This document shows, one piece after another, positions 1 to 64,000 of a stretch of 64,000 nt of DNA (the stretch's first letter is position 1; the number at the start of each line of letters is the position of its first letter). Location: contig NW_026862875.1 of NCBI RefSeq assembly GCF_026571515.1, positions 248,001 through 312,000 of the forward strand. Reading direction: 5' to 3'. This DNA is from Ruditapes philippinarum (taxonomy: Eukaryota). The position numbers and the translations under genes are program-made. Below the pieces are notes generated by a model. That model had not been told where the DNA came from and did no database searches. It saw only the letters and a list, made by a program, of their open reading frames with translations.

Positions 1-742
1 TATACACCATATGTTTACACAGTATGAATACATAGTTCCATTTTTAAAAAGCGGTTCTTTTAAGACAGGACCAAATTACCTTGACCAGTAACATGAAATG
101 CAGCTTCATAATCATAGTATATGCATTGTATACACCATATGTTTACACAGTATGAATACATAGTTCCATAAAAAGCGGCTCTTTTAAGAAAGGACCAAAT
201 TTGACAGTAACAGCTTCATAATCATAGATATGCATTGTAAACACCATAGTTTACACAGTATGAATACATAGTTCCAAAAAGCGGCTCTTTTAAGACAGGA
301 CCAAATTACCTTGACCAGTAACAGGAAATGCAGCTTCATAATCATAGTTTATGCATTGTATACACCATATGTTTACACAGTATGAATACATAGTTCCATT
401 TTTAAAAAGCGGTTCTTTTAAGACAGGACCAAATTACCTTGACCAGTAACATGAAATGCAGCTTCATAATCATAGTATATGCATTGTATACACCATATGT
501 TTACACAGTATGAATACATAGTTCCATTTTTAAAAAGCGGTTCTTTTAAGACAGGACCAAATTACCTTGACCAGTAACATGAAATGCAGCTTCATAATCA
601 TAGTATATGCATTGTATACACCATATGTTTACACAGTATGAATACATAGTTCCATTTTTAAAAAGCGGTTCTTTTAAGACAGGACCAAATTACCTTGACC
701 AGTAACAGGAAATGCAGCTTCATAATCATAGTTTATGCATTG
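1..742. repeat. Tandem satellite array, 128-bp unit, ~6 copies (runs off the left window edge)
   Basis: Unit TATACACCATATGTTTACACAG...ATGCATTG restarts at 1, 129, ~238, 359, 487 and 615. Copies 1, 4, 5 and 6 are near-identical; copies 2-3 carry several small deletions. Confidence 0.95.
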
Positions 743-2249
743 TCTTATTCAAATTAAAAATATCCAGAAGAATTTCCTAAATTTCAATTTTCTGAAATAA
801 TAGTATTTACCCAAAGATTAGCATAGTACTTAATCTGTTAGTTTTAAGTTTAAGTCTATAAAAGCCCTGTATGTGTCTTCTAATTTTTAGGCTTCATAAC
901 TGCTTCCTTCAGGTCGCCAAAGCTTTATATAAAACTTTTTTTTGAGAGAATGTCATATAAGATTTACACTAATTTGAGTCTTACATTATTGTAAGATAAT
1001 TGAAGACACCAAACGCTTGCTCTGCCAACACATACAACTGTTGTTTTTGTAATTGTTTTTGTTGTTGTTGTTGTTGTTGTTCTTTTATGAAAAAAATACT
1101 TAGTTCAAAATATGGAAGTAAATAGTATTGCTCAAACCAAACGTTGGCCTTGTCAACACATACGTCAGTTGCATTTGTTTTGGTTGCTTTTTGTTGTTAT
1201 TTTTTATGATAAAAGATAATTAGTTTTACTTTTGTGAATTAGTATTGAAATTTACATGTCATGTAACTGAACTAGTTTCAAATTGTGATCAATCAATCGA
1301 TAAGTGGATTGTGATGAAGAATAAAATCTACCATTTAAATAAAGGTAAGGTTTATTGTTATTAAAGGAAAATTTGTTTATACATATTATTATGTTACTAT
1401 CTTAGTACTAGAAATGTAATACTTATAATTATCAGCAATTTGCTTTAGACAGCATTGTGTTCTTTTCAAAAGTTAATTCCGACTAATTGTCAATTCAGCT
1501 GACTTAATTTGACGATATTTTGTACCAAATACCTACTCTTCCTCTAATGAATAATATTTGCATATAATTTAACAGGGTTATTAAATTTTTGAAATCAATT
1601 TCAATAGTTGCATAGAACGCACCTGATTTTAGAAGAAAAGAAATGATACGTTCTTAAGTATATCCTAAGAAAACAAGAGATATAGATCTTGTCAGTTTAG
1701 ACAAAACAAACAACCACCTACAGAACTAACATGTCAAAAGTCACTTCAGATTTGAACTTTTGTATCGATATCTATCTCTTAAAGGATTAAAATGATATAA
1801 GATAGTATGCGATTTTTTTCTCCAGTTTTTATTTAAAAGGAAAATGGGGTTTGAATTTCACAAGTTTGATTGAATTTCATTGATATGTTTTGAATAAAAT
1901 AACTATAATCTTTTGTTGCTCCTTCGATGAAATACCGAAAATGTTTTTTTCTTTATTTTATCGGAATCAAACTTATAAGTGCGCTGTTTTCAATAATATC
2001 AATATATTTTCGTTCAAATTTCCGAGGCCGAGAAAGCAACCTGTATATCTCCATTTGTTGAAGATGTCACAAATTATATAGATTTTTTAAGAATGGAGTA
2101 ATTTGAATTCGTAACGTTTTCATTTCAAACAATAACAATTAAGTGAGCATTTATTAAAAGAAATGTCTGCCTGCAATGTTTAAAAAAAAAATGAAGCTAC
2201 GAAATCAGTAATAAATGCACGCTTAGTCTGTCCAATGTTGCTTATAATA

Positions 2250-2420
2250 TTTAGTTGGGTTTAAAGTTACACCTTAACGGTTATATGGCAACATTCCAGC
2301 TTTCCAACTGAATGAGAGAGACCTAATGTCATGTGCCCCTTTCATGTTTTATTTCAGGCACGAGCGGACACCTAGGCAGTACCTCTGACCTTATATAAAC
2401 TAGCTAAGTACTTTCCTAAA
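2250..2420 (-). mobile_element. Degenerate SINE 3' fragment (same family as 57646-57803)
   Basis: Shares TTCCAGCTT...GTGCCC.T.....TTATTTCAGG.AC...CGG.CA.CT.GG.AG with the copy at 57646-57803. The SINE call rests on recalled resemblance to bivalve SINE cores and was not verified. Confidence 0.5.
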
Positions 2421-5400
2421 AACAGTCTTCAACTGTTTTTATATGTGTCTTCTGAGCTTATTATCCCGAAGGTCAATTTGTGAAAAATGTGCAATTTTGA
2501 AAGCTGAAAACAACTGAGTCTTTGCAACAACTTGTCTGAGTATAAATGTAAACAATTGCTTTTATTCCTAATATATGCTGATATAAGTTGGTTCTCGACT
2601 TAATAGTTTGTATATCTACTATTCACTTATGCGGCAATTTATTGATAGTTAAGGCACCATTTTCCCATTCTATTTCTTACTTGAAAAAAATCAATCTAAT
2701 TTTTCTTCATTACCTCGTAGAATATCAGTTGAAATTGCACGTTAATTTTATAATTTTTTGTAAGGTGCTTGTTTGCCAACGCCAGACTGTCGTAATTGTA
2801 TGTGGTTTAAGAAATGGACTTTGCTCTGGAGCACTAAAATACAATTTCAATTTGGGGCGCAATAAAGAACAGCAGCTGCAATCAAACATATGTATTAATT
2901 AAGTAAGGTTTACAAACACGGATAAACATTTTTTGATTGTCACAATAGACTTGTGAGGAAATTGTTTGTACTTTTTTCATACTCTTAAGATAATGTATAC
3001 TTGTTGAAGTCTGAAATAATGTTGAAAAATGACTAACAACCTCTTACTTTTAAACATGTTTCGAATTGTTGTTTTTAATTTTTACATCGATGCTTGTGAT
3101 GAGGTGATCTAGACAGGAAGGTTCAACATGTTGCCTTTTCATTTCTACTTTCTTTCGCTATTTCTTTCTTTCTTAGTTGTTTCTGCTAAAATAAAGTTGT
3201 CAGCCTTCGTTTTTGTCATCATATTTTTAATTAAGTTTTATTATATTGATTGCTATTATCTACCATTTACTGAACACTAAAAATTCAACAGAATATATGT
3301 ATATCTTTTTTACAATTTCTGAGATAATATGGGAAGGACCAACAGTCTGAAGCTATTCGAACTTGTGGTCCGACCCTTTTGCCGAAAAAACTACAGCACC
3401 CAAGTAAATACTGTAAAATTTGTTATTTGTTTGTTATATGTATGCATGTGCAATTGTATTTGTTTTATAAAGAAAAATGACAGCAATAACATTAGACAGA
3501 GAGCTACATGGTACTCAAAATTAATTTCAAAATGTTCTCGCTTTCGTAAAAACTATATCTTATTAAGGCGTGTTGATGAGTAACATTGAACATAATCCCT
3601 TATACAGGTGTGAAACCTGTCAAAAACGTTTTGTAACCATTTTTATGATTTGATTTGGATCTTTATTAATCAGTGATCACTTTGATCAGCTTACAGTAGA
3701 TCAAAAACTTGCGCTGTTTTGACGGGTGATTGATGGACGACGCTTAATGCCTCAGCTGTTTCAATTTCATCTTTTACATCAACAGTATTTACCGCATATT
3801 TTTTATAACTTATTATCTGCTATGTTGTGATATACATTTGTTATGTTTTTTAAAGTAAATTAATAAAACCTATATAAAGTTACATACAATATATAAAATT
3901 TGTATCAAACACTAATTTTGTTTATATTTACTTTATATTACTTTATTTCAGGTGCTTATTTAAAAGTTTTCTTAATATTTCTATTTCTCATCAACATTAA
4001 TCGATATCGTCATTTTTTGTCGGTGTTTGAATTAATCCTTTTTACGTTGTTATGACAGTCTTGTAAATATAAACATATGAATAGCATCAACGCATTAATC
4101 ATTTAAGTGGGCAATTTCATAATATGTTTTAGTTTTTATAGGACAGGTGCAAACGTAACCAAATATAATCCATGCAAAGCAGCATCACTGGGAGAATTTT
4201 TTTTATTTGTTCTGTTAGAAATAAAAGAAATAAATGTTTTTTAAATGCAGTCTTACCACTTTGGAAAGAGAGATAATGTTTTTGTTAAGAAGTTTTTGAT
4301 TTACACAAGGACAACTCTCGAGATGTTACATTGTAATCTGTACCACAGGTACAAAATTGAAAGTTCTTCCTTGTTATCAGAAAAGCCGAAAGCAAGTTCG
4401 AAAATGATTCTTGAAATATGTTAAAGAAACTAACACAAGTCAGACATTCAGTCACTAGAAAATAAAATGATTATAACGAGTAACACCCGGCTGCTGGTGG
4501 ATAAACTAACATCTATACATCTTATACAACTCAAACAGATATTTGTTTGATAACAAAGTAACATCAAATAAAAGTCTTTTAAGTCCCTAAAGAAACAACA
4601 CAAATTAGCTTAAGAATAGTTTTAATCTACATATCAGTTAAATACTGGCTTTTGGATATGTTTCGATTCACCTACGTCTCTGAACCATAATCGTATTAAA
4701 AATAAGACAACAAACTGCCCAAAGGTACGATACATAATACTCTGTGTACCTCTTAGCACCATCGACCATGTCCCTACCCTTCTAGCACGCTAGACACAAT
4801 TAGTTATAACTCTATTAATTTGATTTGTTTCTTCTATACTATTTGTTTGAAATATCCACTTAAAGTAATGATGTGATTAGATTTCAATTAGGAGTACCAG
4901 TTATGCTCAAACTGTGATTGAAATCTTGGTTAACTTATATTATTTATTAAAACTAATTTTTGTCCTTTTGTAACAGCTTGGGATGGAGTACCTCAGACTT
5001 TATGAATAAATGTTTATTTATCACATTTACAAATCTAACTCAGTATTTATTTATGAAAGAAAACTAAGTGATTGTGACTGACGCAGATACACAATTTTAT
5101 CATACTGTTTTGAAAGCATACAAAACTCTCATTTGCATAACACTGATTTGATGATTTTTACAAAGATGTTTGTCAGAACTTTAGTAAGTGGTTTAAGATT
5201 TGTATTGGTAAAAACTCAAATTTGTTCAAAAGGAAAAATGTCATGTTTCAGGAAAAGGCATTAGCCGATATAGTTAGTGCTTTTACGGGAGGCTTTGTGT
5301 ATGAAACAGTTTAATTTCTGCTATGATTATCGACTGAAGTGAGGCGTACAAGACACCGAATCTCTGAGACCTTTCATGATTAGCAACCAATATAGATGCA

Positions 5401-8400
5401 AATTTTCTGGATTGTTTTTGTCTTTACTGGATTCGACAATTACAGACGCGGTGTCTTTTATTCAATACTATCGCTGATTATTCTTGTTTCAAGCTTGTTG
5501 ATTAATTCAAATTTAATTACTTTCGACAATAGAGATAGCTGTTTCTTTCTTATGTCTTTCTGTCAGACAGAGAAATTCGACCTATGACTGCATATGTCAA
5601 GCCAATAAGACGGGGCTTATTTTGGAACGCTGATTGTCGATTGTGTTGGAATTTGCTTGGCGCTTTGAAGTCTAAATTCACTAACCATGTACAAATAGAG
5701 GAGAAAAAAGAGCATGGAACAAAATGGCTTTAATGGTAATATCTAGAAATGTTAACAAGTATCAAAGGCTTGAATATCGTAGATCTGCTTTATACTGAAA
5801 TTTTAAATAGCAATGATGTCAAAGTAAAAACAATATATATCATATCATTTATTATCTCCATTTAAAATTTATATCGTTAATTATCAATTTAACAGGTCAT
5901 TCATTGATTAATATAATGAAAAAGTTCAAATGCATTGAAGTTACAATAAATCTTTTGTTTTGTTATAAAAAAAAGCTACATGCATATCAATGAAGGAAGC
6001 GAACAAACATTTTTTCAGTTCGATTTGAACCAATCAGCCGAATTAAAATAGAAAAAGACAGAATCCCTAAAAAACGCAAAACACGTCAAAATTGAAAATG
6101 TCGCAGGTTCGGTTCGATTGAGCCTAATAATAATTGCAAGCTACCGTCTACGACGCCTATCACCGGCTTAAGCACGATTCAACATTTAAAATACTGATGG
6201 TGCTACCTTTGTTACCCAAAGCACACAGCTGTGTATTTGAAAGGATATATGCATAAGAAATACCAACAAATCTCTTGTTAACATTTATCTTGTTTTTCCA
6301 AAAAATATATAGGAAGCAATTATCGTAATTATCATACATGGCCATTGATGAATTATTTGGTTTATTATTTTGAGCCTGAACACTTTGAAACTTGCCATTA
6401 CAATAGTGGAACAAGTCCCTATTCCTCCTATCAAATATCCGCTTTTATTTCTGTTTTGTCCTGTTCATGTTTTGATCCCACACTTGGTGCCTTTGTGCCC
6501 TCCAGTGATCTCATATGGTTTGATAATTTGAAGGATGCGTTTCTTAATTGTACACAAATGCTGGAAAGCATATTTAAAAAAAGATATTATCCAGTTTTTT
6601 AAATGTAGCAGAAACATTTGTTTTTCAGAAGAAATAAAGATTGTTATTTTATCAAATCATTTATTAATCAACGGAGTAAAAACTATGACAGATTACTGTA
6701 AAGAAGTTGCATTCCTTTTTACAGGTCCAAACATATTAACATGATAAGAGTGCTTCATCTGTTCTTTTCTGTGTGTAAGTATATATGAAGAGTTTTGGCA
6801 TCTATACGGACCAATATAAACAGATGTATGCTTAAAGGTGAGGGTAACGTTAATACACCCATTTAGCTGCTCAAAAGTCTTTGTACGTGAGTTTGAGGAA
6901 TCATCCCTTTTCCAGACACGACAGCTTTTTAAAAAAAAACTTAAGTCTGTTCATAGGTTTGCAACAGCCGTGTATATAGATGATATAAACGACATGTACA
7001 CCCAAATGAAAACTTATTGCAGTTTAAGACAAAAACTGGATTACTTCTAGAATAAACGTAATGCAGTTCTTGTAAAAAAATTCTGGTTGCAATATTTCAA
7101 AAACAAAGTCCAAAGAACACAACACTCATAAGAATAATTAAAAATATATTAATTACAATTGATATTTCGGTATTATCACATTAATGTATATACAGTATAC
7201 ATGCATATATGAAAACAGACACTAGGGAATAGGCGCCTTGGTTGTACACATCCATTGAAACTTTATTGATAAAAGTGCACATAACATCTTATCCTTTGTA
7301 ATATTAACATTAAAAGGGGTTCACTAATTTCTTGTAAGGTATAAACGACAAAGGTCTTCTAAAAAGTGTAAACATTGCAAAGCTCTTAATTCATGGTGTC
7401 AAAATGGTAATAACAATCTATAAAAGATTTGCTACTTTATCTTATAAGAAACGTCGCAAACCAAAAGATCTACAAAACATTCCACTGTAATAGCTCAACA
7501 ACCTATCAAATACCTACCGGCACCTTTTAAAAAATTGATATTTCAGTAATTAAAAACAATCTTCCAAATGAAATAAAGAAATCACTAGAAAACAATATGA
7601 AACAGTCTTATCTTTTCAATCAACAACTTAAGCTGTCAGTTACAGGAAACACTGAAACCTCTTCTGTGTTTACAATCATAAGGTTTAGACAATGAACTGC
7701 CTGGATTATTTAACAATAATTTCGGCTTCATCGAAATTAAACAAAAGATTGAGATGATTTTAGACGGTCTAAGGTATAAGTGACGGATTAATATACCACC
7801 TAATTACCCTAAGACTATTATGAAGAACATATTTCAAAAGTCTCTCAAATTTCTGAGTTCGGAGCTTTCATAGAGGCACTAGTGAACAGCTATTGAAACA
7901 CGTTGAACCTTGGACATTGACGCGGATTGCCACATAATAAACCTAAAGCAGTATCTATACAGCTGCCAAGATTTACGTGACATATCGTGCGGAAAAATCC
8001 TAAAATTGTTTTACACACATTAGTTTTTTTTATATTCTGGAACCCGAGTAGAGATTTATGTAGGAACATTTGAAACAATCAACGTTTCGTAATTGAAAAT
8101 AAATTAGTGTTATTTTATTATCAAAAACCGTAATACCTGGTAAAGAAACAAGAGTTATACGAGCCTTACACCACAAAACTGATTAGAATCTGAATTATGT
8201 ATGTTTGTTGATTCGTTTCTGTGTTCTATTAAAAAGAAAGAATCGTATTCAGCACGATAAATTGTCTTAAGGCATTTCATAGGTCATAAAACTGTAGGTT
8301 TCAATAAAGATAGTTAGTTAGTTTATCAATGTAAGACTTTGAAACTAAAAGCTTGGTTTATTCAATTTTTGAAATTGCTTACAAAGATTTAAACTCTGCT

Positions 8401-11124
8401 GTTATCAAACTTTGTTGTTTAAATTCCCCTTTACAATGTTGACTTATTTTTGGATCTTTTGACTGTGTTCTTGTAATCATAATTATGTGTGAACAAACTG
8501 ATTTAATGCAATATGTTTTGGTATTGTCCATTGCAATGCTCATGGAATACGTAAAAGATTAGACAATGGCAATTTTTGTTTCATTTTGTACTATTTAAAT
8601 ATCTGAAGTATAAATCTAAATAGGAAATGGTAAATATTCAAGCAATTTTGTCAAAAATGTTTAGAAATGTCAGTAGCTCTTAAAATTCATTCAGAGGCCA
8701 AAATTTAAACAAAAAAAAATGAATGCAAAGTTCAGAAAATACGTCATCAAAGGGATCAACATACTTCAAAGAGTGGCACGAAAGAAAATGTAAATAACGG
8801 GAATGCGGGCATGGCAACATACAGGGAAGGTGATGACAAAGTCGAAAATAAAACAAGAAATATAAATGCAAAGCAAAAATACTGGCAATTATCATATAAT
8901 CTTTACTTTATTTAATATGACCCGGATTAAAAGCTTTGAGGATTGATCCATGTTAAAACTGTAATGGTAATGACATAAACTCATAAATCAATTTAAAATA
9001 TGTATTTTTATCAAAGTCACTGAACTAAAAAGGTATTTAATTTTGAATTAGGAGCTTTATCAGATTAAACGATTGTTGGTCACAGAAATTTATTGCACTA
9101 CAATATAGATTTTAAGTAGTCATGAAATATACATTAATCGTCATTATTTATTATTGTCAGTGAAAAGAAAACTTTTTAAAAAAGCAAAACATTTAGGAAA
9201 AAGAAAGAAAAATATATATTATCTGACATTATTGAATATTTGTAACTTCTTTCTATTTCAAAGTACAAAAAAACATCTACACTCTAGTATCTTTGACATA
9301 AGGTATAGAAAGTAAACAAAACGTAATGGGTCGAAGATAAAATTCAGAAATTTCATTTTCTAAGTGATATGAATTAAAGTAGGTATTTATATGATAGATA
9401 AATCGTCTTACGCGTTTGTCCCTCGTGGACTGCTTCCATACTTAGGCAAATTAGGACAGTCTGGAGGCTCTCTGACTGAGTGTCACAAAATCAACTAGGG
9501 AATTCCACTTTCTTTTAGTCTCATTTACATCCCCCTTTATTTCTGTCGTTTTCTTAAATTGTAATTGATGTTGTTAAAGCAAAGAATTAGATATTGCCAA
9601 CATAGTCTATGAGAATCTAAAATGAAATGATTAAATGAAACAAAGATTAATTATTATCACAAATCAAACAGCTGGTTATCTTCTGTCCCTCGAGATTTGA
9701 CGACATTTCTCGAGAAAAACAAGATTAGCAGTGATGCTCGACTGATGGAGATCGGATTGAATTTTAAAACAATGATCCCGACATTTCTGCTTGAATGGGT
9801 AATATTTTGTAACATTTTAAGAATCAATTTGACAGTTTAATGAAAATAATCCATTGGTCTGGCATGTTTGAGGTCTTCTGGGACACGTGTTATCGTACTG
9901 GGAGAAGAAAGTATTCCATCTGTTTGTCCGAATTAGGAAATGTTTAGGCATGGAAATTAGAGGGATTTGTTACGATTTAATTCTATGATGAATTGTTTGA
10001 CAAGGGCTATTAATCAATCACTGCTACTTTTGCTTATATTTCTGTGTGTTACATTTATTCTTTGAAAATTTGAAAATTTATTTTTGATAAATATGATTTT
10101 TTCTTATAAATTATATAAATGTTTCATTTGATTCATAGCTAAGTATTTGAATGTTAAAGGAAGTAAATAGTTAAACTCAAACCTAAGAGTCAATTAAACG
10201 AGCTTAATTTTTAAACATGTAATTGATATGAACTTTTACAAAACGAATTTTACCCAGAAATATTGTCCTTACAAGGTAATAAAACATTTTGATATTCTGA
10301 TTTGTTGCCATGTGTGCCTATGATATAACATCAGCTTTGCTAAAAAAAGTTCAAATTGAGCTCAAGTACAGAAATATTTTAATTAAATTTAAAATAATAT
10401 GATGTGTTCTGGAAAATATAATTTTGTGGCATATTTATGATACAAAGAAATAAATGTTAGCTATTTAAGAATGTTAATTTTTAAAGATCTTTTGTTTGTT
10501 GTCATCTTACGATACCAAATCATACATAAATGTTCTGATAATAATTATATTGCTTTATTCTATAATAACAGATATAAAAATATGGCATAACCATAATATA
10601 ATTATCCATTTGAATAATATTTGAAAAATATCATTATTCATTTATATCATGGCTAAATTATAATGATTTAAAGCATGTAATATTAATGTCATATTATTTA
10701 ATTTATGAATGAATTATTGCAATGGTAACATCAACACCGGCGAATATGTGACCATTGTAAAAGTGCACCAACTCTAATATCTAGTGTTTCGAATTATTTG
10801 GGATTTTTAATTACAATAACATCCAATTTTGAATTATGGATGAAATTGATTTACTCTTCATTGATCGATAGAAGGCTTTACCGATTTAGTTAATAAAGAG
10901 GCCAGAATAAATAAAAAAATGTCAGCAAGTCAGCAATTCTGTGATGAATTGTTTGCATTGCAGTAGAGTTATGTTGCAATAATAGCTTCATGTGCATAAA
11001 AATATATTTGCAAATCAGAGAGGAAACTATGAAAATATGTAAATGCCATACATTTATTAAAGATTCATGTAAGTTTGTATTTCACTCAATGTATTTTTCA
11101 GATGGTACTGAAAGAACAAATACA

Positions 11125-11524
11125 TTTTATTACATGCTTTTCGGTGGTTTATTGAAATATATCAGTGATATAAAAACTGGTAATTTCACTGTTTGAAACA
11201 GTGAAATTACCACTTTGATAGCACAGCGTGCACAGAACTGGGTACCAACTTAATGACGTGACGTCGTAAATGACGCCACGTTGTATTATTATTTGGTGCG
11301 CTTTTCATTCAGTATAAGGTTTAATGTCTTTTTAAAACGTTTCTTTGCATATAATAAAAAGAAAATTTGTTTAGTTTAGTGTAAGATAGAAATATATTTC
11401 ACCTTATGAACACCAAAAGTTCATATTTCACTCGTGGCTGCGCCACTCGTGAAATATACCTTTTGGTGCTCACTTGGTGAAATATATTCCGATCTTACAC
11501 TGAACTAAACAAATATCCTCTATA
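11125..11524 (-). mobile_element. Non-autonomous hairpin-ended DNA element (Crypton-like), ~400 bp
   Basis: End AAACAAATATCCTCTATAT; long hairpin centred on TTTCACTCGTGGCTGCGCCACTCGTGAAA; perfect 33-bp palindrome at 11179-11211. Both ends match the element at 60800-61971. Confidence 0.6.
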
Positions 11525-13947
11525 TATTACTTACTGACGTACAGGTATCTCTTTGTCCGTGAATTTGTACCTTAGATTATTGTTGAATTTGATCATAAAT
11601 CGGGCATATCAATTATTCAAAACTTTGAACATATTTTTTTATTTAAAATTAAATTCAGGCACACCTTACTATTTTTATCTCATGTAACAAACCTGTCAAA
11701 TATTGCCATATTATCTCATATTAATCACCAATAACAACCACGTGATTTATGACATTGCTGCATCATATCTGTAATGTTAAGATGAATGAAACAGGAGAAT
11801 TATCAAAGAAATTACCAATCATAAAAAAACACAGTCGCTTTTTGAAAATCCGTTTCTGTATTATGAAAATTTCCGTCCAAATATGATTTATAGTAGCAAT
11901 AAAAAACAATCCTAGCTAACGTTCATACTTTTTTTGAAATTGTAATATTTTTATCATGTACTAAACGTTGTTTTATGATACATGTACAGGTGGCAAATAT
12001 AGGAGTTGTTGGATCATGAAAGAACCATTCGTAATCTGCTTAAATATGACGAAATATTGCAGACCCTGCGAAACATGGCGTTTCAGAACGATTAAATAGT
12101 AGTACAAAAAGAAGCATTAAAGGTCACTCATCACGAGCAAATTCAAACGTTTGGCAGGGCCTGTGATTGCGTCAGTTCTAGATAAAGTTGAAAATAAGTA
12201 GTAACACGATTTACGTGTGTTTTTGAATTTATAAATATTCAATTTTGACAAATATTCACTATTTCTAAAACATTTTAAAGTCACCTTAGAATAGTTCATA
12301 TAATATAGAGCGAATGACAACTAGCTTGCAAAAGGGGTTTATGCCAAAATTGTGGTGTTATATTTCAAATATGTATTTAAGCAATTACGCCATATAAGTA
12401 ATGACAAAACACGTGGTATGTATAATTTATCGTCTTTTATTCGAAATCATTTAATAACAAATTACCAACATATTCAACGACTTATCTGTACGTATTACAA
12501 GATCCGATATATTTCAAAGAAAACAAAGTAAAATGAAATATAATAAGATAATGCAAATATTTGTTTAAATAATGTCTGCCTTAAGTTACATACGAAAATG
12601 TATATTTTTACAAATCTAAATTGTCTACAAGTGTGTCAATCTATTACTTTAAAATATATAGTACAAATTTCAAAACATGTAAAATCAAATTAAAAAAATA
12701 CATGAATATCTATTATTCAAGGTAAATAACTTATTTAAGAAAAAACGTAATTAATTGTTCCCTTGCTAAATATTCTACTATTGTCTATATATGTTCAACA
12801 ATGTACTACCTACTTCATGAAAATCTTTACTAAAACACCATTTTTTCAGGTGAAGTAAATTCGTATGATATTTATTCAGAAACAGAAACATATTATATCA
12901 GTTTAATGCCTTTATACCGTATAAAACGTAAGTTGTATGTTGGTATTGTCTAAAACATGGTTATCACTGTGTAATGTATATAATGATTTGCATGCCTCCA
13001 TATTCATGGTTATTTTCATGACAATTTTAAAAGTTATTTAAAAGTGATATGTTGTGAGGTAAACAAAGAAAATAATTTACACATTGCAAGCAGCACTTGA
13101 AAACCACGTAAATTACCGAAATAGGTCAAAGTAAACATAATAGCCTTAGTAACGCAATATAAATATGTAGAATACTGCAAAGTGATTCCTTTAACTCTGA
13201 TTACATGTAAATTATTAGTTCAATCTTAAATCTTTTCTTAAAATCTTAGTACATTTTTTTTCAAGTTTAATTTTCTTGAAATATCTTGGCTGATCTGGAG
13301 GCATGCAGTTTTAACGCTAGAAGATTTAAAATAAATGAATGCTAATGAATGACACAAAAACATGATTTCACCCGTACATTTTAAATATATTTGCAACCAA
13401 ATTTAAATAAAACTTATGAATATTTAACTATTAAAATCTATAGCTTACTGTTACATTGTATGTGAAAATAATATCATAATAACTATTTGCAAAAATATAT
13501 ATCTAATTTTCCACAATTATTTGAAATATCAAAATTATAGAAAAAAAACGTGTTGGTAATTAGATAGTAACAAGTAAGTTATAAAATACCAAAGACATGA
13601 ATTATTATTATTCAGTACAATTATAATGTTATTATATTGTTTTATTGATTTGTGCAGCGTAAATGAATTTATCCACAAAAATCACCTATTATATTTTCCC
13701 TGGCTATTAATTAAAACGAATTGATTAAATCAAAATTGCATGTATATTTCCATATGTTAAAATAACTAATTATCATTTGTTGAACAGTAAAAACAATATT
13801 GCAATGAATATTATTTTTTGCATCATGCAAGATAACATTTGAACAAGTTCTTGACCCTGTCTATCATCAATGTAGATTACAAATCTGTCGTATTTTTGTT
13901 TTGTTTTAATCACAAATTAACATTTAATTATTTTACACTCAAAAAGA

Positions 13948-14490
13948 CTAGAGCATCATTTCTGTATTTCCAGAAGATACACGACTTGTTTTGATATGTC
14001 CAGAAAAAATATTTGGCAAATCTTCATTCACTCCCTTTACAACATCGTTATTATCAGAACTTTTCTCCAATAAACTGTCTATGCTAAAAGGATTTCTCCT
14101 TCGAGGAGTTTCAACTAACTGCGTTTGCTTAGAATTGTTTTCTACTGCATCGCATACATCAATTTCATCCGCGTTTTCAGACTGAATATCCTCACTGTGT
14201 TTGTTATCAGAATCCGAGTTCTTTTTGTTTGTATCACAACTGCTGCTTGAGGTACTTGAAAAACTACTCATGCTGCTAAAAAGTTTCTTCTTTTCTTCTA
14301 ATTTTCTTACTCTCTCCTCTTGTTTTCTTCGCTTGCGTTCAATTTTTTCTTTTTCTCTTCTTTTAATTTCGTCTTCACTGATTGGTTCCCCGCTGCAAGT
14401 TTGCGGATGTGCATTGTGGGCAGGTCTTCCGGGACCTTTCCTTGTGTGTTCATGCTTTCTCCATTTAGCCCGCCGATTTTGAAACCAAAC
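13948..14490 (-). CDS. Uncx: Uncx/Unc-4 homeobox protein, coding exon 3 (helix 3, Uncx-specific extension, eh1 motif, stop)
   Basis: Acceptor tgttctgcAG then VWFQNRRAKWRKHEHTRKGPGRPAHNAHPQTCSGEPISEDEIKRREKEKIERKRRKQEE. The KGPGRPAHN.HP.TCSGEP extension is diagnostic of Unc-4/Uncx. NPFSIDSLL is an engrailed-homology-1 motif. In frame with ORF 13948..14271. Confidence 0.95.
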   Translation of the reverse strand, partial: VWFQNRRAKWRKHEHTRKGPGRPAHNAHPQTCSGEPISEDEIKRREKEKIERKRRKQEERVRKLEEKKKLFSSMSSFSSTSSSSCDTNKKNSDSDNKHSEDIQSENADEIDVCDAVENNSKQTQLVETPRRRNPFSIDSLLEKSSDNNDVVKGVNEDLPNIFSGHIKTSRVSSGNTEMML

Positions 14491-17400
14491 CTGCAGAACA
14501 TTGTGTTAATATTAGTATAATAAAAGAATGGATACAAAAATACACAGGCTTGTTTCTTATCTAAGGTCAATAGTAATAAAATATATTTATATAAAATTAT
14601 TTACTCTGACATTTTATTGCACCAGAATATCAGAAATATTGTCTTAATGTAACCACCCCTTAATCTTAACCTACAATCCAAATTTGACACACAAGATATA
14701 AAGAAGAAAAGATTATATTGTCTGTGCTATTCTTTGCGTATCTAATGGATGGTGGCGTTTTGTTTACGCTCACCGGAACATAAGTTGAACAGTTGTAGAA
14801 AATTCTTCATTGATTGACAAACTGATTGGTTTTTTGTTCGCAAAATAGTCTTATACCGACATGTACTTGATACCCGAACTTTTGATCATTATGGGCGATG
14901 AGTGGGTTTGTGGCATGTGCTTAAATGGGGGTCTACCCTGTAATTAGCAGATACATAATGGTGTTTGGCGCGTGCGAGAGCTAGTAATTATTGACACAAA
15001 TGGTACGCAACTTATAATTCAGTGCATCGAAAAAAGTATGGAATATCCAAGATTTATCTATAACAAAATATAAAATAACAATGGAAATGGGCTAAAGAAA
15101 TAGGATAAAATATAGTGTTATTCATATTCTATCACTGTAAGGGTTAATGAATGCTTATGGCAAATTGGAGACATATAAATAATTTGATACCACACTGATT
15201 TGTATGAATAATATTACTTACATTTTAAAAAATGTTTGTAATAATGTGAAATATTTGGAGCAATGATTGTTAAATTACAACATTATCATTATATTTCGTA
15301 CGCTTTGATTTTTATTATTATTTTCATTGTAGAAAATGAAATTGAGAGAAAAGAGGGACTAATTTATCAGATACAGACATCAGTTTCTGACTATTTTGTG
15401 CTTTTTTTTTATTAAAAATAATCGAAAAAAATGCACATTATAGGTGTCGCCACATGCAGAACCTGTATATCTTAATTGCATCGGAATATGATTCAAAAGT
15501 TAGAAAATTAATTATGTTCGTATTGAATAATGTATCCTTACCGTAAAATAATTATATATTCCTATATGATTTCCAGTTTCGAACATTATTTATGTTATTT
15601 ATATTGCAAACTATACTTTCACAGTGATAAATTGGTTTTTGAATTCTAATTAATTCCAAATGAAGAAGTAATTCATATTATAAACTTGTATGAATCCTTC
15701 ATTTAGAAAATAATTAAAATTGAAAAATTAAAACATAATTTGTCTTACTGTATGCTTTAAAGAAAGGTTTAAATATTTTGTAAAGTATAGACAAGAACTG
15801 AATCTCGTTTGCATAAAACTATCAATCGTATTAAATCCTTAAGATTAATTAATTGGAAAAGCATATAATAATTTTTTGAGATGTATTTAATAGTATTCAA
15901 TTTATTCAATTTCAAAATTATGTTATATATTTCAGTACATTATGATAGTATATATTTCAAAATTACGTTGTTGGTTGAATTTTTTTTATAAAAAAGGGCA
16001 ATGCAAAACAAAAAAGAAAATACACTACAATATTTTAATATGTTTTGTGAGAACGTTTATACAGTCAAAATAAATAACTTAAGTCTTGAGATAAAATAGC
16101 TTATTAACATCTGAAACGGAAAATGTATAAAAGTTTATCGAGCTTTTATATGCATGTACCTATCAAACCAATAATTCGTTACCATTGCATTTATATTAAA
16201 AACGCACACGTACTATGTTTTGTCTTAAGAAGATATCTAAAGATGACCTCATTTTTTTCAATATACTTTCAAACTGGTTCAAATTAACAAGCCACACACG
16301 TTATGTTTTGTTACTTCAATTGAAATAGATTTTTACTTCTTTTTTCTTCAAGTATAATTACAGGGTTGAAGAGGAGGGTTGTATCTAGCGGCACGTGTCT
16401 TCGCCTGTTAATACATACTAAATAGTTTTTTAAACATCAAAGTAACGAGTAAATTGTTCACTTAATTAAAATAGTTCGTCTTTAAATGCTTTTAAGCAAT
16501 TTAATTAATAGTTTAGCAAACTGTGACATACCGGGTTATTCGTTCAAGTAAGAAGTTTTAATTGTACCTCACATAGTTTGGCGATTGAAAATGAATAGTT
16601 TTATGAGGAAAAATATTTAACATCTGATTTTCATTCACTGCAATGATTGTGCCTCTATAAGTGTTTTTCAAATAACTAAAGGTTTTTTTTGCATTCGTGT
16701 ATATTTTCAATACATCCATGTTAGTTGCTAATATCTTAATTGAATTAAATGTAAAAACATTATATGAATTCATTAATACAAAAAATACCCAATCCATTAA
16801 TCTTTGCATTTCTCATATAATAGACAAAGCAAAGCTGATAAAATATTAATGACGAAACATAATTTTTTTTTTCATTATATCGTCAAATCATAGATAAATG
16901 TGATTTTTCTCTACAAATAAAAATATTTAATGTTAATACAGTTGTCTGATATAAAATCAAAGCAATGTAATTGAAATATATTAATAAAAAACGATGGAAA
17001 AAATATACTTTGTGAAGAAACCAGTTTTTTTACTCTTTTATTTATTTATTTATTTTATTTCTTTCTTTATTTACTGTTTTATAATGTGAAATATTCGTTC
17101 TCTGAGGGTCAATGTCAAAATGTATTTGAATATACATGCTAATAACCTAAACCTACGTCTTGTTTGTTTTTAGCATTTCTAGTGGTGCAATTTAACTATA
17201 TGAATGAGTTACTACTGTTGTTGGTGTTGTTGTAAGGTCAATTTTCGGTCTTTAATTCCTTATTACTTTCATACACTGTAACTATTAAATTCATTGATTT
17301 AGCAGTTCAATTTAATTGTGCCTATAATTCGGTCAGCTTGTTGAAATAATAAACTTGAGCAAAATAAAAATCTCACTTTGATTATAAACTTTATTGTGCT

Positions 17401-18310
17401 TGGATATTTTTACCTTAAATACTATTAAATGTATATGTATTTTTTATATAAATACATTAATTTTTAATAAATTTGTCACTAGTTTGACATTTGTTTTTAT
17501 ATATAAACTATAAAACATATTTATCTTTTTATTACTTATCCATGCATGATTTACTAACTTTTTATAAATGGACTATATTGCAATGACAATTTTGGACGAA
17601 GAACTAGGCTCACTTCCAAAAAAATAGAATTAATTTTCTGTTCTGTTAATTTAATATATTCACCATATTCATATTGAAATATTATCACCATGTGTTTTAT
17701 CAATAATAAATATCTTGACAATATTGAAATTCATTTGTTTAATGAACGATTGCTCCGTTAATTAGTCACATATGGGGAAAAGGCAAGTTTTTTTTACCCT
17801 ATCGGCGGCTGAATTAAATTATGCTAATGAAGATGTAAAGGTAAATCATCTTTACAAGCATGGAAAAGATATTTGAAATTTTATATATTGGGCAAATTTG
17901 CAAATTCGAAAATCAAATGATATATTACAGAACCCACTGAAAAAAATTCTAGCAGTGGTAAATGTTAGACTATATACATGTATATATTGTTTTAATATAT
18001 GTTTTATTTCGATTGAGTTTTTGGTGTGTTTCTGCAATCATTTTTTTTAAATGAAATTTAGTTGTATTTTGGATAAGGAAATATATGTAAGGTTCAATAG
18101 CAGTAAATAACAAATCTTTGATTTTAATCGAATATTTATGTTAAAAGAATGCAATGTTTAGTTAAATCATCCACATGTCACGTTTATACAATGATTAATC
18201 GATACTTTTATCTAAATATAATATCATGTTCAAGTCACCATTTTACAAATAATATGTATATTCTCTTTATAACATCAACATTATGATATTAATTCAGAAT
18301 GTTAAATTAC

Positions 18311-18483
18311 CTGAACTCTGGATTCGACTAGGTCTAACCTCATTGCTATAGCTTCTCTCATGAACACATCTGGGTAGTGGCTGCTTTGGAAAGACCGTTC
18401 AAGTTCCTCCAACTGCCAACTTGTAAAGTTTGTTCGCGTTCTTCGGCGTTTCCCTGATTTATCGTCTCTTTCATCATATATAT
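18311..18483 (-). CDS. Uncx: Uncx/Unc-4 homeobox protein, coding exon 2 (homeodomain up to residue 46)
   Basis: Acceptor gattcAG, then (D)[57 protein letters not shown], donor GTAATT. The phase-0 intron between Q46 and V47 is the classic PRD-class position. Confidence 0.95.
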
Positions 18484-18829
18484 CTGAATCAAGAATTTAT
18501 ACAATTGTTCATAGTCTCAATGCAATAATTTATCTTCCTATTTTTTTTCTTGTAACATCAGCAATGTAAGTGGCATTGTATTTGACCACATAGACAAATT
18601 ACAAAGTATTGCAAGGAAAAACGGAAGAAAATGCAAAGTTAATTTAAGAAACATTTTATTTTAAAAGATTATTATAAGTATTTATGTTAACATATATATA
18701 AATCTGACAACCTCTTTGCTATTTTTTTACATGATATTTATAAATAGTGTATAAATGCTGTAAAAAGTACAGCGGAATTTTATTATTCAGATGATATTTA
18801 TGTGATATATATTAATTTCTTTAACAGAT

Positions 18830-19068
18830 ATTGAAATGCTGTCATGTGTGTTATATTGCGGTGTAGGCATGTGTGTTATATTGAAATGTTGTAATGTGTG
18901 TCATATTGCCATGATGTTATGTGTGTGGTATTGCCATGCAGACGTGTGTGTGTGTGTTATATTGCGATACTGCCATGTGTGTGCGTGTGTGTGTTATATT
19001 GCGATACTGCCATGTGTGTGCGTGTGTGTGTTATATTGCGATACTGCCATGTGTGTGCGTGTGATATA
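18830..19068. repeat. GT-rich minisatellite, ~30-38-bp unit (GTTATATTGCGATACTGCCATGTGTGTGCGTGTGTGT), in Uncx intron 1
   Basis: Three near-identical copies at ~18956-19062 preceded by about four degenerate copies. This explains the Cys/Val-rich spurious ORFs at 18836 and 18898. Confidence 0.85.
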
Positions 19069-21644
19069 TATAGAAGGATCGCTGGTGTTGCAATGTCTGC
19101 TTTAAATGGATGTTTGTTACTTGACCATTGAGTTCAATGTTTTGTTCGGTTCTTTATGTTCGTTTTTTTACTTCCTTAAAACTTTTTTATAAAAAAGAAA
19201 TGCAATATATGGTCAATTTAAAAATAAAAGGCGTGGTTTTGTTTATAATAGCTATAATTAATTTTCATTTAAAAGTATGGCATGAAAATAGCAAACATAT
19301 TTTGTTTCTTGTAAATATGAAAAATATTTCTTTAAGAAATGAATAAATGGTGGTTGGTCTAACCATCAGATCATTATAATAATCTAGCTTCTAGAGTGTT
19401 TTATACCATTCTAATTCATAAATAAAATTTATCTACGCACCAAATTAATCTATCAAATTTAAAATTTAAGCACATAAAAATACAAAATATTTATTTTTAA
19501 TTTCGTCGGCTCATTTTTATTTGAGAATGCCTTTAAATATAAACTTTAAATTGTTAAGAAACATGAATGATAAATATAATATTTTAAGCAATGGCATTAG
19601 TTGTGTTTAGCTGAGTTAATATTACAACATTTAAAGAAGACAAATAAATCAGTAAGTTTAACATATTGAAAAGATTTTTTTTTTAAATGACATGACAAAA
19701 AAACACACGCCGATATTTCAATTACAGTTTTGAAAATGACTAAGGTGGAAATTTATTATAATAATCAATTAGACGAGTCGTCAATACCTTGGAGTGGCAT
19801 TATTGATATGAAATAAATAAAATAAAAAAATTAGATCGTTTTACCAAAACATTGGGAATAGATACATCGTAAATTAAATTCATTTTAGGTGTAATTAAGC
19901 ATAAATATTTGATTTCCTAATTGGCCACTCTTATTCAAACATTTCAATATCAGTGACGATACCAATTAATTGCAGGCATAAATCCTTTATTCATTTGATT
20001 CAAGTTTCATTGAATTATTTATTTAATAAAAAAAGGAATGACACTTTATATTCAATTAAAATTTGCAAGGGTATATTCTCGTCCACTTATGACATTAAAC
20101 TCCACTTTTAAGTCCAATACTGTGACACGAAAATTGATGAAAATTGAAATATAATTCTTAATATTTGAAATAAGTCAATATTTACTGAAATGATCTCTTC
20201 ATTGAAACCTTTTAATGAATGGTTTGTCCTAAACTCAATAAAATTGCGATTTAGCCATTGACGATATGGAGTGAAGTGTAAAAGTTGACTTATATTTTTG
20301 TGACAGTTTTGACACAAAGTAAGTAATCATTAAAGTAAGAAATATATACATTAAAAAGTAAGAAATGTATTAACACTTTTCAAATAACTATTATCTTTAC
20401 AAAAATAGCAACATCTCGATATATGTGTAAATTAAATATGTAGATATACGTTCACAATACATGTGTAAACCAATATATGTATACAATACGATGTAAAATA
20501 TCTAAATAATATATAATTGTTTGCTAATTCAATATTGATTTATCTAAAATAGACACTAAAATAAGCTTAACATATGGCTCCAGATGTAACTATGAATTAA
20601 ATACGGTTAAAAAACAAATGAGCATTATTTTACAAAATAAAACAATGATACGAAACAAGCAAAAATATAGGAGATGATTACTTTAACAACCAGTTTGTTA
20701 ATAAAATCCTCCCCATACATAAAGCTCAAGTTGTATTTATTATAGAGTTTAAGGACACGAAATGTTGCATTTCGTGAAAAACACCTTGTGATCAAAGGGC
20801 ATTTTGCACTGGTGAAATGATGTGCCTTGTGCTGTTATACACAGATACTCTCGACAAAACCCCGCCCACAATATAACCAAGAATAGACACTTCTTGTTCT
20901 TCTTCAACATTTATTCTGCTCTCACATAAAAGAAAGCACAATAAAATACCGTTTCATTAAAGAAAATTTGAATTGGTTGTTCATAAATATTATAATACTA
21001 ATACGTTTTCATTGCAAGAGATTAACGTTCCATTTTACCAAACTTTGTAATAACTGAATGATTTATTTAATGACTCAGGATGTGTTATTTTTTGTATTAT
21101 TTTTTGTTTGTTTTCATTTACCTGTTATAATTCATACCATTCATTTACTTATTCGTTAATTTAAATGCATCATTTTCAATTTCGAATATTTTGTATGGAT
21201 TTAATACTAATTTACAACGCAACATTGTATCTTGTTTTATTCATTTTTTGCTTGTTAAAAATCCTTGTATTTAAATAATGAATATTGAAACACCTTTTTT
21301 TTTAAAATATATTATTTTTCCTTGTATTGTCTCTTTTTATGATTAGATAAAGTCAATACAAATTAAAAAAAAATTATTGTAATTTTTTAACAAAAGTTTC
21401 TCCAAACATTTTTTGGGGAAATAGTATATTTTCTTTAAAATATTGTGTGAGTATTATCAGAAAGAAATATACTTTGTGTTCATTTGGTGATTATAATTCT
21501 GCTGTAATAACTTTTAATATATAAATAATTTTATACATGTATATATCATCAAATTAAAAAAAGAAAAAAAGTTGTAATAAATATTGATTAAACAAATTTG
21601 TTGTATACCTAAGTTGCAAGTTATATACATGATTGCTCTCTTAC

Positions 21645-21936
21645 CTTGCTCATGTTGACGAGTACCCAAATCACCGAGCGGGTCGGCCTTTGGTGACAAG
21701 TCCGAGGCATTTCTACTTCCGCAGTAACCATTTCCAGCAAGTTCTCCATTAGACACTAAAGAACTTAAAGTGTTAAGATATCCAGCATGATATTGTTGAT
21801 TCTTGGTGAGAGAAAGTTGGGCTACAGCTAGAGGATCCAGTAGGTGTGAATATCCTGCCAGTGGATGAAGGTACCGCAATTGTTGAAGTCCAAAATTAAA
21901 CCGCTGCTGTTGCAAGAATCCAAGTGGGTTTGTCAT
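21645..21936 (-). CDS. Uncx: Uncx/Unc-4 homeobox protein, coding exon 1
   Basis: ATG at 21936, MTNPLGFLQQQRFNFGLQQLRYLHPLAGYSH...LGTRQHEQ, donor G|GTAAGA in phase 1, matching the exon 2 acceptor (G+AT = Asp). Total CDS 292+173+543 = 1008 nt, 335 aa. Confidence 0.85.
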
Positions 21937-22214
21937 TGTCAACGCAAAAAAAATCAAATAATAAACAGTAGAAAAAAATGTTTTTTTCAGAATTTTGTTA
22001 AATATTCTTATATGTACGGAAAGTGTTTATTAAATGCGCACACACTTTCCTAAATAATGTTTGAATAAAATTAAACGTTTTCTTTCATTTTAACTGTCTT
22101 CCATCAATCATAAGTATGTTATCTAGATATCATAATTTGTTACTTTTTTTCCACGTTTCACTTTTCGCATGCTATCATGAACACTATCTTCTATCCTCAT
22201 ATGGTGGTATCGGC

Positions 22215-22999
22215 TATATAAACATTTATTAAAGCTATATTATCCGTATAATATAAGTTGTCATTAAATCTAGCAACCACATTAGTTATTTAGTATTATT
22301 TGCTTTCAGATTGAGTTGTTGAAATTGACAGTTGTCACTTGGTGCTTTTACAAAAGGGAAAATCCGATACTAGAAATTTTCATTGAAACACACGTCGCTA
22401 ATAGTAGGCCAGCCAATCACGGTTCAGATCAAATAAAATAGCAATGCCTTCCCCCCATTGCAAGTACATTAATAGCCTTTTAGAACATGTGTTACCAAAG
22501 ATTGTATTAAATTGAGGGAAAATAATGAAAGTTATTTGAAAACAGTAAATTATCTTTATAAAATCATCACAGCAATAGGCGGGGGGAAGTTTGGTGTCGT
22601 ACAAGAAAAGGTAGTTTTTATTTTGAATCAATAGAGTAAATTAATACAGGCGTTTAACTTTCAACAGAAAAACACACAGAAAACAAGAGAGTTGTAATGT
22701 TGCCATGGCAGCAATCAATTTATTGTAATTTAATTTTAAATTGATAATTAGTTAGCATGCAATATCAATAAGAAATATCTGTAAAAAGGAAATCAGACGA
22801 GGCCATGAGAAATGTACTGAACATTTTATTTGTGAAATGGGAATACGATTTAAATATCAACATAACTAGATGGCTATCTTTACGGAAACCGGAAACAGAA
22901 GACATAGAAGAAATAATTTCAGTTTAAACTATATTATGATTAATGTACCAAACATTCCAGCATGTCATCATTGCCGAAGCACTGCTGGGTCACGTGACC
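22215..22999 (-). promoter_or_regulatory. Candidate Uncx promoter region
   Basis: TATA-like TTTATATAG (minus strand, ~22214-22222), NF-Y-type AGCCAATCA at 22411-22419, GC-box-like AGGCGGGGGG at 22577-22586 and palindromic E-box GGTCACGTGACC at 22988-22999, all upstream of the ATG. Motif match only. Confidence 0.35.
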
Positions 23000-25900
23000 A
23001 CTTTGAAATGGTTTCTTTGTACAGTCTAATGTTGTTATGAAAAGCAACGACAAATAATAAAATTAACAGCTATCAACATTTATAGTATTTTTAAGCTGAT
23101 ACCAATATGATTTATAAAGTCATCGTTAACTTTTCAAAATACATTTCTTTCAACCAACGACAAAGTATGAGTAGTTGTATCATATTTTATCGAAGTATGT
23201 TGGTATCGTTATACAATGTATCGTCGATTCGAGCTCTTTACACACCTTACCCCGTATTTAACTATCTGGGTAGTTTCACATGTGTTTAGGTGACTTGATG
23301 AAGCTTAAAAACGATTCACCAGTACACTGATCAGTTAAATAGGGCTTTTGTTCATCTGCTGCTTTTTTCCGAACATTATTTTTCCATAGCAATGTCTTAA
23401 CTTTCATTTTGATATTCCTAATTTAGAATTTAGAGCCAATGATATTTTTGCATTATTAATGCATATATATAGGTGGCATGCTTCATAAATTGCTGATTAG
23501 ACATCATAGTATAACAACACTCAGCAATTACGTTGACTTAAAAGAGTATACTCGGAGTATTAAAGGGTGCTTCTCTGTCAGAAGTCACATTAGAATATCG
23601 GTCCTTGTCTTCTATCTTGTATAATTCATTACAAAGCGAGGTGATGTTCAAATGATTTCTTTTTGATGGCATATAAATCCATAAGCATTGGTTTACAAGG
23701 TAATATCTCGTCTCATTAGGCAAATGTCATTCATCTTGAATAATTCTAAAAATGAGTAATTTCCAATGACGACTAAAATTATTGCTGATAAAAAATATGA
23801 AATTACTGTTTATGCTTTTGTTTTGCAAGCAACACAGCTCGTGCAAGTATAACAGTTATAGATAGCGGCTACCACAATTATTGCGGTTTAAAAATGAACT
23901 TTATTTCCTGCTAACCTTTCTTATTTTAGCAAGTAAAATACATGTATTTCATACCTCGCTGATAAAAACAACCACCCACATCGTTTGTATGTAACTTATT
24001 TTGATAATTGAAAAATTATACATTTTTGTTATTCGTTTAGTTGAGGCTAACAGAAAAAGAGATATAATCAAAATCATTACTTCTAAAGATGAATAAATTC
24101 TGAAAATAATATTCATAAATAATATCAATTTAACAACTTTTTAAAAAAAGAAAAAGATTGCTGATGCATTCTGGTCTACACGTGCCATCCTATTGTTGTC
24201 TTTAATTTTTTCAATAAATGACCAGTCATATCAAATGAGATCTTAATTAATTTTATTCAAATAGAATACGGTATTATAATACACAAACACATACGCTGAA
24301 GCATATTTTATATCTTGTTCTGTTAGTATATATTCCTGGTCATGGCTGATTTTATCAAATTCAATAAACTGTAAACACACCAACAAGCTAGCAGTATTGT
24401 ATCTTGCACTTTCTTGTTATCGAGGGCCTCTTCGCATATCTCAGTAGATTTATTTCGAAAAGAACTGTTCAAAATGTTTAACACTAATAATCTTAAGACC
24501 TAATATAAAGTATTTTGATGATTAAAACACTGCAGAGGTGTCTAGATAAATCGTTAGAGATGATAGGGAAGATAATATTTTAGTCTAACTTTTTGTATGT
24601 ACATTCAAAAATTTGGTTAAGATGTAATCAGTTTTGATGAATTTAAATTGATTGTCTAAACATATATGTGTAAAAACCTTTATGTTTCTTTCCTGATATG
24701 AGAGAATATTTGTAACCTTAATTCATCATGGATTGTTACTTATGTGAATGTCTAAAACAATAGAATAACGTTAATCAAGGGAAGGTTGCGTTCACGAAAC
24801 ACAGCCCCTCACAATATCAAAAAGTAACGGCACCGAAGTGGGCACGGAAATGCAAGAGTATAAAATCAGTAAGACAAACAAACTAGTTAATCCTAGTTTA
24901 ACGTTTAGCTGATGTATATTTTATACGAGGGGCTTTCCAAACAATCGTGGACTTTCTTTGTTGCGTAAAATATATTTGAGATATCAATTTGAAATTCTTA
25001 CACTGCTTAGAGGAATCAATAACAAACAACACAGAAAAATTCATGTTAGTAGCTGCTTATATTACAACAATATTAAACTTTACGGTGACAGAAACGCACT
25101 CCAAAAAGTTATATACGTCAACGTATATATCTCAGGAATAAGTTCGCATGCACTACTCCGTTTCACAATTTTAAACTTAAAGATGGAAAAGGTTTATCAA
25201 CAAAAACGTAAAAATTCGATTTGGAGCCAATAAAGTCTACTGAAATAGAAAATGCTCATGTTTGTTTTAATGTAGCTTTAATGTGATTGTAATTATTTAG
25301 GTAATTTCGGTTTTCTGACATTGATATTATATTAACTTACGTTTCGGGCCATTTGCTGAAACAGTTAAGGGATTTTGGCAGAAATTGAATCATAATTATG
25401 AGTCAAATTTGTCGATGTTTTTCAAGACATCGTAGGTGTTAAACTTCATAAAAATGTTGTGTATATCAACTACCTGTGATGCGTTACTTAATATGTCAAC
25501 GTTGCTCCCTTTGATACTGCTCTATGACAGTTTAAATTACGAGGTTTCTTTATCACCATTTTGACATAATCTTTTAATACGTTGAAGATAAATGACAACT
25601 TAAGCCGAAATCAAATTAGCAAAAAAAAAATGATGAAGCAATTACCGGCAACTGCTTAACAGTATATGGGTTTGAACGATGTATTTACCAACATGCATAA
25701 TGATGACTATAATGGGACGTCAATTGTAAATTGGATGGTTTGTGTGAATATAAGGATGTATGCGTCGGGAAAGGTTTTGTTTGATGCAATCGCGGCGTTG
25801 TGTCTAGAGTAAATTAATTTATAGATTCAATATACGTACAATTGTGCAAAAAGGAAAATATTTAAATGAATTTATTCTTTTTTTTTTCACAGTCGAACAG

Positions 25901-27282
25901 ATTCCCATTCCAATCCCATTTTGAACTCGGTAACGATTTCACAAACCTCTTTAGTATAATATTGAAAAAGCACGTTCGCATAAGAAAACAACATGTAATT
26001 TTAGCAAATGTCAAACAATTTGTAACGTCTTGAAAATCGACCACTGGAATTATTTTTAGATAAATCTTCACTAATCATGTTTGCTGATAGAATTTCTTAT
26101 AATTAAAACCCTCCATAAATGAAAAGATTGCCAACTGAAAAACATCTTTTTGGCATGAATTTAATTATAAATGACATGTTTTAAGAAAGATAGTCCAAAT
26201 ATACATCGGATCCCCAGATGGTGACATTATTCACATGTATTCTTTAATATTGACATATCTACTCCACTTCGGTGGTTAGTGAGATTTGCAAGTAATTTTA
26301 GTTGTCTTTTGGAGTACCTCAAGGTTTGTCATTCACTCGTGTATCATTCTTTGATAAATAGAGGTCACGCCCTATCTACAACGAGCCTTTCAAACGGCAA
26401 CAAATTGGTTAAATTTGATATCATTATGTACGGGAGGTTGTTTAATATTTGTCTCATTCATACAACGAATTATGGTCGTATGAAACTCGTCATATATAAT
26501 TATTCTAAAGGTGTAACATGTATTAACAAAATGTGCTACAAGTAAAAACTTCAAAAAAAAATTAATTTAGATTGCAATTGTAAAGTTGCACACTTCAGAT
26601 ATGTAACTGTACAAAATTAAAACATTTTCATTTTAAATTATTGTTTAAAACAATTATTTTTTCCATTTATTATATTCGTTTAATCTATTTAGAGACTAAT
26701 ATTTGTCTTTGTTTTTGCCCTCGTGTTCGTTTTATTTTAAATATCTTTACCGAATGCAGCTCATTTTAAAATTCAAATTAAATCTGAAAACACTCCTGGG
26801 TTGTGACAAAACATTGTTTTCTTGTGAGAGCTGTTATTTACAAACAAGTTTGTTTATTTGTTATTTCGCTGATGTTTTAGTTTTGCTTGTCTTTGTTATT
26901 CTTTTTTCATTATTGTTATTATTTTTATGTGATGGGAAAGTTTTGTGGGGAAAAACACTGCATATTTGATGTCCAACACTTTTTTACAATTGCACAATTT
27001 CCTCTTTTTCTTGCTTTTTCTCTTTATCAATTTTATAAATGTCTTCTCAGTGCATATTTTTGTATCTATGTCTTTTTTAAAGGCAATAAATGCATGCGCG
27101 TTTTTTTTTCTTGTTTGTTCTTGTGAATATCACAAGTAAACATGAACATGTCTTTCATTCCATGCATGACCATTGTGCGAGTTAAGATTTCACTTGACAT
27201 GAAGTTTTTTTTTATTTGCACAGTCCTTACACGTTATAAATGTTTGGTGATGCTTTTTTTTTGGATGATGTTGTACATATCG

Positions 27283-27472
27283 TATCATGCTTTAACATTT
27301 CTTTCTGTACATATTAAATCATGTTTTGACGTTGCAGTACATAATTAATCATGTTTGGACGTCGCTTTACATTGCAAATCATGTTTAGACGTTATAGTAC
27401 ACAGTGAAATATGCTTTGACGTTGAAGTACGTAGTAGATCATTCTTGGACGTTACTGAACATAGTGTATTAT
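27283..27472. repeat. Degenerate 30-bp minisatellite (AATCATGTTTTGACGTTGCAGTACATAATT-like), ~6 copies
   Basis: ATCATG.TT.GACGT....TACA recurs at ~30-bp spacing. Confidence 0.7.
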
Positions 27473-28814
27473 GTCTGTGTTGCCTATTGCTAAATGAATC
27501 TATACCTAATTAAGTAGAACTGTAATAGTGTCAATAGTACAACGAATTAAAATGAATTATTTTTGGCATTTAAAAATATCAGCTTGATTTATAATACGTT
27601 TAATGTAACAAATTTATGATGACGGTGTTAATAAAGTGATAATATGGCCTCGGATGCATCTTAAAGCTTCAATCATTTATTGACACTTGAAATAGATGGG
27701 CGTGGATGAAAGTTCCGTTACAAATTACCCATCGGTGTCTGATAATTAACTTGGAGGAGGTTTGTACTTTGGTTTCAGTTGAAATAACGCATTGTTAATG
27801 AGGTGTCAGTAAGATGGTCATTTATACCAAATATTACCTGCCGTGTTTGCAGCAATCACGTGCTGTGTCTAACGTGATTTTATTACCATAACATACGGAC
27901 ACGTTGTAAATTGGTGTTCTTATTTTGTCCTATTAAATTTGAAAGATTTATAGTAATACACCGTCAAGAAAATCGGAAAAGTCCGAAAATCTAATCTAGA
28001 GTAAATACTAAAAGGATAATCTAAGGAACCCTGTAAGCGCCATCGCCGCGTTTCAAGTATCGGAACTACTCGAAATAAATGAAAAAATTAAATAACGAAA
28101 CCAATTATCAAACTGTTCAAAGTTCGATAGATAAAACTTTCAATTTTGCATCATTGTACATTTAAATGTTAAACGTTGTTGCTTTAAATATGGCGACATT
28201 TTTTGTTTCAAATAATTTACTTGTTCGCCTGTAGTCGTTTGCAGTTTCAATCAGTTTTCTTACATACTAAATTTGACAAACGCTCCTATTTTTAAATCAG
28301 CATTAAATCTTTAGCAACTGATATTATTATCACCCACCACTGAATTTATGAATTTACTTTTGAATAAAAACAGACACTTTAGTAATAATTTTCTAACATA
28401 ATCTCTTAATTCATGAAAAGTTCAAACGCAAGATCTAGACGATTTTGAGATAGTAATTTATTTATAATTGGATAAATTGAAGATAATTTTATTAATGATG
28501 ATGACACTGTCTTACACTCCATTGCTTCAAGATTAAAAAAGATGCATTTTTAAACGTTTTTTAGATTTCACACGCTGGAAAAAAAATGGTTAAGATATTT
28601 TGTCTTTGATATATATAGCCTCTACACCGGTGTCAAGCTTTGTCGTGTAACATAATATCCCACGGACAATTGAGTTTGACAGGTACGTGTTACCCATAGC
28701 TTCACGTGCATACTCTTACAGCAATTAAGGAAGATAGTGGGAGTGCGTGTAGAGGACTTGATTGTTAAATACAGACTCTTTTTTGTGTTGATTACTTCAC
28801 AGGGTGACCGTACG

Positions 28815-28874
28815 TATATAAAACGCTCCCTCGGAGTTAACGCTTGCTAAAGATCCTTGCAAGAGGCATCAGTT
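28815..28874 (+). promoter_or_regulatory. Candidate core promoter of the LDLa-mucin-CBM14 gene
   Basis: TATATAAAA at 28815-28823 and Inr-like TCAGTT at 28869 in a locally GC-richer patch with E-boxes. An acceptor (cgcAG, 30510) just before the ATG implies an upstream non-coding exon. The TATA-Inr spacing is non-canonical and an alternative TATA lies near 30221. Confidence 0.25.
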
Positions 28875-30518
28875 GGCGACTTGAACAACATCCCTGTAAC
28901 CTTCTCGACTTAGAAACTGCTTCGGGGATTTTAAATGTTTCAACTTTAGAAATGAAATACTTTTAACGAAATGTTGTTTTACAAAAGATAACAATTAAGT
29001 AATATGTGTTATTTACTATTTCATTATATGTTGTATGAACATATATATAAATTCACTTAAATTTGCTTGAAGTTTTTTCTTATATGAATTATTAAAGTCT
29101 GTTTTCATTCATTTGTCTCTCTAAAGAAAGATGTTGTCCTTGTATACATTATGTATGTATAAAAAAACATATTAACACTTTTCTCCTATTTTATTGACAA
29201 AAATATCATAAGTATGTGTACTTTTTATATTTTTTATTAGTTTATTATTCGTTATTTCACAAATGTACTTACTATCACAGATTAAATGTCTATTTTGCCC
29301 ATTTTTGCCAGGTGTCACGGATCTTAATATTTCTTTTATGCAAAATCGTTGCAAAACGCATTGTAATGTTAAAGTCTACCCGTTAAGAGTTTGAAATTTA
29401 TATTTTCATAATCATACTAAAAGTTTAACCTGACCTTGTTTATATATATATGATTTACTGAGAACCGATTCCTTTGCCGATCCTGTATTGTCACTGTCTT
29501 TTGCATCAATTACCCGTCGCTTCTGACTGTTCGAGACATACTAGAGACGGTTTGATTTGTTTTCTATAACTTGGGTTTTTTAAATGGTTCTACCAAAGTG
29601 TCCGCCATCGGGTAAAATAATGATCGCAGGTGCGACACTTTGAGTGAATAGTCCTTCATACGGCTGAAATATTGTCATGTGTCCTTACACGGTCATAGGA
29701 TTTTCTTTATATTTTTTCTTTATATTTTATTTCAGAGTTAGCATAAAAATATACACTAGAGTAATTAATAGCTTGACTGAGAAACTTCTGTAAAACTGAA
29801 AATATATCCCATTTTTTGTCAAAAATAGCTGCATAAGTAGAGAGACTGTCTGATTTTAAACTGGTCTTAAAATATCCATTAACAAATGTTTCCCAACCAA
29901 ATACAATACAGAGTATACAGAGAAAAGTTTCAGGTTTCAACACTTAAAAACATGATTTTTGTTCCGTCAAAACTCTTTACTGCAGCCATTCTTAAATTGA
30001 AAAGAAACAACAACAAAAACAAAAACAAAAATAAGTGTAAAAACTGTTTAACGCAACTAAATTTAATTAAAATATTGTTACATTATACTAGTTGTCAATG
30101 TCACTGTGTAAAGGGAGGCAACTCCTACAGACTGGGAGACAGTTCTGTCACAAAGAGTTATCGAATTTGGTCGAGGAGAGATTTATGAACAAGCCACGAG
30201 CTTCTGTCATTACAGTACATTATATAAAATACGAGTTTATTTCGTGGGTTTCTCGCGTGAAACACATTATTTTTTCATATAAGATATCAGCGTCACTTTA
30301 ATTATTTACCTGACTACGTAAACGATTTTAATCATATGTGAGTAGACACCGAGGTAAAGAAATATACTTGTACATTGTTCATATTAATCATTTCACAACT
30401 CTCTCAATAATAAATATGTTTAACATATCCTAAATGGCCGTCATAAATTCTCAAATGTTTTTATCGTGGTCTTGCTTAAACCAAGACGCGTTATTCTTAA
30501 CACATCGCAGCAAGAGGC

Positions 30519-30582
30519 ATGTTCAAATTAAGTTTTATTTTCTTGACATTGGGATTATTAACAGTTTCGTTTGCAGCTAAAG
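30519..30582 (+). CDS. Secreted LDLa-mucin-chitin-binding protein A, exon 1 (signal peptide)
   Basis: ATG MFKLSFIFLTLGLLTVSFAAK: basic N-region, hydrophobic core and S-F-A cleavage-type motif. Phase-1 donor G|GTAAAA joins in frame to the exon at 38760. Not in the ORF track. Confidence 0.7.
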
Positions 30583-31020
30583 GTAAAATAGTTTATTTTC
30601 GTTTTCTTGTCCTTATACTTTCTGTAAATAACTCTGTATACTGGTATACATGAAAGTCTGACATCGTTTTCCTATAATTATGAAAACATCTGTTTTATTT
30701 TATGATAAATTTATTTTCATCTCTGGTTTTCATTTAGAATTATATTTGCACATTTTTTGCCATTGTAACTTAATACAATACTAAGACTTAAATGCGGTCA
30801 TTTTCTTTTATTAAGACAACATTACCAATGTGCATTGAGACAAAATTTGGGCAAATAACGCCCAACATTCATTTTGTTATTAAAAAGGTCTCAAGATAAT
30901 AAAATATGCGCTCTTTACTCTAACTTGACCGATACAAGACTTAATAATGTGAGAAACTGAATAAAAGTTCCATACTATGCTCAATCCTTACGTAAAATGT
31001 AGTAATCTCAGAAATTTACT

Positions 31021-33964
31021 CACGGGGGAGGAAGTGTTACACGAAGGATGGAGTTCTTATGATAACTTGTTTGGAGTTCTTATGATAACTGGTACGGAGT
31101 TCCTGGAAAATGTTACGGATTTCTGTGGAAAACTTTTCTATATACTTGGAGAACTTGCCTAAAAAATGGTTATTTTTAACTTTAAATGGGGAGTTTGAGG
31201 TGCTTAATTAAACTTTGATAATTAAGCTTGCCCTACATATTGTATTTTGTTTCAGAAAAAATCTTTTAGTCTATATTTTGTCGCCTTTTTTAAAAAAATC
31301 TGCATGTTTTGAGAAAAATTACCAAATTACTTGCTAATTCGTACATATTGACCTTTTCATTTGTGATCTTCTTCGTTGCTATACTTAATTACCTAATTAT
31401 TATGGAGAGTTGCAAACATAAAGCCCGGGCTAATAAATTTATACCCGAATTTTCAAATGTTACGGAGTTCTTGCGATAACTCAAAATATGTCCTGGAGTT
31501 CTTATGATAACTTTTGTTACTGCCAGTGTGTTTTTGTGCTTAATCACGGCGCGTTTAAGCGTATTTTATTAGACAATAAGTGTGTAAATCATTATGAAGC
31601 ATAGTACGCTTATCATTTGCACAAAAATTTGGTTATATAACGTTGGTTTTGATCGTGTTTTTCAGTTCAAGAGATATTTTTCTTACCTCCGTTTCTTGTG
31701 TTTTTTGTGTTTGTTTTGGTCTTTTTGTGTGTGTGTTTTTTATATTTTATTGGAATGACTGTAAACATACTTGATGTAGAGCATTTACTTACAGGATAAA
31801 AATACGCTTTGAATCATGATTTCGTCATATATACATTATTCCTGGCAGTTTTAGAGAACATTAAGTAACTATGCTATCGGTATGCATGTAAATGGTTTTC
31901 AGCAAAATAGGAGGTAGTATGCACTACCTTTATCTAAATTTAATGAGGTGGGTGTCGTCTTTATGCACGTTTCATTTATGTGCTGATTTGTCATGTGCAC
32001 GTTTTTCATGTACTGCAAATTCACAATAAACTACAAAAAATCGACATATCTTGCCTCGCCCATCACATCGACATATTTTTTCGGGCTGAAATGAACCTAT
32101 GGCTTGATTATATATGCATCACACATATTTAATATGTTCATATACATATCATCTTCGGACAAATGGCAGTATATTGTCAAAAATAAATGGAAAATTCATA
32201 AAAACACCCTACTTTCGGTTTTGCAGCGGCACGGGCTACCTCTCTTCATTTGAATTTTCATATCACAGGTACCCTCTCATTTTTTAACACATAGGTACCC
32301 TCAAAGCACGACATATACTTTTATGTGTTAATCGCTAAGTATGTAATATTTACATATAAGTAAGAAATATTACATACATACTTAACGATTAACGCAAATA
32401 AAAGCATATGTCGTGCTTTGAGGGTACCTATGTGTTCAAAAATGAGAGGGTACCTGTGATATAAAAATTCAAATGAAGAGAGGTAGCCTGTGCCGCTGCA
32501 AAACCGAAAGTAGGGTGTTTTTATGAATTTTCCATTTATTTTTGACAATATACTGCCATTTGTCCGAAGATGATATGTATATGAACATATTAAATATGTG
32601 TGATGCATATATAATCAAGCCATAGGTTCATTTCAGCCCGAAAAAATATGTCGATGTGATGGGCGAGGCAAGACATGTCGATTTTTTGTAGCTTATTGTG
32701 AATTTGCAGTACATGAAAAACGTGCACATGACAAATCAGCACATAAATAAAACATTCTAGTGTTCCGTGGTATACATCTTTTCTACGTGTCATACCTCCT
32801 TTCCTTATTACAATGAAATTTTACTGGATTGTTATCCATCGCTGGTTTGTTTTTAGCAGAGAATGACCTGTGCATGTTCGAAGAGGGTACCGTTTGAGCA
32901 GATTTCGCAAAGAGGGTACAGATATGGATATGAACCGTGATCATTGTCATAGAACTTTATAAGTTTCTATGACAAAAACTGATACCTTTTAGAAATTGAA
33001 ATACCCGTTGAAACATAAAGACGACACCCAACCCACCTCATTAAATTTAGATAAAGGTAGTGCATACTACCTCCTATTTTGCTGAAAACCATTTACATGC
33101 ATACCGATAGCATAGTTACTTAATGTTCTCTAAAACTGCCAGGAATAATGTATATATGACGAAATCATGATTCAAAGCGTATTTTTATCCTGTAAGTAAA
33201 TGCTCTAAATCAAGTATGTTTACAGTCATTCCAATAAAATATAAAAAAACACACACACAAAAAGACCAAAACAAACACAAAAAACACAAGAAACGGAGGT
33301 AAGAAAAATATCTCTTGAACTGAAAAACACGATCAAAACCAACGTTATATAACCAAATTTTTGTGCAAATGATAAGCGTAGTATGCTTCATAATGATTTA
33401 CACACTTATTGTCTAATAAAATACGCTTAAACGCGCCGTGATTAAGCATAAAAACACACTGGCAGTAACAAAAGTTATCATAAGAACTCCAGGACATATT
33501 TTGAGTTATCGCAAGAACTCCGTAACATTTGAAAAATCGGGTATAAATCTATTAGCCCGGGCTTTATGTTTGCAGCTCTCCATAATAATTAGGTAATTAA
33601 GTATAGCAACGAAGAAGATCACAAATGAAAAGGTCAATATGTACGAATTAGCAAGTAATTTGGTAATTTTTCTCAAAACTTGCAGATTTTTTAAAAAAAG
33701 GCGACAAAATATGGACTAAAAGATTTTTTCTTAAACAAAATACAATATGTAGGGCAAGCTTAATTATCAAAGTTTAATTTAGCACCTCAAACTCCCCATT
33801 TAAAGTTAAAAATAACCATTTTTTAGGCGAGTTCTCCAAGTATATAGAAAAGTTTTCCACAGAAATCCGTAACATTTTCCAGGAACTCCGTACCAGTTAT
33901 CATAAGAACTCCAAACAAGTTATCATAAGAACTCCATCCTTCGTGTAACACTTCCTCCCCCGTG
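31021..33964. mobile_element. ~2.9-kb palindromic (foldback) element with CACGGGGG...CCCCCGTG termini
   Basis: 31021-32351 is the reverse complement of 32365-33964, apart from scattered substitutions and a ~260-bp segment (32754-33013) present only in the right arm. 13-nt central loop. Repeated subterminal GGAGTTCTTATGATAACT motifs. No TSD and no transposase ORF. Confidence 0.9.
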
Positions 33965-34871
33965 TATAGGGATGCTGGAATAATTTCTTAGTTAAAAGGG
34001 TTTTAATATTTGATTGCATTTCATGTTTTCTTTGTCTGCGCATAGGCAGGTCTATTTTTTCACGTGTATTTCATGACCGGGTCTGTCTGACTAGAACAGA
34101 CCTGTGCACGTGCAAAAGATAGACCTCATAACGGACTTTCTTTTGTTTAAACAGGTCTATCCGAAAAATATAGACCTATCACAAACAATAGAGGAGGTGT
34201 GTAAATTTACAAAGAGACTGTAGAAAATTTTTAATATCAAATTTGGGCATATAGTATATCTTTCAGCGATTAATAACGACAGGTTTTCATATTTGCTAAC
34301 TGCTTATTAACTTTTAATTCAAGGAGTTTCAATATATTCGTTTTTTTTTTTTTTTTTTCGATTTATGGCATTGCTTGTGACAATCGATGCCCATGATATG
34401 TTTATTGCGTTGTTTTAGTTTGTTCGTTTGATATCTTTTTATTTCAAATCATAATATTTTCCAAATGTTTGAAGATATGTTTTTAAAGTGTATTGAGATA
34501 TCCGGAAAAAACGAACACTCCCGTTGCTAATGTTTCTTATTATAACCTTAGTTGTTAAAAAATGATATGAGTGTAGGACAAATGATGTGGCTTTACAGAG
34601 GCTGTACTGTAATATTAATTATTTTATAGATCAAAACAAATCTTTAAAGGATATAACAGCAATTGTTGCAAGCAGGTATTGTAGGACCTATCTATCTTGA
34701 TTCAATAATGACAGTGATGGCGATACACATTGGTACATGCCTATAGCAATGACTGTTTGGTTGTTAAAGTAACGTTCTGCTCATTTTTTGTTGTCAATTT
34801 AAGCTGAATTCTATCTAGCTTCCATTTACTCAAACCCCTGCTGGGAGTTTTCGCGTCACTAGTAAGAAGGA

Positions 34872-35338
34872 TAACAAGAACGATCAGTGATCACTTGTGT
34901 CGCCAGTTGATAGCCCATTGTTTATTGCGGCGACTGCTTAGCAGGAGACACAAAACTCATAAATAAGCCAAAACGCGTTTTATTCAAGGGCCATACCTCA
35001 GCTAAAATTCATTCAACCGGAAAACTCGTTTAATATGCGCAAGTACTTGAGGTACCAATCAGTCCTGTAAATTGTCATTTAAATTGCATAAGTAGTATCA
35101 GAGAATTAGTACAGGCAAAACTTTGAAATTTAAAATCATTGAACCGTAAGATGCATTCGATATACAAAACTAGACTTGGCACTGATCATTCCTGTAAAGT
35201 TTGTATGAAATTGCACCAGGAGTTTTTAAGGAGTAGTCCGGGCAAGTATTGTGACGGACGGCCAGACAGACGGACAGACAGACGCCTGAGAAGTGATCCC
35301 TAAATGTCGCCACAACTCTGTAGCAGGCGACACAATAA
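34872..35338 (-). mobile_element. Non-autonomous Helentron-type (HINE-like) element
   Basis: AACAAGA end, subterminal inverted repeat TGTGTCGCC/GGCGACACA and a (GACA/GACG)n microsatellite near the other end. Same layout as 42438-44216 and 58637-59965, in reverse orientation. Confidence 0.6.
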
Positions 35339-35344
35339 CAGGGG

Positions 35345-35645
35345 TTTAAAAGTGAGATAAAAGTTTAAAATAGAATAAAGCAAAACATGTGTGTATTTAG
35401 GGTGAGGCTTACAACCTTACTGAGCATTGGTCAGACAGGGGCCAACATCTGGGGGAAAGGCATTCAAATGAAAAATGGTCTTAAGGAAGAATTAGTACTT
35501 GTAGTAGACGGTAGCTGTTGGAATTTGTTTGAAAGCAAGGAAATGGGGATTTCGAGTAGGTCTAACTACTGGGGGAGATCTGGAAAGGGAGGGAGACTAG
35601 CAATATTGCTATATACAAGATTAGCTATTTTGATAGCCATTGACC
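35345..35645 (-). mobile_element. Decayed 3' end of a CR1/L2-group LINE ORF2
   Basis: Minus-strand translation of 35563-35444 gives RPTRNPHFLAFKQIPTATVYYKY*FFLKTIFHLNAFPPDV, matching the TR..H......Y+.SFFP+TI..WN.LP C-terminal motif of these LINEs. Contains an in-frame stop. Confidence 0.65.
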
Positions 35646-36279
35646 AATACTTAATAATGGAAAATGTTTATCATTAGATATTAAAACTGCCTTAAATATA
35701 AAAAGACTGCCACAATAGTTTTATCAATTGTTATTTCCAATATCTTTCGAAGGATATTTACAGAATTTCACATTTTCACCAGTCCTAATTAAACATGTGA
35801 AGAAGAATAGTAAATTGGAAATGATTATGGTATAATGTAATGTAATTTTGCCTCTTACCTGTACACTCACCATTAAGCCTTGGATGAGCATAATGCCACT
35901 TTAACATTTACGTATAACTTACTTATGAAAATTGTGTATCAATATAATTAAATAGATCATGAGCAATTATAAATGGCGTCAAAACTGATAATAATACATG
36001 TATAATAATGTATGGAAAATATTATGAAAAAAATGCAAAAGATTAATACAAATACAGACTTTTTCTGTTTTCTACACATATGTCAGTCGATAACATGACA
36101 TATTTATGGCAAAACGCGCCGTTTAAGATTCATGTTTAAGCTATTTATTTTGTTTGTATTCATTTTTTCACCTTGGTGGAGCAAAATGTTGAAATACGAA
36201 GACATGACATTTGTGCCTTGTTGTACTTTCGTGATTTCAACCTGTAGGATTTTTTGCCTCTTTACACCATTATTATGTA

Positions 36280-37831
36280 ATAGTTACCGTACGAGGAATA
36301 GGTCTGCATAGTATTTACAGACCCGGGTGGCGATTTGAAGACCGAGAGAGCGTAGCGATCGAGGTTTTTAAAAGGCCACCGGGTCTGTAAATACTATGCA
36401 GACCTATTCCGAGTGCGGTAACTATCTTACCTACATGCTCTTTTGTTTTTCTATCCATACATCAGTTTTTAGCTCAGTATTTATCAATATTACTCACAAG
36501 AAACATAATTATTACTTATGTACTTTATCATGTTTAAGAAAGCATTCCAAAGCCAAGCAAAGATACCATCCGCTACGCTCTTGTAATTCATTCGTTCACA
36601 AATCAGGTGTTATTTGAATATTCTCGTGATTTTCGTGGGGTTTCATTAGGTAATGTACTTGTTGAGTTGAGTCACAGAAAATGAAAACAGAACTTGTCGA
36701 GTAGGGAAAGGTAAGATCATTATTTTGATATGTGAATACATAACATATTAATAATATAAACACATACTGAGGAAGATAAAAATGTTTTCTAATCATAAAA
36801 ACGGAACACTTTATCTTTATATATAATCATGGTAAATAGATGATCAGGCTATTTCTTATATACATGTAATTAAAATATACGATTTTTTCAAAGGAAAGTA
36901 CGAGACGGGGTTCTATGAATAAATATTAGTAATACATGTAGTTACACCGTTATGTAAGTTGGGTTTTGTTGTTGTTGTTTTTTATGATGGCTGTTTTTAA
37001 ATGTTCTTAGAATTTCATCCATGTTTGGAAGAATTTTCTTTCCGTGTATTATTAATTAGCATCATCCGTTTTTAGACCGCATGTAAGCACGCGGTCTAGA
37101 ATGGAAGCGCAAGTCATATTCTTGGTACTGGTATACAAAATCCAAATTGTAATGTAAAAATAACTGGGAAAAAAAGGTCTTATACTTAAGATGAACTATA
37201 CTCTCACTGAAAGTAATATTTTGGAAAAAGGAAAGATGCAGAAGTTGACTTTGATTCGATATGCACAAATAATATAATCGTCGTATACATCCTATAATGC
37301 AGAATTGTTAAAATAATGCAGGATTGTGCAAATTCAGACATAGTTGTGGAAATAAATACCGAAAACTAGTATCTTATGAATATATATAGTTCGGCAAATG
37401 TGTTAGGTATACCGAAAAGCAAACTTTAAAGAAAGGCTTAATATGCGTTGTTATACTCATTAATATCGACGAAACACAAAACTTTAACGCCAGAACAGTA
37501 GCCAGTTCGTTTTTCTCACAAATAATCTGGAATATAAGTTATGAGGGTACTTACAGCCGTATACGCTAATTTATTTCGATTAATCTTTGAAATATATATC
37601 GACCCTTTTTCCTATTCAAAGTGGTCATTATCCCCCCCCCCATCCCCCACAATTTAGCGTTATTTTACGGTGAATATTGTGTACTGTAATGCACGAGTTT
37701 CTCGGCTTCACATAGTTTCTATTGTATAGAGAACAATAGAACAATAACCGGTCGGTATCTATTTGCAGACCTGTTAACCGGTCGGTAAGTGATTTACTAG
37801 ACCGCTTTTAACAAAGGAGCCGGTAGGTAAC
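36280..37831 (+). mobile_element. Non-autonomous hairpin-ended DNA element (Crypton-like, second family)
   Basis: 146-nt terminal hairpin at 36280-36425 with a perfect 30-bp stem GGAATAGGTCTGCATAGTATTTACAGACCC and a GAGCGTAGCGA loop. The adjacent TTACCTACATGCTCTTTT is inverted at the far end (AAAGGAGCCGGTAGGTAA, ~37812-37830). Confidence 0.55.
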
Positions 37832-38759
37832 TTTTTTTACCCTGTCACATGCGTACAAAGAAATGAAAGATGCAATACTTCATGTTGTGGGGCAAAAATG
37901 CAACGGCCGAGTAAATGAAAACACGTTATAGTCACTATTCGTTGTGTAAGATTTTTTTTAACTTTCTCCCCGCCATGTCTGAAACGCAAACTCAACAAAT
38001 TTAAGGCGAAATCAAGATACATGAAATTTGTCGTTTTGTCGCGCCATAAATCTGTCGTTTAATCGTGTTTTCATGATAATTAATAAATAGGACAATTAGC
38101 AGGAAAGCACACTTATACAACGATGAATTTATAAATCAACCATCTTACATCGAGTAACATATATATGAATAGGAAAGAAAATAGAAAAGCGAAAAACACA
38201 CAAAGCGCTAGTATTTTGTGATAACAATAGAAAATAATTCTTGGAAATCTGCTTAAAGATGTCCAGTCTAAGATAGATGTATCAATACTTAGTCCGTTCT
38301 AACATGTATAAACATCTGATATTTGTGTTATAGATAACATAGTAATATAGATAATATATTAATAAATACACTTTTATGCAAGAAAGTGACGTTGTAGGGT
38401 CTTGCAAGAAATTCTTTAGAAGCAGCTGTAAAAAGTTGCTCGTACTTCACTTGAGTGTTGGTATATTTTTCTGGTCTTTCTGGATAAAAAAAAATCCAGC
38501 ACTTTTAAGTGTTGAAAATTGAGTACCACTCACAAGCTGATGTTAGAGGACATGAGAGATGTTGCACTTTTTCATTATCCTTCATGTACAGACTACGATC
38601 AAACCAAGTCTGCAAAGTTCATGTAATTTTATTGTGATTAATGCTTCCGATGAATAACATTTTGTACAGATTTTTATATTTGACATTTCTAAGTTGTAAG
38701 GATTTAATGTACTAATATATAACAATATAATGATGCACACCGTTTCTTGATATTTCAAG

Positions 38760-38882
38760 GTACTCAGACATGTGGTGCAAACTTTTGGCAATGTGCTGAT
38801 GGATCTTGTATATTCCTGGTGGGTCGTTGCGACAACTTTCCTGACTGTGAAGACGAATCAGACGAAAAGGGATGTGCTTCAG
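38760..38882 (+). CDS. Protein A, exon 2 (LDL-receptor class A module 1)
   Basis: (G)TQTCGANFWQCADGSCIFLVGRCDNFPDCEDESDEKGCAS: six Cys plus the Ca-binding D-x3-DCxDxSDE motif. Phase 1-1 exon, 123 nt. Confidence 0.9.
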
Positions 38883-41808
38883 GTGATATAAAAATATGCT
38901 AGAATAGTTTTCTATGTTGTCATAATAGCCACTAATTCCCTTCAATAACGTCCTTTAGATATTCAAAGCAATTTTCAGCAAGAGCCTGTTTCAACCTTGC
39001 TTCAGCTTTATGATACGATGTACCAGTTTTAGGCAATAATCATGAATAAGGAATTCACTCTTTTGCAAAATTTTACTGTAAAAAGCACAAATTTGTGTCA
39101 ATATCATACCATCTTAGTCTTAATTCCTAACCACGCTAACAATGTTTTAATGGACTTGTTCATTTTTCAATCCGGACAATACCATTTATCATTTTTAGGG
39201 AAAATTTAATGTGATATTTGATGAAAACTTTTTCTTCTTTGAAACGATATTCTCTTTCTTTCATGATTTTGAAATTTTTGTAAAATTAGCGTCCTAAATT
39301 AAAACAATTTTATTGAATTTGTTGCGTTCATTTGCTTAGAGACATACGTTTCATTATTGAACTGCGAAATTTTGGTGTTTTTTTTTCTTCCTTTATTTAA
39401 ATAATTCCTTTTCATTTTTATTCTTTTTTATTTTTTTTTGGTAAAAATAACACGGTGTTAAGGTAATGTTATTAACAAACAATGAAAATGTATTTCATTA
39501 CACTACCGTTTTGCTATCAATGCAAAATTAATTTTTTCGAAATATTTATTCTGGTTTTAGAAATTAGTCAGCATGATTTTACGAACTGGTCTAAGTACAC
39601 TAAGACACTAAGATCTAAAAGCTTTGACATTAACAAAACATAGAGTATTTGAATACTCGACACGAGAACCGTGCTAAGCCGGATACATTAGCCAGATTTC
39701 ACTGTATTTTAAAGTGCATACTATCTCTGAATAGTTCGGTATGAAAAATATAACACATTTTATCTTTTTCATTCTTTTAATGTCTAGGTAAAACTTTTAT
39801 AGTTTAACCACATCTATTCATTACGGTGTGCAACATGACATTGAAATAGTTAAGAAGTAAAGGGTTAAGTTACTTGTTAACTTATTTCTAGTATAATTTA
39901 TCAAATCTGACGGAGAAAATGTTCAGTAATTTTGTTACATCACGACACAAACCGATTATTTTCATAAGAATATAAAAGGCATATTTCATACTGCCAAAAC
40001 AAGTGTAAATAATAATTTTATATAAAAGTATAAAAACTTGTTTCATTTTTGTATCAGTCTTTTGGCATATTTTTGTTTTAACAAAAATGACCAATTTTAC
40101 CAAGCCTGTTGGTTATCATTATGAACTTGTCCATTGGACAAAATCTTTTATAATTTGTAGGGAAATATTTTTAAATAAGAGCTAACTGAATGGCGAACAA
40201 TGCAGACCATGATTAGACTGCATTGAGGTGCCGTTTGATTTCCGGACTGGTCGGATTGGTACGCTAACAAGCTATGGGGTAACGGCATATTCTTAGTTTG
40301 GGGATCTTTCTGATGAAAATGTGTCAGAGTTAAATAATATACACATACATGTACAGTGCGTTAACTGGAGTGCAGGTATTAGTTAGTTGTTGATTGGCTT
40401 TGTTCTGTGGTTTAGTAATAGAAAGAGTATCGACACACGAGGCTATCTGATTTGTACGAGGGGGCATAGACCGCGAGTATAAATCAGAATGCCGAGTGTT
40501 TTGATGTTCTTTCTCTTTTGTATCATAGGCAAAAATAAAAACACGTTCCCTGTCGTCGCAATATTAAACCCCAGAAAAAAGTAACCAATGTAGGAGCTTC
40601 CAAATATGACTGTTTTTTTATCCTTTTCCCTGTCCTCGCAATAAGTAAACCCCAGAAAAATTTGCCAATAAAGGAGCATACTCTAGACAGACAGTGAGTG
40701 CAGGTTACTAAAACCTGCACTCCAGTTCACGCACTGTACATGTATTGTATACGATTTAACTCCGACACGTTTAAGTAAAGGCCCAAAACTATGATACAAC
40801 TTATTTTGACGACAGGGAAAGAGATAACGATAGAAAAGTCATATTCAGATGCTCGTTCGTTGGTTACTTTTTCTGGGGTTTATTATTGTGACGACAGGGA
40901 TCGTGTTTTATTGTACGCCTCTCGTACAATTCAGATAGTCTCGTGTTTCGATGCTCTTTCTATAACGTAAACCTCGAGAACTCAGGAACGAATATGATTT
41001 TTTTTCTTAGAAAAGGCAACCCTGTGTTATAATAATCTTATAATAGAATTAAAGCAGTTAGATACTTATTAATGAAGAAAGCAACAAGGAATGTTAGTTT
41101 GTTAAAAAACAGCAACATAAAAACAAAGTAATATTCTGTGTTCCATATTAAATATCAAATCATTATAACTAAATTTATTGCCAATTTTGCCTAAAACAAG
41201 AACGAAAAATTGCCAAAAGCCATTGAATGGCCATTAGGAAATTGCAACAGAAAAACAAAAATTAAAAGCTTTTGAAAATAAGGAAAAGCTTTTCAGAAAA
41301 AAAAACATATTTTGAGCTTAATGGGTCTTTATTATTTTTAATTTCTACACATTTAATTTCATCAGTGTTGATTGCATACTTTTTATGCACTTTATTTTAT
41401 TTAGTGCCGCATTGTAACAAAAATGTACTATATTTGTCTCTTACACAACTAGAAGTTTGGACCCATGGGAAAACAAGTGACGCGATACCCAACATAATTA
41501 TGTTTCATTAAGCCAGTTAAAGATACCTTTTTCAAACAATCGTGACGAACGCTAATCATTTAAGTCCCGGCAAGTTAAGGTTTAAATAAAGGGGAGTAAC
41601 TTAGTCGTAAGTATTACGATCACTTTATTAATAGCCATTGCCCTTGACAACTTTTACGCCCATAGCATCTAGACTTATGATCAATTCTAATACCCAAAAG
41701 GCTTTTGCTCCTATTAATCGACATCAAAACAAATTTTGACGGTTGCTTTTAATTCATATATGTTAAATAGAAACATATGTTTCTGTTACTCATTTTTTGT
41801 TACAATAC

Positions 41809-42066
41809 CACCGTAGGAAACAGTACAAGATGGAGGATTATTTGCGGGAAGACAGGTAGGTGATCGTTTTTTTGAGCCAATATAGAGATGATACTGCGTA
41901 GCAGAGTCTGAGAAAATATATACCTAGAGGACGGATCCAATTCGTTACAAGCAAAGCACAAAACATCTTTAAGAAACTAAACTACTTGTAGAGTGGACGG
42001 AAACAAAAGTCACCTACCTGTTTTCCAAATTCTATACTCTAAAGCGCGATACCGTTCCCTACGGTG
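41809..42066. mobile_element. 258-bp MITE with CAC...GTG termini, bipartite TIRs and a near-perfect 5-bp TSD (Transib/RAG-like architecture)
   Basis: Left end CACCGTAGGAAACAGTA-N21-GGAAGACAGGTAGGTGA; right end (reverse complement) CACCGTAGGGAACGGTA-N23-GGAAAACAGGTAGGTGA; flanks AATAC / AATGC. Confidence 0.65.
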
Positions 42067-42270
42067 AATGCCCTTACAATTAGTATCATATTTTTATGCC
42101 GGACGAAAGCGTTTATTATTCGCTAAGATTTATGAATTCTAACAATTTCCAATTTAAAACATTATAAATGATAAGAAAATAGATCGGCTTCAACACAGTT
42201 TCTATACTTGGATTTTGATCCATACAATGCTAATATTATTGCTAATGTTAAATGTATTGATATATTTCAG

Positions 42271-42390
42271 TTGTGTGTAAAGAGGGTCAGCGCCCATGCT
42301 CCTCAGGAGAATGTATAAATGCCAACTTTTTCTGTGATGGGATAATTAACTGTAGAGATGCCGGTGATGAGCTAGCGGCTGACTGCCCAG
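42271..42390 (+). CDS. Protein A, exon 3 (LDL-receptor class A module 2)
   Basis: (V)VCKEGQRPCSSGECINANFFCDGIINCRDAGDELAADCP. tttcAG acceptor, GTATGA donor, phase 1-1, 120 nt. Confidence 0.9.
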
Positions 42391-42437
42391 GTATGACGCA
42401 ATTGTTGATGGGCATATACTCATAATTTAATTCCATT

Positions 42438-44216
42438 TTTAGCTCGACTATTCGAAGAATATGAGAGCTATTGTAGTCGCCCCGGCGTCGGCGTCGGCGT
42501 CAGCGTCCGCGTCGGCGTCTGCGTTGGTTAAAGTTTTTTGTAAAGTCAAATATCTCAATTATTACTTGAGATATTCAATTGAAACTTACAATACTTATTT
42601 ATAGTAACAAGGTACATCAGATTGACAAGTTTGATAACTCTGCCTACAATATTGACAGAATTATGCCCCTTTTTAACTTAGAAATTTTGGTTAAAGTTTT
42701 TTGTAAAGTCAAATATCTCAATTATTGCTTGAGATATTCAATTAAACTTACAATACTTATTTATAGTAACAAGGTACATCAGATTGACAAGTTGGATAAC
42801 TCTGCCTACAATATTGACAGAATTATGCCCCTTTTTAACTTAGAAATTTTGGTTAAAGTTTTTTGTAAAGTCAAATATCTCAATTATTGCTTGAGATATT
42901 CAATTGAAACTTTACAATACTTATTTATAGTAACAAGGTACATCAGATAGACAAGTTGGATAACTCTGCCTACAATATTGACAGAATTATGCCCCTTTTT
43001 AACTTAGAAATTTTGGTTAAAGTTTTTTGTAAAGTCAAATATCTCAATTATTGCTTGAGATATTCAATTGAAACTTACAATACTTATTTATTGTAACAAG
43101 GTACATCAGATTGACAAGTGGGATAACTCTGCCTACAATATTTACAGAATTATGCCCCTTTTTAACTTAGAAATTTTGGTTAAAGTTTTTTGTAAAGTCA
43201 AATATCTCAATTATTGCTTGAGATATTCAATTTAAACTTACAATACTTATTTAAAGTAACAAGGTACATCAGATTGACAAGTGGGATAACTCTGCCTACA
43301 ATATTGACAGAATTATGCTCCTTTGGAACTTTTTTGTTTAAAGTTTTTTGTAAAGTCAAATATCTCAATTATTGCTTGAGATATTCAATTGAAATTTAAA
43401 AATACTTTTTTGTTGTAACAATGTACATCAGTGTGCAAAAATTGCATAACTCTGCCTGCAATATTTGCAGAATTATTTGCCCCTTTGAAACTTAGTAATT
43501 TTGGTTAAAGGTTAAAGGTATTCAAAGATATTTACTTGAAACTTTACACATGCACTTAGGGTCATAATTGGAGGGTCATAATTGTATGTCACTGACCAAG
43601 TTCCATAACTCTATCTTGCATTAAGGCTGATTCATATCCCCTTTTCTACTTAGTCTCTTGGTTAATGTTTACATGCAAGTTTTACATATCTCAATGACTA
43701 TTAAAGATATTTATTTAAAACTTCACATATGCATTTAGGGTTATAATTGTAGGTCACTGACAAAGATCCATAATTCTATCTTGCATTTAGGCTGATTTTT
43801 CTCCCCTTTTTCAACTTAGAAATTCATGGTAAAGTTTTGTTTGTAAGCTGTTATCTCAATAACTACTGAAGGGTTTGTCACTTTGTGCCTTTTTTGGGAC
43901 AATTTTATGCATTCATAATAATAAAGCAGTGATTTCTTGATAAAACATCTTAATAACAAGCCTTTGTACCTTGTCTGTCAAATTTATTTTTCATAGGTAA
44001 TTAGTATTATTATATTCAATAAAACACCCTTGTGACATTACCTTCCGAATAGTCAAGCCAATACTGTATAATTAGACTCTCTCTAAGGCCTATAACATGA
44101 ATTTATAACAAAAAATTAGCCCTTTTGTGAACTTAAAAAATTTAACATTATCAAGGCTCTTTTACTATCAAGCACTTAGAATAGTCGAGCGTGCTGTCCT
44201 TCCGACAGCTCTTGTT
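42438..44216 (+). mobile_element. Helentron-type non-autonomous element (HINE-like) with internal ~163-bp satellite array
   Basis: T-rich ends; subterminal IR GCTCGACTATTC / GAATAGTCGAGC (44179-44190); (GGCGTC)n microsatellite; units start at 42526, 42689, 42851, 43015, 43178, ~43336 and 43503, then diverge; 3' stem-loop GCTGTC-CTTCC-GACAGC followed by TCTTGTT. Confidence 0.8.
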
Positions 44217-45847
44217 TATTGGAACTATAACCAATATTGAACGACACTGCTCAAATCTGACTTTGACACTTCTTTTAAGAAATCCTTACCATTACTTACC
44301 CTTAAATATTTGTTTCATCCATCCTGGGAGCTTCACTGAGGTCCAAGGCCACACAACAAAATTTGCAAATTCTTACCCAGGTACTGGGTGGGTGATCACG
44401 TGGATCACCGCAAAAGGTGTTTTGCTAATTTAACTTTATATATTTCAATACATGTACATATATATAATAATAAAATATATATATTATAATGAATATATAC
44501 CAATTTCCTTGTAAATATTTGCCGGTTCAAATGGTATATAACTTTTTATTGTAGCTCTTTTATTCTTGCAGAAACTTTTCAATGCGGCAGTATTTTAATC
44601 AACATACGTGTCTCAACTTATGTCTCAGCATATTTATAAGGAAAGTATGAGAGCTTCATTGGAAAAATATGTACCATTTAAATCGGAAAATATTTGGCTT
44701 GAATATACATTTATTATTCAAATATTGAAAGATATAACAAAGCATTAAGAGATAATCTGATTTTACCGTAAAAAATGCCACGCGAACACCTACCCTGGAT
44801 AAACTGGTAAAGAAATATTCTCATATAATTGTGTTCCATTAATAAACCGAGTTGAGCCAAAAACGTTTAAGCAATTTTTGTTTGGGATAATTTTGCACAA
44901 TTAAAATTACTATTCTAAAAAAAAAGGATGAGGGAATGATTTGAAATTTTGCACAGATTTTGACCTTCATCAAATGGTACTCTTATCTATTAGAAATAAA
45001 TCCAGACTTTTCATGTCAAAAAGCTTACTGGACTCCATTCAAATGTTCCTCATACCTTTTACTGGGACTGGAGAGTGTGACAGATGTTGCCATTTTATTG
45101 TCCCTCAAGAACAGACTCGATCTAACAGAGTTGACGGTTCTAAGTTTTCTTTGCTACTTAAGAGATATTTCTATTTGAATTCGTTTTGACATGTCAAGAT
45201 CAATGTGGCACCTATAAGAAGTGTGTCCTGTTCTTTTTTCAAATTTTTGTCCTTCAAATAGGTCTTGTTGAAAGGCACATTATGTCTTAGAAATGAATAA
45301 ATTCCCCTTCTTAAGAAAAAGGGAAAGGTGAGTTTTATAACGTTCTGATATTAATTTAGATAATGTTATATGCTTACACTTAAGGAATAACCCGCTAAAT
45401 GTGATATTATTTGTTATAAAAACAAATACTAAAATACTAAAAACTATACTTATTGCCAAAGTGCAACAGAATCAAAAGATGTTTCTTTTGATTGACCAAC
45501 CTTTTGTAAAAAAAAGAACAGGGCATGAAAATAAGCTTTCGACAAATCAAAATAAAAGCATTTTAAGGCATAATGTGTCTTCAAAATAGAAAAGTGTTTT
45601 AAGCCGATACTAAGGACGGTGTCTCTCATTACCAAACCGAATCTGTGGATAGGGTATCAGTTTGGTAATTTAATTCTAATATTTCCTATTTATAGTATGT
45701 ACACTTAATGAAATCCATAACAATTCTATGTCAGAATCGAATACCATTGATTTTTAGTACAACAAAATTTAATAATTTTACATTCTACATTTTGTTTGCA
45801 CAAATTTCCACATTATACGTGCATGATAGAGTTAATAACTTTTACAG

Positions 45848-46303
45848 GAGAAACCACAACAAAATCAAATGCAAACACTTCCACGGAGGATTCACTACCT
45901 AGCCCTATCAAGAGTTTGACATGGACACCACGTCAAGTTCAAGACACGACTATCCAGCCTTCAACGTCAAAACCACAGAAGCAAAGAGAACTAGACTGGG
46001 GACGCATATTTGCGGCTGAGTTGGTAAACAAACCGGCCACAATGTCTGAACCTTCTCTGCCGGATATAATAGTTCCTAATATTCCCCCAAAAACTCATAT
46101 TTCGGTTCAACCAATCAAAAGCTTCGTTTCAACAACACTTAAGTACAATATTCCTGATTGGGCAATGTCAAAAGTTAAGGAGACCACCACGCCCCTATAT
46201 CAGCCACGTGTTTCTACAATACCATACTGGTTTTATTGGTATAACACAACCTATCAACCAACAACGTCACGAACCCCTTGTGTAGAAGTGGATGACCGTT
46301 TTG
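45848..46303 (+). CDS. Protein A, exon 4 (Thr/Pro/Ser mucin-like linker)
   Basis: tttacAG acceptor, GETTTKSNANTST...TPCVEVDDRF, donor G|GTAAGT. Phase 1-1, 456 nt, inside ORF 45796..46425. Confidence 0.85.
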
Positions 46304-47191
46304 GTAAGTTGTTTGTATTTGAGTTACCGTTGATCATCAATGTATTAAAATTGAAGGCAGGTCCAGAAAAAAACAGGATCAATGACAAAATTTTGAAAAT
46401 TTATTTTTTTATAAATCATTGCTAGGAATACAGGCGGTTCAATATTGTTTGAATGCCATGCATTATAATGATGAAACATTAAGTCTTAGTCAAAATAAAT
46501 AAGCCAAGCTGATATTCAAAATTACATGTATAAAATAGTTAAAAACGATGCCTTATTACAATCTACGTGTCAATAATAAATTTGTTCTATGATTGGAAGA
46601 GCATAAATAGCAAAGTAGCTATGAATTCTCAGGCATTATACCAACATTTCAAAACAGGCGTTTCCATAATTACCATTACAAAATGCAGAACAAAACATTT
46701 TTGAACTTTTGAATATATCAAATGACAAATGTTTGTTTTGAAATTTGAAATTCATTACAAAATTTGCAACAAATGGCCATGTATGTATTATATGATATAA
46801 GTTATTAAATCCGATCTCTGTGAAATTGAGTCATGAAAGATGAGCTTTTTTGAGATAAAAGTAGATCTATGGCATGTTATTTGAATTCTCACACAATCAA
46901 TGTCATAAAATGATTCAAACGCTCTGTTTTCCAATGCCTAATAAGAACTTTATTGAAGAAAAATTAAACGCAGCATGATTATTTGATTAGTTAACTTGTA
47001 TTCGCTTAAATGGTTGCTTGTTGTTTTTGTAAATGCAATATGATATATTATTGATTATCTGTTTGGTTCGTTCAGTTGTATTAGCTTTAAATGAATGAAT
47101 GCAATATTTGTAAGAGTAAAGCTTTCAGAATGATAATTCAAGGTTACGATACTCTCATACTAGTATTGAAATTTTGCTTTTCCGTTTTCAG

Positions 47192-47682
47192 AATTTTGCC
47201 GCAAGCGTTATCGTGGTTATTACCGCCACCCAAACGACTGCAAGCAGTATATTGTATGTGAATGGGGATTTATGCATATATGTACATGTCCAGAGTTAAC
47301 TCACTGGGATCTTCGAGCTCTAACGTGCGTTTGGGAGAACACTTCACCGTGCATAACAGGAACTTATGATAAACTGATAATAGCTGACCAAATTACAATG
47401 CCAATACCCCCGATTATGGCACCGTCACCATCAACATCACTTCCTACAACGACGCAGATATCAACGACAACATCAGATTTGTCTTCTTCATTGCCAAATA
47501 TTGTACCACCGCTTGTTAGACTGCGCGCCCTACCTGCAACACCGGCTTGGCTGAAAGAACTCACTGCAAAATCTTTTTCTTACCAAAATGAGCCGCAAAC
47601 ACCACGTTATCAGTCGCTCTTGACAAGATTCTTCAAAGCAATGCCACATAGTACAGCCAATGAGAACATAAGACTAAGTTAA
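47192..47682 (+). CDS. Protein A, exon 5 (CBM14/peritrophin-A chitin-binding domain plus Thr/Pro tail, stop)
   Basis: (E)FCRKRYRGYYRHPNDCKQYIVCEWGFMHICTCPELTHWDLRALTCVWENTSPC has C-x13-C-x5-C-x9-C-x12-C-x7-C spacing. Full CDS 64+123+120+456+491 = 1254 nt, 417 aa. Confidence 0.9.
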
Positions 47683-47922
47683 TTAGACTTATTTAAAGAT
47701 TATATGTACATATAAGTTACAGTTTATTTAAAGCTTACAAAGTTGACTTGGCTAGTGTTGTTTCTCCTCCACTTATACGAGGAGATTATTATTGTACAGC
47801 GGGATGTTCATGAAAATGTTCAACTAGGGACATTGCGTTCAGAGATTGATTAACATTACAGACATACGTTATCTACAATGATATTAATGTTATGGAATGT
47901 TTATTTTGAAATGGAAAGATTC

Positions 47923-47944
47923 AATAAACTGCATTTTCAATAAA
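47923..47944 (+). terminator. Duplicated AATAAA polyadenylation signal of protein A gene
   Basis: Tandem (TCAATAAACTGCATTT)x2 about 240 nt after the stop codon, followed by T-rich sequence. Confidence 0.5.
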
Positions 47945-50193
47945 CTGCATTTTTTCATAATATTGTTGATAGCAGCATGCCTCCAGAATAATGCTAATTT
48001 TCATGAAAGTTTTTTAATGAATTGCAAATTAAAATATTGTGAAGTGAACAAATGGCACTTATGACTTTGAATATGAAACTACCCATAGGGATAAAAATAT
48101 TTGCATTTAAGAAGACTTGCTAAACATTTTTCTTTCATACAAGTATTCTTTTTCAAAATTTAAATCGCAAACACATTTATAAAGATATATAGCTTTATAC
48201 ACCTACAGAAGTGGCAAAATTATTTCATATTTTCTATTATAGTTGTGTTTTATAGCTCGTGACTCGACAATATTCAAACAGACCTTATACACATTTCGTC
48301 ATTAATTCGAATTGTAGCAGTTGCCTCCCTTAGACGCAAAGTTGGTGTCAACAATGTTATTATGTCATTAAAAAATACGCAGGCCTCAAGGTTATGAATC
48401 TTTGCTAAAGTTACGTCTCAAATCTAAGGATTATCAATGATAAGTGTACATTCTATGTTAATTCTTTACTTACTAAGTACTGGGGATTTGAGTTAGATCT
48501 TAGACAATTACTGTTTAGCCTCATACGCAGACTTACAATTATCTCTGAACACATGCAACAATATCTGAACTAGGAAACTCTTAGTATCCGACCCGAGTTG
48601 CAAACAAAGTGTGCGCTTGATTATAGTGAAAGTCTGTATACTTATTTAGGTAAAATATTTGTATATTTGGTATCGAAATTTGCGGAAATGTATTGGCTAC
48701 ACTGTGGTTTATATTTAATTGAAATTTGATTTTTAACAAAACTTCGATAACAACTGAGGGATGAAAAGAAAAGTTGCAGAATTGTGCTTTTTATCAATTC
48801 GGTTTTTTCCTTTGGATACTTGATTTTTATTCGAACATCGTTCAAACTCAATTCCATAAAACGTTCTATTAACGTCCATTCAGTCTCAAACATTTTACTT
48901 GATTCATAAGCGAGATGGAAGCAATAGATGATTTTGAACAAGATAAAACGCGTAAAGCTTATATTTTCACCCTATCGTTATGTACACGAAACAAAAATCT
49001 GATATTAATCAAATTTCAATACAAAGTAAACCACTGTGTGGTCAATACATTTAAATTTCTCACATTTGCCTATATTTTGCAGAATTCTCAAGAAATCATA
49101 GTTTTATTTTTCAACTGATTTAATTATTTTACAAGTACTGGAGAGTTCGCTTTCAGAAAACTCAAATATGTCAGTTTCTTCCTTGCGAATGGCCAGTGAG
49201 ATTTCCCGGTTATTAAATATGGGTTTGCTGTTGGGCAAGCGGGCGGTTGAAAACATTTTTCTGTTCGCAACTTCTAATTCATTCTCAAGCGCTTTTCACA
49301 AAACTTTTAAAGAAGCATCATCATCAATATTGTCATCAATATTGTCGGTGTTTGGCAAATATTTTGGCAGAATTATGGCTCTTTGATTTTTTACATATAT
49401 AATACATAGGGAAATCTTCTTTGAATTTAGAATCTACTCAAGATATTATAATATTTTGGAATTTTATGCATATCTTTGTTATACATCAAATGATATCACT
49501 GAACAATTCCATAACACTGACCAACATTTTGACAGGAATTTGGCATTTTTCAGGCTAAAAGTTTAAGTTATAGAGGTAAATCACTGTCACTGATAGCTAG
49601 GGTTTTTGATTTCTGACTTCTTCTACATTAATACAATATATAAATGCAGAATAAATGATGTATGTAAATAGTAAATAGTAAGCAAGTAAACGTACAAAGT
49701 AAACAAAACGACAGAGGTCCACATAAGATACCACTATAATTTAATAAATATATTAGTATTATATATAGTGTTAATTTGTTCTTAAGTTTATTGTTCGTAA
49801 TAATATGCATCAAATTAGATACAGTTAACATTTCAAATCTGTAGAAACATAAAACATACAAATTAATACTCATGTATATATTATATATGTTAAAAATCAT
49901 AATTCGACAAAATATGCTCGAATTGCAAAATGCTGGCAATATGCAATAGGGCACTTGATGACGAAGCTTCTGTGAAACATGAAACACTAAACACCACTTT
50001 TCGTCGCATTGCGGTGTTTCTTGTCCAGTTCTTCGCTGTGAATGTCACAGGAAGTCTAGGTCAGAATAGACAGTCTACGGCCAAAAAAGGCAATTGCTTC
50101 GAGAATCATAGAATCCCGGAGTATACGTAATGTACCGACGCACGTAATACGTTTCTCTTCAGAAAACATACTCATAACTGTTGAAATTTACAG

Positions 50194-50653
50194 GCCCCGT
50201 GTTCACTAAGATTAATGAATCAAGAGGATCAAGGTCAGGATCAAATTTAAAGAAAACCAACTATTCTCTATTGTTTTATCCTCATAGATTAAGTATTTCA
50301 TATTAACCTGACAAAATTGGACTTGAAATAGCACATTTTAGAAAATTTAGATTATATTAATTGCTATATTACAACATATGGGCATTTCACTGTTGATCGA
50401 AATATTGATCCCGATTCTAAAATTGATTTTTATTTTGATCCGATTATTTTTACTTTGTTTTGTAATTCGTCTATTTTATCCAAAAATATGATGTTTTTTT
50501 GTTGTTTTTGTTTTTTAGCCATTGTTTTACATTTTGTAACATTTAATTCTAGCAAACTAGCAAAATACAATAAATTTTGGGTTTATTAAACACTGAAAAC
50601 AAAATCAGGATCATTTGTTTTGGATTCTGATCTTTTCTTAGTGAACACGGGAC
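50194..50653. mobile_element. 460-bp MITE, PIF/Harbinger-like
   Basis: TIR GCCCCGTGTTCACTAAGA / TCTTAGTGAACACGGGAC flanked by a 3-bp direct repeat CAG on both sides; internal GGATCA/TGATCC repeats. Confidence 0.7.
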
Positions 50654-52828
50654 CAGAGGACGTTCTAAAAACTGTGTAGGCATATATTTCACAATATCAT
50701 TTGCAAACAGCGAAAAAAAGGGAAAGAAGAAAAAGAAAATACATTAATACATATATATTATCAGGCTGATTTTTTTCTTTATTTATGTATTATACTAGTA
50801 TTAATATAGATATAACTGTAATGTGACAAGCAACAAACGTCTTCATAAAGTGTGATATTGGATCATCCGCATGATGCCCTATCTAATAGTGATGAATAGG
50901 TATAATTGAAGTATATAACATATATTGTCATAGTCTTGTAGCAGCCATTACGATAACATGTTTTTACGAAAATAAAACTGTCAATAAAACTTAACACGGG
51001 TTACCAAAACTGAATGTTCTGTCTTTGAAGATGGACAGTAACAATTTTGATGATATGTATAAAATATTTTTCTATGCATATTTCGAATAATCATCTTATT
51101 GTGAAGGTTCTCTTTACGGAAGCATAAATAGACCACCACTTTACGATATATTTCATGAAAACATTCATGATAACTATTTTAAGTTTTCACGAAACAAGGT
51201 ATGATTTTCACGAAAGAAAGACAAATATCATATTTAACAAGAAAGTTTGCATGTTAGCGCATTAAAAACGGACACATTTTCGGGAAAATAATTCTTTTTA
51301 CGTGTTTAGTTAATAATTTGTTTCATGAAATATTCCTAATCATCTGATTTCACGAAAATCTATTATTTCCCCGAAATTGTTTCATAAACACTCTATTCGA
51401 AAGTACAATTAACTTAACAACGATAACTTCACATAATGCGTGATAAATAACTAGCTTCTGTGGTCTACTTTATTGTCCTGTATTATGATATATTAAGTAA
51501 GAAACCTCTGTTAAAATTGTCACGAAAGTTTGCATGAAAATTTATTAAGTTATGGCGTATTTATGACTTCGTATTGTAAAATTTCTGGTACGTACATATA
51601 ACTGAATTGCTAGTTGAATGTGGAACTCATTCCGAAATGGCCGCTTTGTGAGCCGCGAGGTAGTTCAAAATGAATGGCTACCGATTTCTATCCGCCTGGC
51701 GCCTGGCATAGTGGTAGGAGTTGGGAGGTACATGGTATGCAAGCAAAAGGTGTCTCATAAGCCAGAAATGGCTGGCCCTTTCAGTAGGGGTGACACTATA
51801 ATAAACAAGATTTTTTTTAATGCGTTTATTTAAGGTCGCCGCCGGAAAGCCCATAAGGGCGACCGTACACTCAAGTCGGGCCATCCTAGAGCGTCCCGCC
51901 GAGATTTTTTCATAAACAAGACCTTTACCTTTTACCTTTTATAACTACTGACAATCGCAACTTTTCGGTCTTTTTCCGCCATACTTCGGTAAAGAAGTAT
52001 GGGTAATCGGAGAGGTGTTCCGAATACGACACTAGCGGGATAAAATCATTAAGTTTTCTTGATTATCATCATATCAGAATATAATTACAAAAAATGGTCA
52101 AATGTAAATATCATATATTTATTTGTACATAACTATTCTTTGTAAAAATACATCTTACTTTTTTGCAAAATTCGAAACAAACTACACAAATTTGAAAGCA
52201 AAATAATTGGTCACATAATAACTGGGTTTTAAAGACTTGAAACTTTTACATTTATCTGGTACAGAAAACTATAGAATGTGAAGTCTGAACAAACCAAAAA
52301 TTATCTTGTTTTCTAACAGACAACAGAACCCTCTGTTGGTGTTTCGATGATGCCATATCATTGCAATTTTGTTAAAAAATAACATATACTTATTTTGGTT
52401 CGACATATCACTTGTAGAAATACTTTTCCTTTTAAAATGTACAACACACAATGGAATAATTAAATATTTCCCCAGGTGACATATGCACGAATTTCCTCAT
52501 TACAAACTTTTTAATACTAGCGACACTGACTCAAAGGGATTATGCAAAGACACGTGTACAATAAAATGAAAAATAACCCCTTTAGTATAAGGACAATCAA
52601 ATCTGGATGATGTTTCCATTTTTTTCACTATATGTATTTGTAAAGTCACACAATCAGAAGCACTAAACTGTTTATCACGTGATTAAATTTTCACCAACTG
52701 ACACGTGATCAAATTATCTTCAAGTGACAAGAAATCCACCGTTGGCAAATGGAAAAAAAACTGTTTAACATGTCCTTTACACGTGACAAGATAATCACAA
52801 AGTGGCGCGTGGTAAAACTATTCAAAAT

Positions 52829-52995
52829 TCATTTACACGTGACAAGATGATCCCAGTTACATACTTTTATATTATCGTCAAACATAGTGCTGGATGGGCA
52901 AGCACAGTTATGTAAAATTCCCCATATACAAACGTAAAAAGAGCGACAATCTGCTGGGTTTTTATAATGGCCGGAATTTCTTGACTGGCAAAATC
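52829..52995 (-). CDS. LDLa-mucin-chitin-binding protein B, last exon (CBM14/peritrophin-A, stop)
   Basis: gtttcAG acceptor, (G)FCQSRNSGHYKNPADCRSFYVCIWGILHNCACPSSTMFDDNIKVCNWDHLVTCK*. Cys spacing is identical to protein A. Confidence 0.9.
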
Positions 52996-53699
52996 CTGAA
53001 ACAAGGGAAGTAAGTTGAAATATTTTGAACATTTGGAAAAAGTAGTTTGTAATTTGGATTAGAAGTCAATGTATTGAAATAAGTATTTTCAGAAATTTTA
53101 TTGCTGTTGCATGTTTTTGATAATTAACATTCACACAGTGTTGTAAATGAGAAATGAAATAATTATTCATAAAAATCATTTATATGATGTTAGAAATCAG
53201 CAATAATATGTTTGTTTTACTGATTTTTACGCCAGTTTTGATCATATCCCGGCGCTCAATACATCTAACAGCCTTTTCTGGATAACTAACCAGTAAATTC
53301 CAATTTATCTGATAGGGATCGGCTGCTTATCTCACGTGATTTCTGAATTAGCGGCAAGAGACAAATGCGCATTAGAGTCTATGTCCCAGATCCTTTCGCC
53401 TCGCCCGAAGATCGAAAAGTGACCACGAGATTAATATGATTGTTCATATAAAAAAATTTTAATGAAAAGAATTATTGCACGCTATGATATAAACATGTCA
53501 AGGTTGAAGCTTACCATGGTTAAAGCATGACCAAAAATAACAAAAACCTATAAAATGTCAGAATTCTTGCATCAGTTAAGTGAAAGGTTGAAGTCATTTC
53601 ACATAAGAAATAAACACAAAGAAAAAGTAGCAAAGATTTCTATGATCCACAAGACAGGCATTTACAAAAAAAGCGATTATAGTAGAAAAGAACTAGTAC

Positions 53700-56600
53700 C
53701 TGTATTATCTTGCATTTGGTAGCACTGGTCAAGACTTGACACCGCCGTAGGGGTAGGCGTTTGTTGTGTGACGAAGACGGTAGGCGCAGCTGTTGGTTGA
53801 ACTTGTTCCCACCAGTTTGATATCATGTCTGAGGGAAGGACCCGACTTTGGCCCTGGTTCCAGTAGAAGTTTGTTGATGGTTGAGTTTGGAGACTACCGA
53901 TCGAAGTGGGAACAGCAACTGTTACCGGTGGGAGTGTTGTTGGTTGGACATCTCCTGTTTTCCAAAATGTTTGAATTATACTTGTAACAGGTAATCGAGG
54001 TGTTATTGTAGTTTGGCTCTGAATCATGGGAGTAGCAGGGCTTGGTTTAGATTCATCATAAACTGTCTTTACATCTTGTTTGTTTTGTAAAGCAATTACT
54101 GGGGGTTGTAAAGTACCAAGAGGCAACACAGTCCGACTTGTTGTTGTATCAAAGCCTTTTGAAACTAGGTTATACTTTGTTGAAGGTTTAATAAGCAATG
54201 GCTCTGTTACTTTTTCAGGCTGTGTGGCGATACTAAAATTTCCAGGTTTTTGTAAACCTCCCTTTGTGTTAAATATTTTAAATATTTCTAAAGGTCCTTG
54301 ACTATTCGTTTTAACTTTTGATGAAGGGTTTTCCGTTCTCAATATGAAAGGTTTAGGTGTCGAAGTACTAAATGATGCAATATATGTTTTTGTTGAAGGT
54401 TTCGCCGTTTTAATTTTGTATGGTTTTACCGTTGAAGGGTTCCATTGTGGAGTTTGTGTTTTTGGTGTAGTTTCTTGCGTTTTAACATTTCCAGCTTTCG
54501 GTTTAACTGTTGTATGGATATTATAAGATATAAAAGCCTTTGTTGTAGGTTTATCATCTGATTCTACAGCAAGTTTGCCATTAGGATCTACAATTGAATC
54601 TGTTGGTACTCTTGACCTAACTTCGCGCGTCGGTCGAATTTGTGGAGTTGAAGGCATTATTCTACCAAAACTACTTGAAGGAAGTAGAAAAGGTGTAGTG
54701 AATGTGCCCACCCCAAAATTCTCCATGTGTTGATTTACTGCAGTATTTTGTACGTGTATATCAGGACTTAGGGGGTCGTATATGTTATTGAGTATGTCTT
54801 GGTTTGGGTTGAATGGTGACACAGTGGCTACATGGGTGACTGGCATACCTCCGGCTCCAAACATTGCATCCCAGGAAAATGCACTTGTTGTTGGATTAAA
54901 CCAAGAATTGTCAATCAAGGATGGTTGAGTTGTGTAACCAAACAAGTTGTCTAACGAGAACGGAGACAATGTGGTTTGCTGCCACCATGGAGAAATAGTA
55001 GCAGTATTACCGGGAATATGTGGAACAGTTGCAGGCTGTACAACATTAGACTGTTTTACTGGCTGCGGAATAACAGGAGGCTTATTTACAGAAGATGGCG
55101 TTGTGATTTCAGGTTTTCTAACCTGAGGTAGATTAAACAGAGGCTGTATACTTTGATGTCGAACTTTCGGAGTTTGTAAATGTTTAGATTCTAAATCCTG
55201 TGATCGAATATTTTGAGATGGTACATTTTGAGATTGTAAAATTTGTGGATAGTGCTCGATATGTGTCCTCGTTGTTGGTTGAATGGAAAAAATTGGTGAC
55301 TTTGTTGTTGGTTGCATACGAAAGCCTTCTGTCCTTTTTGTCGTTGGTGGTTGCACAGCAAATGTGGGACTTTTTGTTGCTTGTATACCAAAGCCAGAAC
55401 TTTCCGTTTTAGTATTGTGTACCATATTTGTTCCTGCTCGAGCCAGATTTAATTCTTTCATTACTAGTTTTGATCGTGCATTTGATGAGTCTAATGCTTT
55501 CCTAACAAGAGCGTTCAACTTTCCTAACATTATTCTTACTTCATTTTCGGGATTAATTTGTAAGGATGAGGTTGCCACTCTATCTTTTAATGTTCCCATC
55601 ACTTTACTTTGCTTCTTAACAATGGAAACAGCAATACTATCGTCTCTATTTACTGCCGGTGTATTGTTACTTTGAATATCTTTATTATTTGAGTTATTAT
55701 ATGTTTCAAAGCCAAGTATACTGGTTTCACGCAACGTGTAACCAGAATCTGATTTGTCTGGTAGAGATTCCTTTGTTTCAATTACATCATAATTCAATCT
55801 TTCTTTTTCTTTCTCTTTCATTTTTGTCTCTAGACTAGGATAAATAAAATCGGAACTCGTTAAATTTCCAGATAGCAGAGACACATTCGAATTTGAGTAA
55901 TTTGCAAGCAACTTTCCAACAAGCATATTGACCTCAGAAATATCCGATTTTAAAGTAGGTTCCGATACATTTGAACTTATATCATTGCCGTTATCATTCT
56001 TTAAAACGTTCTTTACAAATTCTGACGTTTTTACATATGTTTGACCGTTATCATCCGCATTTTCATATTTAGGTCCCTGCAGTCCCCTGAATTTATTCCA
56101 ATTAAGTAATGAATCGTCATTTGTAAAGCTCACATTCATATTATCGCTCAGCAGTTCCCTTTCCCGAGCAGTTGATATCACTTTCTTTGGAAGAGGAGCA
56201 GGTGTCTCTGATTCGGTAACTGTCTTTGCATATTCCGTTGAAATTGTTACACCAAAATCTGCGGTAGCCAAAAACAAGGGTAGATCTGTTGTAACCGACA
56301 TAATGTCAGAACTATTTGGTGATGTCATCTTTTTATCTAAGTGTTTATTTGATTGATTAAAATTTGCATATATTGTTGAATTTGTTTCTAATGGCAAATT
56401 TGGTGTTGTCGTCGTAGATGTTTTGATTTTTTGCGTTGACACTTCAGTTATATTTGTAACATTTGAATGTACGTTTTCTCTTAAGGTTTCAGTTTCAACA
56501 TTTACGTTAACACTTATTTCACCACTTCCTGTTACAAAACTTGAATTATTTGTTTCGTTTCCAGTAATGGTGTAATGCAATGGTGTCATATCTTCTACAA

Positions 56601-57587
56601 ATGATACATTTTCAGAATTATTTCTATCAGAAGTAGTTTTGTGATATGCTGCCGAAGTAGTTGTATCGGAGTCATTTAAAGTGGATATTCGCGGTGCAAT
56701 CGGAGTAACAATTTCTTGTTGGTTTAGCTTGGTAACAATTTGTTGGTGAGGTGTTGTAAAAAACACAGTTTGTTTTACAGTTCCTGGAGTAACTGTGTCC
56801 GTAGTGCTAGTTAGTTCATCGTTTGTTGTCATCTCTTCAGAGGTTGCTGGCTCTGTGGTCATTGTAGTTGTTTGATCTCTCATTTCAGTAGTTGTTTTGT
56901 TTTGCATTAGTGTTGTTATCTTACCTTTACTTTTTGTTGCTATTTCGTGTAATGTTGTAGTAGTAATTATGCCTTTATTTTCGCTCTTTGCTGCTTCCAT
57001 TATTGCACTTGTAGCTTGCTTTAAACTCTCAGTTGTGGCTTCTTCTTTTCCATTTATAGTATCCTGTGCATTAGAGATTGATGTTGTTTGGTCTACAAAT
57101 CCAGTTGTTGAAGTTTGATAAGGAATATTTGTTGAAGGGTGGTCTTTAGTCATCGGTGATTCTGTTATTGGTGGAACGGCTGTGCGTCGCCATGGTGGCG
57201 TTTGAGAAGGCTTATATACAGGTGTCGTTGTTTTGTACACCTTTACCCATTGTTTCGTAGGAGGAGTAATGGTATACACCTCCCCTCTTTCCTCGGCTCT
57301 CAGTTTATTTAGAAGCATCTTCCAAATTGGCATTTCTGTGGTTGTTGTTGTTGGCTTTGTAGTGATTCCAAGGCTTTCTTTTAATTTTATCAAAAGTTGC
57401 AACCAAGCAGGAGTTTCTGTGGTTGTGATCGGGGAGGAGGTAACCGGTTCGAAACAGTTACGATCTGGGAAACGGTAACTAAGTTCCACCTTTTCACGTC
57501 TAAGTTGTGCCTTTAAAACCGCTAGTATTGTTGGAACGAAAACGGGTGGCTTTTCATATGACAGTAATCTTTTATCTGTTTCGTTGC
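53700..57587 (-). CDS. Protein B, 3888-nt mucin-like exon
   Basis: ctttcAG acceptor (exon starts 57587) and donor G|GTACTA, phase 1-1. Uninterrupted Thr/Pro/Ser-rich frame (ORF 53677..57489, whose GTG start is not the true start); many N-x-S/T sequons. Confidence 0.9.
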
Positions 57588-57645
57588 CTGAAAGTGAAAA
57601 ACAAGATTATAACAATATGTATAATGTAAGTATGGCTATTTAAAG

Positions 57646-57803
57646 TTTGTTTGTTTGTTTGTTACGTCACACCAACACAGTATAGGTCATACAACGTTCC
57701 AGCTTACCGGCGGAGGAGGACTTCAGGTGCCCTTCCGTGCATTATTTCAGGTACTAACGGGCAACTGGGTAGAACCACCGACGTTCCGTAAGCTTGGTGG
57801 ATG
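57646..57803 (-). mobile_element. SINE 3' fragment with (AAAC)n tail
   Basis: Minus strand reads GCTTACGGAACGTCGGTGGTTCTACCCAG...GAAATAATGCACGGAAGGGCACCTG...GTGTTGGTGTGACGTAAC(AAAC)n. A related copy lies at 2250-2420. Confidence 0.6.
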
Positions 57804-58434
57804 TCTTTTAATAAGTAATAATGCGTTATTATATAGAAGATATAGTAAGTTCCAAACGTGTTTGACCGGATGTATTGTGAATTAGATTTTCGGCAAAATA
57901 TATTGAAATATATTACAAAATAAAAAATAATCAACAATCAACTGTGTAATGTTTTCTGATACATATGGACTCAAATTGCATGGTATCGATTCATTTATGT
58001 GGATATCAAGATATAAATTGTAAACTGTACGGGTACACAAAATGATCATATTAGTTTGTTTTTTCATTTATCCAAAACAAAATATATGCATATCAAAGCT
58101 GTAATACTATTCTACGGTAATAAATCATTTTATTTTAGAATGTAACGAAATATACAACTGTACATGTAGATGATATAAGAAATAAATTTTTAGTTGAAAA
58201 TTAATGAACAAACTCGTAGTGATAAGAGTTATGCATATGATGAAAGCTTATATCATTGAACAACTATACGTCGTTATATGTTCCATGTAAAGGTTGTTAA
58301 CTTTTTTATATATTCATCAATTTCAATAGCAATTTTCAAAGGTGGAAAAACCAAGCATTTACACATTTGTTATATACACATATCAATCCCTTCTTCTAGA
58401 TCTAAGCAACATGAAAGTATAAAACAATACTTAC

Positions 58435-58539
58435 TACACCCAAGTTCGTCAGACAAATCATAACATGTTGGTTTACCATCACATCTTACACAGTCAATTG
58501 GACAAAGCTCATTTTGGCAACAGTGGTATTCAGATGACA
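58435..58539 (-). CDS. Protein B, atypical LDLa exon (upstream exons not found in window)
   Basis: ttttatttAG acceptor, xSSEYHCCQNELCPIDCVRCDGKPTCYDLSDELGC(S), donor GTAAGT. Phase 1-1, 105 nt. CDG..C.D.SDE..C is the LDLa C-terminal signature. Joins in frame to 57587. Confidence 0.85.
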
Positions 58540-58636
58540 CTAAAATAAAATGTCAAAATTAAGTTGGAAATAATCAGCAACATTTTATTCACTATATAAT
58601 CTATTATCTTCAAAATACAAAGACGATATTCAAGTT

Positions 58637-59965
58637 TTTATGCCCCCCTTCGAAGAAGAGGGGGTATATTGTTTTGCTAGTGTCGGTCTGTCTGTCTGTC
58701 GGTCCGTCGGTCTGTCGGTCTGTCCGTCGGTAGACCACATGGTTTCCGCTGATTATCTTGAAAAGTCTTTATTACAAAGTCTTCATATTTCACATAGTGA
58801 TTGGTCATAACTAGTAGATGACCCCTATTGATTTTGGGGTCACTAGGTCAAAGGTCAAGGTCACAGGGGCCTTAAATGTCAAAATGGTTTCCGCTGATTA
58901 TCTTGAAAAGTATTCATCACAAAGTCTTCATATTTCACATAGTTATTGGTCATAACTAGTAGATGACCCCTATTGATTTTGGGGTCACTAGGTCAAAGGT
59001 CAAGGTCACAGGGACCTAAAATGTCAAAATGGTTTGCGCTGATTATCTTGAAAAGTATTCATCACAAAGTCTTCATATTTCACATAGTGATTGGTCATAA
59101 CTAGTAGATGACCCCTATTGATTTTGGGGTCACTAGGTCAAAGGTCAAGGTCACAGGGGCCTTAAATGTCAAAATGGTTTCCGCTGATTATCTTGAAAAG
59201 TATTCATCACAAAGTCTTCATATTTCACATAGTGATTGGTCATAACTAGTAGATGACCCCTATTGATTTTGGGGTCACTAGGTCAAAGGTCAAGGTCACA
59301 GGGGCCTTAAATGTCAAAATGGTTTCCGCTGATTATCTTGAAAAGTATTCATCACAAAGTCTTCATATTTCACATAGTGATTGGTCATATCTAGTAGATG
59401 ACCCCTATTGATTTTGGGGTCACTAGGTCCAAGGTCAAGGTCACAGGGGCCTTAAATGTCAAAATGGTTTCCGCTGATTATCTTGAAAAGTATTCATCAC
59501 AAAGTCTTCATATTTTACTAGATCAAAGGTCACAGGGGCCTTAAGTGTCAGAATGGTTTCTGCATATTATCTTGAAGATTTTTTATCACAAGTAAGTGAA
59601 CCTATTTATTTTGGGGTGAGTAAGTCAAAGATAAAGTTCACAGGGTTCTTGAATGTCAGTTTGGTTTCCGCTTATTATCTTGAAAACTATTTATCACAAA
59701 GTCTTCATATTTGTAGTATTGATTGGTAATACCTATTAGATGACCCCTATCGATTTTGGGTCACTAGTTCAAAGTTCTAGGTCACAGGGGCCTTTAATAT
59801 CTTATTATCTTTTAAACTATTCATCACAAAGTCTTCATTTTTTTCTTTTTTCCATAATTGAACACTTCCATGTACCCAACTTGGCAAGTTTCTGTAACAA
59901 AATTACCAATTATGTGAGTCAATGGCTAGAAAGGGGGGTATATGTGTCGTTCAACATTCTTGTTT
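58637..59965 (+). mobile_element. Helentron-type non-autonomous element with internal 145-bp satellite array
   Basis: TTTTATGCCCCCCTT start inverted to AAGGGGGGTATA near the end; (GTCT/GTCG/GTCC)n microsatellite; units start at 58741, 58886, 59031, 59176, 59321 and 59466 with AGGTCAAAGGTCAAGGTCA boxes; ends CTTGTTTT. Confidence 0.8.
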
Positions 59966-59968
59966 TTC

Positions 59969-60290
59969 TATAAATATAGTATTTATTTTCATCGAGTGGT
60001 ATCAAAATTAATATTTCACGAGTGGCAGTAGCCACGAGTGAAATATTGATAATTTCCATACCGCAAGTGAAATAAATCATGTAAGAAAACTTTAATTTTG
60101 TGTTTATTATATACTTTTCTTCTATTATAACGTTATGATTAGAAAGAATTTACTTATAATTTTGAGCACTGGCTGAATTTAGAAGAATGTAATCCGGCAA
60201 GGCACCAGTGAAAATACGGAAAATATCATTCACTGCACTGAAAAATAAGTTTTTACAGTGAAAATACAGAAAATGAAAATACGGAATATA
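59969..60290 (+). mobile_element. Truncated hairpin-ended (Crypton-like) element
   Basis: Hairpin AATATTTCACGAGTGGCAGTAGCCACGAGTGAAATATT, homologous to 11420-11460; CAGTGAAAAT repeats downstream. Confidence 0.5.
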
Positions 60291-60799
60291 TGACAGCTAA
60301 CCACAAAGATATCAGTCAATGTTCAAAAGGGTATACAGTAAAGCTTTATTTCATGGATCCCGAATGATGTTATCTATATGCAATATTCTTACAGTGCTTT
60401 CTCGAAAAAGCTGTTATATATAATGTATATGTTATATAACAAACATGGATATTGTACATAAACAAAATAAATAGTCCATGAACAAAATATTATGTTGCTA
60501 TTTTAGTAGTGACTTAACTGTTAAGCAATAATTTACAGTATGCGCTATTCGCTCTTGTTGAAATATACAAACACTTAACTTTCTTAAAAGCAGTTTGGAA
60601 TTACATATTTTCTTTTTTCAGAACAAAAAATAATGAGCTACTGCCACCAGATGCACATGTATAGATTTATGCGCTTCTTGTTAATAAAGCGTCTGTTTAG
60701 CGTCCCATTATTGCTACCGGTATCTTGCATTTTGACTAACATAAGAAAGTACGTATTTAAAGAGAAAATCGCGATGCAAAGACGCTAAACACTGTACAA

Positions 60800-61971
60800 T
60801 ATATAGAGGATATTTGTTTGTGTGTGTGTCAGATGAAATTTTATTTCATTGAGTGGGCTTTAAAACAGTATTCTCGCCCGTGGCCACGCCACTCGTGAGA
60901 ATACTGTTTTTAAAGTTCTCGAGATGAAATGATATTACATCTTACACAACAAACAAACATTTTTTTTTTATTTTATGCTTAAAATCAAGTTAAAACGAAA
61001 TTTCCTTAATATAAACGTTAATATTAAAATCTGTTTTCCCCATTGAGAGCCTCATTTAGTCGAATTTCTCATTACATACAAGCGGTCTTTTGTTAAATAA
61101 TAAGTTCGACAATCAACGTTAAATGGTGGTGATATTATTCATTTTATTAAAAAATATATGAATGATTGCTTGTTTTAATAATAAAAACAAACGATTCCAG
61201 TAGGAGAAAAAGTCCAACCATCCATCCATATTCTGTTACTTATCGCGAATTTATATTAGACCTGGCTTTGTTAAATGTAAGCGGCCGCCATTCTCAAAAG
61301 TTGTGTATTTAACGGGAAGAAAATAATTGTGTTTGATTCAGAGGGATATCATTTGGATTTGTTAGTCATACACCTTTTTGAAAGATAAAAAACTTATATG
61401 AGGATTGTAACAGACAATAAATAAGTGTTGACAGAAGTGTAAACATTCAAAAAGCGGCTTGGAAATTGGAAAACTTGGAAAGTTGAATGGTGCCTAACGA
61501 ACGCTGGGTTATTGACTTATTCTTCGGGCTGATGGCTGTCATTGCTTTTCAAGTTTTCATGAAACATACGGCAGTTATTGCTTGTAGGATACTTAAATAT
61601 GCCCAAATGTCATCAAGAGCAGTTTTGCATGTGGAAGGAATGTATTTTTCAGACTGTAAAAATGAAACAAAAAAATTAAGAGACGATATTTGGTGATTGG
61701 TAATTGTATTTTGAATGAAAAGAAGTAAGTTTTCTTCTTTTTATTACTTTGACAAGTTATTGATCAATTTCAGCTTTGCTTTTCTCTGAATAGCCTGACA
61801 TTATCAGAATTGTCAGCAAAAATAAAATTGAAGTACCGCATGGGGAAAATCATAAGAAAGTAGTTTCGTCATTGAATAGTGTGAAATTATATTTTGATAA
61901 TTTTCACTGTGAAATTATCGAATATAATTTTCAGGGATAAATCAGTAATCCACTGAAAAGCATAAAATAAA
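60800..61971 (+). mobile_element. Non-autonomous hairpin-ended DNA element (Crypton-like), ~1.17 kb
   Basis: Starts ATATAGAGGATATTTGTTT; hairpin centred on GTGGCCACGCCACTCGTG; ends CCACTGAAAAGCATAAAATAAA. Both ends match the reverse complement of 11125-11524. Confidence 0.6.
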
Positions 61972-62332
61972 ACGATGTTATTCAATAGGAAGGATCGTAC
62001 ATTTGAAAGTTCACATCATCTTATCATATTTACAATCCAGGCACCTTTTTTCACATCACAATTTTTTGACAGAACTTTGTTGCTTCATTTACAATAGGGA
62101 TTTGATGTGGATTTTGAACTCTCAAAAAATAAAAACGAGTCTAGATGGGGTGACATATGGGGATTTGATATGAAATATGAACCTTTTTGGACTTTAAAAA
62201 TGAAAATGATAAAGGATGTCATATAGATTCGATATGAACATTTTAGGACTCTGGGAATGAAAAAGAGGCTAAACTGATGACATTGCATTCATTAGTGATT
62301 TCTATTGGAACATCACAGGTGGCAAAAACTTG

Positions 62333-62553
62333 AGCCCTAATATACGAGACTTGCCGTTTTATATACGGAGAGACTTGCGTCCTAATATACGGATAGACTT
62401 GCTGTTTAATATACGAAGAGATTTGCGTCCTAAATATACGGAGGGCATTGCGTCCTAATAAATGTCCTAATATACGGAGAGACGTGTGTCCTAAGAAGAA
62501 TTATAGAAAAAAAAATCGTCCTAATAAAATTATATAAAGAGATAGGCGTCCTT
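62333..62553. repeat. Degenerate ~24-bp minisatellite (CGTCCTAATATACGGAGAGACTTG)
   Basis: About seven imperfect head-to-tail copies. Confidence 0.75.
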
Positions 62554-64000
62554 AAAATAAATATACAAATAGATTCACTTTTATGGTAGAGCATTTTAAA
62601 ATTCATTTTTGCAACCTGGTATTTAAGAAGTCAAGAAGACCTTTTTCTTCGTATTTAAATACATCAAATGAAAAGATTGTTAAAGAAATATTTAAAAAAA
62701 TGTTTGAGTGCTTTGTTAAACAAATATTCGATTACAACATTTTTATGCACCAAGATTTTCAACTTTAGTTTATCATAGTTATTAAATCATAACATGTGTT
62801 TTATGTTGGTGGGAATGTTTCAACCTTTCTTTCCCCAAAAATGTTTGCGAAAAAACGTTTGCTTGTTACGAAACAAGAAAAAAGGTAACATTTGGTTTAC
62901 ATAAATATCAAAACTATTTTTGTCCGACTAAAGCATATGGTATACTTAGAAGTTAAGTCAATTAATTATTAATACAATCATCAAACAAGCCAAAAGCATG
63001 AAATAATGCATGGACTTATATGAATTATTTCTTTATACAGGTGTTTATAATTTTGTTCGATCTAAATATATCACTGTAACAAGTTCATTAGATGTCCGAG
63101 GATAAGTTCAAACATTGTTAAGGATGATTTATGTTTTTCTCCCTCATAAACTAGTACACCTATATAAAACAGTCTCCTCGTCTCAAAAGTAAAGAAAGAA
63201 TCTAAAAATAAAACATCCGTAAACAAAACAAAACAGTTTATTGCTTTTTATTGTAGTTTCTAGTCTTTTTTAACACCTTGTCAAGAATTATTGCCCTTTG
63301 TTTATTGCCGATCTGTAAATTAAACATATATATTTGAGTTAAAATGCCCCTCCCAGAAACGACAAAACCAGACCAACACTTTGATATATGAAACTAGGGT
63401 CTTCAAATATAATGGTCTGGAAACGCACTAAGTACATGATGTAAACCCTTCTCGCTACAATTAAGCATGTCTCAGTATTAATTGCTATACGCAAATTATG
63501 TAAGTGTTCAAGAAAGGGGCGAAAATTAAATACAAGAGCAAAATTCAAAATTATAACATGAGGGACTTTAAAAGCCTTTAAACTTGTAGAAAAAGATCAA
63601 TATTTCAGAAGATAATGTTTTTTCGAGCCATGCTCTGTTAAAAACTTAGATTGCTTATTCAGAGTATTTGCCGACAAACGGCGCCATTTTGATCAGTCAC
63701 CAAATTAACCATCAAATATTTGTAAATAACATATTATAAAATCTTTACATGATACCATTAAATAGATAAATAAAGCTAATGAAACTCGGACATATTTTCA
63801 AATATGAGCAGAAGATTTTTACCTTTATAACGGCAACGAAAAAATGCCAAATTTCATTGTAAAATTAATACTTTTTAAATTAAAAACTGATAATGTAATG
63901 TAGCCAGTACTAGTTTTTGTAATTTTTTGATCGATTTACAAAAACAACATTATCTTTTAACTTGATTTTTGAACGCTGATATCACGGTTGATAGATAACC

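Follow-up and report, generated by a model that had tools for sequence, protein, structure and literature searches.

The present analysis of a 64,000-nt window of Ruditapes philippinarum DNA (GCF_026571515.1, NW_026862875.1, 248,001-312,000; positions below are window coordinates) suggests, with a probability of roughly 0.6, that two convergent genes, A and B, arose by an ancient duplication and encode secreted structural proteins without enzymatic activity that belong, in heterodont clams, to an extracellular matrix containing chitin. Comparison of gene models indicates that both genes are real, are conserved across Veneridae and Mactridae and share an eight-cysteine CBM14 domain. The features are listed in Table 1.

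Table 1. Position and support of the features of genes A and B in the window
Feature	Position	Strand	Support
A exon 1: ATG and putative hydrophobic signal peptide, 21 codons, phase-1 donor	30519..30582	+	N-termini of the Mercenaria and Mactra orthologues are similar
A exon 2: LDLa-1, 6 Cys, acidic calcium-ligand positions D, D, D, E	38760..38882	+	PF00057 38.6 bits
A exon 3: LDLa-2, 6 Cys	42271..42390	+	PF00057 32.3 bits
A exon 4: Thr/Ser/Pro-rich linker, 152 codons, T+S+P 37%	45848..46303	+	
A exon 5: CBM14 (47197-47352), 109-aa tail and stop	47192..47682	+	PF01607 37.5 bits
A tail conserved basic motif block, includes PxWLxxL	about 47515-47643	+	about 60% identical in Mactra, E 8e-13
Intergenic, between converging stops	47683..52828	.	
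B last exon: CBM14 and stop	52829..52995	-	PF01607 45.5 bits
B long exon, 1296 codons, T+S+P 32%, 21 N-glycosylation sequons	53700..57587	-	identical to XP_060560603.1
B double-Trp island ahead of CBM14, residues 1302-1324	53779..53847	-	
B spacer conserved aromatic islands, residues 915-998	54757..55008	-	
B long-exon conserved N-terminal block, residues 56-156: basic segment, eighth Cys (57456), two PxW(L/K)xxL between Thr runs	57283..57587	-	found in 5 proteins
B LDLa-like exon, 35 codons	58435..58539	-	

Spliced in silico, the five exons of gene A joined through AG/GT sites into a single open frame of 417 aa (signal, LDLa, LDLa, linker, CBM14 and tail), and the three in-window exons of gene B gave 1385 open codons (LDLa-like head, long exon and CBM14, at which the protein ends) that equal the last 1385 residues of RefSeq XP_060560603.1 (Ruditapes philippinarum). 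The first-pass annotation, made from the sequence alone, had proposed these exons, with stops about 5.1 kb apart, phase-1 introns throughout, an intron common to both genes and linkers of 152 and 1296 codons, and splicing bore all of this out: the stops lie 5147 nt apart, 6/6 introns inside the window are phase 1, and the last intron in each gene falls two codons ahead of the first canonical cysteine (Cys1) of CBM14. The identical domain order claimed there was not recovered, since A has two LDLa modules and a 109-aa tail, whereas B has a single head and stops after CBM14. Secretion, also proposed, is visible in the window for A as the putative signal of exon 1, whereas the signal exon of B lies upstream, beyond the window, and is present in the XP_060560603.1 model, so that the RefSeq and Mactra gene models are the basis for secretion of B. 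The 1296-codon frame has a chance of about 1e-38 under its own base composition, and the other two sense frames across this exon contain 85 and 103 stops. No extra LDLa or CBM14 exon appeared among 2921 six-frame segments, and four stop-free frames from the intergenic region gave no Pfam match above cut-off. For A, AATAAA occurs at 47923/47939 (+), and for B it occurs at 52123 (-), all within the intergenic region, so the 3' ends need not overlap. In addition, the Mercenaria orthologue matched 5/5 gene A exons in order, the signal exon only weakly (E 0.09); no Ruditapes protein for gene A was among the protein-search matches listed.

Both CBM14 domains exceeded the PF01607 cut-off of 22.1 bits, and their shared cysteine spacing of 13-5-9-12-7 fits the ChtBD2 consensus CX11-30CX5-6CX9-24CX12-17CX6-12C (excerpts of PMC7379184). 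This identity of spacing, noted in the first pass, is genuine and at the same time generic, as human CHIT1 aligns gap-free over 52 positions. Both domains also carry an extra cysteine pair, one residue on either side of the shared intron: in A at codons 46279 (end of exon 4, ten residues before Cys1) and 47281 (CxC), and in B at codons 53724 (end of the long exon) and 52906 (CxC). The pattern C-x9-C-x13-C-x5-C-x7-C-x-C-x12-C-x7-C was found in 5/5 CBM14-carrying sequences among the eight examined, the upstream cysteine also in two B models that stop at the shared intron, and CxC in 0/6 PDB domains (4 proteins) among the matches listed, a small background with no bivalve domain. A two-cysteine addition split across the same intron implies that the CBM14 exon and the end of the linker exon before it were passed down as one unit, and this pair is the best evidence that A and B are probably paralogous, as had been proposed. 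Outside the cysteines the two domains are 26-31% identical, with a C-x-W-G hairpin and an ungapped length in common. Of the three CHIT1 residues with high impact on chitin binding (Pro451, Leu454 and Trp465; excerpts of PMC5459812), equivalents of Pro451 and Trp465 were kept in 4/4 database CBM14s and in both window exons, the terminal Trp of B lying at 52855. The equivalent of Leu454 is Thr in both A and B.

Both LDLa modules of A have six cysteines and exceed the PF00057 cut-off of 24.1 bits; the B head, a degenerate LDLa at 20.5 bits, falls below it. The B head has seven cysteines, with canonical Cys1 missing and two added, a pattern that recurs in Mactra KAL4239287.1, and LDLR modules are what it matches best in the PDB (E 3e-4), pointing to an LDLa origin. 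Its score was 60-63 with A LDLa-1 and as high as 70 with an unrelated Mercenaria LDLa, and it is therefore no nearer to the A modules than to unrelated ones; A LDLa-1 itself is nearest, after its orthologues, to the membrane-anchored Mercenaria XP_053396515.1. With calcium-ligand positions taken as in LDLR LA5, 4/4 are acidic in A LDLa-1 in 3/3 species and 3/4 in LDLa-2 (second ligand Asn, His in both orthologues), and the B head has Thr for Asp at one position in Ruditapes and Mactra (2/2 complete models). The calcium-binding head of the first pass holds for A LDLa-1 and is weakened for B, whose head has lost one ligand. One LDLa holds one buried structural calcium. The loss of a ligand in the B head, together with the composition of the proteins, neither of which is acidic (Asp+Glu 8-11%, pI 5.0-8.6), makes calcium more likely structural than mineral-forming. 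The A modules are without the Trp two residues before Cys4, which in LDLR LA5 has a ligand-binding role.

The linkers, as expected, could not be aligned: in 12/12 A-B pairs, 21-97 of 100 shuffles equalled or exceeded the actual score. The long exon of B contains no tandem array, its sole repeat being 15 nt in 1.9 copies, and 293/1405 B residues fall in conserved blocks (domains included, Dreissena row left out), with a mean spacer identity of 24%. A motif, PxW(L/K/E/R)x1-2L, was found in the A tail and B head in 8/8 sequences and was reached by 0-51 of 2000 shuffles, having been defined after viewing the sequences.

Orthologues of A and B were identified in Mercenaria and Mactra, with overlapping lineage ranges. 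In Mactra, the locus tags of B and A, ACF0H5_000104 and ACF0H5_000105, are consecutive and both listed with a longest contig of 66.6 Mb, and both Mercenaria orthologues list a 120,499,105-nt contig; by these gene models, A and B are neighbours in no fewer than two clam families. Pfam scans revealed an enzyme domain in 0/7 orthologue models and no deacetylase domain in the window exons, consistent with the absence of a catalytic domain already noted, no VWA or LamG in the orthologue models, and no VWD in the window exons or orthologues. Gel-forming mucins have VWD domains and tandem PTS repeats; neither was found, and the RefSeq label 'mucin-2-like' was rejected in that sense. Automatic names covering the family include mucin-2-like, mucin-17-like, serine-rich adhesin-like and hypothetical, and several database models are cut at the shared CBM14 intron or in the head, making the family easy to miss. 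In a table of the Mercenaria extrapallial fluid and haemolymph proteome (PMC8902148, supplement 1, with other gene ids, some cells cut, and fluid rather than shell), 0/5 peritrophin and 0/4 LDLa rows had both domains or matched the A/B annotation.

A and B most likely function in a chitin matrix. CBM14 would bind chitin via two residues, the terminal Trp and a Pro, that correspond to CHIT1 Trp465 and Pro451, and the extra cysteines may form a fourth disulfide, stapling the end of the linker to CBM14. The Thr/Ser/Pro-rich, largely disordered spacers, presumably glycosylated, would hydrate or space the matrix at two lengths, with Trp/Leu islands and LDLa heads possibly providing protein-protein contacts that network the chitin-bound chains. 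Calcium would serve the LDLa fold in A rather than nucleate mineral, and the neighbourhood may reflect local duplication with inversion, for which co-assembly is not needed. The likeliest tissue, at less than even odds, is the mantle-made shell or periostracum; the gut lining (gastric shield, style sac) and other cuticles are each possible, at somewhat lower odds.

It is unlikely that A and B form an obligate two-component system, co-expressed and mutually binding in one matrix with short and long spacers. The adjacency kept in Ruditapes and Mactra, the motif common to the A tail and B head and the overlapping lineage ranges are consistent with such a system, but the linkers do not align, the A LDLa lacks the LA5-type Trp, and tail-to-tail genes have no common promoter, local duplicates remaining neighbours absent selection. 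Distinctly unlikely is a fuller version, a co-assembling invention of heterodont clams in which stapled eight-cysteine CBM14s would be anchors, PxW(L/K)xxL helices and aromatic islands would be stickers between glycosylated spacers, the B head (seven Cys plus one in the next exon, weakened calcium site) would be a new cross-linking domain, and the difference in spacer length would give two mesh sizes to the matrix of a shell, periostracum or gastric shield. That A and B are not true paralogues but exon-shuffled phase-1 modules, neighbours by chance, is improbable: CBM14 is the only module aligning convincingly, a whole-profile comparison gave a probability of 3.7% (B CBM14 columns being under-represented in the alignment), phase-1 flanks are common among extracellular modules and A LDLa-1 has its nearest relative elsewhere, whereas the cysteine addition split over one intron, the hairpin, the ungapped length and the adjacency all argue for common descent.

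Very unlikely is a biomineralisation tether, whose LDLa heads would gather calcium on chitin and nucleate shell aragonite. The fully acidic A LDLa-1 and the frequency of ChtBD2 proteins in mollusc and brachiopod shell proteomes would suit it; the single buried calcium per LDLa, the ligands altered in the B head and A LDLa-2, and the non-acidic composition speak against it, and a search of the shell and biomineralisation literature for LDLa with ChtBD2 returned a single paper, with the domains in different proteins. A non-chitin role, in which A and B would be secreted in mucus or immunity and their CBM14 fold would bind microbial glycans or polyphenols, is unlikely. Sea hare gut EHEP, the best PDB match of the A CBM14 alone (E 2.7e-4), binds tannins and not chitin, and Der p 23 has the same fold and does not bind chitin (excerpts of PMC10619976), so that the general rule of CBM14 as a chitin binder, relied on in the first pass, fails. 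The Thr at the Leu454 position also favours this role, but the A+B profile has the CHIT1 chitin-binding domain as best match (E 4.2e-8), and A and B retain the terminal Trp, which is missing from the three EHEP domains in the alignment. The structural chitin-matrix reading remains preferred.

Among known systems, chitin deacetylases place CBM14 ahead of LDLa, the reverse of A and B, which also differ in their long spacer separating the modules and in having no deacetylase domain. Group I/II deacetylase identity was rejected, no polysaccharide deacetylase domain being found in exons or orthologues. The likeness is that the insect group I/II enzymes (ChtBD2, LDLa and catalytic domain) combine CBM14 and LDLa in one secreted protein, as here (PMC6480692). 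Arthropod CPAP1 cuticle proteins have one ChtBD2, in chains of 110-1902 aa in Bombyx; they have six cysteines, no LDLa is noted in the excerpts, and in insects their definition rests on homology and on expression in the cuticle, whereas PMPs are defined by midgut expression (PMC7379184). They resemble A and B in the single ChtBD2 and the long non-enzymatic chain of very variable length. The Pif-like VWA/LamG-ChtBD2 shell proteins likewise join ChtBD2 to an adhesion module; membership was rejected for A and B, which have no VWA or LamG domain. Such matrix proteins of shells and worm tubes are a proposed chitin scaffold (PMC8476170). Insect PMPs, C. elegans CEJ-1 and B0280.5 and the mucin-2-like ChtBD2-LamG protein of the Perna viridis shell (excerpts of PMC6641155) are, like A and B, secreted proteins with CBM14 and Thr/Ser/Pro-rich regions in chitin matrices; these mucin-like peritrophins often have several CBM14s, with no LDLa described in the excerpts, whereas A and B have one eight-cysteine CBM14, an LDLa head and aromatic islands.

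Taken as a bivalve example of a known design, A and B alone open no long-standing question; they provide two concrete lineage-restricted matrix candidates and an eight-cysteine CBM14 variant with a predicted extra disulfide spanning an intron, and would matter more if co-assembly were true. Far less work has been done on the organic matrices of heterodont clams than on their oyster and mussel counterparts, and the clam family appears undescribed, but its general design has precedents in worms and insects. The matches listed for A and B included no nematode protein. One Atlas cluster of nematode LDLa proteins (370 aa, score 0.86), with the name chitin-binding type-2 protein, is a lead only. The first pass recognised no named family for the architecture, but a precedent is C. 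elegans LRPC-1 (M03E7.4), an 'LRP10-like chitin binder' and secreted ChtBD2 protein whose mutant shows defects of the pharyngeal cuticle; the excerpts mention neither a long spacer nor a gene pair for it (PMC9629831). Gene A and its orthologues are LRPC-1-like in being secreted, with LDLa and ChtBD2 and no enzyme domain, LRPC-1 itself being LDL-receptor-like by name and description rather than by domain map, and a linker rather than an enzyme (excerpts of PMC9629831).

The plus-strand gene A (signal, LDLa-1, LDLa-2, linker, CBM14, tail) and the minus-strand gene B (LDLa-like head, long spacer exon, CBM14) represent a real, conserved, and clam-restricted pair. The five exons of gene A joined at AG/GT sites to give an open frame of 417 codons, and the three exons of gene B within the window gave one of 1385. 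The re-splice reproduced the reported linker exons (152 codons in A and 1296 in B), the exclusively phase-1 introns (6/6 in A and B within the window), and the shared last intron, two codons ahead of the first canonical CBM14 cysteine (Cys1), with the gap of ~5.1 kb between the stops measured at 5147 nt. The proposed order LDLa-linker-CBM14 was not the same in the two genes, as A harbored two LDLa modules and a 109-residue tail after CBM14; both LDLa of A and the CBM14 of each gene exceeded the Pfam cut-off, whereas the LDLa of B remained below it. The window had the composition of AT-rich animal DNA, and neither an additional LDLa or CBM14 exon (2921 six-frame segments, profiles from the fetched proteins) nor an Rfam match was detected within it.

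Coordinates of genes A and B, their neighbors, and repeat features in the window
Feature	Position	Strand	Remarks
Gene A, five exons	30519-30582, 38760-38882, 42271-42390, 45848-46303, 47192-47682	+	
Gene B, three exons within the window	58539-58435, 57587-53700, 52995-52829	-	
C-x-W-G hairpin	within 47194-47352	+	
C-x-W-G hairpin	within 52835-52993	-	
Paired-class homeobox gene	13948-14505, 18302-18484, probably 21514-21936	-	top PDB matches ALX4, aristaless
Foldback element	31021-33964		2.9 kb, in first intron of A
Inner palindrome of foldback element	31969-32753		785 nt, near-perfect
Satellite array	42524-43510		163-nt unit x 6.1; intron, directly after A LDLa-2 exon
Satellite array	58739-59515		145-nt unit x 5.4 (97% matches); intron, directly upstream of B LDLa-like exon
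Tandem array	1-743		128-nt unit, about 4-6 copies
Two stop-free frames	48642-49386		about 100 codons each, between A and B

The neighboring homeobox gene, putatively Uncx/unc-4 from a motif after the homeodomain, was arranged head-to-head with gene A; provided that its first exon is the one at 21.5-21.9 kb, ~8.6 kb separate the two start codons. The foldback element, with 951-nt arms that are 98% complementary and no long ORF, is probably a young non-autonomous DNA transposon. The stop-free frames between A and B had no Pfam match above the cut-off and possibly derive from a decayed mobile element.

The long exon of B was 100% identical to the Ruditapes philippinarum protein XP_060560603.1 ('mucin-2-like', 1405 aa), of which the last 1385 residues equal the B splice and the first 19 form a hydrophobic leader encoded outside the window. 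Orthologues of B were identified in Mercenaria (XP_053381072.1), Mactra antiquata (KAL4239287.1), and Dreissena (XP_052268298.1, partial), together with the protein P0010. Among 1.84 billion representatives, a 75-residue B head query returned five matches at E up to 0.001, and these were the Ruditapes protein and the four orthologues, making them the sole matches at that level. For A, orthologues were identified in Mercenaria (XP_045212464.1) and Mactra (KAL4239288.1); the profile search gave at least five matches among 8000 candidates scored, both domains occurring in just these two, and a Ruditapes protein for A was absent from the matches listed in either A search. The three species looked up all belong to Neoheterodontei. 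Adjacency of A and B is supported in two clam families by the consecutive Mactra locus tags (ACF0H5_000104 and _000105) and by the equal-sized contig listed for both Mercenaria proteins, with the orientation known from Ruditapes alone. Moreover, the database models of B look incomplete (P0008, P0010, P0002, P0009): two stop at the intron preceding CBM14, that of Mercenaria breaks off inside the head, and that of Dreissena lacks both the head and CBM14.

Modules of this kind often have phase-1 flanks. The identical CBM14 cysteine spacing, earlier regarded as a sign of divergent paralogy, is indeed shared but says little on this point, because human CHIT1 aligns ungapped to the six-Cys spacing, which also fits the general consensus (PMC7379184, excerpt). 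The informative character is an extra Cys pair, one member lying ten residues before Cys1 in the linker exon and the other two residues before Cys4. The pair was present in 5/5 complete CBM14 domains, its upstream member also in two models truncated at the intron, and the CxC was absent from six PDB domains of four proteins among the matches listed. These cysteines probably form a fourth disulfide, as suggested by their paired occurrence; the sole structure prediction (AlphaFold2, two-sequence A alignment) was unusable with a mean pLDDT of 34.7 and a pTM of 0.17. Speaking against paralogy, non-cysteine identity between the A and B CBM14 was as low as 26-31%. The cut CBM14 regions aligned at 99% probability, which is little informative since any two CBM14s might align so. 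The whole-protein A-B profile comparison was non-significant, partly since CBM14 was included in just 2/5 B rows, and, also against paralogy, the B head was no closer to the LDLa of A than to other LDLa. Taken together, the unit of linker end plus CBM14 is probably paralogous in A and B (roughly 0.8).

The general rule that CBM14 binds chitin, on which the first-pass annotation relied, has exceptions in EHEP and Der p 23, non-binders with the same fold (PMC10619976, excerpt), so chitin binding is not guaranteed for A and B. Two of the three high-impact CHIT1 residues (PMC5459812, excerpt) were kept in both, namely the equivalents of Pro451 and Trp465, with Thr at that of Leu454. In addition, the hairpin that follows Cys3 (C-x-W-G) contained a second conserved Trp in all five complete CBM14s, which could provide a second sugar-stacking site.

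The B head was LDLa-derived, with LDLR modules as its top PDB matches, and remodelled by the loss of Cys1, the gain of two Cys, and Thr in place of Asp before Cys5; an eighth Cys was conserved early in the following exon, and the Mactra head showed an identical pattern. The linkers, described earlier as not alignable by eye, gave no alignment in 12/12 A-B pairs; homology of their Trp-rich ends was also considered and dropped, the last 60 residues of A and B not aligning. The B spacer is not featureless, as 293/1405 residues of B, domains included, fell in conserved blocks (>=50% identity to three other B sequences, the Dreissena row left out) against a mean identity of 24% over the whole spacer. 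In the A tail, a basic block was about 60% identical in Mactra. A PxW(L/K/E/R)x1-2L motif, defined post inspection, occurred in 8/8 sequences; it lies in the A tail, most B heads carry two copies, and its count was equalled by 0-51 of 2000 shuffles. Docking of the A heads to basic motifs by LDLa-lysine contacts was set aside, as the A modules lack the Trp of LA5, the LDLR module used for comparison. Within a small set, the closest non-orthologous match to A LDLa-1 was the first LDLa of Mercenaria XP_053396515.1 (P0006), a possible relative of the A head; this membrane-anchored protein has a Thr-rich stalk flanked by two pairs of LDLa.

A and B are probable chitin-matrix proteins with an 8-Cys CBM14 and, in B, a remodelled LDLa head, most likely secreted and held on chitin by CBM14. 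Given a T+S+P content of 32-37% and the 21 sequons in B, the spacers would be glycosylated and extended, and the contact points may be aromatic islands and the LDLa heads; neither protein was acidic. Calcium most likely stabilises LDLa-1 of A, and this role would be weakened in LDLa-2 and B. The suggestion that A and B could act as a two-component system draws on their adjacency and one short motif. As to the setting, shells (PMC6641155 and PMC13425148, excerpts) and tubes (PMC8476170, excerpt) commonly contain ChtBD2 proteins, and the bivalve gastric shield has been described as chitinous (PMC4457423, excerpt). The Mercenaria fluid proteome and transcript tables (PMC8902148 and PMC9781830 supplements), some of whose cells are cut, showed no row with both domains; this is weak evidence, as they use other gene ids and do not cover shell. 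A Manila clam development paper, with 0 matches in 2,822 characters of supplement text, has tables that may bear on A and B expression.

Among known systems, insect group I/II chitin deacetylases carry a catalytic domain alongside ChtBD2 and LDLa (PMC6480692, excerpt), whereas A and B lack this domain, as the first-pass annotation had noted: no deacetylase domain was present in the window exons or orthologue models, and this identity was discarded. A gel-forming mucin identity was likewise rejected despite the RefSeq names. No description of the A/B family in molluscs was found in the literature covered, which took in few subscription papers and not the older shell proteomes of clams, and no papers were found for six A/B accessions or locus tags. 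The earlier statement that no named family was recognised holds to that extent, but a closest design is known, LRPC-1 (M03E7.4) of C. elegans, considered here from its listing rather than its sequence or domain map. The Atlas search pointed to nematode and arthropod LDLa/CBM14 clusters, all its leads being <0.9. LRPC-1 is listed as a secreted, ChtBD2-bearing LRP10-like chitin binder, and its mutant shows defects in the pharyngeal cuticle (PMC9629831, excerpt); elsewhere it is counted among peritrophin-A or chitin-binding proteins (PMC1635065 and PMC5603424, excerpts). A and B may work like LRPC-1 and the mucin-like peritrophins, whether or not they belong to either family.

Follow-up and report, generated by a model that had tools for sequence, protein, structure and literature searches.

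A long near-perfect palindrome in the first intron of a predicted chitin-binding protein gene of Ruditapes philippinarum: a candidate foldback-type DNA transposon

The locus

The DNA analysed here is a 64-kb stretch of the Ruditapes philippinarum genome (referred to below as the window), which contains a predicted gene, host gene A, together with a long inverted repeat that is housed in the first intron of that gene (Table 1). The gene model has five exons with GT-AG borders and an open frame of 417 aa. When the last exon was used as a query, two homologs were found among 402 candidates, one in Mercenaria mercenaria (62% identity over the exon) and one in Mactra antiquata (40%). Both align over the whole of the model with the same exon order, and in each of them the first LDLa domain follows the signal peptide with nothing in between. 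Since both homologs join these two parts directly, the palindrome can be placed in intron 1, a placement that is supported for a predicted gene model, which may have further exons that are non-coding or particular to the species. It begins 438 nt past the donor of exon 1, with another 4795 nt between its end and the acceptor, which bears out the intronic location about 440 bp past a signal-peptide exon that was claimed in an earlier note on this DNA; the five-exon model includes the intron, and the two homologs are colinear with the model.

Table 1. Features of the palindrome and of its host gene, numbered from the first base of the window.
Feature	Coordinates	Strand	Remarks
Host gene A exon 1, signal-peptide-like N terminus	30519..30582	+	Gene model, homolog alignment
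Host gene A intron 1	30583..38759	+	8177 nt; houses the element
Host gene A exon 2, LDLa	38760..38882	+	Pfam PF00057, E 4e-10
Host gene A exon 3, LDLa	42271..42390	+	Pfam PF00057, E 8e-8
Host gene A exon 4, Thr/Pro-rich linker	45848..46303	+	Gene model, homolog alignment
Host gene A exon 5, CBM14 chitin-binding domain and C terminus	47192..47682	+	Pfam PF01607, E 2.6e-9
Left arm	31021..32351	+	1331 nt; the copy of the mirrored end that bears the deletion; alignment, self-BLAST
Right arm	32365..33964	-	1600 nt; fuller copy of the mirrored element end; alignment, self-BLAST
Left terminus, CAC	31021..31023	+	No exact target-site duplication partner in the right flank
Right terminus, GTG	33962..33964	+	TA directly after
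Outer subterminal array, motif A	31048..31102	+	23-bp period; core GGAGTTC at arm positions 30, 53 and 76
Outer subterminal array, mirror copy	33883..33936	-	Tandem-repeat detection
Inner motif A pair	31464..31511	+	Arm positions 444 and 475; orientation as the outer copies
Inner motif A pair, mirror copy	33474..33521	-	Motif search
Deletion junction, left arm	31963..31976	-	Has a short insert that matches sequence some 30 nt distant
Right-only segment	32754..33013	+	260 nt opposite 3 left-only bases
Motif B (GAGGGTAC-like), left arm	32235..32302	-	Three copies near the axis
Motif B, right arm	32420..32487	+	Three copies near the axis
Tandem duplication across the axis	32336..32376	+	21 + 20 nt, 18/21 identical
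Apparent loop	32352..32364	.	13 nt at the axis

Comparison of the two arms

Self-BLAST of the window recovers the inverted repeat at 31021-33964 as two inverted blocks. The first pairs 31021-31965 with 33964-33014 (98.1%, 1631 bits), and the second is the segment 31969-32753 inverted onto itself (1251 bits). By comparison, the best minus-strand self match in shuffled windows was at most 44.6 bits in 10/10 cases. The limits of the two arms and the 13-nt centre between them are exactly those given in the earlier note, both by self-BLAST and by alignment. There are no Ns anywhere in the 64 kb. The 2-kb flanks on either side of the element are unique and mutually unrelated, with no similarity found between them; a resemblance of the left flank to the reverse complement of the right flank was considered and rejected, its score of 9 being matched by 584 of 5000 random pairs.

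In a global alignment the arms (1331 and 1600 nt) show 1310 matches and 21 mismatches, which is 98.4% identity. Gaps occur at five places, measuring 1, 5, about 257 (net), 2 and 4 nt, and it is the left arm that carries all of them. The difference between the arms had been described as scattered substitutions and one 260-bp indel; the substitutions and the 260 nt are indeed present, while the single indel becomes five gaps when these are counted. With the centre and the large junction left aside, 17 of 1290 sites are different between the arms, a divergence of 1.3% (95% CI 0.8-2.1%), and the 20 substitutions outside the deletion junction consist of 12 transitions and 8 transversions. Eight of the 26 differences fall within the last 121 nt toward the axis (binomial p 0.0016, for a window picked post hoc), and the spread as a whole does not depart significantly from uniform (KS p 0.14; scan-corrected p 0.12). 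Patches of gene conversion were rejected for this reason, the uneven distribution of the arm differences not being significant by the KS test.

The largest gap corresponds to a segment that is found in the right arm only. It contains a 32-nt hairpin, is bordered by a 6-nt direct repeat, and carries two copies of motif B (at 32883 and 32912) in addition to those listed in Table 1, the number of copies being three to five per arm. Elsewhere motif B is clustered close to the axis in the two arms, so the segment is probably native to the element and was lost from the left arm by a repair deletion, which would put the ancestral element at about 3.2 kb. The converse, that the segment is a separate element inserted into the right arm, would fit the 6-nt flanking repeat; deletion is preferred, given that the segment has no terminal inverted repeats and contains the same motif B as the arms. 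The junction left behind in the left arm contains a 9-nt match to nearby sequence, which was reached by 17 of 5000 random 61-mers (43 of 5000 when both strands were considered), and the short insertion there may be read as a templated-insertion signature. Microhomology-mediated end joining with templated insertion leaves junctions of this pattern.

The centre of the palindrome

The apparent loop is not an isolated stretch of sequence. It lies within a tandem duplication whose two copies, 32336-32356 and 32357-32376, span the axis, and which is reported independently by TRF (period 21, 2.0 copies, score 61). When both arms were held fixed and only the loop was randomised or shuffled, the direct-repeat score of 14 observed at the axis was reached by none of 5000 random loops and none of 5000 shuffled loops, the means being about 7.5. 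Each of the two copies resembles the tip of an arm fused to its own reverse complement. The 13-nt loop of the earlier note thus keeps its coordinates and loses its standing as an unrelated spacer, and the fact that it forms part of a duplication of 20/21 nt is a new observation, absent from that note.

As the loop belongs to a tandem duplication of arm-derived sequence, we infer that the palindrome was formerly spacerless, and that the duplication would be the scar of this former centre. The simplest reading of the sequence is that an arm tip was duplicated and altered, either in a founding fold-back event or at some later time. A centre-break mechanism for palindromes was reportedly described by Cunningham in 2003. 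Long palindromes that have no spacer are considered to be the most unstable kind, with short spacers lessening the instability (PMC7999016), and secondary rearrangement or erosion of palindromic junctions has been described, as have palindromes produced by template switching (PMC10766186).

Termini, repeated motifs and coding content

At its outer limits, the symmetry of the arms ends abruptly at 5'-CAC and GTG-3', and nothing is mirrored beyond the terminal base. The frequency of CAC is 0.0094 per position. Just inside the ends lie the arrays of motif A, whose core GGAGTTC is present in five copies per arm, all in one orientation, and in none in the window's other 61 kb. Three of the five cores are arranged with a 23-bp spacing that starts at the arm tip, and the inner pair delimits a terminal module of about 500 bp. 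From their sequence and arrangement, the arrays are putative transposase-binding repeats. The number of motifs is not decisive by itself, because the enrichment of the top 8-mer was equalled in 3 of 60 control stretches; the position of motif A at the tip is the stronger argument. Outside the element, a 19-bp exact repeat at a spacing of 20-60 bp occurs at one place in the 64-kb window, in a 37-bp minisatellite near 18950.

No exact target-site duplication (TSD) of 2-12 bp was found at the symmetric ends. A TA pair can be had at both ends only by shifting both of them outward by 2 nt, and this breaks the terminal symmetry. TA adjoins the right end, while on the left the nearest TA is 2 nt off the terminus and the flank ends in CT; in AT-rich DNA such a match may arise by chance.

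There were also no other copies of the element in the window, either by blastn (word 7) or by nhmmer. Three blastn matches of 18-20 nt at E 0.30 were dismissed as chance, nhmmer giving none, and the element shows no similarity to the window's other repeats. The two terminal patterns gave 0 matches each against prokaryotic genomes, a result that says little about an element from a clam.

The element has no recognisable coding content. The ORFs scanned were those of the right arm on both strands, 18 of the 35 of at least 40 aa, the right arm containing all of the left-arm sequence. None of the 18 reached the Pfam cut-off, and the longest ORF is 97 aa. The best Pfam match, to Ornatin (E 0.0007, 19.8 bits against a cut-off of 25), was rejected as a coding remnant. 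Similarly, no Rfam family, the hammerhead included, was matched in the window at the gathering score. Ten weak Rfam matches around the element, seven of them to microRNA-precursor models over the axis, are all far below the cut-off and were dismissed, since a generic hairpin shape explains them.

Relation to known transposons

Foldback transposons have long been known from flies and plants. In common with this class, the clam element has long inverted arms that make up most of its length, no coding capacity that could be found, and modular, repetitive arms (motif A five times and motif B three to five times in each), these modules being short motifs with no long tandem domain. A flanking TSD, which is a further feature of the class, is absent for lengths of 2-12 bp at the symmetric ends.

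Two foldback-like elements are useful for comparison. Tetris of Drosophila virilis is of foldback type, with terminal inverted repeats (TIRs) of up to 1,735 bp that have no ORFs (PMC4079207). As portrayed there, it resembles the clam element in its very long modular TIRs, in the repeats within the TIRs, and in having no ORF. It differs in that it has a middle domain, tandem repeats of about 220 bp and TSDs of 8-10 bp, whereas the clam element has no real middle domain, short motifs and no TSD (PMC4079207). In Galileo, the TIRs have been extended by the recruitment of internal sequence, reaching 1,260 bp, and they are longest in the non-autonomous copies (PMC3573991, PMC4168063). Here the likeness, which is drawn from the published description, extends to the lengthened TIRs, to the repeated binding sites, and to the existence of some (chimeric) copies without a matching TSD; in contrast, Galileo is a member of the P superfamily, has a TSD of 7 bp, and is credited with no spacerless axis in the parts of its description compared here (PMC3573991, PMC4168063). 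More generally, the TSD of 7-10 bp that goes with foldback elements of the Mutator or P type is not present around the clam element.

The termini point in another direction. Ends of the form CAC...GTG are described for Chapaev (PMC4079192) and for EnSpm, and the CMCT clade is described as having CA..TG ends with TSDs of 2-5 bp (PMC12730594). The clam element shares the 5'-CAC...GTG-3' ends of the CMC/CMCT group (Chapaev, EnSpm/CACTA, Transib) and differs from that group, as it is described in these sources, in having no TSD of 2-5 bp (TWA in the case of Chapaev3). A DDE transposase with C(2)C and H(3-4)H motifs is another mark of the group; the clam element is itself non-coding. CMC elements occur in bivalves, and DNA transposons and MITEs are abundant there (PMC10294476). 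In the curated bivalve DDE file of the same study, two Chapaev-3 consensus entries begin with CAC; two entries begin with CACG, both labelled Sola-2, and none begins with TACACG.

A third comparison is with the Tc1-like element Bari, in which there are direct repeats at the outer and the inner part of a long terminal repeat, as in the clam element, where TA also follows the right end (PMC4877112). The terminal module of Bari is about 250 bp, against about 500 bp in the clam element, and the left flank of the latter is CT and not TA (PMC4877112). The direct repeats that characterise Tc1/mariner elements are thus seen at arm positions 30-76 and 444-475, with a spacing about twice that of Bari as reported (PMC4877112). 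Given that the TSD features of these groups are not found (TA being ambiguous) and that there is no transposase, the element is not placed in CMC, Tc1/mariner, Mutator or P.

The motifs of the element were not found in the bivalve DDE consensus file, for which the first 400 nt or so of each entry were covered and which holds autonomous elements, so that a related family may be missed; nor was there any match in supplementary files 1-12, 24 and 25 (of 33) of that study (PMC10294476). In the full texts searched, the motif strings gave no match. No bivalve foldback element of comparable size appeared in the titles and abstract openings returned by topic searches, in a literature sample without most subscription papers, Repbase and Dfam. 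Long palindromic elements (LONGPAL) exist in C. elegans; the literature sample gave no match for LONGPAL, and none for a bivalve mariner with long TIRs.

Origin of the palindrome

Taken together, we think it rather probable that the palindrome is a young, non-autonomous foldback-type DNA transposon, made by the mirroring of one element end. A transposon origin, either as a foldback element or through the fusion of two ends, had been suggested in the earlier note. The CAC...GTG tips and the subterminal arrays speak for it, and it is weakened by the lack of an exact TSD and of a second copy in the window. The source would have been one end of a cut-and-paste (DDE) element, consisting of the terminal module of about 500 bp and about 1.1 kb of internal non-coding DNA. 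This end may have been copied onto itself by fold-back synthesis or by hairpin replication, so as to yield a palindrome about 3.2 kb long whose two ends were identical and tipped with CAC, a structure that a transposase supplied in trans could move. The element would then have arrived in the intron where it is now found, with a TSD that was subsequently lost or that never matched. After this, the spacerless centre may have been damaged, or stabilised, through the 20-nt duplication, and the left arm would have lost its 260 bp in end-joining repair; for both of these the pattern is visible in the sequence and the mechanism is a proposal. Nothing in the analysis points to a function for the host.

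The main alternative is a one-off local rearrangement, in which the intron already contained a transposon end and an inverted duplicate of this end was made in place. This could have come about by template switching, by transposition involving sister chromatids or hybrid ends, or by ectopic recombination between two copies. It has the attraction that the two outer junctions would come from different events, so that a shared TSD is not required, and it agrees with the single copy in the window, with a centre templated from the arm tips and with the crowding of differences near the axis (8/26 in the last 121 nt, p 0.0016, post hoc). There are also precedents, in the chimeric copies of Galileo that lack matching TSDs (PMC3573991) and in the template-switch palindromes with later erosion of the junction that are on record (PMC10766186). 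On the other hand, both outer ends stop at the identical terminal base with no mirrored flank, which is unexpected in the absence of a transposase, and the differences overall do not depart from uniform. We therefore regard a local rearrangement as unlikely, though worth keeping in mind.

It is necessary to consider also whether the palindrome was created by the assembly or by a read, either as a fold-back read or as two haplotypes joined together. Allelic divergence in bivalves lies in about the same range as the 1.3% between the arms, which is therefore haplotype-like in size and does not by itself argue against a mixture of haplotypes. In addition, the near-duplicate 20-mer with 3 differences at the axis could be the residue of a poor join, and one arm carries all the indels. 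Against this, the sequence does not turn back beyond the element: a fold-back read would carry on with the upstream DNA in reverse complement, and the 2-kb flanks are dissimilar. Past the element, the host exons follow one another as in the homologs, and there are no Ns. Substitutions between the arms outnumber indels (21 to 5), and the large indel is marked by microhomology and a templated insertion, a pattern unlike read error. The differences between the arms had already been put forward as an argument against a fold-back artefact, and the dominance of substitutions, the dissimilar flanks and the colinear exons point the same way. An artefact is very improbable, and what probability it has belongs mostly to its weaker form, in which a perfect spacerless palindrome was mis-polished over the 41 nt at its centre.

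We give an equally low probability to the idea that the element belongs to a class that makes no TSD, or whose inverted ends arise by reverse transcription. Crypton-like, Spy-like, Helentron-derived and Penelope-like elements, the last with inverted pseudo-LTRs, are of this kind, and a Penelope-like element or retrozyme has a hammerhead ribozyme in its terminal repeat. Such a class would account for the missing TSD, and other short palindromes in the window, such as those at 36280-36425 and 40317-40772, are likewise without a clear TSD. The CAC...GTG tips and the subterminal direct repeats are a better match to DDE elements with TIRs; neither a hammerhead nor any other Rfam family was found at the gathering score, no hammerhead is among the ten weak matches, and the element is unrelated to the window's other repeats. 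Finally, two independent insertions of a 1.6-kb element, tail to tail and 13 bp apart, would be compatible with the 1.3% divergence (as for two young copies) and with the clusters of motif B by the inner ends, which might mark a second element end, and yet this is scarcely credible, because the spacer at the centre derives from the adjacent arm copies and is not host-like, and because a self-comparison of the arm finds nothing at its inner end that is an inverted copy of the outer terminus.

If the preferred reading, a foldback transposon formed by mirroring of one end, is true, the palindrome is a further foldback element in a group that has been poorly catalogued. In the related Mercenaria, about a quarter of the genome is reported as unclassified repeat (PMC8905726). 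The locus would also be a natural example of how a long near-perfect palindrome, as it persists in an animal germ line, becomes asymmetric at its centre and scarred by repair.

Folding in the pre-mRNA

The earlier note had proposed that the palindrome forms an RNA duplex of about 1.3 kb, and as a prediction this is borne out: the computed fold of 30519-34200 contains 1312 pairs between the arms. In the pre-mRNA, the arms would accordingly pair to give a duplex of about 1,310 bp that loops out in mid-intron. Among the predicted uninterrupted helices, 12 are of at least 21 bp and 6 of at least 100 bp, the longest being 210 bp. The donor region is not paired with the element in the predicted fold, and the hairpin contains neither splice site. 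On the transcribed strand, the transitions between the arms give 6 G-U wobbles as against 6 A-C mismatches; as there is no bias between the two, there is no sign of selection for RNA pairing, and this possibility was rejected.

On paper, such a duplex is a good substrate for ADAR or Dicer, and editing by ADAR is plausible by analogy with other animals. Endo-siRNAs and altered splicing of the host gene had also been proposed in the earlier note as effects that the duplex might have. Host RNAs of the oyster are hyper-edited by ADAR (PMC9044936). In C. elegans, 72.3% of the editing-enriched nucleotides are intronic, in regions that are largely transposon-derived; siRNAs from these regions go up upon loss of ADAR, and the deletion of three such regions left the expression of the host genes in the wild type unchanged (PMC5859968). 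The clam element is similar to the intronic ones among these regions, as reported, in being a long duplex formed within one intron and of apparent transposon origin, with the difference that editing and siRNAs were measured in C. elegans, whereas the clam duplex is known from prediction (PMC5859968). Judging from this precedent, the most likely fate of the duplex would be A-to-I editing in the nucleus and removal together with the intron, and the host gene would be little affected. The locus offers a single convenient place at which to ask how the ADAR or Dicer of a bivalve treats a kilobase intronic duplex, and the handling of such duplexes by these enzymes is among the areas listed as open in the oyster editing paper (PMC9044936).

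A bolder proposal can be made, in which a whole, undescribed clam family travels as a perfect spacerless palindrome of several kilobases, inserts without a TSD and later acquires a stabilising scar at the axis in each copy, and in which the present copy is a source of hairpin RNA, giving rise to siRNAs by which the family is silenced in trans or the chitin-binding host gene is tuned. We would be surprised if this were so. Transposon specialists are unlikely to find the element surprising, except in the event that its family lacks TSDs and spacers throughout the genome or that the hairpin turns out to be regulatory.

At least five other inverted-repeat elements are present in the 64-kb window, all of them shorter, and the introns of the host gene themselves hold shorter inverted repeats (36280-36425 and 40317-40938), so that hairpins in the host pre-mRNA are not exceptional. 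Compared with the other inverted repeats of these introns, the element is several times longer and better matched.

Other genes and repeats in the window

The second chitin-binding gene listed in the table is probably a paralog; it converges on gene A, the plus-strand gene (signal peptide, two LDLa domains, Thr/Pro linker and CBM14) whose first intron holds the large palindrome. The homeobox exon carries, after the end of the homeodomain, a motif that we take to resemble that of UNC-4/Uncx, and a possible upstream exon lies near 21514-22026.

Features identified elsewhere in the window and in the introns of gene A
Feature	Position	Strand	Details
Tandem array	1-743		128-bp unit
Short palindromic elements, related pair	11323-11528 and 60798-61002		71% identity to each other
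Homeobox gene exon, homeodomain end	13948-14505	minus	Pfam E 0.0002, below cut-off
Minisatellite	near 18840-19060		37-bp unit
Palindromic element, 146 bp	36280-36425		gene A intron 1; 47-bp arms, 94%
Two interleaved inverted-repeat sets	40317-40772 and 40509-40938 (span 40317-40938)		gene A intron 2
Tandem array	42524-43871		~163-bp unit, short microsatellite before it
Additional inverted repeat	48686-49052		53-bp arms, 81%
Second chitin-binding gene	52829-58519	minus	convergent with gene A
CBM14 exon of this gene	52832-53065	minus	E 8e-12
Thr/Pro-rich open stretch of this gene	53677-57606	minus	1309 codons, single
LDLa-like match of this gene	near 58433-58519	minus	weak
Tandem array	58739-59846		~145-bp unit, short microsatellite before it

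The related pair of short palindromic elements is MITE-like. The 146-bp element in intron 1 of gene A, which lacks a target-site duplication at its symmetric ends, may be Crypton-like. The layout of the two tandem arrays that follow a microsatellite resembles that of bivalve Helentron/HINE elements.

Within the large palindrome (31021-33964), all five indels between the arms make the left arm shorter than the right, a small number. Motif B, a short motif clustered near the axis in both arms, also has a single isolated copy outside the palindrome, at 37543-37550 in intron 1 of gene A, where there is no additional similarity to an arm.
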